A stretch of 64,000 nucleotides of DNA from Myxococcota bacterium (GTDB lineage: Bacteria; Myxococcota_A; UBA9160; JAFDDA01), in the NCBI GenBank assembly GCA_965228475.1, contig OZ245817.1, positions 4,064,001-4,128,000 of the forward strand, given 5' to 3'. This document shows positions 1 to 64,000 of the stretch, piece after piece. Position 1 is the first letter of the stretch; each line of letters starts with the position of its first letter. Under the pieces are notes generated by a model. It was not told the DNA's origin. It ran no database searches and was given only the letters and a program-made list of their open reading frames with translations. The position numbers and the translations under genes are program-made.

Positions 1-377
1 CCTCCGGGGGCCGGCTCCGGCTCCGGCGAACGGGGGCCCGGCGGCAGGCTCGGCGTCGGTTCTTCTCCCCGGGCCATGGACGCGATCGCCGCCGGCGTGA
101 GGAACGCCTCGAGCAGGCCGTCCACCACCAGCGAACCGATCCCCATCGCGAAGGCCTTGAGCGGGCCCTCGTTGGCCGCGCCCGCGAGCAGCTTCGCGCG
201 CAGCTGCTCGCCGAGGTTGTCACGCAGCACCGGGAAGTCCACGCGCTCCTCGATCGCCACCGCATCGCCCGCGTCGAGCGCCTCGCGCAGATCCCGCGCC
301 GCCAGGAACGGCGCCGCCCACAGGTACCCCCCGACGACCGCCGCCAGGACCAGCAAGACGAAGAACGCTCTCTTCAT
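1..377 (-). CDS. DUF2939-like membrane-anchored protein (3' end runs off the window)
   Basis: Not in ORF track. ATG at 377 with GGAGG upstream; translates MKRAFFVLLVLAAVVGGYLWAAPFLAARDLREALDAGDAVAIEERVDFPVLRDNLGEQL, resembling the DUF2939 pattern (VDFP motif after an N-terminal TM helix). Confidence 0.7.
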   Translation of the reverse strand, partial: MKRAFFVLLVLAAVVGGYLWAAPFLAARDLREALDAGDAVAIEERVDFPVLRDNLGEQLRAKLLAGAANEGPLKAFAMGIGSLVVDGLLEAFLTPAAIASMARGEEPTPSLPPGPRSPEPEPAPG

Positions 378-468
378 GGAACCCTCCAGGCCCTTGGGGC
401 CGGCCCGAAGGTAACGGACGCGCGAGCTCGGCTGGCCGACCCGGATCCGCGCTAGTGTCGCCGGCGCT

Positions 469-909
469 GTGTTCGAGATCGATCACGTCCTGCGCGTCGA
501 GGCGCCCGCGGAGACCGTCTGGCGGGTGATCACGGACTTCGACGCCTACCCGGAGTGGAACCCCTTCGTGGTGGGGTGCGCTTCGACGCTCGTTCCCGGG
601 GATCCGATCGACATGCGGGTCGCGCTGGTCGGCCCGGTGATGCGACAGCGGGAGACGATCTTCGAGCACGAGCCCGGGCGGCGCATGGGCTACGGCCTCG
701 CGCCGAACTTCACCGGGGCACTCGCCAGCAACCGGACCCACGAGGTCGAAGCCCTCGGACCGGCGAGCAGCGAATACCGCTCACACTTCGAGCTCTCGGG
801 GTGGCTGTCGCCGCTGGTGCGCGGGCTGCTCGGCAGCCGACTCGAAGCCGGTTTCGCGGCCATGAGCGAGGGGATCCGGGCGCGCGCGGAGTCGCTCGCG
901 AAGCGCTAG
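469..909 (+). CDS. SRPBCC/polyketide cyclase-dehydrase family protein
   Basis: VEAPAETVWRVITDFDAYPEWNPF N-terminal motif and C-terminal helix typical of SRPBCC. Confidence 0.85.
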   Translation: MFEIDHVLRVEAPAETVWRVITDFDAYPEWNPFVVGCASTLVPGDPIDMRVALVGPVMRQRETIFEHEPGRRMGYGLAPNFTGALASNRTHEVEALGPASSEYRSHFELSGWLSPLVRGLLGSRLEAGFAAMSEGIRARAESLAKR

Positions 910-925
910 CGCCTCGGCGCCGCCG

Positions 926-1525
926 CTAGAGCGGCAGCCAGGAGAAGCCCTCGCCCTTGCGGTAGAAGACGCGGAGCGCCCGGGCGTAGACCGCCTCCTC
1001 CTCGACGAAGCCGAAGAAGCGGCCGTCGCGGCTGTTGCCGCGGGCATCGCCGACCATGAGCAGATGGCCCTCGGGCACGGTGGTCGGGTTGAGATCCGGC
1101 CCGCCGCCGTGGATCAGGTTCAAGCGCACGTCGGGGCCTTCGGGAAAGTGCTCGAGGCCCGGGCGCGCCGGGTCCGAGAGCGGCTGGTCGTTCAGGACGA
1201 GCCGCCCGCCCTTCATCGCCACGCGGTCGCCGGCGACCGCCACGACGCGCTTCACGAGCCGCGTGCCGCTCTCGGGCGAGTCGAAGATCACGACGTCGCC
1301 GCGCTCGGGGGAGTGGTCGCCGCCGAGCTCGATGTTGCTGTACGGCAGGCGCAGGCCGTAGGCGGTCTTGCTCACGAAGACCCGGTCGCCGGGCATGAGG
1401 TTCGGCTCCATGCTCCCGGTCGGGACGACGTAGTGGTCCGCGAAGGATCCCCGCGCCACCACGACGAAGGCGATCACGAGGATGAGCGAAGCATTCTCGC
1501 GAAGCAGCTTGCGAATGCGATCCAA
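926..1525 (-). CDS. lepB: signal peptidase I
   Basis: VPTGSMEPNL (catalytic Ser), LVKRVVAVAGD (catalytic Lys), GDARGNSRDGRFFG; TTG start at 1525 with AGGAG upstream; 3' part of track ORF 926..3508. Confidence 0.9.
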   Translation of the reverse strand: MDRIRKLLRENASLILVIAFVVVARGSFADHYVVPTGSMEPNLMPGDRVFVSKTAYGLRLPYSNIELGGDHSPERGDVVIFDSPESGTRLVKRVVAVAGDRVAMKGGRLVLNDQPLSDPARPGLEHFPEGPDVRLNLIHGGGPDLNPTTVPEGHLLMVGDARGNSRDGRFFGFVEEEAVYARALRVFYRKGEGFSWLPL

Positions 1526-1533
1526 GACGTCTC

Positions 1534-3441
1534 CTAGGGAAGCCGGTCGAGCCGCAGCGCGACGTCGCGCCGGAAGCTCGGCACCTCGACCGTGGGCGGC
1601 CCCTTCACCGGGGGCGCCACGAGGCCCGCGGGCGCGAGGATCGCACCACTCCACGGATCGATCCACCACCCGGCCCAGGTTCCCCCGCGCTGCAACGGGA
1701 GGACGAGGCTCGCCCCGGAGACCTCCGAGAGATCCGGCGAGTAGTACTGGTGCGCGCCGTTCTTCAGCCACGCCAGGACCGTGTCCTTGCCCGAGTAGAC
1801 GTAGGCGGAGACGTCCGCCGCCCCGTCCACCGGTTCGATCGAGTGGCGGAAGCGCTCTTCGGGGAAGTCCACGCCCTGGACGAGCCGGGCGAGCGGCGTG
1901 AGGTGGAAGTACCAGTCCTGCGGGTCGACCACGGAGTCCCACCACCAGGACATCCCCGTCCCGATCCCGCCGCCGAAGAAGCCGGCCCAGACGACGTCGT
2001 GGAAGCCGTCGCCGCCCGGGTCCTCCGCGAGGGTCTCCGGGCCGCCGCGGAAGTCGATGCCGGTCTCGGCCACGAGCACGGGCTTCCCGAACTGCGCCAT
2101 CCGCCCGATGAGCTGCGCGAGGGTCGCCGCGGTCGGGACCTGCACGTTCCAGCCGGAGATCTGATAGGAGTGGAGCTGCACGAAGTCGATCTCGGGCAGC
2201 TCCCAGACGGGCGCGTACTCGAGCGGGAACGTCTCGATGGGCGAGCTCCCGACCCAGGCCGTGAAGGTCATCAGCTCGTCGCTGGTGCTGGTGGTGACGA
2301 GGTGGCGGTTCGGATCGAGCCGCTTGAGCTCCCGGGCCATCTCGCGGTGCCAGGCCACGACCGGCGCGAGGTCCTCGGGCTGATCCGTGAGATCGACCTC
2401 GTTCCACAGCTCCCACGCCATGACGTTCGGCGAGTGCCCGTAGCGGGCGACCACGTAGCGCAGGTAGCGGCGGAAGATCTCGCGGGCGGTCTCGTCGTGG
2501 AAGAAGTCGCGCGGTTCGGCCAGGGGGCCGCCGTTCGCCGCGTTGTAGAGGTTGCTCCCCCAGCCGGAGCCGAAGAAGTCGTCGAGGTCGAAGGGGCCGT
2601 GGTTCTGGACCGAGAGCATGACGTAGACGTCGTGCTCCCGGGCGAGCTCGAGGACGCGGTCGAGCTGCCAGACCCGGTCGAGCCTCGCCGTCCAGTCTTC
2701 CAGCGTCGCCGGGGCGTAGACCAGGCCCATGTCCCAGCTCGGCATCCAGAGGCGGATGTAGTTCCCGCCCGCCGCGGCGAGCTTCGGGATCCACTCCTCG
2801 TAGAGCGCGAGGCGCCGGTTCGACCAGGACATGTTCTCGCCGACGGGAACGAAGGGCGTGCCGTCGTCGAAGACCAGGTAGCGCGGGTCCTTCTCGGAGC
2901 GGCGGATGAAGCCGAGCCCGGGGCGGCCGAGCGGAGCCTGGCCGCCCAGCGTGCTCTCGCCGGGGACGTCCTGACGGCGGCGGATGTGCCCGGTCGACGC
3001 CGGCGGCGCCGGACCCACGACGAAGCGCTCCCACTCGTGGACTTTCTCCGAAGCGCTCGCCTGCTCCCGGTCCTGCGTCGCGTGCAGCCAGCGCCAGCGC
3101 CACTCGCCCGGGACCGTGGGCGTGAAGCGAACCCGCCACTCCTGCGGGCCGACCGCGGTACGGCGCTCCTCGCCGCCGGGCAGGATCTCCCGCTCGTAGT
3201 CCTGGTAGACGAAGCCCGGAGTGCGGACGACGCGGCCGCCGGGCTCGCGGAACTCCGCGTCCACCCGGACCTGGTTCGGATCGAAGGGGTTCTCGGGCCC
3301 GACGGGGACCGGAAGCGTCCGCTCGAAGGTCTCGTAGACCTCCAGATCGGCCGGGCCGGTGGGCACGCAGGCGGGCCCGAGCCAGAGTACGCCGATGATC
3401 CAAAACCAGAGCAAACCGGGCGACTTCCGCAGTTTCGGCAT
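1534..3441 (-). CDS. DUF5060-domain / GH5-like glycoside hydrolase, probable lipoprotein
   Basis: LGPAC lipobox-like; NPFDP...PGF...WRVRFTP...GEW (DUF5060); clan GH-A WELWNE acid/base and PVLVAETG nucleophile motifs. Confidence 0.75.
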   Translation of the reverse strand: MPKLRKSPGLLWFWIIGVLWLGPACVPTGPADLEVYETFERTLPVPVGPENPFDPNQVRVDAEFREPGGRVVRTPGFVYQDYEREILPGGEERRTAVGPQEWRVRFTPTVPGEWRWRWLHATQDREQASASEKVHEWERFVVGPAPPASTGHIRRRQDVPGESTLGGQAPLGRPGLGFIRRSEKDPRYLVFDDGTPFVPVGENMSWSNRRLALYEEWIPKLAAAGGNYIRLWMPSWDMGLVYAPATLEDWTARLDRVWQLDRVLELAREHDVYVMLSVQNHGPFDLDDFFGSGWGSNLYNAANGGPLAEPRDFFHDETAREIFRRYLRYVVARYGHSPNVMAWELWNEVDLTDQPEDLAPVVAWHREMARELKRLDPNRHLVTTSTSDELMTFTAWVGSSPIETFPLEYAPVWELPEIDFVQLHSYQISGWNVQVPTAATLAQLIGRMAQFGKPVLVAETGIDFRGGPETLAEDPGGDGFHDVVWAGFFGGGIGTGMSWWWDSVVDPQDWYFHLTPLARLVQGVDFPEERFRHSIEPVDGAADVSAYVYSGKDTVLAWLKNGAHQYYSPDLSEVSGASLVLPLQRGGTWAGWWIDPWSGAILAPAGLVAPPVKGPPTVEVPSFRRDVALRLDRLP

Positions 3442-3603
3442 GGGCCCATCCTAGGACACGGCGGGCCCCGCCGGGCGCCAATCCATGACGCGGAGCGTGG
3501 GAAAACACCCATAGCGCAGCGCAGCATCCGGATGGGGAGGTCCAGGGTCTAACACCATGAAACCAAAGACATTAGCCAGATGCCGCGGCGCGTCCTTCGC
3601 CCC

Positions 3604-3631
3604 TTGACGCGATGACGCGACGTGTTAAGTT
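3604..3631 (+). promoter_or_regulatory. sigma70-type promoter of phasin-like gene
   Basis: TTGACG-16 nt-TAAGTT with extended -10 TG, in a 270-bp intergenic region. Confidence 0.55.
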
Positions 3632-3711
3632 CTGGGGCGTTCAACCCGAAGGATCACGCCAGAACGATCTGGCGCACGGCCTTAGAGACAACCGAGCGAA
3701 GGAGCATTCCC

Positions 3712-4119
3712 ATGATGGAACAAGCCCAGAACATCGTCGACGAAGGCGTCGACCGCGTCCAGGACGCCATGAAGTCCGCGGACAAGGAATTCCAGAAGGT
3801 GCAGCGCCGCGTGAAGACCCAGCGCCGCACGATCGAGCGCCGCATCGAGAGCCAGCGCAAGAGCTTCGAGAAGGCCGCCCAGAAGCAGATCAAGGGCTTC
3901 GAGAAGGCCGCGCAGAAGCAGATCAACGCGATCCGCAAGACGGACCTCGTGAAGCGCGTCGAGTCCCTCGGCACCGACGTCCAGGAGCAGGTCGAGAGCG
4001 GCATCGAGTCCGTGCTCTCGCTGCTCCAGATCGCGTCCAAGAGCGACGTGAAGCGCGTCGATCGCAAGCTCGCCCGCATCTCCAAGAGACTGAAGGAACT
4101 GGAAGCCCCGCAGGCCTAG
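3712..4119 (+). CDS. phasin-like (PhaF/PhaI-type) granule-associated coiled-coil protein
   Basis: AAGGAG RBS; amphipathic K/E/Q-rich helices; C-terminal VLSLLQIASKSDVKRVDRKLARISKRL resembles poly-granule proteins. Confidence 0.6.
   Translation: MMEQAQNIVDEGVDRVQDAMKSADKEFQKVQRRVKTQRRTIERRIESQRKSFEKAAQKQIKGFEKAAQKQINAIRKTDLVKRVESLGTDVQEQVESGIESVLSLLQIASKSDVKRVDRKLARISKRLKELEAPQA
3863..3926 (+). repeat. 33-bp tandem duplication encoding FEKAAQKQI twice
   Basis: gcttcgagaaggccgcScagaagcagatcaa at 3863 and 3896. Confidence 0.9.
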
Positions 4120-4141
4120 AGCGACCTTCGTCTCCACTCCG

Positions 4142-4180
4142 AGAAGCCCAGCGGTCCCCCCGCTGGGCTTCTTTCTGTTT
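4142..4180 (+). terminator. Rho-independent terminator
   Basis: AGAAGCCCAGCGG / CCGCTGGGCTTCT stem followed by TTCTGTTT. Confidence 0.85.
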
Positions 4181-4227
4181 GGGCCCGGGCCTGTGCTTTA
4201 CTGCCGGGCGCAGCCCAAGGAGCCCCC

Positions 4228-5394
4228 ATGCCGGATTTCAGCGGCCTCGACTTCCTCCGCCTCGACGAAGAATTCACCGACGAAGAGATCATGGCGCGCA
4301 ACGCCGTGCGCGAGTTCGTCAGCAAGGAGTTCCTGCCGGTCATCCAGGAGCACGTGCGGCAGGACGGTTCCTTCCCGATGGAGCTCGTCCCGCGCATCGC
4401 GGAGCTCGGCCTCTTCGGTCCGAACCTCCACGGCTACGGCTGCGCCGGCATGAGCAACGTCGGCTACGGCCTCGTCATGCAGGAGCTCGAGCGCGGCGAT
4501 TCGGGCCTGCGCTCCTTCGCCTCGGTGCAGAGCAGCCTCGTCATGTACCCGATCCACACCTACGGCTCCGACGAACAGAAGGACCGCTGGCTCCCGGCGC
4601 TGTGCTCGGGCGAGGCGATCGGCTGCTTCGGCCTGACCGAGCCGGACTTCGGCAGCCACATCGGCGCCATGCGCACCCAGGCCATCCGCAAAGACGGCGG
4701 CTGGGTGCTGAACGGCACGAAGCGCTGGATCACCAACGGCACGCTCTCCCACGTGGCGCTCGTCTGGGCCCGCACCGAAGAGGGCGTGCGCGGCTTCCTC
4801 GTCCCGACGGACCGCAAGGGCTTCGAAGCCCGCGACATCAAGGGCAAGTTCTCCCTGCGCGGCTCGGTGACGAGCGAGCTCTTCTTCTCCGACGTCGAGC
4901 TCTCGGACGACGAGGTCCTGCCGAACGTCCAGGGCATGAAGGGCCCGCTCTCGTGCCTGACCCAGGCGCGCTACGGCATCGCCTGGGGCGTGCTCGGCGC
5001 GGCGATGGCCTGCTACGAGGAGGCCTTGAACTACTCGCTCGAGCGCGAGGTCGCCGGCGGCCCGCTCGCCGGCAAGCAGCTCACCCAGATGAAGCTCGTC
5101 GAGATGGCCACGGAGATCACCAAGGGCCAGCTCCTCGCCCTGCGCGTCGGCCGGATCAAGGACGCCGGCAAGCTCGAGCACGCCATGGTCAGCATGATCA
5201 AGCGCAACAACGTCGACGTCTCCCTGAAGATCGCCCGAGAAGCCCGCGACCTGCTCGGCGCCAACGGCATCGTCGACGACTACCAGTCCATGCGCCACAT
5301 GGTGAACCTCGAGACCGTGCGCACCTACGAAGGCACCCACGACGTCCACACCCTGATCCTCGGCGAGCACCTCACCGGTCTGCGAGCGCTCTGA
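4228..5394 (+). CDS. gcdH: glutaryl-CoA dehydrogenase-like acyl-CoA dehydrogenase
   Basis: ELERGDSGLRSFASVQSSLVMYPI, GCFGLTEPDFGS, KRWITNG, LETVRTYEGTHDVH are GCDH subfamily signatures. Confidence 0.85.
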   Translation: MPDFSGLDFLRLDEEFTDEEIMARNAVREFVSKEFLPVIQEHVRQDGSFPMELVPRIAELGLFGPNLHGYGCAGMSNVGYGLVMQELERGDSGLRSFASVQSSLVMYPIHTYGSDEQKDRWLPALCSGEAIGCFGLTEPDFGSHIGAMRTQAIRKDGGWVLNGTKRWITNGTLSHVALVWARTEEGVRGFLVPTDRKGFEARDIKGKFSLRGSVTSELFFSDVELSDDEVLPNVQGMKGPLSCLTQARYGIAWGVLGAAMACYEEALNYSLEREVAGGPLAGKQLTQMKLVEMATEITKGQLLALRVGRIKDAGKLEHAMVSMIKRNNVDVSLKIAREARDLLGANGIVDDYQSMRHMVNLETVRTYEGTHDVHTLILGEHLTGLRAL

Positions 5395-5486
5395 AGCGGG
5401 GGGCGTGGCCGCGGCCGGGGCGAATCCCCCACTTCCGTGCGATGCCCCGATTTCAGTCATGCCGGTGAGTTGCCGATCTTCTGCGC

Positions 5487-6398
5487 ATGACGAATCGAGC
5501 GTTCTGGGCGGCCCTGCTGACCTTCCTCGCCACGGGCTGCGTGCATCACACGCAGACCCAGGTCGAGTACGACCCGGTCGACGTGCGCAGCCGGACGGAT
5601 CTGGTCGGGCTGACGGCGCGGCAGTTCGGCTTCGAGCGCGCCCGGCCGGAGATGCTCGACCTCCCGGTCCACCTCGCCTTCGCCTGGGTGCGCGACACGC
5701 GCGCGTTTCCCCACTTCTACGGGACGGACCAGGGGCGCCTGTCCGGGGTCGAACGTCAGGAGCTCTCGGACGTCCTCGGCGCGCGGCTGAACTCCCCGCC
5801 CTTCGCACCGGTGACGCGGATCCCCGCGCCGGCCGCTTCGGGCGGCCCGTCCCCGCTGGCCGTTCCCGCGATGCCGGTCGCCAGCGCGACGCGGCGTGCC
5901 GCCCGCACCGGGAAGCGCCTCGGCGCGGACGTCGTGATCGTCGTCCAGACCCGAAGCGAGGAACTCACGGAGCGGAACCTGCTCTGGCCGGTCGCGAAGA
6001 TCGACCCGTCGAGCCGCATCGTCCCGGGCGAAGACCTCTCGGTGCACGTCCGCGCGGAAGCCTGCGCGGTCTGGGCCGAGCGCGGCGCCCTGATCGAGTG
6101 CCGGGAGGCGACGGGGGATGCCTTCCAGCCCTGGGTCTCGGGGCTCCAGACCGAGGTGATCTTCGCCGACCTCCGCCAGCGCGCCCTCGCCGACGCCCTC
6201 ACCGAGGTAGCCGACGAGATGGTGACGACGCTGCTTCCGCTGACGGCCCCGCCGGAGCTCCGTCCGGAGGACGCGGACGCCGCGATGCCGCCCGAGCCTT
6301 CTCAGGCTCCCGCCGCGGGAACACCCGAAGCCTCGGACGTCAGCCTTCGGTCCGGGCCTTCCGAATCGCCTCGGCGACGCGCCCCTCGGAACTCCTGA
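5487..6398 (+). CDS. hypothetical lipoprotein
   Basis: Signal peptide with LATGC lipobox; no recognisable catalytic motif; overlaps 3' end of murQ. Confidence 0.6.
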   Translation: MTNRAFWAALLTFLATGCVHHTQTQVEYDPVDVRSRTDLVGLTARQFGFERARPEMLDLPVHLAFAWVRDTRAFPHFYGTDQGRLSGVERQELSDVLGARLNSPPFAPVTRIPAPAASGGPSPLAVPAMPVASATRRAARTGKRLGADVVIVVQTRSEELTERNLLWPVAKIDPSSRIVPGEDLSVHVRAEACAVWAERGALIECREATGDAFQPWVSGLQTEVIFADLRQRALADALTEVADEMVTTLLPLTAPPELRPEDADAAMPPEPSQAPAAGTPEASDVSLRSGPSESPRRRAPRNS

Positions 6399-7218
6399 GG
6401 AGCTCGTCCGCCCGCGCCGGCTCGACGCCGGCGAGCTCGCACACGATCCGGCGCGCACGCTGACGCAGTTTCTCCGAGACGGGGTTCAGGTGCGTCATGC
6501 GGTTGCCTTCGACGCGGCCCAGCCGGACCATCGTGGTCGTCGAGAGCAGGTGGAGCATCATCTTCTGGGCGAGCCCGCCCTTCATGCGGGTCGAACCCGC
6601 GATCACCTCGGGCCCGACGGCCAGCACGAGCGCGGTCTCCGCGCGCTTCGCGAGGTCCGAGTCCGGGTCGCAGGTGATGGCGATCCGGCGTGCGCCGACC
6701 TCCGCCGCCGCTTCGAGCCCGGCGAGTGCGAAGGGCGTGCGGCCGCTGGCCGAGATCGCCACGACGGCGTCCTTCTGGCAGAGGGCCCGATCGGCGAGCT
6801 CGCGCTTCGCGGCGGCGGCGTCGTCCTCGGCGCCTTCGATCGATCGCACCAGCGCCTCGGGCCCGCCGGCGACCACCGCCTGCACGCACTCGGGCGACAT
6901 GCCGAAGGTCGGCGGGATCTCGGCGGCGTCGAGCGCCCCCATGCGGCCGCTCGTGCCCGCGCCGACGTTGAACCAGCGCCCCCCGCTGCCGAGCGCCTCG
7001 ACGAGCGCCTCGACGGCCCGGGCGGCCGCCGGCAGCGCGGCCTTCACCGCCGAGAGCGCCTTCCCGTCCTCCGCGTGGATCAGGGCGAGCACCTCTTCCA
7101 CGGGCAGGCGGTCGAGGTCGGAGGAAGCCTTCAGCGCGGTCTCGGTCGGCGCCGCACCGTTGCCCGGCGTCCGGCCCGGAGTTCCCGGCCCCGCCCCGTT
7201 GTTCTCCCGCTCGGCCAT
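6340..7218 (-). CDS. murQ: N-acetylmuramic acid 6-phosphate etherase
   Basis: GAGTSGRMGALDAAEIPPTFG, EGAEDD, ISASGRTP, GPEVIAGSTRMKGGLAQK. Confidence 0.92.
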   Translation of the reverse strand: MAERENNGAGPGTPGRTPGNGAAPTETALKASSDLDRLPVEEVLALIHAEDGKALSAVKAALPAAARAVEALVEALGSGGRWFNVGAGTSGRMGALDAAEIPPTFGMSPECVQAVVAGGPEALVRSIEGAEDDAAAAKRELADRALCQKDAVVAISASGRTPFALAGLEAAAEVGARRIAITCDPDSDLAKRAETALVLAVGPEVIAGSTRMKGGLAQKMMLHLLSTTTMVRLGRVEGNRMTHLNPVSEKLRQRARRIVCELAGVEPARADELLRSSEGRVAEAIRKARTEG

Positions 7219-7279
7219 GGCTTCCTTTCGGCCGGCGCCGGCTCGGATATGACCCCGGAAGCGTGGCTATCCTCTTGCC

Positions 7280-9658
7280 GTGCCGTTGCGCATCGCTGAG
7301 AAGACGCTCGAACGCCTGGAGTGGCCGCGCCTGCGCGAACGGCTGGCGGCGCTCGCCCGGACCCCGGGCGGGCGAGCCCACTGCCTCGAGGGCGACCTCT
7401 TCCACGAAGACGGCGAAGCGGTCCGCGAAGCCCTCGCCGAAACCGCCGAAGCGGCGGCGCTCCTCGGCGCGGGTGCGGACGTCCCGCTCGGCGGCATCCG
7501 CGAGCTCGGCCCGATCTTCCGGCGCCTCGGCAAGGGCGGCGTGCTCGAGGCGCGCGAACTGCTCGACCTCGCCGGCACGCTCCACGCCTTCCATGCGACC
7601 GAGCGCTTCTTCGAGCAGCACGGGGAAACCGCGCCCCGCCTCGCGCGGCGCGCGAACGGGATCGTCCCCCAGCGCGACCTCGCCGAGGAGATCGACCACT
7701 GCATCGACGCCGAGGGCCAGGTCAAGGATTCCGCCTCCCGCGCCCTGCGCGAGGCGCGCTCCGAGGTGCGCTCGCTCTCGGGCGAACTCGAGCGCCGGCT
7801 CGACCGCTACCTCCAGGACCCGGACGTAAAGGCCGCGCTCTCGGACCGCTTCTTCACCATGCGCAACGACCGCTACGTCCTGCCGGTGCGGGCCGACTCG
7901 CGCGGCGCGGTGCGCGGCATCGTCCACGACGCCTCGGGCTCCGGGACGACGCTCTTCATCGAGCCCGAAGCGGTCGTCGAGCTGAACAACCGGCTGAAGA
8001 GCGCCGAGCTGACGATCGAGCGCGAGTGCCTGCGCGTGCTGCGCGAACTCTCGGAGCGGGCCGGCCGCGCCGCCGGCGAGATCCGCGAGAGCCTCGGCGT
8101 GCTCGAAGCCCTCGACGCGATCGGCTGCCGGGCGCGGCTTGCCGAGGCCCTCGACGCGGTCGAGCCGGAGGTCGGCGACGAGGGCATCGTGCGCCTCCCG
8201 CTGCTGCGTCACCCGCTGATCGATCCGGAGGAGGTCGTGCCGAGCGACCTCGCGGTCGGCGAGCACTATCAGGTGCTCGTGATCTCCGGCCCGAACGCCG
8301 GCGGGAAGACCGTCGGCATGAAGGCCCTCGGGCTCGCGGCCCTCCTCACCCACGCGGGCTGCTTCGTCCCCTGCGCCGCGGGGGCGCGCGTCGACGTGCT
8401 GCAGCGCATCGTCGCGGACATCGGCGACGAGCAGGACATCCGCGAGAGCCTCTCCACCTTCTCCGCGCACATGGCGAACCTCGCCGAGATCGTGGCCGGC
8501 GCCGGGCCGGGCACCCTCGTCGTGCTCGACGAGATCGGCCAGGGCACGGACCCGAGCGAGGGGGCCGCCCTCGCCCAGGCGATCCTCGAGGGCCTGGCCG
8601 ACGCGGGGGCTCGGGTGGTCGCGACGACCCACTTCAACCTCCTGAAGGAGATGGCCGAGGTCGACTCCCGCTTCGAGAACGCGAGCGTCGAGTTCCATCC
8701 GGAGACCCTCGCGCCGACCTACCGGCTCCACACCGGAACGCCCGGCGCCTCCTCGGCGACGGCGGTCGCCTCCCGGATGGGCCTGCGCGCCGACGTGCTC
8801 GAGCGCGCGAACGCGCTCCTCGAGCGCGAGGACCGGCGCCTCGACCGCATGCTCTCCGAGCTCGCCGCGAGTCGCGTGACCCTCGACGCGGAGCAGCGCG
8901 AAGCCCGGCGCCTGCGCGACGAGTCCGAAGCCGCCCGCGCCGAGTACCGGGCCAAGCTCGAGCGGCTCCAGGAGCGCCGCGACCAGCTCTTCGAGAGCAT
9001 GAAGACGGACCTCGAGGGCGCCTTCCGCGACGCCCACGGCCAGGTCGCCGCCGTGATCCGGGACCTCCAGCGCGGCGGAACGGCTCGCGACGCCGCCCAC
9101 GCCCGGGAACGCCTGCTCGGCCTCGAGGACCGGGCGCGCGAGGCAGAACGCGAGGTCGAGGCGCGGACGCCCGCCAGCGAGCCGCGCGGAACGCCCATGG
9201 ACTGGCAGCGCGCGAAGCCCGGCGCCGCGGTCGACGTGGTGGGCGTCGGCGCCGGGACCCTCGACAGCCTTCCCGACCGGCGCGGCCGCGTCGCGGTCCA
9301 CGTCGGAACGACGCGCGTCGTCGTCCCGGCCGAGCGGGTGCACGCCGCTCCGGGCACGGCCCCGGCGCGCCGCCGCCCGGCCGACGCCGTCACGGCACCC
9401 ACCCTGGCCGGGGGGACCACCCACTGCGACCTGCGCGGCATGCGCGTCGAGCAGGCTCTCGACGAAGTGGAGCAGGTGCTCGACCGCGCCGCCGGCGACG
9501 GGCGCGACCGCGTCTCCATCGTCCACGGCAAGGGGACGGGCGCGCTCCGCGATGCGATCCGCAGCTACCTGAGCCGCTCTCCCTACGTCGTCCGCTCGAC
9601 GCCGGGCGCGGCCGAAGAAGGCGGCGACGGCGTGACCCTGGTGGATCTCCGGGACTGA
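7280..9658 (+). CDS. mutS2: endonuclease MutS2
   Basis: GIVHDASGSGTTLFIEP, Walker A SGPNAGGKT, SLSTFSAHM, DEIGQGTDP, C-terminal Smr domain (DLRGMR...VHGKGTG). Confidence 0.95.
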   Translation: MPLRIAEKTLERLEWPRLRERLAALARTPGGRAHCLEGDLFHEDGEAVREALAETAEAAALLGAGADVPLGGIRELGPIFRRLGKGGVLEARELLDLAGTLHAFHATERFFEQHGETAPRLARRANGIVPQRDLAEEIDHCIDAEGQVKDSASRALREARSEVRSLSGELERRLDRYLQDPDVKAALSDRFFTMRNDRYVLPVRADSRGAVRGIVHDASGSGTTLFIEPEAVVELNNRLKSAELTIERECLRVLRELSERAGRAAGEIRESLGVLEALDAIGCRARLAEALDAVEPEVGDEGIVRLPLLRHPLIDPEEVVPSDLAVGEHYQVLVISGPNAGGKTVGMKALGLAALLTHAGCFVPCAAGARVDVLQRIVADIGDEQDIRESLSTFSAHMANLAEIVAGAGPGTLVVLDEIGQGTDPSEGAALAQAILEGLADAGARVVATTHFNLLKEMAEVDSRFENASVEFHPETLAPTYRLHTGTPGASSATAVASRMGLRADVLERANALLEREDRRLDRMLSELAASRVTLDAEQREARRLRDESEAARAEYRAKLERLQERRDQLFESMKTDLEGAFRDAHGQVAAVIRDLQRGGTARDAAHARERLLGLEDRAREAEREVEARTPASEPRGTPMDWQRAKPGAAVDVVGVGAGTLDSLPDRRGRVAVHVGTTRVVVPAERVHAAPGTAPARRRPADAVTAPTLAGGTTHCDLRGMRVEQALDEVEQVLDRAAGDGRDRVSIVHGKGTGALRDAIRSYLSRSPYVVRSTPGAAEEGGDGVTLVDLRD

Positions 9659-9666
9659 GACCGGCG

Positions 9667-11001
9667 CTAGCCGAGATCGGCGCAGAGCTCCGCGGCGGCC
9701 CGGTGGCCCGAGGAGACGGCGGACTCGAGCCAAGGCCCGGCGAGGTGGTCGCCGGCGAAGTAGAGGCGCCGCCCCGCAGCGCGGCGGTCCGCGTGGACGC
9801 GGCGGAAGGCGGCGAGCCGGCGGAAGTGGCCGGGTTCGAAGCGGGGCATGGCTGCCTCCCAGCGGGTGACGCGGCGGAAGAGCGCCTCTCCGCGAAGCTC
9901 GGGAACGTGACGCTCGAGCAGCCCGACGAGCTCCTTCTCGACGACGTCGTCGGCGACGCCGGACCAGCGCGCTGCGGCGTCGGCCGTGGCCACCGCGACG
10001 GCCACGCCTCCCGCCTCGGGGAGGCCCTGGGCCCCGTCCCCGGCGAGGAGGCTGATCGCCTCGATCGGAAGCCCTTCGGACGAAGGCACCCAGATGCGCC
10101 GCGACACGCCGAAGCGTCGCTCGGCCAGGCCGATGCTGAGGGTCAGGGCCGGCGCATGGGCGACGCCGCCGAGGAAGTCCTGCTCGGCGGTGGCCAGCAC
10201 GCCCGGCGCGATCCGGATCGCGACCGGCGCCGGCACGGCCAGCACGACCGCGTCCGCGGGGGCGACGCCGCTTCCCGCCGCCGTTTCGAAGGCCACGTCG
10301 AAGCCGCCGTCGCTGCGCTTGGTGACCTCACCGACGCGGCAGCCCGTGCGCACGTCGAGGCCGCGGGCCCGCTCGGAGAGGAAGGCCCCGAAGCCGCCCC
10401 GGACATGCGCGAGGGGCGCGGCGCGATGCGTCTCCGCGCGGAGCAGGAACAGGAGCCGGCTCGTGTCCTCGGGCCGCTGGAAGGTGCCGGCGGTGGCCAT
10501 CGGCCCGATCCAGCGCTCGGCCACGCTCGCGCCGAAGTAGAGCTTCGCGAAGTCGCGCAGCGAGCGGTCGTCCCAGCGCGCCGCGCGCTCCGGAGCGTCG
10601 GCGTCGAGGACCGAGCGGTAGCGGGCCATCAGGCGGTCGAGCCGCATGAGCCGGAGCGCATCGAGGTTGCGGACGCCCGGGATCCGGGCCACGCCGAAGC
10701 GGCTCGAGAAGTCGATCGCGGTCGTGTCGCCGCCGCGAATCTGCGCCAGGCCGCCCGGGCCGAGGGCCCGGACGCGGCCGCCCTCCCCGGCCGCCGTGAG
10801 CCAGCCGAGCAGCCGGCGGTCGGCCATGGAAACCACGTGGCCGCCGGGGTCGAAGACCGCCCCGCCGGCCTCGCCGGACGCGGCGCGCCCACCCGGCGCC
10901 TCGGCCGCCTCGAGCACGGTCACCTCGCGGCCGGCTTCCGCCAGCTGGGAGGCCGCCGAGAGGCCCGCGGGCCCGGCTCCGATGACGACGACGCGCTGCA
11001 T
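9667..11001 (-). CDS. FAD-dependent oxidoreductase (amine oxidase / protoporphyrinogen oxidase-like)
   Basis: VIGAGPAGL Rossmann motif, EA...PGGR, C-terminal FAGDHL...ESAVSSG. Confidence 0.8.
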   Translation of the reverse strand: MQRVVVIGAGPAGLSAASQLAEAGREVTVLEAAEAPGGRAASGEAGGAVFDPGGHVVSMADRRLLGWLTAAGEGGRVRALGPGGLAQIRGGDTTAIDFSSRFGVARIPGVRNLDALRLMRLDRLMARYRSVLDADAPERAARWDDRSLRDFAKLYFGASVAERWIGPMATAGTFQRPEDTSRLLFLLRAETHRAAPLAHVRGGFGAFLSERARGLDVRTGCRVGEVTKRSDGGFDVAFETAAGSGVAPADAVVLAVPAPVAIRIAPGVLATAEQDFLGGVAHAPALTLSIGLAERRFGVSRRIWVPSSEGLPIEAISLLAGDGAQGLPEAGGVAVAVATADAAARWSGVADDVVEKELVGLLERHVPELRGEALFRRVTRWEAAMPRFEPGHFRRLAAFRRVHADRRAAGRRLYFAGDHLAGPWLESAVSSGHRAAAELCADLG

Positions 11002-11154
11002 GGCGGCCGAGCCTAGCACCCCGGGGGCGTGAACCCCCTCCGCCCCCGGCGCGTACTAGGGGGCGTGAGTGAAGCCCTTCTCGCCGAGAACGGCCCCTGG
11101 TGGGCCCCGAGAACCGCGGTGGCCGCCGGGCGGAAGTGGGTATGGTCCGGCTCG

Positions 11155-11715
11155 ATGGCGAGCGACGAGGAATGCATGGCCCGGGTCGCCCAGGGCGACG
11201 ACGAGGCCCTGGCCGAGCTGCTCGGCCGCTTCCGCGGGCCGCTCTATGGGTTCCTCTCGCGCCGGGTCCCGTCCTCGGAGACCGACGATCTCTTCCAGGA
11301 GACCTGGCTGCGGGTCGTCCGCTACCGCGACCGCTTCGACCCGAAGCGGCGCTTCTCGACCTGGCTCTTCCAGATCGCGAACAACCTGTGCCGCGACCGG
11401 GCGCGCCGGCGCGAGGTGAGGGAGCGCCATCGGACGGCGAGCCAGGCCGAGGCCCAGGCCGACCCGGCGCGCACCACGCCGCCGCCCCTCGACCGCGATC
11501 TCGACATGCGCCGACGCGTGTCCGCGCTGCCGGATCCGCTCCGCGAGGTCCTCGTCCTCCGCTACTACCGCGACCTCCCCGAGAAGGAGATCGCGAAGAT
11601 CGTGGGCATCCCGCCGGGAACGGTGAAGAGCCGCCTGCACAAGGCCGTGAAGACGCTGCGCGCGGGCCTCGCGGAAGAGGACGCCGTCTGCGAGGAGAAC
11701 GACGATGACCGCTGA
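11155..11715 (+). CDS. ECF RNA polymerase sigma factor
   Basis: DDLFQETWLRV, FSTWLFQIANN (region 2); EIAKIVGIPPGTVKSRLH (region 4). Confidence 0.92.
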   Translation: MASDEECMARVAQGDDEALAELLGRFRGPLYGFLSRRVPSSETDDLFQETWLRVVRYRDRFDPKRRFSTWLFQIANNLCRDRARRREVRERHRTASQAEAQADPARTTPPPLDRDLDMRRRVSALPDPLREVLVLRYYRDLPEKEIAKIVGIPPGTVKSRLHKAVKTLRAGLAEEDAVCEENDDDR

Positions 11716-12223
11716 AGCTTCGCGCTGCGAGGCCGTCCAGGCACGGCTTTCCGACGCGCTCCTCGCCGGAACGGTCGCGGCGGAGACGGACCGCCAGCAC
11801 GCCGCGGGCTGCGCGGACTGCGGCGCCTTCGAGCGCGACACCGCGCGGCTCGCGCGGGCCTTCGCGGCGGACGCCCTCCCGAACGCGAGCGACGCCCTGG
11901 TGAACGCCACCCTCGAGCGCGCGAAGGCCGAGCTCGCGGCGCCCGACCCGGAGCGGGCGGCGATCCCCGAGGGCTACCGCCGCGAGTTCGGCCGCCTGCT
12001 CGGCGCGGCGCTCCTGCCGCTGCCGATCGTGCTGGCCTGGAACGCGACCGTCCTCTCGATCGGCGGCGACCTGCTCGGCGGCCTCCTCCCGGCCGGCCTC
12101 CTCCAGGCCGCCGGCACCGCCTACGTCCTGGCCGGCGCGACCTGGCTCGGCTGCCTGTACGGATCCCTTCCCCTGGTGGCGCATCGCACGATGCACCGCC
12201 GCGCCTTGGAGATGGCCTCATGA
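11705..12223 (+). CDS. putative zinc-binding membrane anti-sigma factor
   Basis: C...HAAGCADC (HxxxCxxC) ZAS motif followed by two hydrophobic helices; overlaps sigma stop. Confidence 0.75.
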   Translation: MTAEASRCEAVQARLSDALLAGTVAAETDRQHAAGCADCGAFERDTARLARAFAADALPNASDALVNATLERAKAELAAPDPERAAIPEGYRREFGRLLGAALLPLPIVLAWNATVLSIGGDLLGGLLPAGLLQAAGTAYVLAGATWLGCLYGSLPLVAHRTMHRRALEMAS

Positions 12224-12546
12224 CCGAAACCAGAACCTGCCCCTACTGCGCGGAGTCGATCCGCGCCGAAGCGATCAAGTGCCGATACTGCGGCTCGATG
12301 GTCTCGGCCTTCCCGCTGGCGACGGAGTGGGTGCGGAAGGAGAACGGCCGCATGATGGCCGGCGTCTGCGCCGGGCTCGCCGAACGCTTCACCGTCTCGG
12401 TGACGGTCATCCGGCTCGCCTTCGTGCTCGGCTTCCTCTTCTCCGGGGGCGCCGCCGCGATCCTCTACATGGTGCTCTGGGTGATCATGCCCCTCGAGAT
12501 CCCGCGGGACTTCGACGCGGACTACGTCGGCCAGGACGACTACTGA
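12220..12546 (+). CDS. PspC-domain protein with N-terminal zinc ribbon
   Basis: CPYC...CRYC ribbon; GRMMAGVCAGLAERF...IRLAFV...YMVLWVIMP PspC motif; ATGA coupling. Confidence 0.85.
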   Translation: MTETRTCPYCAESIRAEAIKCRYCGSMVSAFPLATEWVRKENGRMMAGVCAGLAERFTVSVTVIRLAFVLGFLFSGGAAAILYMVLWVIMPLEIPRDFDADYVGQDDY

Positions 12547-12566
12547 AGGAGCGGTAGCGGCCGGGC

Positions 12567-15092
12567 CTAGCCCGAGATGCGGCGCGTGAGGGCCGCGATC
12601 ACGTCGGCCAGGGTGTCGAAGGGCTCGTAGGGAACACCCTGCCGGTCGAGCTCCGGCGCGAGGGTGTCCTTCGCGAAGGCCCAGTCCGCGGCGCGCGCGC
12701 CGCAGAGATCCGAAACACGGCCGTTCCCGATGTGGGCCACCGGCACGCCCGGGTTCCGGCGGCGGAACTGTTCGATGCGGCCGCGCTTGCAGGTGCCGGT
12801 GCCGCACCCGCACGCGGGGTTCGGGAAGCCCGCGGCGATGCCCCAGCGGTCGCCTTCGTACCAGAGCCGGTTGCACTCGTACTCGAAGCGGACGCCGAAG
12901 CGCTCCTGCAGCCGGTCGAGGTTGCGGTCGAAGCCGTCCGAGAGCACGCGGAAGGGCACGCCGCGGTCCGCGCACCAATCGACGAGATCGCTCGCCCCCG
13001 GGTCGAGCTCGACGGACATCAGGAATTCTTCGAGGGCCTCGGGCGGGCACGGGAGACCGTGCAGGATCTCGAGGTTGTACTCCCAGGCCGTGGTCTCGCC
13101 GCGCTCGTAGCGCTCCCAGGCAGCCGGCCGGCGGTCCGCCGCATACTGCTTCGCCAGGGTCGAACCGACGTCCTGCACCAGGAACGTCCCGTCGAAATCG
13201 CAGAAGACGGCGCAGGGCGGCGGCGGGCCTTCGCGCACGACCTGGGCGCTGCGCCCCGGGAGCGTCACGCCGGCGCACTCGGCGGTCTCGTCGGAGCCGT
13301 TCACGTGGGCGCGGATCGTCCTCGTCCCGTCGCTCGCGGAGGTCCCCTTCGCAAAGCCGGGCTCGAAGACGCCGAGGGTCCGGACCGCGCGGCCGCCGCC
13401 GATGCGATCCACGGCGCGCGCCCCGTCCAGGGTGTCGAGGAGCAGCGCGCGCCCCTCGTCCCCGAGGTGCTGCCAGTCGTCGCTGAAGATCAGCATGCCG
13501 GCGCTGCCGGCGATCGAGGCGCCGAGCGTCGCGGCCTCGTTCGGGGTCAGGTTCGTGTCGCTCGTGCGGGCCATCAGGCAGTCCGGGTCGTTCAGCCAGA
13601 GGCGCCGGTGCTGGAAGGCCCGGGCGAGCACGTTGCGGACGGCGCTGCGCGTCGAAGGCTGCGTCGGCTCGATCCCGGGGATCTTGATCGGTGCATCGTT
13701 TCCCCAGCGCGGGGCTACGTCCGGGCCGATGCGCATGCCGTCGACGACGCCCACCGCGGGCCCGAGCGGGCAGCCGCAGCCGAGGATGAAATCGCGCTCG
13801 CCGACGCCGCGGCGGACCGCTTCGAGCCCGGCGCGCAGCCGTTCGGCCCGGGTCACCTGCATGTCCGCCGCCACCGAGGGCATCGCCGCGGAGAAGAGGA
13901 AGTCGATCTTGTGGTAGACGAAGCCGAGGTCGTGGATCTCGCGGAACGTCTTCTCGAGGTGCGCGACGACCTCCGCGCGGGTCGTGTCGAGGACGTGGAC
14001 CGCGCCGTCCTCCGGGTTCCAGGTGGGATGCACGAGGCCGCGGAAGAACGCGCCGGCCTCGTCGCGAAGGAACCACTCGGGGTGGTCTTCGAAGACGCGG
14101 CTCTTCGGCACCGCGTTGAAGGGCGCCGTCCAGAGCCCCGGCAGGAAGCCCGCGGACCGGATGCCCTCGGCCACCGGCGCGAGGCCGCGCGGGAACTTCG
14201 CGTTGGTTTCGAGCCAATCGCCGATCTCGCGCTGGAAGCCGTCGTCGAGCTGCACGACGGAGATCGGCACCTCGTTGCGCGCGGCGGCGAGCGCGTCGAG
14301 ATTCCGCAGCAGATCCTCTTCGGTGACGTCGTGGAAGAAGTGGTACCAGCTGCACCAGCCGGCCTGGAAGGGCGCGTCGCTGCGCGCGGCGCCGAAGGCA
14401 CCGTGGGCGTCGGCGTGCTCCTGAAGGAGCCGGTTCACGTCGGTCCCGACGGCGGCGCGCACGGGCTCGAGGCCGCGGCGCTCCCCCGGCGCGAGTTCGG
14501 TTTCGAGCACGAGTTCGACGGCGAGGCGGACTTCCTCGGGGCCGGGCCGGAGATGGACGACGCCGAACTCTCCGCCGCGCTCGAGCACGCCGACGCAGCA
14601 GGCCGGGCCTTCGTCGGAGGCGCCCACCGCCGCGAGGAGGTGCGACTCGTGCCAGCCACCGCGATCCGCCGGCGGCGCGCCCCGCGCATGGAACATGCTG
14701 CGCAGCCACTCGCCGCTCGGGAAGGGTTCCGGCCCCGCTTCGTCGAGGGCCTCGGCGCAGGTCTCCGACCACGACTGCCAGCCGTGCTTCAGGAAGCGCA
14801 GATCCTTCAGGCCGTGGTCGCGCCAGCGCAGGCCGAGGAAGACCGACTCCACCTGGACCGGCGCCTCCGAGACATTTTGGACGGAGAGGTCGACCCGCGC
14901 GTGGTCGCCCTGCCCGTCGAGCGCGATCCCGATCTCGAGCGGACCGACGCGCACCCGCCCGGGGGCGAAGACCGCCTCGCCGACGGTCGGCGCGCCGCCT
15001 CCGACGGAGACCCCGGGCGCGAAGCGCGCCCCGACCTCCTGGGCGGTGAGTTGACCGGAGCCCTGAGCTTTGGCGATGGCGGAACGGAACAT
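12567..15092 (-). CDS. GH36 alpha-galactosidase fused to C-terminal MtnX-like HAD phosphatase
   Basis: GWCSWY, QLDDGFQ, GLWTAPF, YHKIDFL, MRIGPDV, WLNDPDCL (GH36); CDFDGT, VLSDGF, CK, HIGNGRVSD (HAD); ATG at 15092. Confidence 0.8.
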   Translation of the reverse strand: MFRSAIAKAQGSGQLTAQEVGARFAPGVSVGGGAPTVGEAVFAPGRVRVGPLEIGIALDGQGDHARVDLSVQNVSEAPVQVESVFLGLRWRDHGLKDLRFLKHGWQSWSETCAEALDEAGPEPFPSGEWLRSMFHARGAPPADRGGWHESHLLAAVGASDEGPACCVGVLERGGEFGVVHLRPGPEEVRLAVELVLETELAPGERRGLEPVRAAVGTDVNRLLQEHADAHGAFGAARSDAPFQAGWCSWYHFFHDVTEEDLLRNLDALAAARNEVPISVVQLDDGFQREIGDWLETNAKFPRGLAPVAEGIRSAGFLPGLWTAPFNAVPKSRVFEDHPEWFLRDEAGAFFRGLVHPTWNPEDGAVHVLDTTRAEVVAHLEKTFREIHDLGFVYHKIDFLFSAAMPSVAADMQVTRAERLRAGLEAVRRGVGERDFILGCGCPLGPAVGVVDGMRIGPDVAPRWGNDAPIKIPGIEPTQPSTRSAVRNVLARAFQHRRLWLNDPDCLMARTSDTNLTPNEAATLGASIAGSAGMLIFSDDWQHLGDEGRALLLDTLDGARAVDRIGGGRAVRTLGVFEPGFAKGTSASDGTRTIRAHVNGSDETAECAGVTLPGRSAQVVREGPPPPCAVFCDFDGTFLVQDVGSTLAKQYAADRRPAAWERYERGETTAWEYNLEILHGLPCPPEALEEFLMSVELDPGASDLVDWCADRGVPFRVLSDGFDRNLDRLQERFGVRFEYECNRLWYEGDRWGIAAGFPNPACGCGTGTCKRGRIEQFRRRNPGVPVAHIGNGRVSDLCGARAADWAFAKDTLAPELDRQGVPYEPFDTLADVIAALTRRISG

Positions 15093-15113
15093 GGGCGGCA
15101 CAGTATAGGCGCC

Positions 15114-16109
15114 ATGTCCGCCATGTCCGAAGACGAAGCCCCGAAGGGCACGGCCGCAGGAGGTCTGCGGCGGGCCGCAGGAGCGGGCCGGGCCGAGGCG
15201 TTGCGGGAGCGGCTCCGCCGGGGCCCTCCCCTGCTGCTCGACGGCGCGCTCGGCACGGAGATCGAGCGCCGGGGCGCCCACGCCGGGCTCCCGCTCTGGT
15301 CGACCCACGCCCTCCTGGACGACCCGACGCTCGTCGAAGCGATCCACCTCGACTACCTGCGCGCGGGGAGCGAGCTGCTCGTCGCGGACACCTTCCGGAC
15401 CCAGCGGCGCACCCTCGCCCGCGCCGGGCTCGGGGAACGCACGGCCGGTCTGACCCGGCAGGCCGTGGACCTCGCGCGCGCGGCGGCTCATCACGACGGG
15501 TCCGCCTGCTTCGTAGCGGGCTCGATCCCGCCGCTCGAGGACTGCTACCGGCCGGACCTCGTGCCGGACGAGGCCGCCCTGGCCCGAGAGCACCGCGAGC
15601 ACGCCGGTCACCTGCTCGATGCCGGCGTCGACCTCGCCTTCGTCGAGACCATGAACTGCGCACGCGAAGCCCGCGCGGCCCTCGCGGCGTGTGCCGAGCT
15701 CGACCTGCCCGCGGCCGTTTCGTTCGTCTGCGATGCCGAGGCGCGGCTGCTCTCGGGCGAGCCCCTGGCCGAGGCCATCGAGACGATCGCTCCGATGGCA
15801 CCCCTGGCCATCGGCGTGAACTGCCTGCCCGCCGCGGCGGCGCAGGCGTCGCTGCCCGCACTGGCCGCGAGCGGTCTGCCCTTCTTCGTCTACGCCAACC
15901 TCGGCGCACCGACCGAGGAAGGCGGCTTCGAACGGAGCGACGCCCTTTCGCCGGAGGCGTTCGCCGAACACGCCCGGGCGTGGCTCGACGCGGGCGCGGC
16001 GGCCGTCGGCGGCTGCTGCGGCACGACCCCGGATCACATCCGCGCCGTTGGAAAGCTTCTTCCCAACTCGGGCGGATCCCGAACACAAATTGCGTCACCG
16101 CCTGCCTAG
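15114..16109 (+). CDS. homocysteine S-methyltransferase family protein
   Basis: LLDGALGTE, HLDYLRAGS, IGVNC, GGCCGTTPDHI zinc-ligand motifs. Confidence 0.88.
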   Translation: MSAMSEDEAPKGTAAGGLRRAAGAGRAEALRERLRRGPPLLLDGALGTEIERRGAHAGLPLWSTHALLDDPTLVEAIHLDYLRAGSELLVADTFRTQRRTLARAGLGERTAGLTRQAVDLARAAAHHDGSACFVAGSIPPLEDCYRPDLVPDEAALAREHREHAGHLLDAGVDLAFVETMNCAREARAALAACAELDLPAAVSFVCDAEARLLSGEPLAEAIETIAPMAPLAIGVNCLPAAAAQASLPALAASGLPFFVYANLGAPTEEGGFERSDALSPEAFAEHARAWLDAGAAAVGGCCGTTPDHIRAVGKLLPNSGGSRTQIASPPA

Positions 16110-16228
16110 GGCCTGCCTTCGGGCTTCGCGTTCCTGCTCGCCCGAAACCGGCAGCGAATGCGCCGACGGATCGATTTCACCAACAAGATCGGATACTTGG
16201 AGACTCGCCCCCGGAACGGCGTGGGGAG

Positions 16229-16244
16229 TGGCACGCGCCTTGCT
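16229..16244 (+). promoter_or_regulatory. sigma54 (-24/-12) promoter
   Basis: TGGCACGCGCCTTGCT matches TGGCACG-N4-TTGCW exactly, in an intergenic region. Confidence 0.75.
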
Positions 16245-16254
16245 CTACCTACGA

Positions 16255-16338
16255 CACGACAGCAGCGAACGCTCCCCGCGCCCGGACTGAGTACCCCTCC
16301 CCTCGCATTGTGCGAGGACTCGGTCCGGGCGTTCCCTT
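16255..16338 (+). ncRNA. candidate sigma54-dependent small RNA or structured leader
   Basis: 14-bp stem (16279-16292/16318-16331), 8-nt C-rich bulge and 7-bp stem, followed by TTCCCTT, directly after the sigma54 promoter. Confidence 0.45.
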
Positions 16339-18354
16339 ATGTTCCGCACGATGTCGCCCGCCGCGAAACGCCAGGCCCGCTCGCGAATTCCCCCGCTCCT
16401 TCCCGAACCGCGCGTCGTCCGGCCCGCCGCCGGCACCTTCACGCTGCGCGACGGCCTGCCCATCGTGCTCGAACCGGGCGCGAGCGAAGCCGACGAGCGG
16501 AGCGCGCGGCGCCTGGCCGAAGCGGTCCATGCGGCCTGCGGGCTCTCTCTTCCGGTCGAGGGACATGCCGAAGCCGACGACCTCGGCCCGCGCATCGAGC
16601 TGCGCCGCCGCTCGGGAGCCGGCCGGGTCGCCCAGGGCTACACGATCTCGGTCTCGGGCGTCCGCATCGAGGCCGTGGGCGGGGGCGATTCCGGCCTGCG
16701 CTACGCGGTCGAAACGCTGGCCCAGCTCGTCGCGCGCAGCGGCCGCGTGCCCGCCTGCGAGATCGAAGACACCCCGGACTTCCGCTACCGCGGCGTGATG
16801 CTCGACGTCTCGCGGGGCAAGGTCCCGACCGCCGACGCCCTGCGCGACGTCATCGAGATCTGCGCACGGATGAAGCTGAACGTGCTCATGCTCTACACCG
16901 AGCACACGTTCCAGTTCCGCCGCCACCCCGAGATCGGCGCCGGCGCTTCCCCGATGGATGCGGACACCGTGCGTGCCCTCGACACCTTCGCGGCCGAGCG
17001 GCACGTCGAGCTGGTGCCGACGCTCCAGTCGCTCGGCCACATGCGCCACGTTCTCGCTCTCGACGGCTACCGCCACCTCGCCGAGACCGACCGCCTCTGG
17101 ACGCTCGCACCCGTCGACCCCGGCACCTACACCCTGCTCTCGGACCTCTACGCCGAGTACCTGCCGAACTTCCGCTCGGCCTTCTTCAACGCGAACTGCG
17201 ACGAACCCTACGATCTCGGCCGCGGCCGCTCGGCCGAACGCTCGCGCGAGCTCGGGCCGGGCGGCCTGTTCCTCGAGCACGTCCGCCGCATCCGCGACCT
17301 CGCCCGCGACCACGGCAAGCGCACCCTCGTCTGGGGCGACGTCGTCCACCAGCATCCCCAGCGCATCCCGGAGATCGACCGGGACCTCGTCCTGCTCGAC
17401 TGGTGGTACGAGGCGAAGGGCGACTTCGAGCGCGTGAAGCGCTTCGCGGAGAACGGCATCGAGTTCTGGGTCTGCCCGGGGACCTCTTCGTGGAACTGCC
17501 TCTTCCCGCGCGTCGCGAACGCCGAGCAGAACGTCGCCGCCTACGCCGATGCGGGCCGGCGCCACGGCGCCGCCGGACTCGTGAACACCGACTGGGGCGA
17601 TCACGGCCACTACAACCTCCAGGCCAACTCCTGGCTCGGCTACGCCCAGGGAGCGCAGCAGGCCTGGTCCGGCGAGTACGACGCGAAGCGTTTCGACGGT
17701 GCGTTCTCGCGCCTCTGCTTCGGGGACGAGACCGGGCGTGCCGCACGCCTCTACCGCGAGCTGGGCGCCGTGCACGACGTCGGAAGCCCCGTGTTCAACG
17801 GCTCGCTCCTGCAGTTCATCTTCTTCGACGACGTGGGCTCGGCACTCTTTTGCGTGGGCGGACGGGCCGCGAAGCTGCGCCGCGCCCTCGCCAAGCTCGA
17901 GCGCGCGCGCGAGCGCATCAGCAATGCCCCGGAGGCCTTCGTCGGCGACCCCCACGCCCACGACGAACTCCTCTACGCCGCCGACGCCTCCTGCTTCGCC
18001 GCCCGCAAGGGCCTCGCCGCCCTCGAATGGCTCGCGTGGCGAAAGAAGCCCGAGCGGCTCGGTACGCGCGAGCGCAGGAAGCTCGCCAAGACGCTGCAGC
18101 GCCTGGCCGGCGAGCAGGCCGGGCTCGGGCGCCGCCTCCGCCGGCTCTGGCTCGCACGCTCGGGGCCCGGCGGCTTCGAGGTCGTGGCCGCCCGCCTGGC
18201 CGGCTCGGTGAAGAGCCTGCGCGCGGCGGCGCGACGGCTCGAGCAGGGCAGACCGCCCGCCGAGGCACCCCCCGAGGCCTTCGATTTCATGACCGGATAC
18301 CGCGCGTTGACCGAACAGGTTGCGCGCTCGGGACCGATCCTGCCCGACGCCTGA
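16339..18354 (+). CDS. glycoside hydrolase family 20 (beta-N-acetylhexosaminidase-like)
   Basis: IEDTPDFRYRGVMLDVSRG, ELVPTLQSLGH, catalytic NCDE, VWGD, TDWGDHGH. Confidence 0.88.
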   Translation: MFRTMSPAAKRQARSRIPPLLPEPRVVRPAAGTFTLRDGLPIVLEPGASEADERSARRLAEAVHAACGLSLPVEGHAEADDLGPRIELRRRSGAGRVAQGYTISVSGVRIEAVGGGDSGLRYAVETLAQLVARSGRVPACEIEDTPDFRYRGVMLDVSRGKVPTADALRDVIEICARMKLNVLMLYTEHTFQFRRHPEIGAGASPMDADTVRALDTFAAERHVELVPTLQSLGHMRHVLALDGYRHLAETDRLWTLAPVDPGTYTLLSDLYAEYLPNFRSAFFNANCDEPYDLGRGRSAERSRELGPGGLFLEHVRRIRDLARDHGKRTLVWGDVVHQHPQRIPEIDRDLVLLDWWYEAKGDFERVKRFAENGIEFWVCPGTSSWNCLFPRVANAEQNVAAYADAGRRHGAAGLVNTDWGDHGHYNLQANSWLGYAQGAQQAWSGEYDAKRFDGAFSRLCFGDETGRAARLYRELGAVHDVGSPVFNGSLLQFIFFDDVGSALFCVGGRAAKLRRALAKLERARERISNAPEAFVGDPHAHDELLYAADASCFAARKGLAALEWLAWRKKPERLGTRERRKLAKTLQRLAGEQAGLGRRLRRLWLARSGPGGFEVVAARLAGSVKSLRAAARRLEQGRPPAEAPPEAFDFMTGYRALTEQVARSGPILPDA

Positions 18355-18448
18355 CGGCGCCCACCCCGGTTCTTCCAGGTTTCCCAAGCAGGCTCCCGTT
18401 CAGTTCGCCCGAGCCCTGGCCGATTCCCCTCGCAGGAGAGCCATCCCG

Positions 18449-19144
18449 TTGGGCAGCACCGTACGCATCCTTTCTGCCAACCTCTGGAACGGCGCCGCCG
18501 AAGCCGACGCCTTCGCCCGCCTGGCGTCCGACCTCGACGCGGACGTCGTCGCCGTCCAGGAGCTGGCACCGGCCCAGGCCGAGGCGCTGGCCGACGCCTT
18601 CCCCTACGGCCTGCTCGAGCCGCGCACGGACTACAACGGCGGCGGCCTCGTCCTCCGCCATCCGGCCGAGGTGCGCCCGGTACCCATGGGACGGCGCCAC
18701 GGCTACGGCGCGACCCTCGACCCCGCCGCCTGGCCGATGCTCGACGCCCCCCTCGAGGTCTTCGGCGTCCACGTCTTCGCGCCCCACGCATACTACGGGC
18801 TCGGCCTGCCCCTGCGCTGGCCGCAGATGCGGGATCTCACCCGGCGCCTCGACGGCGCCGAAGGCCGCTCCCAGGTCGTCGTCGGCGACTTCAACTCGAC
18901 GCCCTCGTGGCCGCTCTACTGGCGCATGCGCCTGCGCTTCGCCGATGCCGCGCTCACCGTCGCGCGCCGGAGCGGCGAGCGGCCGCTTCGCACCTGGGGC
19001 CCCTGGCACGGCGCGCCGCGCCTGCTGCGCATCGATCACGCCTTCGTGCGCGGCGGGGAGCCCGAGACCTTCCGGCGCATCGAGGTCCCGGGCTCGGACC
19101 ACAGCGCGGTCCTCCTCGACCTCGCCGTGAACGCTTCGCGCTGA
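18449..19144 (+). CDS. endonuclease/exonuclease/phosphatase family protein
   Basis: SANL, DVVAVQE, VGDFNS, RIDH, GSDH motifs; TTG start after AGGAG. Confidence 0.85.
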   Translation: MGSTVRILSANLWNGAAEADAFARLASDLDADVVAVQELAPAQAEALADAFPYGLLEPRTDYNGGGLVLRHPAEVRPVPMGRRHGYGATLDPAAWPMLDAPLEVFGVHVFAPHAYYGLGLPLRWPQMRDLTRRLDGAEGRSQVVVGDFNSTPSWPLYWRMRLRFADAALTVARRSGERPLRTWGPWHGAPRLLRIDHAFVRGGEPETFRRIEVPGSDHSAVLLDLAVNASR

Positions 19145-19239
19145 TCCGCCCCGACGGGCCACCTGCGCTCTTTCGGTAAGATCGACGCCCGCGACGGAAA
19201 CCATCCGTCCGCGTCGGGAATCCCGAGGAGGCGTGCGCG

Positions 19240-20031
19240 TTGGACTACCAGGACATCCGGTTCGAAACGAGCGACCACGTCGCCACCATCACCCTCGACC
19301 GACCCGAGGTGATGAACGCCTTCCGCGGGCGAACCTGCGAAGAGCTGATCCACGCCCTCCATCGCGCCGGCTACGACCGCGACGTCGGCGCGATCATCCT
19401 GACCGGCGCCGGAGAGCGGGCCTTCTGCACCGGCGGCGACCAGTCGGGCCACGACGAGGACGGCGCCTACTCGGGGAGCCGCGGCGTGATCGGCATGCCG
19501 ATCGACGAAGTCCACACCGCCATGCGCGACGTGCCGAAGCCCGTCCTCGCCAAGGTGCGCGGCTATGCCATCGGCGGCGGGAACGTGCTCGCGACGATCT
19601 GCGATCTCACCCTCGCGGCGGAGAGCGCCATCTTCGGCCAGGTCGGACCGAAGATGGGTTCGGTGGATCCGGGCTTCGGCACCGCCTACCTCGCGCACGT
19701 GGTCGGAGAAAAGAAAGCGCGGGAGATGTGGTACCTGTGCCGCCGCTACTCAGCCCAGGAAGCGAAGGAGATGGGCCTCGTGAACGAGGTCGTCCCCGAC
19801 GACCAGCTCGACGCCGTGGCCATGGAGTGGGCCCGCGAGATCGCCGAACGGAGCCCCACGGCGATCGCGCTGGCCAAGCGCTCCTTCAACGCGGACACCG
19901 AGAACATCCGGGGCATCGGCAGCCTCGGCTTCCAGGCGGTCGCGCTCTACTACGGAACCGAGGAGTCCAAGGAAGGCGGAGCCGCCCTCGCGGAGAAGCG
20001 CCGGCCGGACTTCCGCAAGAAATCCGGCTGA
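19240..20031 (+). CDS. badI: 2-ketocyclohexanecarboxyl-CoA hydrolase (crotonase fold, MenB-related)
   Basis: MNAFRGRTCEELI...AGYD, AFCTGGDQS, GGGNVLATICDLT, GQVGPKMGSVDPGFGT, AKRSFNADT fit BadI better than MenB (from memory of the family). Confidence 0.75.
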   Translation: MDYQDIRFETSDHVATITLDRPEVMNAFRGRTCEELIHALHRAGYDRDVGAIILTGAGERAFCTGGDQSGHDEDGAYSGSRGVIGMPIDEVHTAMRDVPKPVLAKVRGYAIGGGNVLATICDLTLAAESAIFGQVGPKMGSVDPGFGTAYLAHVVGEKKAREMWYLCRRYSAQEAKEMGLVNEVVPDDQLDAVAMEWAREIAERSPTAIALAKRSFNADTENIRGIGSLGFQAVALYYGTEESKEGGAALAEKRRPDFRKKSG

Positions 20032-20077
20032 CGCGGTCGCCGCAGACGTCGCTACGTTCTTCACGAGGGGGATCGAC

Positions 20078-20827
20078 ATGAGCACGGAAGGTTCCGGGGC
20101 GTCGCGAGCCGCAGGAGACGGGCTCCACAACGAAGACGTGTTCGTCGTCGAGCCGGGGCTCGGCCTGTATCTCGTCTGCGACGGCGCCAGCGGCGCGCCG
20201 GCCGGCGAGGCCGCGGCCCGCATCGCCAGCGAGGCGATCGAGGCCTTCGTCGAGCGGGCCGACGAGGAGATCGACCTCGGTGGGAGCCGGGCGAGCCTCG
20301 CAGTCGTCGAGCGCGCCATGCGCTACGCGCTCGGCTGCGTCCTCGACTCCGACGAACTGACGCCCGGGCCGGGGCTTCTCACGACCGCCACCCTGCTTCT
20401 GGCCCACGGCCGCACCGGAGTGATCGGACACTGCGGCGACAGCCGCGCCTACCTCGTCCGCCAGGACCGCTGCCATCAGCTCACGCGCGACCACGAGCTC
20501 ACGGAAGAGAGCGCCGGCGGTGGCGAGGTGCCCTTCGACGTCTTCCGGGTCGACCTGCATGCCGGCGACACGGTGATTCTCTGCACGGACGGAGCCGAGG
20601 ACGTCGTCCAGAACCGGGAGATCGTCCGGGCCGCTTCCCGGCTGGCGCCCCGTGTCCTCGCCAGCCGGATCGTCAGCGTGGCCAACCGCGAGCACTCGGA
20701 TCAGGACGCGACCGCCGTGGTCGTTCGCGTTCAGCACGAGCGAGATCCGGGTTGGCTCGGCGTCTCCGAGCCCACGCGCGGGACGTCCTACGGCCACACG
20801 CTCGAACACGCGTCGCGGCCGGCCTGA
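20078..20827 (+). CDS. PP2C-family Ser/Thr protein phosphatase
   Basis: NED, VCDG, HCGDSRAY, LTRDH, LCTDG, DATAVVV. Confidence 0.85.
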   Translation: MSTEGSGASRAAGDGLHNEDVFVVEPGLGLYLVCDGASGAPAGEAAARIASEAIEAFVERADEEIDLGGSRASLAVVERAMRYALGCVLDSDELTPGPGLLTTATLLLAHGRTGVIGHCGDSRAYLVRQDRCHQLTRDHELTEESAGGGEVPFDVFRVDLHAGDTVILCTDGAEDVVQNREIVRAASRLAPRVLASRIVSVANREHSDQDATAVVVRVQHERDPGWLGVSEPTRGTSYGHTLEHASRPA

Positions 20828-20830
20828 CGA

Positions 20831-20860
20831 GCCGCGCCCCCCTCGGAAGAGGGGCGCGGC
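20831..20860. terminator. GC-rich hairpin between convergent genes
   Basis: GCCGCGCCCC...GGGGCGCGGC inverted repeat; no U-tract. Confidence 0.45.
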
Positions 20861-20878
20861 GCCAGCATCACACTGGAG

Positions 20879-23824
20879 CTAGAGGCAGGCGTTCACGCCG
20901 GAGTTGTCCACGCAGATGGGCATCTCCGGGGAGAGCGGGCCGTGCGGGTTCTGCACCTGGAGCAGGTGCAGGCCGTTCGGCGGCACGCTGCTGAGCGAGA
21001 TCACGACGGTCTGCGAATCGCAGTACGGCGTGAAGCTTCCGCCCTGACAGCTGATCGAGCCGCTCACGACCTGGCCGTCCACGATGATCTGGGCATCGCC
21101 GCGCACGTCCACGCCGACCAGGGTCATCGGGTTCTCGGCGGGAAGGACCGGCAGATCCGGGTTGCCCGTCGCCCCGTTCCCGTTGCCCACCTGCGACAGC
21201 AGCGGCATGCGGTGGGTCGCCGCGCCGTAGTTCTGCGGAAGCGCGCCGGTGAAGGTCAGCGTCGCGTCGCCGGCCGCCGCCAGGGCGATCAGCGAAGCCC
21301 GGGTGTGGGAGATCGAGTCGTTGGCGTTCTTGTAGGTGCCGTCGTCCCGGTAGGAGAGAATGACCCAGACGGAGTTGCCGCCCTGGTCGATCTCGCCGTG
21401 GGCGCGCAGGTTCACCATGCCGTCGTCGTCCGCTTCTTCGAGCCGGGCGATCACCGCCTCGGTGTCGGTGAGCTCGGGTGCGACGGAGGTCACGTCGTTC
21501 AGGGTGACCTGCCGGCCGAGAACCCCGCTGAAGCCCGTGCTCGCCTCTTCCGCCATCTGGAAGATGTCGAAGACGCCCTTGCCGTAGACCGGGAAGAACA
21601 CGGCGAAGGCCGCCGAGAGGACCGCGTCCTCCTCGAAGCCCTGGGCCGGGTCGTAGGGAATCTCCGTGGCGAGCGTCGCGATCGGGAAGCCCAGGATGTT
21701 GATGATCTGCGAGGTCTTCGCCCACTCCATGGTCTCTTCCGCGGCGGTCACGCCGAGGGAGAACTGGAGCCAGCGGTCCGTCATGCCGCGCATGGTCGGC
21801 ACGTCGAAGCCGCCGAGGGTCGACGAGCTGTGCCCGACGCCGAGGGGCAGCGAGTGGCACCCGGAGTTCGAGTCCGCACAGGTCAGGACGCCCACGAACC
21901 CGCCGGCGCCGCCGACGTCGACGAAGAAGTCCGAGAAGCCCTGGTTGGCGCTCGCCGTGAGCGCGTCGTCCGCGCGGCGCGAGCGCGGCGGCGGGTAGGC
22001 GACGTTGCCGAGGAAGACGGCCATGTCGTCCTGCTCCTGCACCGAGAGCTCGTTCCCGCCGAGCGGGCAGCCGGCCGGGTTGGTCGCGAGGTTCTGGTCG
22101 CACATCACGCCGGAGAGCGCGTGGACGACCAGATCCAGGAAGCAGTCGTGCTCGTCGCCGTCGGAGATGTCGCAGCTCGGCGGGACGTTTCCGTTCACGC
22201 CGACCGCGCCGTCCGCGCCGCCGAAGGGGTCGCCGAGGGCACCGTCCCAGTGGAGCGGCACGGTGTTGGCGAGGCCGCGCACGGGCATCGTGCTGCGGAT
22301 CTCGTCGTTCTCGTTGCAGGCCCCGAAGAAGCAGGCGCCGCCGATCCGCCAGAGCAGCTGGTCCGTGTTGCCGTCCGGGTGGCAGCTCTCGCAGGAGAAC
22401 GTGCCGTCCGTCGAGGCGAAGCCGCTGCTGAAGGCGATGCGGCCGCGGCGGATGGCATCCGGCGTCGGATCGGCACCGACCGTGAACTTGCCCGTGTGCG
22501 TGATGGCCCCGGGCGTGCTCACGTCGACCACGGAGACCGTGTTCTCGAGCGTGTTCAGCACGTAGGCCGTCTGGGGCGCGCCGCCGCCGTCCGAGAGGAG
22601 CGCCACGCCCTTCGGGATCTGCTGGCCGAAGTCCGCCGGCACGCCGGCGTTCAGGTCGAGCGTGTCGAGGATCGCGCCGGTGCTCGCGTTCATCGTGAAC
22701 ACGCGGCTCGTCCCGGCCGCGGTCGCCACGATCGTCGCGTCGTTGTCGCTCAGGGCGATGCCGTAGGGGGTGGCCAGGGCCGTCGTGACCGGGCTCCCCG
22801 GCGCCGGCTCGAGCTCGATGCTCGTCTGGACGCTGCAGCTCGCGCCGCTGCAATCCACGTTGCCGATCTGATTCAGGAACATGCGGTTCTCGAGGGCGAC
22901 GAGGTCGTTCGCTCCCGTGTCGTTGTTGCCGCCGTTCACCTCGTTGCGCGCCTCGACCTGCGTGATGAAGACCTCGTCCGTCGAGCTGATGACGAGGTCG
23001 TAGAGCAGGGTCCCGACGCCGGTGACGGCTTCGTCGAGCGTATCCGTGGCGGTGTCGATCACGAAGAGGTCGCGGTCCGGCACGTCCGGGTCGATCACGA
23101 TGCGCGAGTCCTGACCGGGGATGTTCGGCGAGACGAGCACGAAGTCCGCCAGGTCCGCGGCATCGAGGGTGCACTGGGGCGGGTTCAGGCCGCCGGGGCA
23201 GAGCGAGAGCTCGGACTGGTTGCCCGACTCGAAGACGGCGACGTAGAGCTTGCCGTTGCGGACGGCGATGGCCCGCGGCTCCTGGGCGGTGATGTGGATG
23301 CGCCCGGTGACCTCGTAGGTCGTGGTGTCGATGATCGCGATGTCGTTGCGCGAGGAGAGCGCCACGTAGGCCTTGGCGTTGCTCGCGAAGGCGATGCCGG
23401 TCGGCTCGTCGAACTGGCTCACGCCGTTGCTGTCGACGTCCTGCACGGTCTCGATCACGCGGTACTGCGTGTCGCCCGCCGTGAGGTCGATGACCGAGAC
23501 CGAGTCCGAGAGGTGGTTCGAGACCCAGAGCTCGGAACCGTCGGGCTTGAGCGCGAGGCTTCCGGGCTCGAGCCCGACCTCGATGGTGGCGAGCGGCGAG
23601 TTGCCGGCGGTCGCGATCACGCTGACCGTGCCGCTCGTCGTGTTGGCCACGAACAAGAGCGAGCCGTCGCCGGAAAGAAGGATGGGCTTGACCTGGGGAC
23701 TCGCGAAGGTCTGCTGCCCCTTCGGTTCGTGGTTGTTCACTTCGTTGCAGGCGGCACCGAGGTGCGAGACGCCGAGAACGACGGCTGCCAGAACGAACCA
23801 GCGGGCGGAATGGTTGGGGCGCAT
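20879..23824 (-). CDS. YVTN beta-propeller / di-heme cytochrome c peroxidase-like lipoprotein
   Basis: GGAGG RBS; LGAAC lipobox; FVANTTSGTVSVI, WVSNHLSDSVSVI, YVLNTLENTVSVV repeats; CESCH, PLHWDG and FDVPTMRG motifs of the CcP/MauG-like fold. Confidence 0.75.
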   Translation of the reverse strand: MRPNHSARWFVLAAVVLGVSHLGAACNEVNNHEPKGQQTFASPQVKPILLSGDGSLLFVANTTSGTVSVIATAGNSPLATIEVGLEPGSLALKPDGSELWVSNHLSDSVSVIDLTAGDTQYRVIETVQDVDSNGVSQFDEPTGIAFASNAKAYVALSSRNDIAIIDTTTYEVTGRIHITAQEPRAIAVRNGKLYVAVFESGNQSELSLCPGGLNPPQCTLDAADLADFVLVSPNIPGQDSRIVIDPDVPDRDLFVIDTATDTLDEAVTGVGTLLYDLVISSTDEVFITQVEARNEVNGGNNDTGANDLVALENRMFLNQIGNVDCSGASCSVQTSIELEPAPGSPVTTALATPYGIALSDNDATIVATAAGTSRVFTMNASTGAILDTLDLNAGVPADFGQQIPKGVALLSDGGGAPQTAYVLNTLENTVSVVDVSTPGAITHTGKFTVGADPTPDAIRRGRIAFSSGFASTDGTFSCESCHPDGNTDQLLWRIGGACFFGACNENDEIRSTMPVRGLANTVPLHWDGALGDPFGGADGAVGVNGNVPPSCDISDGDEHDCFLDLVVHALSGVMCDQNLATNPAGCPLGGNELSVQEQDDMAVFLGNVAYPPPRSRRADDALTASANQGFSDFFVDVGGAGGFVGVLTCADSNSGCHSLPLGVGHSSSTLGGFDVPTMRGMTDRWLQFSLGVTAAEETMEWAKTSQIINILGFPIATLATEIPYDPAQGFEEDAVLSAAFAVFFPVYGKGVFDIFQMAEEASTGFSGVLGRQVTLNDVTSVAPELTDTEAVIARLEEADDDGMVNLRAHGEIDQGGNSVWVILSYRDDGTYKNANDSISHTRASLIALAAAGDATLTFTGALPQNYGAATHRMPLLSQVGNGNGATGNPDLPVLPAENPMTLVGVDVRGDAQIIVDGQVVSGSISCQGGSFTPYCDSQTVVISLSSVPPNGLHLLQVQNPHGPLSPEMPICVDNSGVNACL

Positions 23825-23847
23825 GAATCCTCCAGACGGGTCCGCGA

Positions 23848-23891
23848 AGTGTACAGACGCGGGCCGAGGGGGTCGACGCACTTCGACCCCC
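23848..23891 (-). promoter_or_regulatory. promoter TCGACC-17-TACACT overlapped by palindrome GGGGGTCGA-N6-TCGACCCCC
   Basis: -10 at 23853..23848, -35 at 23876..23871, perfect 9-bp inverted repeat 23868..23891. Confidence 0.5.
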
Positions 23892-24018
23892 CGGTAAGTG
23901 CCTCAAGCCCTTGAAAAGTGTCGGGGATTTCCGTTTCCGGAGGCCGCCCGCCCGAAAGGAGGGCCTGAGAGCCTCTCGGCCCGTTTTCGCCCGCTTCGAC
24001 GCAGCGCGACGCCCCGGT

Positions 24019-25620
24019 CTAGACGCGCTGCGTCGCGACCCCTTCGGCCCAGCGGTAGTCCGGCTTGCCGCTCGGCGAGCGCTCGACGGCCTTCACCAGG
24101 TGGAGCTCGCGCGGGACCTTGTACCCGGCCAGGTGCTCGCGGCAGTGGGCCTGGAGCCCTTCGAGATCGAGTGCGGCGCCTTCTCGCGGCGCGACCACCG
24201 CGGAGACGCGCGCCCCCCAGCGTTCGTCGGGAACGCCGACGACCACGGCGTCCCAGACGGCCGGGTGGGACTTCACGGCGGTCTCCACCTCTTCGGGGAA
24301 GATCTTCTCGCCGCCCGAGTTGATGCACTGGGAGCCGCGCCCGAGGAGCGTGATGGTGCCGTCGTCCTCGAGCCGCGCGAAGTCGCCCGGGATCACCGCG
24401 CGCCGCCCGCCGATCTCGACGAAGGTCTCGGCGGACTTCTTCGGATCCTTGTAGTACTCGAGCGGCACGTTGCCGCAACGGGCGAGCTTGCCGGTGACGC
24501 CGGGCGGAGTCGGCTCGCCCGCTTCGTCCACGACCAGCGTGTCGAGGCCCGCCTTCACGTTGGGGCCGCCCCGCGTGAAGGCCGTCTTCCCCTTCACGAT
24601 GATGGTGAGCCCGTTCCCGCCGCCCTCCGAGGAGCCGATGCTCTCGGTGATGACGAGGTTCGGCAGGTGCTCGAAGAACTCGTCCTTCACCGCCGGCGAA
24701 AAGACCGCCGCGGTGCTGACCACCGCGATCAGCGAGGACAGGTCGTGCGTGTTGCGGCCGAGCGCTTCCACGAGAGGTCGCCCCATGGCGTCGCCCGTGA
24801 TGAAGAGGCTCTGGATCTTCTCGGCCTCGACCAGACGCCAGACGTCGTCCGGGTCGAAGCGCGAGACGAGGCCCGTCATGCGGCCAACGAAGCTCCCCCC
24901 CATGACCGACCACTGGGTCGCGCCGTGCATGAGCGGCGCGAGCGGCAGGAAGCGCGTGAGGCCCGGGCGGTTGCCCTTTTCGATCATGTCCTCGGGCGCC
25001 TTCGCGCGGGAGCCGTCCTGGAGGTCGACGCCGCCGCCGAGGGCGTAGAAGACGTCCTCGTGGCGCCAGACCACGCCCTTGGGCATGCCCGTCGTGCCGC
25101 CCGTGTAGAGGATGTAGTGGTCGTCGTTCGAGCGCGCCGGGAAATCCCGCTCGGCGGAACCTTCCGCGAGGGCGGTTTCGTAGGGGACCGAGTCCATGCC
25201 CGAGAGATCCGCGCCCGATCCGTCCTCGATCACGATCGAGTGCGAGAGGAGCGGCATCACGTCGAGCACCGAGCGCACGCGCGGCGCGAACTCCCGGGCG
25301 TAGACCAGGGCCTTCAGGTCCGCGTTGTCGAACAGGTAGCGGAGCTCGTCCTCGACGTAGCGGTAGTTGATGTTGATCCAGACGGCGCGGACCTTGAACA
25401 CGGCCCAGAGCGTCTCGACCCACTCGACGCAGTTGTAGGCGTAGATGCCGACGTGGTCGCCGGGGCCGATGCCGTTCGCGGCCAGGTGGTGCGCGAGCTG
25501 ATTCGCACGGGCGTCCATCTCGGCGAAGGTGCGGCGCTCGCCTTCGGCGACGAGGTATTCGCGGTCGGGCCACGCGTCTACGGCTTGCTCGAACAGATCG
25601 GCGAGATTGAACGTCGTCAT
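24019..25620 (-). CDS. acyl-CoA synthetase (FadD19-like AMP-binding enzyme)
   Basis: YTGGTTGMPKGV, PLMHG, GSSEGG, PGD, GRGSQCINSGGEKIFPEEVE, SPSGKPDY. Confidence 0.92.
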   Translation of the reverse strand: MTTFNLADLFEQAVDAWPDREYLVAEGERRTFAEMDARANQLAHHLAANGIGPGDHVGIYAYNCVEWVETLWAVFKVRAVWININYRYVEDELRYLFDNADLKALVYAREFAPRVRSVLDVMPLLSHSIVIEDGSGADLSGMDSVPYETALAEGSAERDFPARSNDDHYILYTGGTTGMPKGVVWRHEDVFYALGGGVDLQDGSRAKAPEDMIEKGNRPGLTRFLPLAPLMHGATQWSVMGGSFVGRMTGLVSRFDPDDVWRLVEAEKIQSLFITGDAMGRPLVEALGRNTHDLSSLIAVVSTAAVFSPAVKDEFFEHLPNLVITESIGSSEGGGNGLTIIVKGKTAFTRGGPNVKAGLDTLVVDEAGEPTPPGVTGKLARCGNVPLEYYKDPKKSAETFVEIGGRRAVIPGDFARLEDDGTITLLGRGSQCINSGGEKIFPEEVETAVKSHPAVWDAVVVGVPDERWGARVSAVVAPREGAALDLEGLQAHCREHLAGYKVPRELHLVKAVERSPSGKPDYRWAEGVATQRV

Positions 25621-25669
25621 GGCGGCATCTTACCGTGACGGGCCGCCCGGGTGGCAAGCGTCCGAGCGG

Positions 25670-26941
25670 CTACGCGGACGCGTCGGGCCGGTGCCGCGGT
25701 TCGTCGACGAAGCGCCAGGTCACGAGGAAGGCCAGCGCCTGGAACCCGACCGTCACGGCGATGAGGACTTCGTAGCCGAACTGCGCGGCCAGGAGCCCGC
25801 CGAGGAGCGGCGCCGCGATGCCCACCGCCTCCGACGCCGAGTTCGCCACCGCGATGCGCATCGGGAGATCGGCGCGCGACCCGAACTCGAGCACCAGGCT
25901 CTGGGCGGACATCATGAATCCACCGAGGCCGGCGCCGAGGCCGACGAAGGCCACGAGCACCGCGCGATAGGAGTGAGCGTCGAGGAGCAGAAGAGCCGAA
26001 GCCATCCAGACGACGAGTGCCAGGAGCAGCGTCGCACGGAACCCGCGACGATCAGCGATCGAACCGAAGCCGAGGTTCAGGGCGCCCTGCGCCGCGACGA
26101 AGGCGACCGTCAGCTCCCCGATTTCCTCGCCGGAGAAGCCGAGGCGCTCCTTGGCCATGATGATGTAGAACGGCATGGCCATGCGGCCCATCACGCCGAG
26201 AGAGCGTGCGACGAGATAGCGCGCGAAGGCGGGATCCTCACGCAGCAGCGGGAGGAGATCGGAGAAGCGCTCGCGCAGCGGCGTCGCGGTCCGCGGCGCC
26301 GGGGAGTCCGGCTCCTTCAGCATCATGAAGAGCGCGAGACCGAGTGCCGTCAGGACGAACGAAACGAGGAAGACGGTGGCGTAGCCGTTGCCGAGAGTCT
26401 CGCGCGCGAGCAGCGTGCCTCCGATACCACCCACCAAGACACCCGCGAGGCTGCCGAGAGCATTGCGCAGCCCCTGAAGCCACCCACGCCGCTCGAGCGG
26501 AACGACCTTCGAGAACAGGACGTTGAAAAGCACGCCCTGCATCCCGAGGAAGAAGCCGAACATGCCAAGGAAGACGCAGACCGCCACGACGTTCGCACTC
26601 GGTGCCAGGAAGAAGCCCGCGAGGGCGATGCCGAGAATCTGCACGCGCATCGCGGCGCCGACCCAGAGTGCGGTGGGCAGGGCGCGTCGACGGTGCTCGA
26701 CGAGGCTTGCGCTGAGGATCGGCGAGAGGAACTGCCCGAAGGCCTGGACCGCCCGCGCCACACCGACCACGAACTCCGAGCCCGAGATCATGAACACGTA
26801 GGCCGGGATGAAGGTCGGCGCATGGATCATGCGAAACCCGGTCTGCCCGAGCAGGCCGTGGATGAGCAGGACGACGAAGTTTCGTCGGTAGTAGCGCTCC
26901 GCCTCGGCCCGCAGCGTTCGTTCGCCCGCGGCCTCGCTCAC
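25670..26941 (-). CDS. MFS transporter
   Basis: About 12 hydrophobic segments, motif A-like GSIADRRGFR; GTG overlaps folC stop (GTGA). Confidence 0.85.
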   Translation of the reverse strand: MSEAAGERTLRAEAERYYRRNFVVLLIHGLLGQTGFRMIHAPTFIPAYVFMISGSEFVVGVARAVQAFGQFLSPILSASLVEHRRRALPTALWVGAAMRVQILGIALAGFFLAPSANVVAVCVFLGMFGFFLGMQGVLFNVLFSKVVPLERRGWLQGLRNALGSLAGVLVGGIGGTLLARETLGNGYATVFLVSFVLTALGLALFMMLKEPDSPAPRTATPLRERFSDLLPLLREDPAFARYLVARSLGVMGRMAMPFYIIMAKERLGFSGEEIGELTVAFVAAQGALNLGFGSIADRRGFRATLLLALVVWMASALLLLDAHSYRAVLVAFVGLGAGLGGFMMSAQSLVLEFGSRADLPMRIAVANSASEAVGIAAPLLGGLLAAQFGYEVLIAVTVGFQALAFLVTWRFVDEPRHRPDASA

Positions 26942-28272
26942 GGCTGGCCCGCGCGCAACACTTCCCGCGCGATGCCGGCGAGGTAGACCGAGCCCGTCAC
27001 GCAGAGGAGCTCTCCCGCACCGGTCCGCTCGCGCGCGGCGCGGACGGCGAGGTGCGGGTTCGGCACGACGTGGAGCTCGGTCCCGGGCGAGAGCTGCCGG
27101 ACGAGCTCCGCGACCTCGCTCGCCGCGAGCGAGCGCGCCGCCTCGGCGCGGGTCACGGTGACGTCGCGCACCCCGGGAAGCAGCGGCGCGAGCACGGCCT
27201 CGAGATCCTTGTCCGCAGAGATCGAGACCACGAGGCGCACGCCCTCGTTCGGAATCGTGGCGAGGGCACCGGCCAACGCGGCGGACGCGGCGGCGGTGTG
27301 CGCCGAGTCGACCACTACCACCGGGTCCCGGGAGAGGCACTCGACCCGGCCGGGCAGATGCGCGCCGGCGAGCGCCTCGGGCGCGCACCGGCGCAGCGCA
27401 TCGACGTCCACGCCGGGCAGCCTTCGCACGGCGGCCAGTGCGACGCTCGCGTTCGCCACCTGGTGTGCGCCGAGGGCCGGAATCCGGGCTTCGAGCTCGA
27501 AGCCTTCGTCGCGGAAGCGGAAGGCCGTGCCGTCGATCCCCGCGGAGAGCACCTCGCCCTCGAACTCCCTCCCGTGGCGCGAGAGCGGAGCGTCGAGTTC
27601 CTGGGCCCGTGCCTCGACCACGGCGGCCGCCTCGGGCGGGAGCGCCCCCATCACGACCGGCCGCTCCGGCTTCACGATGCCCGCCTTCTCCCCCGCGATC
27701 TTCGCGAGGGTGTCGCCGAGGAAGTTCACGTGTTCGAGCTCGATCGAGGTGATGCAGGCGACCTCGGGCAGGACGACGTTGGTCGAGTCGAGCCGCCCGC
27801 CGAGCCCGACCTCCACCACGGCGCGTTCCACCGCCTCGGATCGGAAGATCGAGAAGGCCGCCGCCGTCGTGACGTCGAACCAGCTCGGCACTAGCCGCGC
27901 CTCCGCTTCGCGCAGCGCCTCGACGTGCGGGCGCAGCGCCTCGACGGCCGCGACGAGCCCCTCCGCCGCCACCTCGCGGCCGTCGATGCGGAACCGCTCC
28001 GTCCAGCGCTCGAGGTGCGGCGAGGTGAAGGTCCCGACGCGCTCCCCGAGCCCGCGCAGCAGCGCCTCGGCGAACAGCGCGGTCGAGCCCTTCCCCTTCG
28101 AACCGGCGATGTGCAGCACCGCGAGCCCGGCGTGGGGGTCCCCCGCCCGCGCCAGCAGCGCGCGGATGGGCTCGAGCCCGAGCCGCTCGTAGGGCACGTC
28201 GCGCCGCCGCTCGACGTTGATCAGCCCCGCGAGCCAGGCTTCCGCGCCCGCGAGGTCCGTGATGGGATCCAA
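26938..28272 (-). CDS. folC: folylpolyglutamate synthase / dihydrofolate synthase
   Basis: HIAGSKGKGST, FTSPHL, EVGLGGRLDSTNV, IAGEKAGIVK, DSAHT, VTGSVYL; TTG start after GGAGAG. Confidence 0.93.
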   Translation of the reverse strand: MDPITDLAGAEAWLAGLINVERRRDVPYERLGLEPIRALLARAGDPHAGLAVLHIAGSKGKGSTALFAEALLRGLGERVGTFTSPHLERWTERFRIDGREVAAEGLVAAVEALRPHVEALREAEARLVPSWFDVTTAAAFSIFRSEAVERAVVEVGLGGRLDSTNVVLPEVACITSIELEHVNFLGDTLAKIAGEKAGIVKPERPVVMGALPPEAAAVVEARAQELDAPLSRHGREFEGEVLSAGIDGTAFRFRDEGFELEARIPALGAHQVANASVALAAVRRLPGVDVDALRRCAPEALAGAHLPGRVECLSRDPVVVVDSAHTAAASAALAGALATIPNEGVRLVVSISADKDLEAVLAPLLPGVRDVTVTRAEAARSLAASEVAELVRQLSPGTELHVVPNPHLAVRAARERTGAGELLCVTGSVYLAGIAREVLRAGQP

Positions 28273-28301
28273 GTCACTCTCCGGAGAAATGACACCCAAC
28301 G

Positions 28302-28331
28302 AAAAGAGGCGGCCCGGGTGGGCCGCCTCTT
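28302..28331 (-). terminator. Rho-independent terminator
   Basis: AAGAGGCGGCCC/GGGCCGCCTCTT stem followed by TTTT on the minus strand. Confidence 0.8.
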
Positions 28332-28357
28332 CATGAAACTCTCACCAAGCCTCTCGG

Positions 28358-28684
28358 CTACTGAGCCATGTACCGCTTCCACTGGCGATACTGCTGGACG
28401 GCCTGGCTCGTCGTCTCCGTCGCCGGGAAGAAGAACTTCACCGCGTGGCCGCACTTCTTGCAGATCTTGTAACAGAACTTGAAGCCCTCGACCTCGCGCT
28501 CCTTGCCGACGGTCAGGCGGTTCGCCTCCGTGCAGCACTTCGACGGCGTCGGCGGCGACACGATCTTGCGCGGGTAGTTGTTCTTCGGCTTCTCCTTCGT
28601 CGTGTAGGAGATGATGTTCTTCGTCGGACGGTTCGACTTTGCGTCCGCGTTCTGCTTGCGAATGTTGCTACCGATGCGCCTCAC
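28358..28684 (-). CDS. small basic Cys-rich hypothetical protein
   Basis: GAGAGG RBS, strong GC3 codon bias, own terminator; KCC and CKKCGH motifs. Confidence 0.7.
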   Translation of the reverse strand: MRRIGSNIRKQNADAKSNRPTKNIISYTTKEKPKNNYPRKIVSPPTPSKCCTEANRLTVGKEREVEGFKFCYKICKKCGHAVKFFFPATETTSQAVQQYRQWKRYMAQ

Positions 28685-28702
28685 GTGATGGTCCTCTCTT
28701 TC

Positions 28703-29470
28703 TCACCGTCCCGTCACGACAGGGCCGACGCCGAGTTCGTGCAGGAGTTGCGAATGATCTTCGTAGTCCGTCGTGCAGGGCGGGCCGTCGGCGAAGCGCC
28801 ATTCGCTCCGCGTCCCGGGCTCCCCCCGCCAAAGCAGGCTCGAGCTGCGCGTGCCGTAGCCCTTGCCCTCGAGGCCCGCGTGGATGCAGGTGTTCGAGAG
28901 CGGGCCGGTCCGGCCTTCGTGGGAGCGGCAGACGTCGGCGAGGCGGTCGAGCAGGCGATCCGCCGGGCCTTCGAGGGCCCTCTCCGCGTCCGCGAGAATG
29001 CGGGCGACCTTCGGGTTCGAGCGGTCGTCCGGGTCCGCATTCCCGATCACGTGGACGCCGGGCTCGAGCGCCTCGACGCGCACCGTTTCCTCGTAGACCG
29101 CCACGTAGGCATTCTCCGCATCCGCCACCAGCAGGTTGAACGGGTTGTACTCGCCCGCCGGCAGCGCGTTCATCCAATCCACCGCCTCGGCCGCCTTCGT
29201 CACGCCGAGTGCGTCCATCACCAGGAGGCCCCGCGAGCGGCGCCCCGCGTCCACGCACGAGGTCGGCCGGTTCGTCAGGGCCGCGAAGGTCCCGTGGGCG
29301 TTCACGCCGAGCCAGGTCCCTCCGGCACGCAGATCCCGCGGCGCCGCAATGCGCCCCCCCGCCCGCAGCGCCGGCCCCTCGGCGGGGCGCTCGTGGTACT
29401 CGTCCCGGTTGGCCGCCACGACGAGGGGCGCGCCCGGGACGCAGCGGTGCAGGGTGATCAACGTGCACAT
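28703..29470 (-). CDS. NRDE (TANGO2) family protein
   Basis: MC start, AANRDEY, GGTWLG, LTN, SRG, YNPFNL, YGTRSSS. Confidence 0.92.
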   Translation of the reverse strand: MCTLITLHRCVPGAPLVVAANRDEYHERPAEGPALRAGGRIAAPRDLRAGGTWLGVNAHGTFAALTNRPTSCVDAGRRSRGLLVMDALGVTKAAEAVDWMNALPAGEYNPFNLLVADAENAYVAVYEETVRVEALEPGVHVIGNADPDDRSNPKVARILADAERALEGPADRLLDRLADVCRSHEGRTGPLSNTCIHAGLEGKGYGTRSSSLLWRGEPGTRSEWRFADGPPCTTDYEDHSQLLHELGVGPVVTGR

Positions 29471-29538
29471 GAGAGTGCCCGGGCAGGTCCTCCGGGTGAC
29501 GCAGGGCCAAAATCAAGACAGACCCTGGGGAACTTCCG

Positions 29539-29567
29539 AGGATAGCGGACATCCCCCGGGGGCGCAA
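29539..29567 (-). promoter_or_regulatory. sigma70-type promoter for NRDE gene
   Basis: TTGCGC-17 nt-TATCCT on the minus strand. Confidence 0.5.
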
Positions 29568-29603
29568 TTTCTTGCGGACTTTGGGTGACGCGAAGCGTCG
29601 GGC

Positions 29604-30965
29604 TCAGGCGCCCTGGTCGCCGACCAGCCGGAGGGAGGGTTTGTCCTCCTCGGGGTCGAACTCCTCGTCCTGCCCCGCCCAGCCCTTCTTCGCGCGCATG
29701 CGCTCGGCCTTGCGGCGGGCGACGTCGCGGTCCATCTCGAGCCCGTAGCGGCTGAGCACCCCGGCCAGCTGGTCGTAGTTCTGCTCGATCGAGCCCCGGA
29801 CGGATTCGAAGCCGTGCTGGACCGCCTCCCAGCGCTTCCAGAACGCCAGCGGGTTCACGCCGAAGAAGTCCGCGTCCGTCTCGCGCGGCTCGAGCAGCAC
29901 GATGTCGCCCTGGAAGCGGTCGTCGGTCAGGTAGCGCTGGATGCCGAGCTTGAGCCGCGAGTGAAGCAGCGTGCGGAAGACCTGGTTCACCACGGCCTTC
30001 AGCCCGCGGTCCGAGAGGTAGCGCCCGTCCGCGAAGTAGGTCGGCTCCTCGTCCTCGCCGTCGATGCGGTTCAGGAAGGGGCGGAACGGGTTGTAACAGA
30101 TGATCAGGTCCGCGCCCTTTTCGATCCCGATGTCGATGTTCGCCGTGTGGCGGACGCCGCCGTCGACGTAGTCGATGCCGCCGATGCGCGCGGGCTTGAA
30201 GAAGCCGGGCAGCGCCGTCGAGGCCTGGACGGCCTGGGAGATCGAGACCTCGTTCACCTCGTCGGGGCCGAAGACCACGCGCTCGGCCGTGTCGAGATCG
30301 CAGGCCGTGATGTAGAGCTGCTTCTCGCGCTTGCGCTGGAAGGCGCGGAAGTCGTTCGGCATGCGGATGCGGCGCAGGTTCTCGCTGAGCCACGCTTCGA
30401 GGGTGTAGTTGTCGAACAGGCCCGAGGGAATGTGGTTGCTCAGCGCGGGGATCTCGCGGTCGGGCGAGACGTGCTCGAGCGTGGCCATCGCGAAGGCTTC
30501 GAAGTGGGTGTAGTTGGGTTTGCGGACGAAGGCCTGGAAGCGCTGGCTCACGGCTTCGGGCAGCGCGGGCAGGGCCTTCGCGAAGTCGTTGGCGACCCCC
30601 GGGAAGTAGGAGAGAAAGTCGTAGGCGAGCTTCGCGGGCCGTTGGGCGAACTCGCGCCAGTTCGGCGAATAGAAGTCGAGGGGGCGGAGCTGACTGAAGC
30701 GGGTGCTCGTGCCTTCGAGGACGCGGAGCATCTCCTCGGGCGGGATGCCGCCGGCGAGCGGCACCGCGAGCAGGGCGCCGGCGGAGAGGCCGACGTAGGT
30801 GTCGAAGTCCGTCGTCTTGCGGCCGACCAGGTAGTCGTCGAGGGCCTTCAGGCCGCCGACCTTGAAGGCGCCGCCGGAGACCGCGCCGCCGGCGAGCACC
30901 AGCGCCACCTTCGGGTTGCGCTTGCGACGTCGCCCATCGCTCTTGCGGATCAGGGTCAGGCCCAC
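29604..30965 (-). CDS. patatin-like phospholipase
   Basis: LAGGAVSGG oxyanion loop, GLSAG nucleophile elbow, ASTALPG, VDGG. Confidence 0.9.
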   Translation of the reverse strand: MGLTLIRKSDGRRRKRNPKVALVLAGGAVSGGAFKVGGLKALDDYLVGRKTTDFDTYVGLSAGALLAVPLAGGIPPEEMLRVLEGTSTRFSQLRPLDFYSPNWREFAQRPAKLAYDFLSYFPGVANDFAKALPALPEAVSQRFQAFVRKPNYTHFEAFAMATLEHVSPDREIPALSNHIPSGLFDNYTLEAWLSENLRRIRMPNDFRAFQRKREKQLYITACDLDTAERVVFGPDEVNEVSISQAVQASTALPGFFKPARIGGIDYVDGGVRHTANIDIGIEKGADLIICYNPFRPFLNRIDGEDEEPTYFADGRYLSDRGLKAVVNQVFRTLLHSRLKLGIQRYLTDDRFQGDIVLLEPRETDADFFGVNPLAFWKRWEAVQHGFESVRGSIEQNYDQLAGVLSRYGLEMDRDVARRKAERMRAKKGWAGQDEEFDPEEDKPSLRLVGDQGA

Positions 30966-31267
30966 TCGGAGACCTCCGGAGCGCCAGCCCTCCGCGCGAA
31001 ACCCTGCGACATCGGGCGGAGGCTCTGCTGCATCGCGTTAGAGGGTAACCAGACGGTCTCCGTAGGTCGAGCCTAGAATGGGCCGAATCCGGCGCCCCCG
31101 GGAAAGAAAAAGTGAGGAAAACACGCTGTTTGCGACGATCAGGCGCACGAGGCGGAGTGAGGGGTTCAGACAACGCTCCGCTGCCGCGCTGCGTCGGCTT
31201 CCCGTGAAACCTGTCTCCCGCTCGGGAACACTTTATTATGCTGGGCATCCAAGCTGGCGAGGCCCCC

Positions 31268-32560
31268 GTGAAGACGCCTGAAATCACACGAGGATTGAGA
31301 CTGGTGGTGGCCCTGGCGTTCACGCTCGCCACGGGCTGCGCCTCGAACACCGGGCCCGCTCCGGGCAGCGCCGGTGGCCCGCCCGGCGCCCAGAGCCCGA
31401 GCGTCGCGGCCGGCCCGCCCGGCCCCTCCGCCATGGACCGCAGCACGGCCGCCCTCGAGGGGGCTGTCCTGGGCGCCATGATCGGCACCTGGATGGGCCC
31501 GATCGGCGCGGCCGTCGGCGCCGGCGCCTTCATGCTCTACGGCGCCATGACCGGCCGTGTGATGGGCTCCCCCGGCCCGAACACCGGGCCGCGCAACGAA
31601 CGCGAGCGCGAGGAAATCCTCGAGGACCAGATCGATCAGGAGATGCAGCGCCACGCCTCGCTCGAGTCCGAGATCGAAGCGGAGCTCCGCCGGCAAGAGG
31701 AGCTGATGTCGCGCATCGAGCAGGACGAGGCCATGGCCGAAGCCCTCGGCGACGAGATCGCCCCCGAGCTGAGCCAGGAAGAGATCGCCGAGCACGCCGA
31801 CGCCCGCGCCGCACCGCTCGCCCCGAAGGACCGCGACCTCCCCGAGTACATCTTCGACGTCGACACGATCGAGGTCGCGCGCGGCGAGTGGGGCAACCGC
31901 AAGAAGATCGAGGCCACGCGGCGCAGCCTGGATGCGGACCGTGACGGAAAGCCGGAAGAAGTCCGCTACTTCGACCCCCAGGGCACCTACCTCCGCAAGG
32001 AGGAAGACCGCGACTTCGACGGCAAGATCGACGCCTGGTCGGTCTTTCGCGGCGGCGAGCTCGCCACACGCGAACTCGACTCCAACGGCGACGGCCAGCG
32101 CGACACCTGGGAACACTTCGCGCGCGGCCGCATGACGGCCCGCGAGGTCGACCGCAACAACGACGGCAAGCGCGACGCCTTCTTCGAGTACCAGAACGAC
32201 TCGCTCGTCCGCGAGCGTCACGACACCAACTACGACGGCACGATCGACTTCCGCGTCACCTACGCGAACCGCCGGCGCGTGAAGGCGGAAGAGGACGCGA
32301 ACAAGGACGGGAAGATCGACACCTGGACGAGCTACATAGCCGTCGAGGACCGCGAGGCCGTCGACCGGATCGAGCGCGACCAGGCCGGCGACGGCAAGGC
32401 CGACACCTTCGAGGTCTACGTCCAGACCGGCGGGAAGTCCGTCCTCCAGAAGAAGGAAGAGGACAAGAACGCCGACGGCGAGATCGACATCACCTCGATC
32501 TACGAGAACGGCAAGCTCGTCCGCCGGGAGATCAGCGACCCGGCGATGATGCCGCTCTAG
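31268..32560 (+). CDS. lipoprotein with glycine zipper, coiled coil and eight Dx[DN]xDG-type repeats
   Basis: LATGC lipobox; GAVLGAMIG...GAAVGAG; repeats such as DRDFDGKIDAW, DSNGDGQRDTW, DANKDGKIDTW. Confidence 0.75.
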   Translation: MKTPEITRGLRLVVALAFTLATGCASNTGPAPGSAGGPPGAQSPSVAAGPPGPSAMDRSTAALEGAVLGAMIGTWMGPIGAAVGAGAFMLYGAMTGRVMGSPGPNTGPRNEREREEILEDQIDQEMQRHASLESEIEAELRRQEELMSRIEQDEAMAEALGDEIAPELSQEEIAEHADARAAPLAPKDRDLPEYIFDVDTIEVARGEWGNRKKIEATRRSLDADRDGKPEEVRYFDPQGTYLRKEEDRDFDGKIDAWSVFRGGELATRELDSNGDGQRDTWEHFARGRMTAREVDRNNDGKRDAFFEYQNDSLVRERHDTNYDGTIDFRVTYANRRRVKAEEDANKDGKIDTWTSYIAVEDREAVDRIERDQAGDGKADTFEVYVQTGGKSVLQKKEEDKNADGEIDITSIYENGKLVRREISDPAMMPL

Positions 32561-33162
32561 GCGATCTCCTCGGACAGCCGCTCGGGCGCATCGATCGCGA
32601 TGTAGCCGCCCTCCAGCCGCACGACGCCACCCGCCACCCAATCCCGCAGGTGTTTGTTCACGCTCTCGCGTGAGGCGCACACCATCGAGCCGAGTTCTTC
32701 CTGGGAGATCCGGAGATCGATGCGGACGCCGGAACCGTCGGGCACCCCGAATCGTCTGCGCAGAGCGAGCAGCGTCTTCGCGATCCGCGCCTTCACGTCG
32801 AGAAAGGCCTGATCTTCGAGCCGTTCGCCGAGCGCACGGATCCGGCCGGCGAGCACCTCGAGGAGCCGGAACGCCGAGTCGGGATGGCCGCGGACCAGCG
32901 CCGTCAGCTCTCCGCCGTCGAGGACCACCAGCTCGCAGTCCTCGAGCGCCGTCGCCGTCGCGGTCCGACGGCCTCCAGAGAGGGCCGAGAGCTCGCCGAC
33001 GAGATCGCCGGGGCCGGCGATCCCGAACACGAATTCCTGGCCCCGGGGCGAAACCGCGCCCAACCGCAGCCGACCCCGCCGCACCACGTAGACCTCGTGG
33101 CCTAGCTGCCCCTTGTGAAAGAGCTCGTCGCGGGCTTTCAGGGCGAGCGTTCGGCTGGGCAC
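32557..33162 (-). CDS. Crp/Fnr family transcriptional regulator (Crp2)
   Basis: GELSALSGGRRTATA cNMP-binding cassette; HTH ISQEELGSMVCASRESVNK; GTG at 33162 has GGAGG 7 nt upstream (track start 33186). Confidence 0.9.
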   Translation of the reverse strand: MPSRTLALKARDELFHKGQLGHEVYVVRRGRLRLGAVSPRGQEFVFGIAGPGDLVGELSALSGGRRTATATALEDCELVVLDGGELTALVRGHPDSAFRLLEVLAGRIRALGERLEDQAFLDVKARIAKTLLALRRRFGVPDGSGVRIDLRISQEELGSMVCASRESVNKHLRDWVAGGVVRLEGGYIAIDAPERLSEEIA

Positions 33163-33208
33163 CTCGGGACCTCCGGGATCGAGCATGGAGCCCGGCGGCC
33201 GGAGACGC

Positions 33209-33224
33209 CGTGAAGCACTTCACA
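33209..33224. promoter_or_regulatory. CRP box (class II position) upstream of crp2
   Basis: CGTGA-AGCACT-TCACA; centred at -41.5 if CATGCT (33187..33182) is the -10. Confidence 0.75.
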
Positions 33225-33957
33225 GAGTCGGGGTTTCGCTCGTGCGCCCGGCGCGCGCCGGATCCGCCAGGGCCTCGAGCGGCCCCCGGTCGTGGACGCG
33301 CACGACGCCCGACTCGCTCGAGAGCCAGCCTTCCTGCTCGAAGGCACGCATCTGCTTGTTCACCGCCTCCCGGGTCGCCCCGACGAGGTTGCCGAGCTCG
33401 GTCTGGGACAGCTTGAGGTCGATGCGCAGGCCGTCGGACTCCTCGACGCCGTACTCGTCCGCCAGGGCGAGCAGGGAGCGGGCCAGGCGGTTCGGGAGGT
33501 TGCGGAAGAGCGTGTCCTCCATGACCTCGCTCACGTGAGTGAGGCGCTCGGCCAGGGACGACATGCAGGCGATGGCGATCTCGGGCTGGCGCCGCATCAC
33601 GTCGAGGAGGTCCCGCCGGTGGATCACGAGGAGCTCCGCGGGCGTCAGCGCGGTCACGGTCGCGGTGCGGCGGCCGCCGAAGAGCATCGCGACCTCCCCG
33701 ATGACCTCGCCTTCCTTCATGATCGAGAAGGTGATCTCCCGGCCGTCCTCGGAGGTCGACGCTGCCTTGAGGCTGCCGCGAAGGACGGCGTAGGCCTCGT
33801 TTCCCTCGTCTCCCTTGTGAAAGAGCTCCTCGCGGGCGGCCAGCTTCTTGCGGACGGTCCGCTCGGCGAGCAGGTCGAGTTCGGCCTCGCCGAGCGACGC
33901 GAACACGAAGATCTGCGAAAGCAGCTGACGGCGATCGACGACGGCGGTGTCGCTCAT
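33220..33957 (-). CDS. Crp/Fnr family transcriptional regulator (Crp1)
   Basis: GEVAMLFGGRRTATV cNMP cassette; HTH LSQTELGNLVGATREAVNK; ATGA coupling to upstream gene. Confidence 0.92.
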   Translation of the reverse strand: MSDTAVVDRRQLLSQIFVFASLGEAELDLLAERTVRKKLAAREELFHKGDEGNEAYAVLRGSLKAASTSEDGREITFSIMKEGEVIGEVAMLFGGRRTATVTALTPAELLVIHRRDLLDVMRRQPEIAIACMSSLAERLTHVSEVMEDTLFRNLPNRLARSLLALADEYGVEESDGLRIDLKLSQTELGNLVGATREAVNKQMRAFEQEGWLSSESGVVRVHDRGPLEALADPARAGRTSETPTL

Positions 33958-34364
33958 GGCCCGTCCAGACGATGGTTCCGCCCGGTCACGAGGTAGGCCA
34001 CGCCCGCCACGAGCAGGCCGATGGCCGTCGCACTGGAGAGGTTCACGCCGAAGCACGGCCAGCCGCACTCGGGCGTGGCGAGCGAGATGAACAGCACCGG
34101 AAAGATCACGAGCGCGCCGACGAGCGGCCCGCGCAGCCACCACGGCTCGGGCCAGGTCGAGACCCCGACCCAGAAGCCGACGAGCATCCGCGCCGTGTAG
34201 AACGCCCAGACCATGCGCGAGCCGTCGAGGTAGTGCGTGTCGAACTTGTAGGGGATCGGGCCGTGCAGATACTGCGGCAGCCACCCGAGTGCGATGCCGA
34301 GCACTGCGCAGAGTGCGACGTACGGGACGTTCCGGCGCGCGCCATCCTGCGAGAACTCAGACAA
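33954..34364 (-). CDS. small integral membrane protein (about 4 TM)
   Basis: TTG start after GGAGG; four hydrophobic segments; overlaps both neighbours. Confidence 0.7.
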   Translation of the reverse strand: MSEFSQDGARRNVPYVALCAVLGIALGWLPQYLHGPIPYKFDTHYLDGSRMVWAFYTARMLVGFWVGVSTWPEPWWLRGPLVGALVIFPVLFISLATPECGWPCFGVNLSSATAIGLLVAGVAYLVTGRNHRLDGP

Positions 34365-35496
34365 GCGTTTCCTCCCGAGGCGCCCGGCCGGCGACGAGAT
34401 GATACGCCTGGGTCCGGTTGGTCTCGAGGAACGCCTCCGAGGCACGCAGGAAGACCCGGAAGGCCCGGACCGACTCCTCGCCGAAGCGTTCCGCCAGGGC
34501 CTTCTCTTCCCGCTCCAGCGCGTCCGCCCAGTCGCGACAGGTCCATGCGTAGGAGATCGTGTCGTCGACGAGTTCGTGCACGTTGAAGCCCTGGGCGACG
34601 AGCGCTTCGAGGAGCTTCGGCACGTTCACGTAGCGGGCGGTGCCCGGGAAGATGTAGCGGCCGAGGAACGCGCCGACCTGGAACCCGCTTCGCTCGCTGC
34701 AGAAGTCCGCCCAGAGGCGGCCGTCGTCGCGGAGGTGGGTCGCGAGGAAGCGGGCGGCATAGGCGTAGTCGGTGAAGTGCTCGAAGGTTCCCATGAAGAC
34801 CGCGCCGTCGAAGGGCATGGCGGGCTCGAAGTCGAGCAGGTCGATCCGTTCGACGCAGCAGGGGAGCGAACGCTCGCGAATCAATCCTTCGACGAAACGC
34901 CGCTGTTCCTCCGAGAGCGTGATGCCGTGCACCTCGATTCCGCGGAGTCCGGCGAATTCGAGGAACGAGCCCCAGCCGCAGCCCATGTCGAGCACACGCA
35001 TGCCCGGTTCGAGCCCGAGCGTCTCGATGGCGCGCTCGAACTTGCGGGCCTGGGCCTCCTCGGGAAGATCGTCTTCGGACGCGTAGAGCCCGTGCGAGTA
35101 GGAGCGCCAGCGCTCGAACCAGGGCAGGAAGAACTCGGGCGGGCGATCGTAGTGGAAGGCCACGGACTCGCGCTGCAGGCTGCGGCGGTCGCGGAGCAGG
35201 AGCTGTGCCGCGAAGCGCAGCCGCTCGTAGAGCGAGGGGTCCGGGGCGATCACCTCGGTGAGTCGGATGACTTCGCGGAAGTCCCCTTCGACGTCGATCG
35301 CGCCGTGCAGATAGGCCTCGGCGACGCCGAGCAGGTCCTGCCGCTCGAGGGCGCAGAGCGCCTCGTCTTCGTGGAACACGACCCGCGTTCGCTCCGGGTC
35401 CGGGCCGACCCGGTGGAGCACCTCGCTCTCGTTCTCGAGGGTGAGGTTGGCGCCGGCCTCCGCGAGGGCGTCGATGAGCGGGACGAGGGCGTTCAC
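34357..35496 (-). CDS. cyclopropane-fatty-acyl-phospholipid synthase-like class I SAM methyltransferase
   Basis: EAYLHG, VAFHYD, YSHG, EEAQARK, VLDMGCGWG, GITLSEEQ, FEH, YIFPG; GTG overlaps giant-gene stop (GTGA). Confidence 0.88.
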   Translation of the reverse strand: MNALVPLIDALAEAGANLTLENESEVLHRVGPDPERTRVVFHEDEALCALERQDLLGVAEAYLHGAIDVEGDFREVIRLTEVIAPDPSLYERLRFAAQLLLRDRRSLQRESVAFHYDRPPEFFLPWFERWRSYSHGLYASEDDLPEEAQARKFERAIETLGLEPGMRVLDMGCGWGSFLEFAGLRGIEVHGITLSEEQRRFVEGLIRERSLPCCVERIDLLDFEPAMPFDGAVFMGTFEHFTDYAYAARFLATHLRDDGRLWADFCSERSGFQVGAFLGRYIFPGTARYVNVPKLLEALVAQGFNVHELVDDTISYAWTCRDWADALEREEKALAERFGEESVRAFRVFLRASEAFLETNRTQAYHLVAGRAPREETLV

Positions 35497-35588
35497 GCGG
35501 CGCTCTTCGACCCCTCCGGGCGCGTGCGCCGGCGCCGCAGGCGCGCCAGGCCGAGCAGGCCGATCAGCTCGGGGCCGAGCCCGCAGCC
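35472..35588. repeat. 117-bp direct repeat, copy A (end of giant gene A plus start of methyltransferase)
   Basis: Nearly identical to 41266..41382 (about 5 mismatches by eye). Confidence 0.9.
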
Positions 35589-38500
35589 ACCGGCCTTTTC
35601 CTTCGCAACGTAGGGGTTCCCGTTGCACTGCGGGTCGGGCAGGCCGAAGCCGCCGCCGTCGTAGTCCGTGAAGCCGTCGGCGTCGTTGTCGAGACCGTCG
35701 CTGCAGGCCGGGTCTTCCCGGGCGCCGTCGGGGGCGATGCAGCCCGGATCGCCACCGACGTCGGAGCCGTAGTCGCCGTCGTTGTCCCGGCCGTCGTCGC
35801 ACACCAGCAGGTTCGAGCGCTCGCTCGTGTCCGCACCGTCGTCGCAGCCGGCGTCGGCGAGATCCACGAGGCCGTCGCCGTCGTTGTCGATGCCGTCGCT
35901 GCAGGCGTTGCCGCCTCCGACGTAGGCGCAAAGAGAATCGCAGACGCCATCGATGCCGTTCTGCGAACCGTGGTCGCAGCCTTCTCCGTACTCCTGGATG
36001 CCGTTGCCGCAGCTCTGGCGGTCGCAGGCATCGCCGATGCCGTCGCCATCGACGTCGAGCTGATCGCCGTTGGCGACGTCCTGGCAGTTGTCGATCGGGT
36101 CGGCGAGGCCGTCGCCGTCCGCGTCGGCCGCGGTGGCGATGGTCGTCGTGCCGAGGTCGCAGGTGGCACCTTCGTTGCACTGAGAGTCGTTGTCGCAGGA
36201 GCCGTCGCCGTCGGAGCAGCGGCCGCGCGTCACGTAGCGCTGGCGGCCGTCCTCCGCCTCCTCGAGCGTGGCGAAGAGCGCCTCCGGGTTCAGACCGTCG
36301 TCGACGCAGACCTCGGTGGCCGCGCACTCGGCGTCGGTCAGGCACGGCCCGGTGATGTCCTTGCAGGTGAAGGACCCCGGAACGCCGAGCACGGGGGAGC
36401 AGAACTCGTCCCCGGGGCACGAGTCCGGAACCTCGGGGTTGCAGCCCGAGCCGGTGTCGAAGAGGCAGCCACCCGGCGGGAAGTAGCATTCGCCTCCGCC
36501 CGAGCAGTCGGCATTGCTCGCACAGCCCGCCGCCGTGACGGTGCAGATGCCCGCGACCGCTCCACCGACGATGTCGCACGCGTCCTCCATCGATCCGCCG
36601 GCGATCAACGCCTCCGGGTTGAAGTGCTGGATGACGAGGTTCAACGGCCCGCCGCTCTGGTCGAGGTCGTTCCCGCCCTGCTGGGCCTCGAGCGTGAGGA
36701 AGCTCACCTTCGTGCCGAGGACGCGGTACGGGATGCGCGGATCACAGGCTTCCACCGGGCACGGAATGGCGGCCTGCATGCCGTTGTAGGTGCGGCCCGT
36801 GGACAGGTCCATGACGTGCATGACCGAATCGAAGAGATCGCCGTCCGCCACGCCTCCCACGATCGGCGGCACGACGCCGTTCAGGTTGACCCCCTCCCCT
36901 TCTTCGCTCACCCGGAACGCGATGATGTCCTCTCCGAGGACGAAGTCGTCGACGGCGGGGTTGAAGCGAGCCACGCCCTGGTCGTCGAGGAAGGCGACGG
37001 GCTGTCCGCTGGCGTCGTAGACGTGCAACACGCGGTCGAGCTGATCGCCGTCTCCGTTCAAGGCGGCTCCCTGGTCCGCCTCCGGCACGGTGAAGGCGAC
37101 GAAGCCTCCGACGGTCTGGACGTCGTCCGCGGCCAGGAAAAGGTTCTGCCAGGTCCCGCTCGTTCCCGTCGCCGTGTCGTTCAGATGGACGACGAGGTCG
37201 TCCATGTCGCCATCGCCGTTCAGGAAGAGGCCTTCCTGCGCCTCCGAGGCCAGGGCTGCAACGACCTGACTCGAAACCGCGACCTGATCGGCGGCCAGGG
37301 CCAGGTTCACCGCGGGGCCGGCCTGGCGGTTGCGGTAGAGCTGGACGACGAGGTCGTCGAAGTCGCCGTCGCCGTTGTGGTCGACTCCAGCGCCCGCCGC
37401 GGACTCGTCGGCCAGGAAGGCCGCGTTGCCATCGCGCACGCTGACGGCCTCGGCGCTGCCGAAGCGAAGGACGGTGAAGGGGCCGACCGCCTGCGTGTCC
37501 GCGACCGCGAGCACCGTGTCGCGCGAGTCCCCGTCGCCGTTCAGGTCGTTGCTCGCGCCGTCGAGCGCGGGTTTGCGGAGGTAGCGGCCGCCCGGAAGCA
37601 GCTTGGCGTGGAAGACCGTCTCGGCGTCCCCCTGGATCTGCCCGGAAGTGTCGGGCTGATTGCCGAGTCCGTCGGGGAAAAACGAGAAGATCCTGGTGAC
37701 TCGGTCCACGAACTGCGGAGCGAAGCTCCCGGAAGGATGGCCACCGAAGTAGAAGGGCTGGACGAGTGCGTAGCGGCCGTCCGAAGAGAGCGTGCCTCCC
37801 TGGCTGGGCGTGTCGAAGCCCAGCGTGGAGAGCCCGACCTCCTCGCGCGACACCGTCCCCGGCTCGTCGAAGATGCCGTCGTCGTCGCCGTCCCGATCGT
37901 AGATGACCGCCAACCCGCCGGGCTGCCAGCCCATGATCACGCGGCCGTCGTCGCTCATGTCCGTCGGGATGATCCACTGGGTGTCGAGCAGGGAGGGCGA
38001 GACGAACTCGGCTTCGCCGCTCTCGTCGTAGATTCCGTCGCCATCGAGGTCTCGGTCGAGGATGAAGGCGTCGCTGCGCAGGTTCGTATCCCCCGCGATG
38101 AGGTTCGACGCCGTCGAGCGGAAGAGAACGTAACGGCCGTCGCGAGACATCTCCGCCGGCGTGAACAGGTCGTCGTTGGGCGCCACGCCCACCCCGAGCA
38201 CGGCGTCACTCGCCCGATAGCTCGCGATCGCCCCGGGCTCGTCGTAGATCCCGTCTTCGTCGGTGTCCCGGTCGTGGATGACGAGCTCGCTGTCCAGGAA
38301 CGCGTCGCCAGCGATCATGTTCGTCGCGCTGGAGGCGAAGACCACGAACCTTCCGTCGTCGCTCATGCGCGGACGCGAGGAGCCGTTGTTGGCCTGGACA
38401 CCGGCCGAGCTCACGCTCACCCGGACGTTCGCCACGAAACCCGGCTCGTCGTAGATCCCGTCCTCGTCGGTGTCCCGGTCGTGGATGAACACGTCGTCGC

Positions 38501-41078
38501 TGCCGTTCGTGTCGCCCGCGATCAGGTTGCTCGCGTCCGAGGAAAAGGCCACGTAGCGGCCGTCGGCGCTGATGTCTCCGATGTGGTGGTCCCCGGCGAC
38601 GGGGTTGCCCAGGGTGTCGAGGCTCACGGTGATCCGGACGAAGCCTTCGTCGAGGATGCCGTCGAGATCGTCGTCCCTGTCGTAGACCTCGAGGAACGAG
38701 CTCGTCTCGTTCTGGTAGGCGATCCAGCGCTGGTTGCTCGAAAAGCGCAGCTCGTCGCCGAGGAACGAACGGTTGGCGACCTGCCAGCTTGCACCCCCTC
38801 GCTCCGACTCGCGAAAGAAGACCAGGCCGTCGGACACCGCCAGGGTCTGCCCGTTGACGTCCGCGATCGGATCGACTGCGAGATCGAGGCCGGCGGTCAG
38901 CTCGGTCGGAGCGGGCGTTTCGATCCGGAAGACTCGCAGGAGCGTGTCCAGACGGTCGCCGTCGCCGTTCAACCCGCCCAAGACCGACGGGGACTCCCAT
39001 CGCTCCGCCTCGAGGAAGGCGGCGATGTCGTCCTCGATCGCCAGCGGCGGGAAACGATAGATCCCGTCCCGGACGCGGGCAGAGGCCCGGCCGGTTCCGC
39101 CGACCCGGCGCGCGATGTCCGCGGAATCCGCACTGTCGTCGATCTTGAGGTCGATGATCGTCTCGTCCGTCGAGTCGCCGTCGAGGTTGAGATCGGTGGA
39201 CTCGAGCCGTTCCGAGCGCACGAACGCGAACAGGTCGTCGGTCTGGGCCAGCGACTCGATCGCGACGGGGTTCAGGGCCTCGGCGGTGTACTCGGCGCTC
39301 GCCAGGAGGATCGGGCCGGTTCCGCCCGAGTAGCGATCGCTGAAGTCGAAGTTGCTCGGACCACACTCCCCGCCGGGACAGGCGCCATCCCCGGTGCACG
39401 CGACCCCGTCGTTGACGCCACCCCGGCAGAGCGCCTGGACGCAGGTCGAGGACGGACACTCGAAGTCGGCGATACAGGCCAGCCCGCCCCGGGTCCCGGC
39501 GGCGCACTCGCGGAACTCGGGGCTCCGGCGCAGCACGCGGATCACGCCGATCTCGGCATCCGTGGACCCGAACAGCGTCGTGTCGGTGCTCGTGGGGTTG
39601 GAGAGTGGGTTGAACAGCGGATCGACTCGTAGCCCCTTCTGCGAGAGCGACTGCAGGAAACGCGCGCCGGGAATCTCGATCGGCGCTCCCGGCGTCTGGT
39701 TCGCCTCGGGCGGCGCCCCAGTGAACGCAGCGATCGAGCTCTGGATCTGGACGAGGCGTGGAATGGGCAGGGTTCGTGGCTGGACGAGAACGCCCCGCCA
39801 GTCCACCGGAATGACCAGGTTGCCCTCGGCGTCCGTCGTGAACTGGACGTCGGCGCCGCTGTTGTTGCAGCTCACCGACGGGTTCCCGGCGGTGCAGATG
39901 TCTTGAAAATCATTGGGCGCGGGCAGCGCCGTCACGCCGGCGAACTGCTCGTGGGCGTTCTCCGGTCCCGCCTCACAGGTCCCGTCGGAGGCGTAGATCC
40001 GGTCGATGCAGGCAACGAGGCCGCCTGGCGCACCTGGCCCCCCGCACTCGGTCGTCGCGAGGGCGCACGGCAGTGCGGCGCCGCTTGGAGAGACCGCAAG
40101 GGTCGTCGGGCCCACGAAAGCGGTATCCGGAAAAGCGAAGGAGATGGCATCGGCCTGGACGCTCGGCGACAGGTCGTCGCGGCAGGTCGCAGTCCCGCCG
40201 CCCAGACTCGCGTTGCAGGCGGCGACCTGACTGACGAATGCGGTGCAGTCCCCACCGGGCCCCGGGATGATCACGGCGTTCGCCGGACCCGAGGGCGGCT
40301 CGAAGAGGACCGTCGTCGTGGCGGGGCTCGCCGAATCGTGCAGGGTGAAGTTGTCGATCGCCCACCAGTCGTTGGCCGCCTGCTTGAGCTCGGCCAGAAT
40401 TCGAAGCTCGTCCACGTCGGCAAGGAGTGCAGCCCAGCTCCCCGAAACGAGCTGCCAGTTCCCGGTCGGCCCCGCGCTCGAGATCGGGATGTCGAAGCCG
40501 CTGCCCCATTGCTCGAAGGGGATGGCCGAGATCTCGGCCTGGTCGGCCTGGTACTCGGCGACGCCTCCGGGGCCTTCGATGCGGATCAGCGCGACCGGGG
40601 CCGTGAGGTACGGGCCGGCATCGAACCCGGTCCAGTGCTCCCACGAGATCCGGTTCACGCCTCGCGCCAGCCAATCGCCGAGGTACTGCGACGGCGCGAG
40701 CAGGCTCGCCACGTCGCCAGCGCTTCCGTCGCCGCCGAACAGCACGCGCCCGGGCGGAGGGTTCCTTCCGGCGTTGAAGAAGAAGGCGTGCGTCCCGAAC
40801 GTCGCCCAGGCTTCCAAGCCGCCTGACTCGAAATCGCTCAGCGTGGCGGCCGAGCCGAAGCTCGTACCCGATTCGCACCCCGCCGGGTCGAGGGCGATGC
40901 GAACCGGGTCACCGGGGCTCGCGAACACCCGGTTCACGCTTCCCGCGGCGCCGCGAAACTCGGTCTCCGGCTGGGGAATGACGTCGCAGTACGAGGCAGC
41001 GGTGCTCGGCAGGAGCGCCGAGGCCAGGACGGCCAGGGCAACGATCGCAAGTGAACCCGCGCGGCAGGAGATCTTCAT
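35493..41078 (-). CDS. giant secreted surface protein A (laminin-B-like domain, Cys-rich repeats, beta-propeller, TSP3 repeats, C-terminal sorting signal)
   Basis: Signal peptide; many DLNGDGD loops; ISADGRYVAF...DTN propeller blades; DNCQDVANGDQLDVDGDGIGDACD; CGNG...EGCD; tail GCGLGPEL-hydrophobic-RRRR; alternative ATG at 41099. Confidence 0.85.
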   Translation of the reverse strand: MKISCRAGSLAIVALAVLASALLPSTAASYCDVIPQPETEFRGAAGSVNRVFASPGDPVRIALDPAGCESGTSFGSAATLSDFESGGLEAWATFGTHAFFFNAGRNPPPGRVLFGGDGSAGDVASLLAPSQYLGDWLARGVNRISWEHWTGFDAGPYLTAPVALIRIEGPGGVAEYQADQAEISAIPFEQWGSGFDIPISSAGPTGNWQLVSGSWAALLADVDELRILAELKQAANDWWAIDNFTLHDSASPATTTVLFEPPSGPANAVIIPGPGGDCTAFVSQVAACNASLGGGTATCRDDLSPSVQADAISFAFPDTAFVGPTTLAVSPSGAALPCALATTECGGPGAPGGLVACIDRIYASDGTCEAGPENAHEQFAGVTALPAPNDFQDICTAGNPSVSCNNSGADVQFTTDAEGNLVIPVDWRGVLVQPRTLPIPRLVQIQSSIAAFTGAPPEANQTPGAPIEIPGARFLQSLSQKGLRVDPLFNPLSNPTSTDTTLFGSTDAEIGVIRVLRRSPEFRECAAGTRGGLACIADFECPSSTCVQALCRGGVNDGVACTGDGACPGGECGPSNFDFSDRYSGGTGPILLASAEYTAEALNPVAIESLAQTDDLFAFVRSERLESTDLNLDGDSTDETIIDLKIDDSADSADIARRVGGTGRASARVRDGIYRFPPLAIEDDIAAFLEAERWESPSVLGGLNGDGDRLDTLLRVFRIETPAPTELTAGLDLAVDPIADVNGQTLAVSDGLVFFRESERGGASWQVANRSFLGDELRFSSNQRWIAYQNETSSFLEVYDRDDDLDGILDEGFVRITVSLDTLGNPVAGDHHIGDISADGRYVAFSSDASNLIAGDTNGSDDVFIHDRDTDEDGIYDEPGFVANVRVSVSSAGVQANNGSSRPRMSDDGRFVVFASSATNMIAGDAFLDSELVIHDRDTDEDGIYDEPGAIASYRASDAVLGVGVAPNDDLFTPAEMSRDGRYVLFRSTASNLIAGDTNLRSDAFILDRDLDGDGIYDESGEAEFVSPSLLDTQWIIPTDMSDDGRVIMGWQPGGLAVIYDRDGDDDGIFDEPGTVSREEVGLSTLGFDTPSQGGTLSSDGRYALVQPFYFGGHPSGSFAPQFVDRVTRIFSFFPDGLGNQPDTSGQIQGDAETVFHAKLLPGGRYLRKPALDGASNDLNGDGDSRDTVLAVADTQAVGPFTVLRFGSAEAVSVRDGNAAFLADESAAGAGVDHNGDGDFDDLVVQLYRNRQAGPAVNLALAADQVAVSSQVVAALASEAQEGLFLNGDGDMDDLVVHLNDTATGTSGTWQNLFLAADDVQTVGGFVAFTVPEADQGAALNGDGDQLDRVLHVYDASGQPVAFLDDQGVARFNPAVDDFVLGEDIIAFRVSEEGEGVNLNGVVPPIVGGVADGDLFDSVMHVMDLSTGRTYNGMQAAIPCPVEACDPRIPYRVLGTKVSFLTLEAQQGGNDLDQSGGPLNLVIQHFNPEALIAGGSMEDACDIVGGAVAGICTVTAAGCASNADCSGGGECYFPPGGCLFDTGSGCNPEVPDSCPGDEFCSPVLGVPGSFTCKDITGPCLTDAECAATEVCVDDGLNPEALFATLEEAEDGRQRYVTRGRCSDGDGSCDNDSQCNEGATCDLGTTTIATAADADGDGLADPIDNCQDVANGDQLDVDGDGIGDACDRQSCGNGIQEYGEGCDHGSQNGIDGVCDSLCAYVGGGNACSDGIDNDGDGLVDLADAGCDDGADTSERSNLLVCDDGRDNDGDYGSDVGGDPGCIAPDGAREDPACSDGLDNDADGFTDYDGGGFGLPDPQCNGNPYVAKEKAGGCGLGPELIGLLGLARLRRRRTRPEGSKSAA

Positions 41079-41132
41079 CGTCAGTGCGTCCCTCATCATG
41101 GACGGAGCTTCCGCAATCCTGGCCGCCGGCTC

Positions 41133-41148
41133 TGTGAAGCACTTCACA
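41133..41148. promoter_or_regulatory. CRP box (class II position) upstream of giant gene A
   Basis: Perfect TGTGA-AGCACT-TCACA; -41.5 geometry gives -10 GAAGCT (41111..41106) and +1 at A41099. Confidence 0.88.
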
Positions 41149-41239
41149 GGAAAGATCGAAAAGTGGGGCGCGAGCCCCCCGAGGAAGTCTGGACGGTGGC
41201 CGTATTGTACTCTCAGGCGGCCCCTCGAGGGACCCTGAG

Positions 41240-41290
41240 TCAGCGCTTTTGGCCGACGCGGGCCCCGATGAGCGGGACGAGGGCGTTCAC
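41240..41290 (-). pseudogene. truncated remnant of methyltransferase 5' end (VNALVPLIGARVGQKR*)
   Basis: First 8 codons identical to the methyltransferase start at 35496, then diverges and stops. Confidence 0.6.
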
Positions 41291-41382
41291 GCGGCGCTCT
41301 TCGACCCCTCCGGGTGCATGCGTCGGCGCCGCAGGCGCGCCAGGGCGAGCAGTCCGATCAGCTCGGGGCCGAGCCCGCAGCC
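41266..41382. repeat. 117-bp direct repeat, copy B
   Basis: Matches 35472..35588, offset 5794 bp. Confidence 0.9.
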
Positions 41383-44300
41383 CGTGCCTTCCTTGTTCAC
41401 CGAAGCGTTCGGGCATTGCGGGTCCGGATCGCTGAAGCCACCGCCGTCGAAATCGGTGAAGCCGTCGCCGTCGTTGTCCAGACCGTCGCTGCAGGCGGGA
41501 TCCTCGCGAAGCCCGCCCGGGAGGAGGCAGCCCGGGTCACCCCCGACGTCCGCACGGTAGTCCCCGTCGTTGTCCCGGCCGTCGTCGCACACCATCACGT
41601 TCGTGCGCTCGCTCGCGTCGGCCGCGTCGTCGCAACCCGGATCGATCAGATCCACCCGGCCATCGCCGTCGTTGTCGATGCCATCGTTGCACGCGGTTCC
41701 GGCGCCCTCGTAGGCGCAGGCCGCGTCGCACACGCCGTCGATCCCGTTCTGGGCGCCGTGGTCGCACCCCTCGCCGTACTCCTGGACCCCGTTCCCGCAC
41801 ACCTCGCGGTCGCAGGCATCCCCGATGCCGTCGCCATCGATGTCTAGCTGGTCGCCGTTGGCGACGTCCTGGCAGTTGTCGATGGGGTCGGCGAGACCGT
41901 CGCCGTCGGCGTCGGCCGCGGTGGCAATCACGAGGACGTCGAGGTCGCAGGTCGCACCCGCGTTGCACTGGGCATCGCTATCGCAAGACCCATCCCCGTC
42001 CGAGCAACGGCCCCGGGTCACGTAGCGCTGGCGGCCATCCTCTTCCTCGCGGATCGAGGCGAAGAGTTGCTCCGGGTTCGACTGGTCCGCGACGCAAACC
42101 TCGGATGCGGAGCACTCATCGTCCGTCAAGCACGGGCCGGTGAATTCCTGGCAGGTGAACGTTCCCGGAGAACCAGGCTGAGGTGCACAGAACTGACTAC
42201 CGCTGCAAGTCACGGGGTTCTCCGGTGCACAGATCGTCCCGGTGTCGGAGAGGCAGCCGCCGGGTGGGAAGTAACAGGTGCTCCCTCCGGTGCAGTCGAG
42301 ATCGCTCGCGCAGCCTTCGCCCGTCGCGGTGCAGAACCCCCCGATGGCTCCGCCGAGGATGTCGCACGCGTCTCCCATCGGCGCCCCAGCAGCCAAGGCA
42401 CCGGCGTTGAAGTGCTGGAGCACGAGGCTCAGAGGCCCCCCGCTCTGGTCCAGGTCGTTTGTCCCCTGCTGCGCCTCGAGGGTGAGGAAGGTGACCTTGT
42501 CGCCCAGAACGCGGTAGGGGACACGCGGATCGCAGGCTTCGACCGGGCACGGAATCGCCGACTGGTTCGAGTTGTAGGTGCGGCCGGTCGCCAGGTCCAT
42601 CACGTGGATCACGGCGTCCAGCAGGTCGGCGTCGGCGACCCCACCGGGAATAGGCGGAACCACGCCGTTGAGATTGACGCCCTCCCCCGCCTCACTGACC
42701 CGAAAGGCGATGATCTGCTCACCCAGGACGAAATCCTCGACTGCGGGGTTGAAGCGCGGTGCGCCAGTTTCGTCGAGGAAGAGAACGGGCTGGCCGGCCC
42801 CATCGTAGACGTGCAGCACGCGGTCGAGCTGATCACCGTCGCCGTTCAGCGCGGCACCTTGGTCAGCCTCCGGGACGGTGAATGCGACGTAGTCACCCCG
42901 GGCCTGAACGTCGTCCGCCGCCAGGAAGAGACTCTGCCAGGTCGCATCGGTGCCGGTTGCCGTGTCGTTCAGGTGGACGACGAAGTCGTCCATGTCGGCA
43001 TCGCCGTTGAGGAACAGGCCTTCGCCGGCCTCGGAGACCAGAGCTGCGACCCACGCGTCCGAAACCGCGACCTGCGATGCCGCCAGGCCGAGGTTGACGG
43101 GACTCCCGACCTGCCGGTTCCTCCACAGGTGGACGACCGAGTCGTCGAAGTCGCTATCGCCATTGAGATCGAGGACCGGATCGGCGGCTTCGTCGCGGAG
43201 CCAGACGGCCGTCCCGTCCGCAATCTGCACGTCCTCGCCCGGGCCAAGGAAGGCCGCGGCTGGCATCGCGGCCTGGGTGTCGAGAACCGAGAGCAGCACG
43301 TCCTCGGCGTCCCCGTCGGAGTTCAGGTCGGCACCGAGATCGAAGCGATCGACCGTCGAGATCATCAGCGTATCGTTGTCGTTGAAGGGCGCGATGGTGT
43401 CCCGCACCACGATGCTGGTGGCATCCGCCGAGACGGGCATCATCCAGGGCCCATCGGCCAGACCCAGGACCAGCGCGTTCCCCCGGAGGCCGGTCTCGAA
43501 ATCGGCGGTCTCGATCCCGAAGCGGGTGAAGCCGACCCGTCGTCCCGATGGATCGAGGCCCAACGCTTGATCGTCGACGACGCCGAGATCCACGATGTCG
43601 ATGCCGTCCGATTCGTCGAAGACACCGTCCTCGTCCGCGTCGCGGTCGACGACGATCGCAGCGACGCACGAGGTGAAGGGACACTCACCGTTCGCGAGGA
43701 AGCTCACGAAGCGCCCGTCGTCGGAGACGTCTGTGAGCTCGACGACGTTGCTCACCCCGGGAAGGGGCATGATCGAGGACACGATGGTCGCGGCGGTGAT
43801 CGTCCCTGGCTCGTCCAACAACCCGTCGTCGTCGGAGTCGCGGTCGAAGACGACCACTTCCGCGTTCACGTTGAGGAAGGCCGCGATGAATCGACCATCC
43901 GGCGTCATCTTGAGCGGCCGATTCGTGGTCGGCAGACCCAGGCCGGCCTCCGTGCCGAGGTCGATCACGACGTTCGGCGGAGCGATCTCATCGTAGATCC
44001 CGTCGCCATCGGGGTCTCGATCGGTGACGAAGACTCCACCGACGAATCCGCCGCCAACCTCGTTTCCGCGCAGGGCGGCGACGTGGCGCCCATCGGACGA
44101 GATCTGCGGAAACACGGTCGCGAAGATCGGCACCGCGAAGTCGAGCAGCGTGGTCGTCGGCAGCCCGGGGCCGGGCCCCTCGTCGAAGATGCCGTCCTCG
44201 TCGGGGTCCCGGTCTCGCACGTAGACGTCGAAGTTCCCGTCGACGTCGCCCGGCCCGAGGGATCGCGTCGCGAGAGCGAGATGGCGCCCGTCGTCACTCA

Positions 44301-46908
44301 GGTCTGCGCCGCCGAAGGTGTAGATGGGGAACGGGTCGCAGATGCCGATGCAGCCGATCTCTGCCCCGGTGTCGGAGAGGCTTTGCCTCGTGATCTCGGT
44401 GGCGCCGGCCTCGTCCAGGATGCCGTCCGCGTCGGTGTCGCGATCCAGCACGAAGTGATCGGGGTCGAAGTTGGTGTCCCCAGCGACCAGGTTGTCGGCA
44501 TCGCTCTCGAAGATCAGGAATCGACCATCGGGCGTGATGTCCCCCGGGAAGGTCATCGAGTTCGGAGCCGGTTCGGGCGACAGCACGACGGTGCTCCGGA
44601 CCGCCGAGTCGAGCTCCGAGCTGCGGTAGAAGAGCAGACCGTCAGAAAGGCGTAGCGGCGCGTCTGCCACCTCCGGGAGGGCGTCGAGTGCCGGGGGCGT
44701 GCCCGTCACGAGCGCGACGGGAGACCCAGCCTCCAGCCGGAAGGCGCGGAGTACGCCATCGACCGTGTCTCCGTCGAGAGTGGAGTCGGAATCGCCCTCG
44801 CCGTACTCGGACTCGACCATCGCCAGGACGTCACCTTCGACGTCGAAGGCCGGGAAGCGGTAGGGGAACACGCGGACCCGCGTGCTTGCACGCCCCGCGG
44901 CGCCCGGAGCGCCGATCTCGACGACCTCGCCCGTTTCGGCGTCGACCATCGAGACGATCGTGGTGTCGTCCTGGTCGCCGTCCAGGTTGAGGTCTGCCGA
45001 CTCGAGGGGCTCGGACCGGACGAACATGAACAGATCGTCGTTGGCGACGAGGCCATCGATCGCTGCCGGGTTCGCTGCCTCGGCCGTGTAGTCGACGCTC
45101 GACAGCAGGACCGGGCCCGTCCCCCCCGCGGAGTAGCGATCGCTGAAGTCGAAGTTCGAGGGTCCGCACTCCCCGCCCGGGCAGGCGCCGTCGCCCGAGC
45201 AGACCAACCCGTCCCGGCTTCCGCCGCGGCAGCGCGCCCGGACGCAGGTCGAAGCCGGGCACTCGAAGTCCGCGATGCAGGCCAGAGCGCCTCGCGGACC
45301 ACCGGCACACTCCTTGAACTCAGGACTCCGGCGAAGAACCCGGATCACTCCGATCTCGGCGTCCGTGGAGCCGAACAGGGTGGTGTCGGAACTCTGGGGG
45401 TCGGAAATCGGGTTGAACAGCGGATCGACCCGCAGCCCTTTCTGGGAAAGCGACTGCAGGAAGCGCAACCCGGGTACCTGGATGGGCGCACCGAGTGTCT
45501 GATTGACCTCCGGTGGGGTGCCCGTGAACGCGGCTACGGAGGTACTGACGCTCACGAGCCGGGGAATGGGCAGGGTCCGGGGCTGAACGAGGACCCCGCG
45601 CCAGTCCACCGGCACGACGACGTTGCCCTCTGCATCGGTCGTGAACTGGACGTCGACACCGCTGTTGTTGCAGCTGACGGAAGGATTGGTTGCGGTGCAG
45701 ATGTCCTGGAAGTCGTTGGGTGCGGGAAGCGCCGTCAGCCCGGCGAACTGTGGGTGGGCGTTCGCGGCGTCGGTCTCACAGGTCCCGTCCTGCGCGTAGA
45801 TCTCGTCCGTACACGCGATGAGACCGGCCGCGGGGCCGAGGTCCGCGCAGCGGTTCGTTGCCAGTTCGCACGGCAACGGACCGCCATCGAAGGTCACCGC
45901 GACGGAGACGGGACCGGCGAAGGACGTTGCCGGGAAGTCCAGAGTCAGCCGATCCGTCGTCGCCGTGATCGCCGGATCCTCGACGCAGGTGGGCATCGGC
46001 CCGCCGAGCTCGGCGCCGCAAGCCGCCAGCTCTGCGGCCATGGCGGCGCAACCCCCGGCGACGGGAGTGACCACCACGGCGTTCGAGGGTCCGGCGGGCG
46101 GCTCGAAGACGAAGGTCACCACGTTGGGCGTGCTCGTCGATTCTTGGAGCGTCAGGTTGTCGATGCCGTAGGAATCGCATGAAGCGTCGCCCAGCTCGCC
46201 GAGGATGAGGACGCTGCTGACGTTCGAGAGCACCTGGTCCCACGTCTCGGCGCCCGCCGCGAGGCTCCAACCGGGCGGCGGACTGCTGCCCGGCGCGACG
46301 GGAATGCTGAAGCTCCCCCAGCTCCCGACGGGAATCGCGTCGATCTCGGCCTGTGAGGGCTCGTACTGGTAGGTGGTTCCAGCTCCGGAAAGGACTCGAA
46401 CGAGCGGGATCGGCACCGTCAGACGGGCGCCTCCGCAAAGACTCACGATCTGGTGGTCCCACGCAATGCCGGTGACACCACGCGCGATCCAGTCGCCGTC
46501 CCAGCTCGAGGGCGCGCTGACACCGGCGTCGGTCGTCGGTGCGATGTCCTGGCCGAACACATGGCCATCGGGGTTGCCACCGGGCGATTGCCAGAAGAAC
46601 AGGTCGTGGAAGCCGCTCACCAACCAGCCCTCGAGATCCGCCGCGAACGGGCTGACCAGCGGGCTGGGCATGCTGTTCGGGAAACTCGTGCCCGCCTCGC
46701 AGCCGGCGGGGGCATCGTCGAGCGAAACCACGAGTGGATCGCCGGCGCTCGCGTACACGCGGTTCAGGCTTCCGACGGCGCCGCGGAACTCGGTCTCGGG
46801 TTGGGGAATGACGTCGCAATACGACACGGCGGGGGTCGGCTGGAGGACGAGGACCAGGGCGACCGCCACGGCCGCCCGAAGAGAGGTGGTGCGAACGGAG
46901 ATCTTCAT
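41287..46908 (-). CDS. giant secreted surface protein B, paralog of A
   Basis: Shares long near-identical blocks with A (YCDVIPQPETEFRGA, VDWRGVLVQPRTLPIPRLV, AIPCPVEACDPR, CGLGPELIGLL); alternative ATG at 46926. Confidence 0.85.
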   Translation of the reverse strand: MKISVRTTSLRAAVAVALVLVLQPTPAVSYCDVIPQPETEFRGAVGSLNRVYASAGDPLVVSLDDAPAGCEAGTSFPNSMPSPLVSPFAADLEGWLVSGFHDLFFWQSPGGNPDGHVFGQDIAPTTDAGVSAPSSWDGDWIARGVTGIAWDHQIVSLCGGARLTVPIPLVRVLSGAGTTYQYEPSQAEIDAIPVGSWGSFSIPVAPGSSPPPGWSLAAGAETWDQVLSNVSSVLILGELGDASCDSYGIDNLTLQESTSTPNVVTFVFEPPAGPSNAVVVTPVAGGCAAMAAELAACGAELGGPMPTCVEDPAITATTDRLTLDFPATSFAGPVSVAVTFDGGPLPCELATNRCADLGPAAGLIACTDEIYAQDGTCETDAANAHPQFAGLTALPAPNDFQDICTATNPSVSCNNSGVDVQFTTDAEGNVVVPVDWRGVLVQPRTLPIPRLVSVSTSVAAFTGTPPEVNQTLGAPIQVPGLRFLQSLSQKGLRVDPLFNPISDPQSSDTTLFGSTDAEIGVIRVLRRSPEFKECAGGPRGALACIADFECPASTCVRARCRGGSRDGLVCSGDGACPGGECGPSNFDFSDRYSAGGTGPVLLSSVDYTAEAANPAAIDGLVANDDLFMFVRSEPLESADLNLDGDQDDTTIVSMVDAETGEVVEIGAPGAAGRASTRVRVFPYRFPAFDVEGDVLAMVESEYGEGDSDSTLDGDTVDGVLRAFRLEAGSPVALVTGTPPALDALPEVADAPLRLSDGLLFYRSSELDSAVRSTVVLSPEPAPNSMTFPGDITPDGRFLIFESDADNLVAGDTNFDPDHFVLDRDTDADGILDEAGATEITRQSLSDTGAEIGCIGICDPFPIYTFGGADLSDDGRHLALATRSLGPGDVDGNFDVYVRDRDPDEDGIFDEGPGPGLPTTTLLDFAVPIFATVFPQISSDGRHVAALRGNEVGGGFVGGVFVTDRDPDGDGIYDEIAPPNVVIDLGTEAGLGLPTTNRPLKMTPDGRFIAAFLNVNAEVVVFDRDSDDDGLLDEPGTITAATIVSSIMPLPGVSNVVELTDVSDDGRFVSFLANGECPFTSCVAAIVVDRDADEDGVFDESDGIDIVDLGVVDDQALGLDPSGRRVGFTRFGIETADFETGLRGNALVLGLADGPWMMPVSADATSIVVRDTIAPFNDNDTLMISTVDRFDLGADLNSDGDAEDVLLSVLDTQAAMPAAAFLGPGEDVQIADGTAVWLRDEAADPVLDLNGDSDFDDSVVHLWRNRQVGSPVNLGLAASQVAVSDAWVAALVSEAGEGLFLNGDADMDDFVVHLNDTATGTDATWQSLFLAADDVQARGDYVAFTVPEADQGAALNGDGDQLDRVLHVYDGAGQPVLFLDETGAPRFNPAVEDFVLGEQIIAFRVSEAGEGVNLNGVVPPIPGGVADADLLDAVIHVMDLATGRTYNSNQSAIPCPVEACDPRVPYRVLGDKVTFLTLEAQQGTNDLDQSGGPLSLVLQHFNAGALAAGAPMGDACDILGGAIGGFCTATGEGCASDLDCTGGSTCYFPPGGCLSDTGTICAPENPVTCSGSQFCAPQPGSPGTFTCQEFTGPCLTDDECSASEVCVADQSNPEQLFASIREEEDGRQRYVTRGRCSDGDGSCDSDAQCNAGATCDLDVLVIATAADADGDGLADPIDNCQDVANGDQLDIDGDGIGDACDREVCGNGVQEYGEGCDHGAQNGIDGVCDAACAYEGAGTACNDGIDNDGDGRVDLIDPGCDDAADASERTNVMVCDDGRDNDGDYRADVGGDPGCLLPGGLREDPACSDGLDNDGDGFTDFDGGGFSDPDPQCPNASVNKEGTGCGLGPELIGLLALARLRRRRMHPEGSKSAA

Positions 46909-46959
46909 GGTTGCGTCCCTCGTCATGGACGGAGCTTCCGCGATCTTCGCCGGTAGCTC

Positions 46960-46975
46960 TGTGAACCACTTCACA
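46960..46975. promoter_or_regulatory. CRP box (class II position) upstream of giant gene B
   Basis: Perfect TGTGA-ACCACT-TCACA; -10 GAAGCT (46938..46933), +1 at A46926. Confidence 0.88.
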
Positions 46976-47059
46976 GGAGACCCGGAAAGTCGGGTCCCCG
47001 AAGGAAGAGCGCCCTGGGGCCGCATTGTACCTGGGCGCGGGGGTCTCATGGACCGCGGG

Positions 47060-50000
47060 TCAGGCCCGGGGGCCGCGCAGTCCCATTCCGGCTAGTGCAC
47101 GATCGACCCGCTCGACCTCCGGGAGCATCCCGAGCGCCTCGGCTTCGGCGCGGGCCCGGAGCCACCAGCGGCGGGCGCCCCGGGCATCGCCGATGAGCGA
47201 ACGGCGCGTTCCTTCGAGGCGCTGGATCTCGGGCCGGCGCAGGGCCACCCAGCCTCCGGCGCGCAGCGCTTGCCGGGCGACCCTGCGCGCGAGCTGCCGG
47301 TCTCCCCGGCCCTCCGCGAGGGCATCGAGCTCGCACAGCAGCCGGGAGCGCAGCACGACCGCCTTGTGGAAGGGAGGCACGAAGGCGGTCGCCTCGGAGA
47401 GCAGCGACTCCGCGGCGGTCAGGCTGCGCTCGGCCTCCTCCCGCCGCCCGAGGCCCAGCTGGGCCTTCGCCTTGTTCCCGAGAGCCAGGAGGTTCGGGAG
47501 CGGGTCCGGCTGCTCGCTGAAGTGCGCCTCGGCCGCCTCGATCGCCCGCTCCCATTCTTCCCGCTCGAGCGCCAGGAACGTCTCGAGCGCCCGCACCGTG
47601 GCCTTCGCCTGCTCGAACTGGAAGAGTTCGGCCACATGCTCGAGGCGCGCGATCCCCGTGCGCGCCTCCTCGAACCGGCCCTGCATGATGCGGCGCTCGG
47701 TCTGCAGGCCCAGGTAGTTGGTGACGTCGAAGAGCTGGCCGTCGCGGATCCGGTCCTCGAGGAAGTCGACGGGCAGCTCGTGTGCCGCGCTCCAATCGCC
47801 GGCCAGCGTTTGGTGGGTGGCATTCATCATGCCGTAGATCATGCGCTCTTCCGGGTCGTCGGCGTCCACGAGTTCCCGGGCCTGGGCGAGGAACCGCTCG
47901 CTGATGGCGAAGGAGACGCCGCCGAAGGAGAAGATCCCGACGCTCGATGCGAACTGTCCGCCGGCGAGCGGAAGCGTGCGCGGGTCGACGTCTCCCAGGC
48001 GACGCACGGCGTCCATCCAGTCGAAGAGGTAGCGGTCCGTCGCGTTCGTCGTCTGCGCGCGCGCGCGCTCGTAGACGAGCTCCTGGATCTGGCGTTCCGT
48101 TTCCGTCGCCCCGCGACGCGCCCTCCCGAAGCGGCGGAAGTAGACGCGGCCGAGGATCAGCGCGAGGTCGCGCACGAGGCGGAGGTTGCGGCGAATCGGC
48201 TGCTTCGCTCCGACCACGCCATGGCATTCGAGCGCCGCGTCGAAGTGGAGGATGGCCTCGGCATAGCGGCCGCGGTTCACGAGAGCCAGGGCCATGTTCC
48301 GCTCGAGCAGGCCGAGCTTCTCCGAGCGGTCTTCCTCACCGTGGAGATTGCGGAACAGGGCGGCGGCGTCCTCGAAGAAACGCAGTGCCTCGTCCGATGC
48401 CGCGGAGCGCGCCGCTTCGTCGCCGGCCGCGAACAGGTGGTGCTCGGCGCGCTCCACGTCCCCCGCACGACTGAAGTGGTGCGCGAGCATCGCGTGGGCA
48501 CCGGGCTCGTCGCCGTCGAGCCGCGCCTCGACGGCGCGGCCCACCTGGCCGTGCAGCTCGCTGCGCCGGCCCTCGAGCATCGAGTCGTAGACGACCTCCT
48601 GGATCAAGGGATGCTTGAACTGGAACTCGCCGGCTCGCCCTTCGCGGCGTTCGATCATCTCCGACGTCTCGAGGCGCGCCAGGTCGCCCTCGACCGCGCG
48701 GCCCTCCACATCGGCGAGGACATCGCCCTCGAAGGCGAAGCCGATCGCCGACGCGACGCGCAGGAGGTCGCGCCCCTCCCGGCCGAGACGGTCCACGCGG
48801 GCCATCACGACCTCCTGGAGGGTTCCGGGGACGGCGACCTCGTGGATCCGGGGCGTCGCGACGAGTCGGCCGCCGCGCTCTTCGAGCGCGCCGGCGTCCC
48901 GCAGGCCGCGGACGACCTCCTCGGCGTAGAAGGGGTTCCCCGTCGCCCTTTGTTCGATCGCCGTGCGGAGCGCGTGGGGCACGTCGGCGCCGCGGAACAG
49001 GTTGCGCAGGAGCTCCATCGAAGCGCCGGCATCGAGGGGCGCGAGGGTGATCTCGGTGTAGGCCTCGGGCAGGCGCTCCCGCGCCGCCGCGCGCACGCGG
49101 TCTGCGGTCTCGGGCCAGCCCGGGCGAGTCACCAGCAGGAAGAGGATCGGCTCGGTCTCGGCGAGCCGCAGCAGGCTCGTGAGCAGCTCGATCGACGACG
49201 CGTCGGCCCAGTGCAGGTCCTCGAAGACCAGGGCCACCGGCTCCCGCCTGGCCATTCCCTGGAGCGTGCGCGTGATGGCCGCGAGGAGCAGCGGCTCGAG
49301 GGCCTCCGGAGCCAGGCGTTCGAAACGCTCACGTTCCTCCTCCGGGAGCGGCGCGCCCAACAGCGTCGAGAGGAAGGGAACGACCTCCTCCGCCTCGCTT
49401 CCGAGCTCCGCGGCCGCCGTGCGCGTGAGCTTCTCGGCGAGAGCGGCCTTGGGCTCGTCGTCGTCCGCGCCGCACCAATCGGCGAACAGGTCCGCGAAGG
49501 GGTGATGGCCGAGCGTCCTTCCGTTCGAGAGCGAGCGTCCCTTGAGCCAGCGGAAGCCCCGTGCCTCCGCAGGGAGCGCCTCCGCGAGCAGGCGGGACTT
49601 GCCGATCCCGGCTTCGGCCACGACCGAGACGATGCCGCCGGTTCCTGCCGCGAGCTCGCGCGTGGCCCGGTTCAGCGCGGCGAGCTCCGCATCGCGACCG
49701 ACGAGGACCGAGCGCACGCGCCCGGGCGCCGACGGCGTCGAACGGTGGAGCTTCGTCGTCTCCGAGCGCAGCTCGTAGGCGGCCTCGCCGTCCGCCCCGA
49801 CCGGCGCATAGTCGAAGTCGTCCCGGGTCGCGCGCGCCGTCTCTTCCCCGACGAAGATGCTCCCGGGCGGCGAGAGGTCTTCGAGCCGCGCGGCACCGCT
49901 GACGGACTCGCCCATCAGCGAGTACTCGCGGATGAGCGGACCGCTCACCTCCCCCGCGATCCCGAGGCCCGTATCGATTCCGATGTGGATCCCGAAGGGA

Positions 50001-51544
50001 GAAGCGAGTCCGCGTTCTTCGTTGAAGGTGGCGACGGCCCGTCGCATCTCGATGCTGGCATTGATGGCCGCGCGCGGCGCATCCTCGATCGAGACCGGAA
50101 CGCCGAAAACCGCCATCACGCAGTCGCCGAGGTACTTCTCGACGGTTCCACCGTGGCGGCGCGCGATCCCACTCAGGCGGTCGAGGCAGTCACTCACCAG
50201 GGGATGCAGGGCGTCGGCCTCCATGCTCTCGGCGAGCGCGGTGAACCCGGAGAGATCCGCGAAGAGCACGGTGGCGCGGCGGCGCTCGGCGTCGTCCGCG
50301 CGCTCGCTGTAGTCGGAAGCGCGCGCTTCGTCCGCCTGGAGCGTCTCCGCGAGGAAGGCCGACTGGATCGCGCGGCCCGGGTTGCCGGCGGCGCGGCGCA
50401 CCACCAGGGCCCGTGCTTCGGGTTCGAGGACGTGTTCGGGTAGTGCGTCGACCAGGGCACCGATGGCCGCGTCGTCGAGCGGTCCAAGGGCAAGCTCGAG
50501 CGGGTCTTCTCCGATCGCCCGGGCCCGCTCGACCGCCTTCGCGGCGGCGTCCGGGAGAGGCGAACGTCCCGCGACGAAGACGAGCGTCGAAGGCGGAAGA
50601 TCGGCCAGAACCGCGGCGAGATCCGTGCGCCGGCCGCCGTCGTCGACGACGAAGATCCCGCCCTCTACCGAGGGCATGCGGGAACCGGCGGGCGGCAGCG
50701 CGCGGATCCTCCGTTCCGGGTGGCGCCTCGTCAGCTCGAGCAGCAAACGGGACTTCCCGGCACCGGGGGGCCCCTCGATCGCGACGAGACCGCCCTCCCC
50801 GGCCGCCTGGCGATGCACGCGCGCGTCGAGCTGCGCGAGTTCGGCTTCCCGCCCGACGAACGGGGCGTAGCTCGCTACTTCGGCGCCGAAGGGCGCGTCG
50901 TCGTCGCGCTGCGCTTCCAGGATCTCTCGGGGCCGGGCGAGGTCCCGCACGCCCTGGAGCTTCACGGCCCCGACTTCCCGCATCACGAAACGGTTGCCGA
51001 GGAGCGCCGCGAGGCCGGCGCCGGCGTAGACCGTGCCGGCGGGTGCGAGCGATTTGATCCGGGCGGCGTGGTTTACGCACCGGCCGAGCACCGAGAACTC
51101 GCGAACCACCGAGTCGCCGAGCGCCCCGGCGAGAACCGGACCGGCCTCGAGGCCGACCTTCACGTCGAGGTCGACCGGCAGCTCGATCCGCTCGGCGACC
51201 TCCCGGACCGAGAGGCGCATCTCGAGGGCGGCCCGGGCCGCCGCCGCAGCCGCTTCCGCGGGCGTGAGCGGAAAGCCGAAGACGGCCATGAGGCAGTCGC
51301 CGAGGTACTTGTCGACGGCGCCACCGTGGCGGCGCGCGACGTCGTCGAGGATGCGCAGGCAGCGCGTGACCACCAGATAGGCTTCGTCGGCCCCGCGAGC
51401 CCGGGCGAGCGCCCCGAACCCGACGATGTCGGCGAACAGGATGCTCGCTTCCCGGTAGCTCGCGCTCCCCCCGGCGCGCTCGGGCGCGCTCTCCTCGGCT
51501 CCGGACATGACGTCAAGGGTGTCATGCCCGGCCGGCACTTCCAA
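47060..51544 (-). CDS. double class III adenylate/guanylate cyclase with AAA (STAND-type) ATPase and TPR-like C-terminus
   Basis: Two cyclase domains (FADIVGF/KYLGDC/VNHAAR and FADLSGF/KYLGDC/VSGAAR); P-loops GPPGAGKS and AEAGIGKS; Walker B FEDLHWAD; FKHPLIQEVVY; start TTG 51544 or ATG 51508. Confidence 0.9.
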   Translation of the reverse strand: MEVPAGHDTLDVMSGAEESAPERAGGSASYREASILFADIVGFGALARARGADEAYLVVTRCLRILDDVARRHGGAVDKYLGDCLMAVFGFPLTPAEAAAAAARAALEMRLSVREVAERIELPVDLDVKVGLEAGPVLAGALGDSVVREFSVLGRCVNHAARIKSLAPAGTVYAGAGLAALLGNRFVMREVGAVKLQGVRDLARPREILEAQRDDDAPFGAEVASYAPFVGREAELAQLDARVHRQAAGEGGLVAIEGPPGAGKSRLLLELTRRHPERRIRALPPAGSRMPSVEGGIFVVDDGGRRTDLAAVLADLPPSTLVFVAGRSPLPDAAAKAVERARAIGEDPLELALGPLDDAAIGALVDALPEHVLEPEARALVVRRAAGNPGRAIQSAFLAETLQADEARASDYSERADDAERRRATVLFADLSGFTALAESMEADALHPLVSDCLDRLSGIARRHGGTVEKYLGDCVMAVFGVPVSIEDAPRAAINASIEMRRAVATFNEERGLASPFGIHIGIDTGLGIAGEVSGPLIREYSLMGESVSGAARLEDLSPPGSIFVGEETARATRDDFDYAPVGADGEAAYELRSETTKLHRSTPSAPGRVRSVLVGRDAELAALNRATRELAAGTGGIVSVVAEAGIGKSRLLAEALPAEARGFRWLKGRSLSNGRTLGHHPFADLFADWCGADDDEPKAALAEKLTRTAAAELGSEAEEVVPFLSTLLGAPLPEEERERFERLAPEALEPLLLAAITRTLQGMARREPVALVFEDLHWADASSIELLTSLLRLAETEPILFLLVTRPGWPETADRVRAAARERLPEAYTEITLAPLDAGASMELLRNLFRGADVPHALRTAIEQRATGNPFYAEEVVRGLRDAGALEERGGRLVATPRIHEVAVPGTLQEVVMARVDRLGREGRDLLRVASAIGFAFEGDVLADVEGRAVEGDLARLETSEMIERREGRAGEFQFKHPLIQEVVYDSMLEGRRSELHGQVGRAVEARLDGDEPGAHAMLAHHFSRAGDVERAEHHLFAAGDEAARSAASDEALRFFEDAAALFRNLHGEEDRSEKLGLLERNMALALVNRGRYAEAILHFDAALECHGVVGAKQPIRRNLRLVRDLALILGRVYFRRFGRARRGATETERQIQELVYERARAQTTNATDRYLFDWMDAVRRLGDVDPRTLPLAGGQFASSVGIFSFGGVSFAISERFLAQARELVDADDPEERMIYGMMNATHQTLAGDWSAAHELPVDFLEDRIRDGQLFDVTNYLGLQTERRIMQGRFEEARTGIARLEHVAELFQFEQAKATVRALETFLALEREEWERAIEAAEAHFSEQPDPLPNLLALGNKAKAQLGLGRREEAERSLTAAESLLSEATAFVPPFHKAVVLRSRLLCELDALAEGRGDRQLARRVARQALRAGGWVALRRPEIQRLEGTRRSLIGDARGARRWWLRARAEAEALGMLPEVERVDRALAGMGLRGPRA

Positions 51545-51552
51545 GCGCCGCC

Positions 51553-51560
51553 CTTATAAT
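51553..51560. promoter_or_regulatory. overlapping divergent -10 elements (TATAAT on +, TATAAG on -)
   Basis: TATAAT 6 nt before lnt GTG; TATAAG 8 nt before cyclase TTG. Confidence 0.55.
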
Positions 51561-51566
51561 GCCGCC

Positions 51567-53114
51567 GTGCACGCGCGGCGCAGAAGCCTCGGCATCTTCC
51601 TGACCCTCCTTTCGGCCGCCGCCTTCGCGCTGGCCTTCCCGCCGACGTCCTGGCGCCCGCTCGCCTGGGTCGCCCTCGTCCCGTTCTTCCTGGCCGTGCG
51701 GGAAGGGTCGCTTCGCTGGGCTGCAGGATTGACGTGGCTCTGGAGCCTGGCTGCGGCCTACGGCGTGGGCGATTGGTTCCCGAACGCCGTCGCCACCTAC
51801 TTCCACCAGCCGGCGCCGGTCGCCCTGGCCCTCTTCTTCGCGGTGTTCACGGTGATGGCCGCGCCCTACTACCTGGCCTTCGCCTGGGCGTATCGGGCCC
51901 TCGCCGGGCGCTACGCCGCGGCGCTCCCGCTCCTGGCCGCCGCCGCATGGGTCACCGCCGAACTCGGGCGCGGCCGGCTCTTCACCGGGACGGCGTTCTT
52001 CATCGGAAACCCCTGGGGCCTGCTCGGCTACAGCCACGCGGACGTCCTGCCCCTCGCCCAGGTTGCCGCGCTCGGCGGCATCTACGCCGTCACGTTCGCG
52101 ATCGCCTGCGTGAACGCGGCCGTGGCGGGGGTCGCGTGGGCCGCCCTGCGACGGGAGCCCCTTCGCCCGGCCCTGCTCGGGCTGGCGATCGCGATCGTCC
52201 CCGCGCTGCTCGGCCTGGGATACGGCCGGCTCGTCTTGCGCGACGCCCCGCGGCTGACCGCCGAGGAGGCCATCACGGTGACCGTGGCCCAGGGCAACGT
52301 CGCGATCGGCTCGCGCTGGCGGGCGGACGCCTACGGCGAGAACCTCGACGTCTACCTCCGCCTGACCGAAGCCGCCGCCGAGCGCGACGCACCGCGCATC
52401 GCCTTCTGGCCCGAAGCCGCGATGACCTTCTTCCTCGAGGACGAACCCCTCTACCGGAGGACGATCGCGGGTCTTCTCGATCGACACGATCTCGAGCTCG
52501 TCACCGGAGGCCCCCGGACCCGGCCCGAGGAGCCCCCCGCTTTCTGGAACAGCGTGTTCGTGGTGGACCGCAAAGGGGAGATCACCGACCGCTACGACAA
52601 GGAGTACCTCGTCCCCTTCGCCGAGTACTTCCCGCTGCGCATCGACGTCCTGCGGCGGCGCTTCGGACGGATCCGCACCTTCGAAGCCGGGGACTCCGCG
52701 AAGCCCCTCGAGACCCGGGCGGGAGCGGCGGGCGTGCTCGTCTGCAACGAAGCCATGCTCCCGGAGGTGGCCCGGGCACGCGTCGAGCGGGGTGCCGAGT
52801 ACCTCCTGAACCCGTCGAACGACACGTGGATCTCGGCGCCGAAGTACGCCGAGCAGCAGCTCGACATCGCCCTCGTGCGCGCCATCGAGCAGCGGCGCTG
52901 GCTCGTGCGCGCTTCGACCTCGGGCCCCTCGGCCCTGGTCGACCCGTGGGGACGCGTCAAGGCGAGAACGTCGCCCTCGGAACGGGCCGTGGTGGTGGGG
53001 GAGATCGCGCCGCGCGCTGGGCGCACGCCCTACGCGCGCTACGGCGACGCCTTCGCGCTCGGCTGCCTGGGCCTCGTGGCCGTCGCCCTCGTCTCCGGCC
53101 GTCGGACCCGCTAG
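51567..53114 (+). CDS. lnt: apolipoprotein N-acyltransferase
   Basis: N-terminal TM helices, PWGLLGYS, QGN, catalytic WPE, YDKEYLVPFAEY, VCNE, SNDTW, RAIE. Confidence 0.9.
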   Translation: MHARRRSLGIFLTLLSAAAFALAFPPTSWRPLAWVALVPFFLAVREGSLRWAAGLTWLWSLAAAYGVGDWFPNAVATYFHQPAPVALALFFAVFTVMAAPYYLAFAWAYRALAGRYAAALPLLAAAAWVTAELGRGRLFTGTAFFIGNPWGLLGYSHADVLPLAQVAALGGIYAVTFAIACVNAAVAGVAWAALRREPLRPALLGLAIAIVPALLGLGYGRLVLRDAPRLTAEEAITVTVAQGNVAIGSRWRADAYGENLDVYLRLTEAAAERDAPRIAFWPEAAMTFFLEDEPLYRRTIAGLLDRHDLELVTGGPRTRPEEPPAFWNSVFVVDRKGEITDRYDKEYLVPFAEYFPLRIDVLRRRFGRIRTFEAGDSAKPLETRAGAAGVLVCNEAMLPEVARARVERGAEYLLNPSNDTWISAPKYAEQQLDIALVRAIEQRRWLVRASTSGPSALVDPWGRVKARTSPSERAVVVGEIAPRAGRTPYARYGDAFALGCLGLVAVALVSGRRTR

Positions 53115-53126
53115 CCCCGCCGAGCG

Positions 53127-54425
53127 CTACTGCGACTCGCTCCCCGGCCCGATGATGATCTCCCGCCGCTGCTGCTTGCGGAAGTCCTCGATGCGCTTGC
53201 GCTCGAGCAGGAGGCCGAGCTCCTTGTTGCGCGTGCGGATGCGCTCGAGCTCGCGGGCGAGCTCGCGGTCCGAGAGGGAGGAGAGCTTGAAGTCAAGGTC
53301 GAGCTCGACGCTGCCGCGGGTGCCGTCGCTCGCGAGCGCCGTCACGCGCACGCGGTTGTTGCCCTCGCGCACGGGAACGAAGCCCGAGAACGACCCGTCC
53401 GGGGCGAGCCGCACGTCGGTCGAGAAGTCACCCGTCGAGAGGTTCGTGAAGACGACGTCCTCGATGTTCGCGAAGGACACGCCCTGGAGGAGCGCGATGA
53501 TGTCGCCCGGGTTCTGCACCGGCGTGAAGTTGCCGAGCGTGAGGCGCGCCATCTCGGTGGTCGCGTAGGGGAAGGTCAGGGCACCCGGCCCGAGGGCGTA
53601 GGTGTTGATCGTGATCTGGCCCTTGTGGGCGAGGCGCGCGGCGTTCAGCGCCGCCTCGACGTCGCCCTTGTCCGAGACCGCGCCGCGCCCGATCGGGAAG
53701 GTCGGCACGCCGTCGGTGAGGAAGAGGATCACGCGCTTGCTGCCGGGCCGCGGCGTGCTCTTCGCCCCCGAGAGGCCGGCGAGCTCGCGCACGCCCAGGC
53801 GGATGCCCGCGGCGTAGTTCGTCGCCCCGCGCGCGCCACGGGCGAGGATCGCCATCAGCGACCGGCGCACGGCGTCGAAGTCCTGGGTGAGCGGAACCTC
53901 GAGCCAGGCGTCCTGCTGGTCGATGCGCGCGCGTTCCCCGGTGGTCGGGCTCACCTCGCCGGCGAAGCTCAGCAAGCCGACGCGCACGCGGCTCGCATCG
54001 AGGCCGTCGATCAGCGCGAGCGCCGCAGCGACCTCGGCGGCGAGGATGGTGTCGCCCTCGTCCGTGCAGAGCACGTCGTCCGGGAAGGTGCCCGGCGGGA
54101 TCAGTTCCTGGTGCGGGTTCACGCCGATCTGGCCGTCGCGGTCGACGTCGACGCCGCTCGCGGTCTTCGTCGATTGGGAGACGTCGATGGCGATCATCAC
54201 GTCGAAGACCGCCGGGCGCTCACCCTCGGCGACGGCGCTCCCGCGGATCGGCGCGAGATGGACCTTGTTGCGAACGGCTTCCCCGGACTGCGGGGAGTCC
54301 ACGAGCAGCCGGACCGCGGCGCCCTCGGCGGGCGCGGTGGGCCCGGCCGCGAGCAGCAGCGCGAGCGCAATGGGCGCGGCGATGCGCCGGAGGCTCGGAA
54401 GGATCGGTGCGAACGAACGGTTCAA
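53127..54425 (-). CDS. secreted von Willebrand factor A domain protein
   Basis: Signal peptide; MIDAS DVSQS, TNY, ILFLTDG; flanking Ig-like strands and C-terminal coiled coil. Confidence 0.85.
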   Translation of the reverse strand: MNRSFAPILPSLRRIAAPIALALLLAAGPTAPAEGAAVRLLVDSPQSGEAVRNKVHLAPIRGSAVAEGERPAVFDVMIAIDVSQSTKTASGVDVDRDGQIGVNPHQELIPPGTFPDDVLCTDEGDTILAAEVAAALALIDGLDASRVRVGLLSFAGEVSPTTGERARIDQQDAWLEVPLTQDFDAVRRSLMAILARGARGATNYAAGIRLGVRELAGLSGAKSTPRPGSKRVILFLTDGVPTFPIGRGAVSDKGDVEAALNAARLAHKGQITINTYALGPGALTFPYATTEMARLTLGNFTPVQNPGDIIALLQGVSFANIEDVVFTNLSTGDFSTDVRLAPDGSFSGFVPVREGNNRVRVTALASDGTRGSVELDLDFKLSSLSDRELARELERIRTRNKELGLLLERKRIEDFRKQQRREIIIGPGSESQ

Positions 54426-54476
54426 AGGGCTCCCCCTCGGCGCTCGAGGACGACACGTCGAGCGTGGGCGGGGAGC

Positions 54477-55385
54477 CTACCAGAGACCGGCCAGCTCGCG
54501 CCCCCGGTCGGTCTTCAACTCGAGCTCGGCGCGGCGGTTGCGCTGCCGGCCCTCGGCCGAGCCGTCCGAAGCCACCGGGAAGCGGGCCGCCATGCCGACC
54601 GCGGTCACCCGCGAGGGCGCGACGCCCTCCGAGAGCAGGTAGTCCCGCACGGCCGCGGCGCGGGCATCCGCGAGCGCACGGCGCTTGGGCTCCTGCTTCG
54701 AGGCGTGGCCCCGAACCACGACCACCGTGCCCGGGTGCTCGCGCAGGGCCTTGGCCACGGTGCGCAGGCGGCGCTTCGCGCCCTTCTTCAGCGTGGCGGA
54801 CTCGTCGGCGAACAGGACCTCGTCCGGCAGGCTCAGGACCTTCGGGTCCTCGATCCCGGCGAGGTCACCGCCCACCGGCGGCTTCACCGAGGAGTGGCGG
54901 TCGTCCCAGCCCCAATCGTCGTCGTAGTCATCGTCCCAATCATCGTACCGGTCGTGATGCCGGTCGCGATGCCGGTCCCGGTGACGGTCGTAGCCGCGGT
55001 GGCCGCGGTGCGGGCGGCGCGGCTCGCGGTAGACGGGCGGCGGCGGGTGCGCTTCATAGCGGTCGCGGGCTTCGTCGCGATCGATGGCGTCGCCGATCAC
55101 GGCGCCGGTCAGCGCGCCGAGGGCGCCACCGATCCAGTAGCCGGCCTCGTCGTGCTGATGGCCGGCGATCGCGCGGCCCACGCCGGCGCCGGCGAGGCCG
55201 CCGAGCACCGCGCCGCGCGCCGTGTGGTTCGTGTCGTAGTAATGGTTGCCGTACGCGTCGTAGCGATGCGTGGCGCAACCCATCGTCCCCACCACGGTGA
55301 GGCTCAAGAGCAGGGTTCCGAGGGCCCGCGTGCGCGGGGCCTTCGCCCGGGTGCGGGCTGCCTGGGCCGAGGTTCGATCGTCCAC
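54477..55385 (-). CDS. OmpA-family lipoprotein with glycine zipper
   Basis: GGAGG RBS before GTG; TMGC lipobox; GAVLGGLAGAGVG zipper; LADARAAAVRDYL, GRQRNRRAE. Confidence 0.85.
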   Translation of the reverse strand: MDDRTSAQAARTRAKAPRTRALGTLLLSLTVVGTMGCATHRYDAYGNHYYDTNHTARGAVLGGLAGAGVGRAIAGHQHDEAGYWIGGALGALTGAVIGDAIDRDEARDRYEAHPPPPVYREPRRPHRGHRGYDRHRDRHRDRHHDRYDDWDDDYDDDWGWDDRHSSVKPPVGGDLAGIEDPKVLSLPDEVLFADESATLKKGAKRRLRTVAKALREHPGTVVVVRGHASKQEPKRRALADARAAAVRDYLLSEGVAPSRVTAVGMAARFPVASDGSAEGRQRNRRAELELKTDRGRELAGLW

Positions 55386-55452
55386 GGTGTCTCCTCCCGC
55401 CACCACGAGGCCGGGAGCCCCGGCGGCGTCGGGACCTTGGACGGAGCCGGCC

Positions 55453-56817
55453 TCAAGAAGATTCGGCGGGCGTTTCCTCTTTCTGGGAGGGGGCTTCCAT
55501 GGCCTCGGACGCCTCCGAAGGAGCCTCCGGGAGCGGCAGCGCGTCCGCAGCGCCGGGCGCCGGGGTCGGCTCGGTGCCGAGTTCGGCACCCGGCTCCGGA
55601 AGCTCGGCGCCGGGTTCGGGCAGCGCGCCGCCGGGTTCGGGCAGCGCGCCGCCGGGTTCGGGCAGCGCGCCGCCGGGTTCGGGCAGCGCGGCGCCGGGTT
55701 CGGGCAGCGCGGCGCCGGGCTCGGCGAGCTCGAGATCGTCCTCGACCGCCTCGGATTCGACGTCCGAGGGCGCCAGGGCTTCGGCGGACCGCCGCTCGGC
55801 GCGGCCGGAGAGCCAGTCCACCTTCTGGAGGCGCGCGGCGTGGCGGCGCAGGGCGAGGAGGCTCGTTTCGCCGACGGCCCGCAGGCTCTCCTTCGAGGTG
55901 TGCTCGACGGTGTCCTGCTCCCCGGCGAAGGTGCCGGGCGGCTCTTCGCCGCCGTGGGCCGGGTCGATGATCGCGACGACCCGCGGGAAGCCGCGGTCGA
56001 ACAGGGCGCGGTGGGTCGCCTCGGTCTGGAGGAAGCCGCGGTCCGTCGGGAACGCCTCGCCGTGGCCGAGGTCGCGGGCGGCGGAGAAGAACTCCTCGCG
56101 GGCCGTGCGCTCGGAGATGAGGTCGCGTGCGATCTTGAGGTCCGCATCGCCGACCTGGCGGAAGACGACGGCGAGGCGGACGGCGCTCGTGTCCTGGATG
56201 GAGGCGGCGAGGGCGCGGCTGCCGGCCAGCGGCTTCAGTACCGGGGCCGCGGGCGGCGCGCCGGCGTCGCCGTCGAGGAACCAGAACTCGGTGTGGTAGG
56301 GAAGCGGCCGTTCGACGAGCTGGGCGGCGAGCTCGAGCAGCAGTGCCGCGCCCGAGGCGCCGTCGTTCGCGCCGGCGCTCTCGGCGGCGCTGTCGTAGTG
56401 CGAGAAGAGCAGGATCTCGTCCGGCGAATCGCTCGGCAGCCGCGCAACCAGGTGGCGGAGCACCAGGCTCCCCGGTTCGCCGTCCTTCTCCGCGGGCGGA
56501 ATCTCCAGCTCGAGCTCGATCTCCTCGACCTCGAGGCCCAGCCCCTCGAGACGGGTCCGGATGTACTCCCCGGCCTCGAGCGACGCCGGCGAGCCCGCCG
56601 GGCGCGGTCCGAGTTCCGCCAGCGCTCGAAGGTGGGCGAAGGCGCGGTCCGCAGAGAACGGCTCCGCCTGGACCGTGACCGGCGCGGCCGGGGACCCTCC
56701 GGCAGAGCCAGAAGGAGACGACGTTTGAAACTGCCGCTCCAGGCTGGCGCAACCGGCCAGCAAGAACGCGCAGAAGGTGGTGAGTTCGAGGGCGATTCGC
56801 TTCTTCGGACAGTTCAT
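55453..56817 (-). CDS. M28 peptidase / glutaminyl-cyclase-fold lipoprotein with degenerate active site
   Basis: LAGC lipobox; FSADRAFAHL, GPRPAGS, SHYDS, GANDGASG; later zinc ligands missing. Confidence 0.75.
   Translation of the reverse strand: MNCPKKRIALELTTFCAFLLAGCASLERQFQTSSPSGSAGGSPAAPVTVQAEPFSADRAFAHLRALAELGPRPAGSPASLEAGEYIRTRLEGLGLEVEEIELELEIPPAEKDGEPGSLVLRHLVARLPSDSPDEILLFSHYDSAAESAGANDGASGAALLLELAAQLVERPLPYHTEFWFLDGDAGAPPAAPVLKPLAGSRALAASIQDTSAVRLAVVFRQVGDADLKIARDLISERTAREEFFSAARDLGHGEAFPTDRGFLQTEATHRALFDRGFPRVVAIIDPAHGGEEPPGTFAGEQDTVEHTSKESLRAVGETSLLALRRHAARLQKVDWLSGRAERRSAEALAPSDVESEAVEDDLELAEPGAALPEPGAALPEPGGALPEPGGALPEPGGALPEPGAELPEPGAELGTEPTPAPGAADALPLPEAPSEASEAMEAPSQKEETPAESS
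55576..55722 (-). repeat. 7 x 21-bp coding tandem repeat (EPG[AG][AE]LP)
   Basis: Units such as gggcagcgcgccgccgggttc in direct tandem with no spacers. Confidence 0.95.
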
Positions 56818-56930
56818 CTCGGCGGGGAGGCTCGGGTGGCTGGAGCCCCGCGGGGCCGCCCCAGCCGTGGTTTTCGTCGTGGATCCGGGCGCATCCTGAC
56901 ACTTCCTCCGCGGCGGAGCCACATCTTGAT

Positions 56931-57008
56931 GGAGGCCCCTCCCTGGTGGGGCTTTTCAAAAGTGGAAGGCAGGGCATCGGCCTCGCGGCCGGGCCCTGCC
57001 TTCAACTT
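56931..57008. other. intergenic double hairpin, possible ncRNA or attenuator
   Basis: GAGGCCCC/GGGGCTTT hairpin, then AAGT-GAAGGCAGGGC...GCCCTGCCTTC-ACTT long stem between divergent genes. Confidence 0.4.
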
Positions 57009-57047
57009 CTCCCCCCTCCCCTCGCCCCGCGGTCCCGCGGAGCCGGC

Positions 57048-58562
57048 ATGTCTCGGATCGTTTCCGCCTCTCTCGTCGGGGTCGAAGGCGTGTGCGTCGA
57101 GGTCGAGGTGCGCATCAGCTCCCAGCTGCCGCGCGTCGACATCGTCGGCCTGCCCGAAGCCACGGTGCGCGAAGCCTCGGCCCGGGTGCGCGCGGCGATC
57201 GCCTCGGTCGGCCTGCCCTTCCCCGCCGACCGCGTGACGGTGAACCTCGCGCCGGCCGGTGTGCGCAAGAGCGGCGCCGGGCTCGACCTGCCGATCGCCG
57301 TCGGCATCCTCGCCGCCTCGGGCGCCGTGGCTTCGGAGGAGATCGACGCCACGGCCTTCTTCGGCGAACTCGCACTCGACGGCCGGCTGCGCCCGGTGCG
57401 GGGCGGGCTCGCCCTTGCCCTGGCCGTGCGCGACGCCGGCGCAACCCGCGTGATCCTGCCGCGCGAGAACGCCGGCGAGGCCGCCCTGGCGCCGGACGTC
57501 GAAGTGCTCGCCGCCGAGGACCTCGGCGCGGTGGTGCGTTTCCTCCAGACGGGCCGCGGCCTCGAACCGACTGTCGCGACGATGGCCCCCCGCCCCGAAC
57601 CCGACGCGAATGCCCTCGACCTCGCCGACGTGCGCGGCCAGGAGCAGGGCAAGCGCGCCCTCGAGATCGCCGCCGCGGGCGGACACTCCGTGCTCTTCGT
57701 CGGCTCGCCCGGCTCGGGGAAGACGATGCTCGCGCGCCGCCTCGCGGGGCTCCTCCCGGAGCTCTCCTTCGAAGAATCCCTCGAGGCCACGCGCATCCAC
57801 GGCGTGGCCGGCCGGCTCGACCCGCGCACCCCGATCCTGCGCGAGCGCCCGTTCCGCGCCCCCCACCACACGGCCAGCACCGCCGGGCTCCTCGGCGGCG
57901 GGAACCCCCTGCGCCCGGGCGAAGTCTCCCTCGCCCACCACGGCGTCCTCTTCCTCGACGAGCTCCCGGAGTTCGAACGCCGCGCGCTCGAATCCCTACG
58001 GCAGGTTCTCGAAGAGCACCGCGTCGAACTCGCCCGGGCGAGCGTTCAGGCGAGCTTCCCGGCGAAAGTCCTGCTCGTCGCGGCGTGCAACCCGTGTCCG
58101 TGCGGGTGGCGGCTCTCGGAAAAGCGCGACTGCCGCTGCGACGAGGGTGCCGTCGCGCGCTACATGGCGCGCATCTCCGGCCCGCTGCTCGACCGCATCG
58201 ATCTCCACGTGCAGGTTCCCGCCGTCGCTTGGAAGGATCTCGCGGACCTGGCCCCGGGCGAGACGACGAAACAGGTTCGCGAGCGCGTCCTCGCCGCACG
58301 GGCGCGACAGCACGAACGCCGCGCGCTCACCGGAAGCGGAACCAACGCCGGCATCCCGGACCGCTGCCTGGACGCCGCGGCCCCCGTCGACCCGCGCGCC
58401 CGCTCCCTGCTCTCCCGCGCCGTCGACGGCTGGGGCCTCTCGGCACGCGCCCTGCGCCGCGTGCTGCGGGTGGCCCGAACCCTGTCCGACCTCGACGCGA
58501 GCCCGCAGCTGAGCGAGGCCCACGTTGCCGAGGCGCTCGGCTACCGGAGGATGGAAGCGTGA
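57048..58562 (+). CDS. comM: YifB/ComM family Mg-chelatase-like AAA+ ATPase
   Basis: VGLPEATVREA, TVNLAPA, DLPIA, GSPGSGKTMLA, PFRAPHHTAS, PGEVSLAHHGVLFLDE, NPCPCG, SGPLLDRID. Confidence 0.92.
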   Translation: MSRIVSASLVGVEGVCVEVEVRISSQLPRVDIVGLPEATVREASARVRAAIASVGLPFPADRVTVNLAPAGVRKSGAGLDLPIAVGILAASGAVASEEIDATAFFGELALDGRLRPVRGGLALALAVRDAGATRVILPRENAGEAALAPDVEVLAAEDLGAVVRFLQTGRGLEPTVATMAPRPEPDANALDLADVRGQEQGKRALEIAAAGGHSVLFVGSPGSGKTMLARRLAGLLPELSFEESLEATRIHGVAGRLDPRTPILRERPFRAPHHTASTAGLLGGGNPLRPGEVSLAHHGVLFLDELPEFERRALESLRQVLEEHRVELARASVQASFPAKVLLVAACNPCPCGWRLSEKRDCRCDEGAVARYMARISGPLLDRIDLHVQVPAVAWKDLADLAPGETTKQVRERVLAARARQHERRALTGSGTNAGIPDRCLDAAAPVDPRARSLLSRAVDGWGLSARALRRVLRVARTLSDLDASPQLSEAHVAEALGYRRMEA

Positions 58563-58576
58563 TCCCGGAGCCAGGC

Positions 58577-61500
58577 TCAGTCGATCGCCAGCCAGTGGAT
58601 CCGGCTGAACTCACGCGGATAGCCGCAGCGCTCGCCGGCGAAGGCGACCGTCCCGTCGCTCGAGACGCGCGCTCGGTCGATCTGGCCTGACGAGCAGTAG
58701 TCCGGCTCGAAGCGCTGACGCTCTTCGTAGATCTCCGCGTCGAGGATCAGGAGTTCGTCGCGTGTGACGTACACGAGGCGCATTCCGTCGGGCGAAAAGA
58801 CCGCGTCCTGGCCACCGACATCGACCGCCCAGGTCCCGTGCACGCTCTCGAGATCGTTCGACACCCGGTCGTAGAGGATGCGCGAGGACGGTGCCAGCCA
58901 GACGACGTGCTCTCCGTCGGGCGAGAGCGCAAGCCCGGTTGCCTCGGCACCGTTGCGGAGGCTTTCCAGGAACACGGGCCCAGCCTCGAGGTCGAAAGCG
59001 AAGCGCGACAGGTCGTGGGTCGCGCGCAGCAGCTCGCCGTGCAGAGCGTTGTACTGGAGAGGGCCTCCGGTGGCGATGTAGCCCGCGTCGAACTCCGTCG
59101 CGCCGGCTTCGAGCCAATGGAGCGTCGTCCCGTGCCGGTTCGGTCGGGCCATCAAGAGGCTTCCTTCCGGCCCGAGTTCGAGCCGGCCGGTGTAGGACGG
59201 CGTCGCCCAACGAACGGTCGAACCGTCGGTGAGGTCGAGCGCGAGCACCTCCTGCTCTTCGGGCAGGGTGACCCACAGGCGATGGGCCTCGGCGTCGAGC
59301 AGCAGGTCCTCGGGCGCCGAGGTCAGCGGGAATACGGCGCCGATGCGGTCGCTGAAGACGTTGCGGAGCACGATCTCGTCGGGCATGCGCTCGCCGCTCA
59401 AGACCCAGCCACTGCAAAGGGCCTCGAAGTCCGCGATGTCGCCGAGGTCGAGGGTTCCACTCGGCGCCGTCGGATCCGTCTGGAAGTCGCAGAGCGGCGT
59501 AGCGACCGTCGGGGGCAGGACGCGCGCCACGTCACACGCACCCTCGAGGCCATGCTCCGGGCGCTGGCAGCCGAAGTCCCCGGGAAAGGCGTCGAGGACG
59601 AGTCCGGTGGTGCTGTCCGCCGGGCCGGAGCCGGGGTTCCAGTAGTCGGGGGCCCCGTCTGCGTCGACGTCGATGGAGGCGGCGGGATCTCGCGGGAAGG
59701 CGTCGAGGCCGTCGGGGACGCCATCGGCGTCGGCGTCGTCCGTCGGAACGTGTCGATGGAAGTCGGGTCGACCGTCCCGGTGGGTGACGACCTGGAACCC
59801 CCCCTCGAAGGCGAACACCCGGCGCGGCTCGCCCGGGAAGGCCACGCGCTCGAGCAGCCGGAGACCGAGGTCATAGCGCTCGAGAAGCGTGCCGCCGTCG
59901 CCGTCGTCGAGCAGCACTCCGAATCCATCCTCGAGGAACGCCGCGTCCTCCGGGTCGAAGCCCAGCTCGCCCAGGAAGATGTAGGCCGAAGCCTCGTAGA
60001 GCCGGCCCGATCCGTCCAGCACCACGCTCCCGTCGTCCGGGACCCACACGGGGGGCGCGCCCGGCTCGCCCGCACCGGTGGCCGGGAACTGGGCGAGGAC
60101 CTGGCCGGTTGTCGGGTCGACCTCCTCCCAGCGGTGCGTCGCGCCGACCGCGTGCAGGCGTCCCGTCGCTGGGCTCCACACCGCGGCGGTTCCTCCGACG
60201 AACCGGTCGGGGCCGGAGAGCTCGTTGCCGTCCCGGTCGTAGGTGAGTCGGTTGGGCGTCGTGTTCGAAAGGTTCACCCGGAGCCACGGACCCCACGCAT
60301 CGAGCTCGAACACCCGCCCGAGGCTGACGACCAGGCGCTCTTCCTCGACCGGCTCCAGCGGGTCGATCCAGGAGACGCCACCGCCGTCGCCGCCCACATA
60401 GAGGCGATCGTGGTCCGCCGAGTAGATCAACTGCGTGACGACGTCGTCGGTGACGATCGGGTTCAGGGCGCCGGTTCCGAAGGCGTAGCCGTGAATCCGC
60501 CGCGCGCCGCCGTCGAGAAGATGGATCACGCCGCGGGAGTCCATGACGATCTCGTCGGGGTCGTAGAAGGGAACGCGCCCCTCGACGTCGCACTCGTCGG
60601 GCGCACCGGCGCGCGCGTGCGAGGGCGCGTGGCAGGCCGAGTCGAAGGGGAACGCGTCGCGCGCGAGGCCCGAGTTGTGGAACCCGTAGCCGAGGTGATG
60701 GAAGTCCGGGTAGCCGTCGTCGTCGCTGTCGACGGAGGCGGCGGCACTCAACGGGAATGCGTCCTCGGCGAAGGACACCGAGTCCCCGTCCCCGTCGTCG
60801 CCGAGGGCGTAGTCATGGAACGCGAGCGTTCCGATCCCGGTGACCACGCGGACGCCGCCTTGCCAGAGCCACACGCCCAGCGCACTCCCGTCGAAGTCCG
60901 CGGCGTCGATCCGCCGGAGGTCGGCGTCCCAACGCTCGAGAGCCGTTCCGCGCGGGATGCCGCGGATCGTCACGAGCGATCCGTCCTCGAGCCAGACCGC
61001 ATCGTAGATCCCTTCGATGGGAAGGCGCGCAACGGGATCCAGAGTGTGACCATCGTAGATCTCGCCGGTGCGGACCGAAACGCGCCCGCCGTCCTGCGAA
61101 ACGCGGATCGGATGCCGCACGCGGGAGTTCGCCAGGCCCTGGGCCGGAACGCTGCCGAGCCAGGCCCCCGTCCCGGGATCCAGGTTCTGGGCGCGCAGCC
61201 GGTTCGAAGACCAGCCGTCGGAGAGATGGTAGAAGCGGCCGTTGGCTTCGCTCCACGTGAGGTACTGCGAATCGTGGGAGGCCCTGAAGTTCTCGACCAG
61301 ATTCCCGGCCGCGTCGTAGACGTAGAACTGGTCGTCGACGGTCGAGGAGGCGACGAGGAAGTCGCCGGCCGCGACGAGCCCGGGCACCGTTCCCGGCACG
61401 GCCGCGAACGGAGCCTCACCCGCCAGGCCGTCGGGCGCGACCCGGGTGATGCGCCCATCCTCATACGCCACGTAGAGCGCATCGTGCGAAGCCGAGTAGA

Positions 61501-64000
61501 CCATGTTGAGGGCGCCCTCGCCCAGCCACACCGGGTTGCGAAGCGCCCCGTCGGCGAAGGTCCAGCGCAGGATGCGATGCCGGGTCGTGTCGAGCACGTG
61601 AAGGACGCCGTGCGCGTCGAGACCGGTCGCGCCGATCCGGAAGGAGAAGGGTCCGGGCGCGAGGTCGCATTGGCCGGACTGCCCCGGGAGCGAGTCCTCG
61701 GGGCGTTGGCAGGCGGCGTCCAGCGGGAAGGCATCGAGCTCGAGGCCCGTGGTGCTGTCCGCTACACCGTAGCCGGGGTTCCAGGCGTCCGGGAAGCCGT
61801 CGCCATCCGTGTCGAGCGACGCCGCCACGTCGTCGGGAAAGGCGTCCTCGGCGAAGGGCACTCCATCGCCGTCGGCGTCGTCGTCGGGCACGTAGGTCTC
61901 GATCGCGGGCCGGCCGTCGACGAGCGTCACCACCGCGAGGGCGCCCTCGCTCCGCAGCAGCGCGTGGGGCGCGCCCGGGAAGGAGGCCTCGCCGTAGAGC
62001 ACCCCCTCCGGCCCGTACTGCGAGAGGTGCGTTCCTCCGGCGCCGTCGTCGCCGAGGGCGACCCAGCCGCCGTCGGGGAGCCACAGGTGGTCCACGTGGG
62101 GCCCGGGAATCTGGGTGACGAAGAACGGGCGGTCGCCGTCCACGCGATACAGGAGCCCCGTCCCGAACCGCAGGTGGCGGCCGTCCGGCGAAGGAGCCAG
62201 CGGACCCGTCGTGACGTCCCTCTCGCCCGAGTGCGTCCGGATCGCGGTGATCTCTCCCGAAGCCGCGATCTGCGTCCAGTTCCAGGAGTCGAAAGAGTCT
62301 CCGCTGGCCGCGTAGACACGTCGCAGGATGGGGTCCCAGACGTAGTCACGGACCCGGCCAGTGTTGGTGTCCCGGCCGTCGCCGACGACGACGCCTGCTT
62401 CGGAGAAGGTCCGCAGGCGGTGCCAGGTATCGCCCTCGCTCAGGGGCACGAGCAGCAGCCCGTCGAGCGCGATGGCGGAGTGGGGCTCGTCGAGGGTGGG
62501 CGTGAAGGGAGTCTCGCGAAGCGGCGTCTCGTCGAGCGGGATCACGGTCGCCGGGCGGCGCCGATAGACGATCTGGAGGCGATTTCCGACGGCGTCGTAG
62601 GCCATGCCCCGGGGCGCGGGCCCGGTCGCGATCGGATCGAGCCAGACCTGCTGCGGGAGCGACCAACGGAAGATCCGGCCGGCTTCGGGCGCGAGCAGGT
62701 ACACCACCCCGTCGGCGTCGATGACCGTATCGAGCGGCACGAAGGCGGGCAGACGAGCCGCGACGTCGCAGACGCCGGGCTGCGCGGGCAGGCCGTGCTC
62801 CGGCAGCTGGCAAGCCGTGTCGGAGGGGAAGGCGTCGACGACGAGGGTCGAGCCGGGGTTGGCCGCCGGATCCCAGGCGTCCGGGGCGCCGTCGCCGTCG
62901 CTGTCTTCGAACGCAGCGGCGTCAAGGGGGAAGGCGTCCTCGGCATCGGCGGCGCCGTCGGCGTCGACGTCGCCCGGCTCGACCCAGCGAAAGCTGGGCG
63001 AGCCCTCGACGAGCGTCACGGCGAAGGCCCGGCCCTCCCACTCGAAGACCCGGAACGGCTCGCCCTCGAGTTCGGCGAGCGCGATCGAGCGCCCGGCCTC
63101 GTGGCGCGCGAGCCGGCTGCCGCCCGCGCCATCCGAGGTCAGCGTGAGGAGGTCTCCGCCGAACCATGCCGCATCGACGAAGGGCTCCGGGAGATAGTCG
63201 ACCACCGCCATCGTCTCGGCGTCGTGCACCTCGCCCGAAGCGACGGCCGCGAGCAGCCCGTCGGGGGACACGCGCACGGGACCGGTGAGTTCGTAGCTCG
63301 GGAAGGAGGGGGCTCGCCGAAAGGCGACGTAGCTGCCATCGGCTGCGTACTCATGAGATTCGAGTTCGTCGAAGGCATCGCTGCGCACCCAGAGGAGCCG
63401 GCGCAGCGCCTCGGACCAGCTGAACTCGACCGCCTGGCTGGTGAAGAACTGCCGTTGATCCACCATCGTGCCGTCCGGGGCGAAGAGGCTGTGGCCGTAC
63501 GGACGGTCGCCGCGAAGTACGGCGAACAGGAAGTCGCCCGCCATGGCCATTCCCTGCACGAGTCGGTCATGCTCGGCGAAGGGCTTCTCCCGGCGTCCGT
63601 CCGCCAGGTCGAGGTAGGTGAACGTTCGAGCCTCGTGACTCAGGTAGAGCCGCTCGAGTCCGGGTGCGAGGGTCACGTCGAGGACGCCGGCCGGGAGTGA
63701 AAGCGGCGCGAGCCAGCGCTCCTCCGCGACCCAATAGCGGTGGACCCTCGCGTCTCCGACCGCGAAGAAATGGAGAACGCCTCGGTTGTCGAGGAAGACC
63801 TTCTCCGGGCTGGACGGGCGGTCGGCGGCGGCGAAGGTCGCGCGCAGGTTCGACCAGGGAACGACGTCGGTGCGGCAAACCGGGTCCGGGCCGCAAGCAC
63901 CCTCTACCCCCTCCCAACCGACGAACACGAAACCGGGGTCGGGCACCGCCTCGACTTCGCCGACGGTGTCTTCCCAGCAGTACCACTGCACGACCCTGGC
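58577..64000 (-). CDS. very large repeat protein: tandem beta-propeller-like modules separated by TSP3-like Ca-binding linkers (5' end outside window)
   Basis: Frame open to window edge; InlB-B-like AVPDPGFVFVGWEG; four DxDGDG...DAFP...DxDGDGxPD...DAFPxDxAC linkers about 360 aa apart. Confidence 0.8.
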   Translation of the reverse strand, partial: ARVVQWYCWEDTVGEVEAVPDPGFVFVGWEGVEGACGPDPVCRTDVVPWSNLRATFAAADRPSSPEKVFLDNRGVLHFFAVGDARVHRYWVAEERWLAPLSLPAGVLDVTLAPGLERLYLSHEARTFTYLDLADGRREKPFAEHDRLVQGMAMAGDFLFAVLRGDRPYGHSLFAPDGTMVDQRQFFTSQAVEFSWSEALRRLLWVRSDAFDELESHEYAADGSYVAFRRAPSFPSYELTGPVRVSPDGLLAAVASGEVHDAETMAVVDYLPEPFVDAAWFGGDLLTLTSDGAGGSRLARHEAGRSIALAELEGEPFRVFEWEGRAFAVTLVEGSPSFRWVEPGDVDADGAADAEDAFPLDAAAFEDSDGDGAPDAWDPAANPGSTLVVDAFPSDTACQLPEHGLPAQPGVCDVAARLPAFVPLDTVIDADGVVYLLAPEAGRIFRWSLPQQVWLDPIATGPAPRGMAYDAVGNRLQIVYRRRPATVIPLDETPLRETPFTPTLDEPHSAIALDGLLLVPLSEGDTWHRLRTFSEAGVVVGDGRDTNTGRVRDYVWDPILRRVYAASGDSFDSWNWTQIAASGEITAIRTHSGERDVTTGPLAPSPDGRHLRFGTGLLYRVDGDRPFFVTQIPGPHVDHLWLPDGGWVALGDDGAGGTHLSQYGPEGVLYGEASFPGAPHALLRSEGALAVVTLVDGRPAIETYVPDDDADGDGVPFAEDAFPDDVAASLDTDGDGFPDAWNPGYGVADSTTGLELDAFPLDAACQRPEDSLPGQSGQCDLAPGPFSFRIGATGLDAHGVLHVLDTTRHRILRWTFADGALRNPVWLGEGALNMVYSASHDALYVAYEDGRITRVAPDGLAGEAPFAAVPGTVPGLVAAGDFLVASSTVDDQFYVYDAAGNLVENFRASHDSQYLTWSEANGRFYHLSDGWSSNRLRAQNLDPGTGAWLGSVPAQGLANSRVRHPIRVSQDGGRVSVRTGEIYDGHTLDPVARLPIEGIYDAVWLEDGSLVTIRGIPRGTALERWDADLRRIDAADFDGSALGVWLWQGGVRVVTGIGTLAFHDYALGDDGDGDSVSFAEDAFPLSAAASVDSDDDGYPDFHHLGYGFHNSGLARDAFPFDSACHAPSHARAGAPDECDVEGRVPFYDPDEIVMDSRGVIHLLDGGARRIHGYAFGTGALNPIVTDDVVTQLIYSADHDRLYVGGDGGGVSWIDPLEPVEEERLVVSLGRVFELDAWGPWLRVNLSNTTPNRLTYDRDGNELSGPDRFVGGTAAVWSPATGRLHAVGATHRWEEVDPTTGQVLAQFPATGAGEPGAPPVWVPDDGSVVLDGSGRLYEASAYIFLGELGFDPEDAAFLEDGFGVLLDDGDGGTLLERYDLGLRLLERVAFPGEPRRVFAFEGGFQVVTHRDGRPDFHRHVPTDDADADGVPDGLDAFPRDPAASIDVDADGAPDYWNPGSGPADSTTGLVLDAFPGDFGCQRPEHGLEGACDVARVLPPTVATPLCDFQTDPTAPSGTLDLGDIADFEALCSGWVLSGERMPDEIVLRNVFSDRIGAVFPLTSAPEDLLLDAEAHRLWVTLPEEQEVLALDLTDGSTVRWATPSYTGRLELGPEGSLLMARPNRHGTTLHWLEAGATEFDAGYIATGGPLQYNALHGELLRATHDLSRFAFDLEAGPVFLESLRNGAEATGLALSPDGEHVVWLAPSSRILYDRVSNDLESVHGTWAVDVGGQDAVFSPDGMRLVYVTRDELLILDAEIYEERQRFEPDYCSSGQIDRARVSSDGTVAFAGERCGYPREFSRIHWLAID

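Follow-up and report, generated by a model that had tools for sequence, protein, structure and literature searches.

An accessory island joining a conserved five-gene module to a candidate local cAMP-Crp switch in a myxobacterium-like genome

In S. meliloti, the genes for the cyclases, the regulator Clr and its target form a linked group on the chromosome, and the only Clr has a box that differs from the one described here. Published accounts of this system (PMC5498481, PMC4222275) describe a pathway from the receptor-type class III adenylate cyclases (CyaD1, CyaD2, CyaK) through Clr to smc02178, which resembles our locus in that a Crp-like regulator serves few targets of unknown function rather than global catabolite control. 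However, the S. meliloti cyclases have CHASE2 sensors where the cyclase of our locus has a STAND/AAA_16 module, and the system lacks giant exoproteins, an apolipoprotein N-acyltransferase (Lnt), a CMAS-family methyltransferase, a CxxxC membrane protein and a tandem Crp pair. Cyclases of the Rv0386 type have one cyclase domain and a C-terminal LuxR HTH, whereas two cyclase domains and no HTH are found here. The combination of a cyclase with an AAA ATPase and TPRs is itself an architecture described for Rv0386 (bioRxiv 10.1101/2024.03.06.583649). The M. tuberculosis CRP (Rv3676) is similar to our Crp1 in its RE(T/A)VNK recognition helix, but the regulon of the island, with 6 top sites, is apparently tiny, and its regulators are encoded within the target operon.

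In P. aeruginosa, the Crp homologue Vfr controls surface and secreted factors. Among solved proteins, CyaB of this species best matches each of the two cyclase domains of the island (3r5g, E values of 4.5e-19 and 7.1e-28), but it is membrane-anchored and has no STAND module, Vfr is a global regulator, and neither is borne on an island with its targets. As in class II promoters of E. coli, the promoters described below have a 16-bp TGTGA-N6-TCACA palindrome about 21-22 nt before the -10 element and no evident -35, and a second site stands in tandem at one target, about 29 nt farther upstream, as in class III promoters. Compared with E. coli, the host has a high G+C content (~70%), the window has weak -10 elements, and the geometry is predicted from the sequence. 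Pycsar systems (a PycC cyclase plus a cNMP effector) share with our locus the class III cyclase fold and a cNMP-binding domain. Unlike in Pycsar, the cNMP domain here is fused to a Crp HTH, TIR or transmembrane effectors are absent, and the cyclase residues are of the purine type.

The locus lies in the GC-rich, myxobacterium-like, 5.0-Mb genome G000, and the window is the whole 64,000-nt stretch that was analyzed. Relative to G001, a genome of the same genus (89% complete), window positions 32,561-53,126 form an accessory island, or indel, of 20.6 kb. On contig C208 of G001, the equivalent of position 32560 is followed by about 225 bp and then by the equivalent of position 53127, and the island is absent at this site. 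Neither a close crp1 orthologue (best match, 28% identity) nor a homologue of the small membrane protein was found in G001. The island has genes for a sensor with adenylate cyclase domains, a pair of Crp regulators, an Lnt paralogue and two giant secreted proteins, and it contains Crp boxes. An earlier, sequence-only reading had proposed a self-contained cAMP-Crp circuit controlling giant surface proteins, an interpretation that our analysis supports in part. The order and shared orientation that it gave for a seven-gene block were borne out, with all seven genes on the minus strand, but the extent (32557..51544) was too small: the unit is the whole 20.6-kb indel, including an Lnt gene on the plus strand (51507..53114), divergent from the cyclase gene, that had been left out. 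The proposed overlaps of stops and starts are present as GTGA between the genes for giant A and the methyltransferase (GTG 35496 to 34357), as 8 nt between the methyltransferase and membrane protein genes if the latter starts at TTG 34364 rather than GTG 34304, and as ATGA between the membrane protein gene and crp1.

The cyclase gene (47060-51544, minus strand; likely start, ATG 51508) encodes a predicted STAND-type adenylate cyclase of 1494 aa. Its Pfam architecture is cyclase, short AAA_16, cyclase, AAA_16 and helical repeat (Guanylate_cyc twice, 6.5e-41; AAA_16 twice, 1.7e-30), and its TIGR03903-like match scores 340.7 bits, under the cut-off of 705.75. The best solved alignments are to adenylate cyclases. 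When aligned to CyaB, both domains have both metal-binding Asp residues and the substrate-specifying Lys, which agrees with the class III assignment made earlier and is consistent with cAMP as the product. Domain 1 has the set Asp, Lys, Asp, Ser, Asn and Arg, and in domain 2 Ser replaces Asn. Since domain 1 has the full catalytic set and domain 2 lacks the transition-state Asn, a single pseudo-symmetric site is probably active. The TPR sensor of the sequence-only reading is tentative, as every Pfam TPR match in the C-terminal 444 aa was under its cut-off (best E value, 0.0024); orthologues of this region are found in 35 of the 193 genomes of the order.

Both crp1 (33220-33957) and crp2 (32557-33186), on the minus strand, encode cNMP_binding and HTH_Crp_2 domains with a complete cNMP pocket and a conserved GE...RT phosphate cassette. 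The two proteins are 38-42% identical, and the best solved match of Crp1 is M. tuberculosis CRP (3d0s, E = 2e-29). The mycobacterial type of recognition helix, RE(A/S)VNK, is conserved in both, as had been claimed, and RE(A/S/T)(V/I)NK is invariant in 8/8 crp1-type proteins. The true start of crp2 may be GTG 33162, which is preceded by GGAGG.

Three Crp boxes were located in the window, as opposed to 0.43 expected, and 0/100 shuffles contained three. Box B (46960-46975, TGTGAACCACTTCACA) and box A (41133-41148, TGTGAAGCACTTCACA) are perfect and precede the genes for giants B and A, respectively; the third (33209-33224, CGTGAAGCACTTCACA) precedes crp2 and overlaps the crp1 stop. This arrangement agrees with the sequence-only reading, but the third box has 1 mismatch to TGTGA-N6-TCACA. 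Boxes A and B sit within one duplicated promoter stretch and are thus not mutually independent, and the flanks of the crp2 box are unrelated to theirs. The box scan of the window found none upstream of the cyclase or Lnt genes. The whole 5.0-Mb genome has just 4 perfect TGTGA-N6-TCACA sites, and TGTGAA-N4-TTCACA with up to one mismatch occurs 6 times (0 for the control pattern). Three of these six sites are in the island, and at least three more are outside it. The boxes are far above chance and nearly confined to the island locus. Outside the island, boxes precede two genes for secreted proteins, and two of these sites lie in tandem, 29 nt apart, before the gene for an 826-aa protein that ends in ACGLGTE...RRLRRR, the tag of the giants.

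We favor, with a probability of roughly 0.55, the reading that the accessory island is a conserved five-gene module coupled to a local cAMP-Crp transcription switch. The cyclase would sense a ligand through its C-terminal region of helical repeats, the AAA_16 NTPase module would drive oligomerization, and the cyclase domains would thereby be joined and make cAMP. cAMP-loaded Crp1 and/or Crp2 would bind the TGTGAAG(C/Y)ACTTCACA boxes, whose centers would lie about 41 nt before the transcription starts, and activate three units: the giant B gene, the operon of giant A, methyltransferase, membrane protein and crp1, and crp2. Activation of crp would constitute positive autoregulation of the regulator. 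The positive-feedback switch proposed earlier would hold in this narrower form, since the cyclase has no upstream box and feedback would act on crp only and not on cAMP synthesis.

The cyclase, Lnt, a giant protein, the small membrane protein and the CMAS methyltransferase recur together in related MAGs, a module for which we found no earlier description. The cyclase is in the same neighborhood in 10 of 33 membrane-protein loci and in 7 of 23 loci of another set; for Lnt homologues, these numbers are 15/33 and 7/23. Methyltransferase orthologues (48-69% identity) adjoin membrane-protein or giant genes in other genomes. The cyclase subfamily is present in 19/20 genomes with the membrane protein as opposed to 16/173 without it (Fisher p = 8e-16, an overstated significance given that related genomes do not count as independent). 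Co-occurrence of the genes extends to other genomes for the five-gene module but not for Crp in cis, which is confined to this locus and, possibly, a single truncated contig; a Crp gene is absent from the neighborhood in 32/33 membrane-protein loci. Crp orthologues occur in 138/193 genomes of the order, a number well above that of the module-bearing genomes, and so this Crp type is not module specific.

This wide distribution also counts against the self-contained circuit proposed earlier, together with the boxes outside the block, other cNMP-binding proteins encoded in the genome and a genome-wide total of 17 class III cyclase domains, which makes the source of cAMP ambiguous. Crp1 and Crp2 could instead read cell-wide cAMP made by other cyclases while the island cyclase signals to a different receptor or to local enzymes, in which case the cyclase and crp genes would be neighbors because they were transferred together on one island rather than because they form a closed circuit. 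This possibility, unlikely but the one we take most seriously, draws on the same cyclase count, the usually unlinked Crp type and the missing cyclase box. It also gains from other cNMP receptors at module loci: a HEAT+cNMP protein beside Lnt in G035, an MMPL+cNMP protein in G191, a protein in G031 that has a cNMP domain only and is encoded between two giant genes, and a 480-aa cNMP protein in G059. However, three genomes have the cyclase side by side with a giant gene and a Crp box (G000, G033 and G012, the last with the order cyclase-Lnt-box-giant-membrane protein), both crp genes are inside the G000 island, and half of the best boxes are local.

Box B is followed by 21 nt and GAAGCT, a weak -10 element with A2 and T6, and box A has the same spacing to GAAGCT; the crp2 box is followed by 21 nt, CATGCT and then GGAGG-7 nt-GTG. 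Among nine oriented promoters from three genomes, an A2/T6 hexamer begins 22-23 nt past the box in six (GAAGCT twice, CATGCT, TAGTCT, TAGGAT and TAGAAT). TATACA and TAGAGA have the TA start in common but no T6, and the G033 regulator gene has no such hexamer. This spacing puts the box center near -41.5, the textbook geometry of class II CRP promoters, and fits class II activation. Because the crp2 box is about 30 nt from the annotated ATG, activation of crp2 fits only with a start at the downstream GTG. Between the stop codon of giant B and box A lies a hairpin resembling a terminator (41165..41178, minus strand), which is suggestive by position only, the hairpin scan overall being not above chance (5 found, 7.7 expected).

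The same promoters bear on a doubtful alternative, in which the boxes are operators through which Crp1 and/or Crp2 silence the giant genes with or without nucleotide. The crp2 box, which overlaps the crp1 stop close to the annotated ATG, would then serve negative autoregulation or block read-through from crp1. The weak -10-like hexamers in the window agree with repression, and paralogues as divergent as Crp1 and Crp2 could oppose each other. Against it stand the equal spacing in six of nine promoters, the better -10 elements in G033 and the lack of a recognizable -35 in any of the promoters, a hallmark of activator-dependent class II promoters; the tandem pair at the 786-kb gene, moreover, resembles class III activation.

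In the five genomes counted, the boxes vary in number with the presence or absence of the Crp orthologue, in support of the switch. Sites with up to one mismatch numbered 13, 13 and 1 in the genomes with a close crp1 orthologue (G033, G012 and G031) and 1 and 0 in those where none was found (G002 and the same-genus G001); the control pattern gave 0 everywhere. Of the giant paralogues, 3 in G033 (0-1 mismatch) and one in G012 have upstream boxes that lie in unrelated flanks, and 25 of 28 sites examined in the loci of these two genomes fall between genes, as a rule 40-110 bp from the start of one. Most module-bearing genomes have no box before the giant gene, the best upstream match having 3-5 mismatches in G030, G031, G035, L079, L091, L094, L097, L108 and L109. 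G000 has at least four further CRP/FNR-like genes (25-30% identity), and one of these paralogues might bind the boxes while Crp1 and Crp2 have other targets. We regard this as highly improbable: G001, without the crp1 type, keeps paralogues of 27-28% identity yet has no boxes, and in the alignment to M. tuberculosis CRP the invariant helix corresponds to a site of the TGTGA type.

Least probable of all is a Pycsar-like or STAND-sensor conflict or defense system in which the cyclase signals attack by a phage or competitor to effectors: STAND NTPases are common in defense, the block is a variable island, and PADLOC gave domain-level matches of the cyclase to PycC (6.5e-39) and of the Crp cNMP domains to Pycsar effectors (3.6e-10), but these span only the shared folds, the cNMP proteins bear a Crp HTH instead of effector domains of the TIR or membrane kind, the cyclase retains the Lys that specifies purines and has adenylate cyclases as its best solved relatives, PADLOC gave either nothing or generic matches for the other five proteins, and the boxes are located in promoters.

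The giant proteins, on the minus strand, are encoded at 41287..46908 (giant B; open reading frame 41287-47049, probable ATG 46908) and 35493..41078 (giant A; open reading frame 35493-41147, probable ATG 41078), with conserved blocks that are 58-75% identical between the two. Giant B has a signal peptide followed by AxA-x-Cys-Asp-Val-Ile-Pro and a C-terminal tag composed of CGLGPE, a hydrophobic stretch and RRRR; it matched no Pfam family. Giant A has weak acidic double-disulfide repeat matches and full-length relatives in G033, G030, G031 and G035. Our favored reading labels the giants beta-propeller-like; a giant-protein model (pLDDT 60) had no fold match at E <= 0.001.

The methyltransferase (34357..35496, minus strand) is a CMAS-family, or cyclopropane-fatty-acid-synthase-like, SAM enzyme (PF02353, 3.3e-41) that scores far under the cut-offs of the NCBIfam Cfa equivalogs (131 vs 650 and 125 vs 400). 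The Lnt paralogue has LNT_N and CN_hydrolase domains and scores 244 bits against TIGR00546 (cut-off, 132.9); it is one of three in the genome. The sequence-only reading had overlooked this paralogue, as it had the relationship of the membrane protein to selenoproteins.

The small membrane protein (33954-34364, minus strand) has four helices and a C-G-W-P-C motif, with a model pLDDT of 87.7, and had no family match in Pfam or NCBIfam. TGA takes the place of the second Cys codon of this motif in 15 of 20 homologues and is followed, 15 nt downstream, by a conserved hairpin. The island protein thus appears to be the Cys form of a candidate selenoprotein family that is apparently unannotated.

All of the genes named in the sequence-only reading were found on the minus strand of the window, which has a G+C content of about 70% and occupies positions 4,064,001-4,128,000 of a host contig that is a single piece of 5.0 Mb. 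They are the cyclase gene (47060-51544, 1,494 aa), giant B (open reading frame 41287-47049, likely ATG at 46908), giant A (open reading frame 35493-41147, likely ATG at 41078), a CMAS-family methyltransferase whose GTG start at 35496 overlaps the stop codon of giant A, a small membrane protein (33954-34364), crp1 (33220-33957, with an ATGA overlap) and crp2 (32557-33186). Divergent from the cyclase, on the plus strand, lies a paralogue of the apolipoprotein N-acyltransferase Lnt (51507-53114).

The extent of this island could be read from G001, a genome of the same genus. There, a gene equivalent to the one ending at window position 32560 is followed by a spacer of approximately 225 bp and then by a gene equivalent to the one ending at 53127. 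Given this island-free junction, positions 32,561-53,126 are one indel. Thus, the block proposed earlier, 32557-51544, exists but was drawn too small, the indel also holding the Lnt paralogue. In G001, which is 89% complete, we found no close crp1 orthologue (best identity 28%), no homologue of the membrane protein, no full-length giant and no Crp boxes. No integrase, tRNA or flanking repeat was seen. The 225-bp spacer of G001 (L073:2640-2868) carries a long inverted repeat with arms of about 23 nt, perhaps a terminator or a scar of recombination. Farther along the window, a very long open frame of more than 1,800 aa (58577-64000, minus strand) continues past the window end.

The cyclase consists, in order, of a cyclase domain, a short AAA_16 domain, a second cyclase domain, a second AAA_16 domain and a 444-aa helical tail, as delimited by Pfam. 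The Guanylate_cyc family PF00211 matched in two stretches (140.4 bits, cutoff 21.9), and both domains scored above the cutoff in a family search of the host genome. The top solved match of both was Pseudomonas aeruginosa CyaB (3r5g), and the best alignments were to adenylate cyclases. In agreement with the class III assignment made earlier, alignment to 3r5g shows the two metal-binding aspartates and the substrate-specifying lysine in both domains (FADIVGF and FADLSGF; DKYLGDC and EKYLGDC). The Thr/Asp partner position is a serine in both. Domain 1 has the transition-state asparagine and arginine (VNHAAR); in domain 2, serine replaces the asparagine and the arginine is kept (VSGAAR). We take the positions aligned to the metal aspartates, lysine, asparagine and arginine of 3r5g to be the catalytic ones, and it is possible that the two domains pair to form one complete catalytic site. 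AAA_16 also matched in two stretches (107.2 bits, cutoff 32.6; 7.2e-13 for the first copy alone). Matches to TPR families in the C-terminal 444 aa were all below threshold, the best being TPR_12 (E = 0.0024, 18.5 bits, cutoff 30.1). The double-cyclase form was found only in the host and in G033, G035 and G122, three genomes of the same order; in other orthologues, the alignment begins at about residue 350-430.

Both Crp1 and Crp2 scored above the cutoffs for PF00027 (cNMP_binding) and PF13545 (HTH_Crp_2). The best solved relative of Crp1 is the Mycobacterium tuberculosis CRP (3d0s, E = 2e-29). In all eight aligned crp1-type proteins, the phosphate cassette residues G87, E88, R97 and T100, which align to the motif of the M. 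tuberculosis protein, are invariant, as are R196, E197, N200 and K201 of the recognition helix. The helices TREAVNK and SRESVNK align to SRETVNK of 3d0s, so the mycobacterial-type RExVNK helix noted earlier is present as RE(A/S)VNK. Base contacts made by such an Arg-Glu-x-x-x-Lys/Arg helix read the sequence TGTGA. Scores against the Escherichia coli CRP equivalog NF008732 were 93.7 and 73.2 bits, below its cutoff of 266. Judged by these matches, Crp1 and Crp2 are members of the CRP-type family and not the enterobacterial equivalog. An N-terminal extension of crp1, indicated by one tblastn row, was rejected as a match running on through out-of-frame Arg/Ala-rich sequence.

We next turn to the putative operators. 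The window holds three occurrences of TGTGA-N6-TCACA with at most one mismatch, where 0.43 are expected, and none of 100 shuffles gave three. The sites at 46960 and 41133 agree with the sequence reported for them, but the third, at 33209, has one mismatch. Only four perfect sites were found in the whole genome. The pattern TGTGAA-N4-TTCACA yielded six sites genome-wide with up to one mismatch (zero for the reversed control) and 29 at two mismatches (seven for the reversed control). Both the gene layout and the enrichment of boxes are confirmed. Three of the six best sites fall in the island block, and the other three lie outside it. Elsewhere in the genome, a tandem pair of boxes 29 nt apart precedes a gene for an 826-aa secreted protein at 786,231, and another of the six top sites, at 4.737 Mb, is upstream of a secreted protein that ends in a VPE - hydrophobic - basic arrangement.

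The position of the boxes was compared in nine oriented box-bearing promoters from the host, G033 and G012. Six of these contain a hexamer that begins 22-23 nt past the box and has A and T as its second and sixth bases (GAAGCT in two promoters, CATGCT, TAGTCT, TAGGAT and TAGAAT). The hexamers TATACA and TAGAGA have the TA start and no T at position 6, and one of the nine, the promoter of a regulator gene in G033, has no such hexamer after its box. The spacing to these -10-like hexamers fits a box centered near -41.5, the class II activator position of CRP. At crp2, this geometry requires translation to begin at GTG 33162, located 7 nt after GGAGG. A look for RNA runs covering window positions 40900-47100 found none listed. 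A scan for terminator and promoter consensus sequences was, overall, not above chance.

Taken with the gene content, these features are best read as a local cAMP-Crp switch that works through class II activation, to which we assign a probability of roughly 55%. The earlier description of the circuit as self-contained is too strong, given 17 class III cyclase domains in the host genome, boxes outside the island and a widespread type of Crp. Beyond the enterobacteria, mycobacteria and rhizobia, signaling by cAMP and Crp is poorly mapped. In bacteria that have a dozen or more cyclases, it is also a question how the signals stay apart. Because the cyclase, regulators, operators and targets of the island sit on one indel, this separation is directly testable with few constructs. 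The results have no bearing on pathogenicity. The nearest known circuit in the literature we could draw on, which covers subscription journals thinly, is the cyclase-Clr-smc02178 cascade of Sinorhizobium meliloti; the same sources yielded nothing on the genes clustered around the cyclase, on whether Crp controls such proteins in Myxococcota, or on the selenoprotein family described below.

How far the link to Crp reaches was evaluated among the genomes of the order. In G033, boxes precede giant paralogues, three with zero or one mismatch and one with two, and in G012 a perfect box lies between an Lnt gene and a giant gene. No convincing box was found upstream of the giants of G030, G031 and G035 or at six further loci. 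With at most one mismatch allowed, the number of boxes per genome was 6 in the host, 13 in G033, 13 in G012 and 1 in G031, all of which have a crp1-type orthologue (crp1 and crp2 in the host), and 1 in G002 and 0 in G001, where none was found; the control pattern gave 0 in all six genomes. Among the 28 sites examined in G033 and G012, 25 are intergenic, and their targets are diverse. The crp orthologues of G033, G012 and G031 each have a box at a distance of 1.3-6.5 kb. The crp1 type was found in 138 of the 193 genomes of the order, usually as a single copy, and is therefore a common regulator that in the host happens to be island-borne and duplicated.

The closest relatives of crp1 (75%, 71% and 65% identity in G008, G043 and G122, respectively) all lie outside the cluster. 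Two of them adjoin an AAA_16 protein (28-30% identity), and in G122 a perfect box is found about 270 bp upstream. The neighborhoods of the crp1 orthologues in G033, G031 and G030 have no neighbors in common with the window. Other cyclic nucleotide receptors occur at cluster loci elsewhere, including HEAT+cNMP, MMPL+cNMP and cNMP-only proteins, and G050 has a truncated Crp-like gene beside the membrane-protein gene; an enrichment of cNMP receptors at these loci is suggestive. In G033, a gene for an OmpR-type winged-helix and TPR regulator (L025:8303-10291), preceded by a box with one mismatch, lies between the cyclase and the giant; here the same module has a regulatory add-on of another kind.

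The more novel part of the island is this conserved module around the cyclase, comprising the STAND adenylate cyclase, the Lnt paralogue, a giant protein, the small membrane protein and the CMAS methyltransferase. Because the membrane protein falls outside any Pfam or NCBIfam family, it is a good marker. It was found in 20 of the 193 genomes of the order and at 33 loci in species-representative MAGs labeled Myxococcota, Deltaproteobacteria or Candidatus Binatia. Of these 33 loci, 15 have an Lnt paralogue no more than 10 kb from the marker, 12 a giant relative, 10 a cyclase, 8 a CMAS methyltransferase and 1 a Crp, all lower bounds because many of the contigs are short. Full five-gene sets are present at three loci, L077, L091 and L097. 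Independent clustering of called open reading frames at 23 loci recovered the giant at 13, the cyclase at 7, Lnt at 7 and the methyltransferase at 5, or 6 when the window's own copy, skipped by the caller, is included. The cyclase subfamily was found in 19 of the 20 marker-bearing genomes versus 16 of the 173 without the marker (Fisher's p = 8e-16, a value that is overstated because related genomes are not independent). Thus, of the association proposed earlier, the cyclase, methyltransferase and giant do recur with the marker, but Crp, at a single locus, does not. We found no prior description of this recurrent neighborhood in Myxococcota- and Binatia-labeled MAGs in the literature covered.

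Some loci have additional members. In G035, a marker homologue shares one open frame with a fatty-acid desaturase domain (PF00487; L020:12591-14000) and adjoins the CMAS methyltransferase, an arrangement which hints that the module modifies acyl chains. A weakly matching 2OG-oxygenase-like protein was found at five module loci. The methyltransferase of the island matches only the broad CMAS family PF02353, with scores well under the cutoffs of the Cfa equivalogs (CfaB, 131.3 against 650; PRK11705, 124.8 against 400). The Lnt paralogue scored 244.2 bits against a cutoff of 132.9 for TIGR00546 and has both the LNT_N and CN_hydrolase domains. The host genome has three Lnt genes in all, and this one is 34% identical to the other two; its relatives lie directly upstream of giant genes at L039, L045, L050 and L055.

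Identity between giants A and B is 58% over the N-terminal block and 75% over the C-terminal block; across the central PD40-like repeats it is about 37%. Their boxes lie within a stretch of about 60 nt that is duplicated along with the genes, and the crp2 box is flanked by unrelated sequence. By these comparisons, the giants are a tandem duplication that included promoter and box. Neither belongs to a Pfam or NCBIfam family, weak repeat matches being the only ones obtained, and residues 1-800 gave no usable match in the ESM Atlas. Residues ~230-800, modeled with AlphaFold from a 14-row alignment, reached a pLDDT of only 60 and a pTM of 0.42, and Foldseek against the PDB returned nothing at E ≤ 0.001, the best rows being generic beta-propellers (E = 8e-3). 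With a low-confidence model and no fold match, no function could be read for the giants.

Both giants end in a tag, GCGLGPE...RLRRRR (35493-35600 and 41287-41400), which recurs at the end of the 826-aa secreted protein of the host genome (ACGLGTE - hydrophobic - RRLRRR, 788,600-788,711). Its layout is Cys-Gly-Leu-Gly-(Pro/Thr)-Glu, a short hydrophobic stretch and an arginine cluster, and the Cys/Asp-rich module of about 130 aa that precedes it is common across the order. In its Cys/Gly-Pro-Glu - hydrophobic - Arg layout, the tag is reminiscent of sorting tags of the PEP-CTERM and MYXO-CTERM kind. A search of the C-terminal 50 and 135 residues of giant A with the curated NCBIfam CTERM models at E ≤ 10 gave no convincing match, only WGxxGxxG-CTERM at chance level (E = 1.6), which makes the tag a lead among signals that these models do not cover. 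The giant paralogues of G033 (L021, L023 and L024) have a conserved APAPxxC end and no CGLGxE tag, and giant homologues in G012 and G017 end in GGCF- or GAGCF-type motifs; these ends may be alternative C-terminal signals.

An invariant cysteine is also present in the giants, one residue past an AxA site of the signal-peptidase-I type, and it is preceded by a variable position (Y, V, D, N, Q, M, I, A or G). Because we do not read this context as a canonical lipobox, the idea that the giants are classical lipoproteins acylated by a dedicated Lnt is not supported.

The marker family has a conserved CGxxC at the start of the fourth helix. In 15 of 20 homologues, the codon for the second cysteine is TGA. 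All 14 aligned TGA forms have a 10-bp hairpin starting 15 nt downstream of the TGA, in which one pair covaries and several switch between G-U and A-U, and the hairpin is degenerate or absent in the Cys forms. The selenocysteine gene selA is present in all three TGA-bearing genomes tested and also in the host; it was not found in G035, a carrier of a Cys form. The family in the relatives is, on this codon and hairpin pattern, a candidate new membrane selenoprotein; the window copy carries cysteine and is not one. Public gene calls for the family, whose homologues are located in L039-L056 and L077-L109, are all "hypothetical protein" or unnamed, and many are about 91-100 aa long and appear truncated at the TGA. 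Thus, the selenoprotein family is apparently unannotated, with public calls apparently cut at the Sec codon. A structure model of the membrane protein (pLDDT 87.7) had a best Foldseek match at E = 1.0 and a best VIA-align match at Z = 6.3 to a generic helical bundle, results that give no evidence of a new fold.

A wider reading, which we hold to be unlikely, would make the five-gene set an undescribed cAMP-gated acyl-chain and giant-protein pathway that, in the host, has captured a Crp pair. Such a pathway would make a specially modified acyl chain, and a dedicated N-acyltransferase would attach it to the giants, or a membrane platform would be built for them. The giants would be cysteine-rich, beta-propeller-like surface exoproteins, the marker would be a Sec/Cys CGxxU membrane redox protein, and a desaturase or 2OG oxygenase would join the set in places. 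Capture of the Crp pair would then have turned the host copy into a mobile, self-activating surface-remodeling switch. A Pycsar defense system is highly improbable, as only the cyclase and cNMP folds match (PADLOC) and a Crp helix-turn-helix stands in place of a TIR or membrane-disrupting effector domain.

Outside the window, at 2,243,824-2,247,842 of the host genome, a second Lnt paralogue has a 4-nt same-strand overlap with the gene for an 809-aa membrane cyclase. The pairing of cyclase and Lnt may be a recurring theme. A similar cyclase, of 795 aa, lies 2.5 kb from the fourth perfect box, at 4,737,514.
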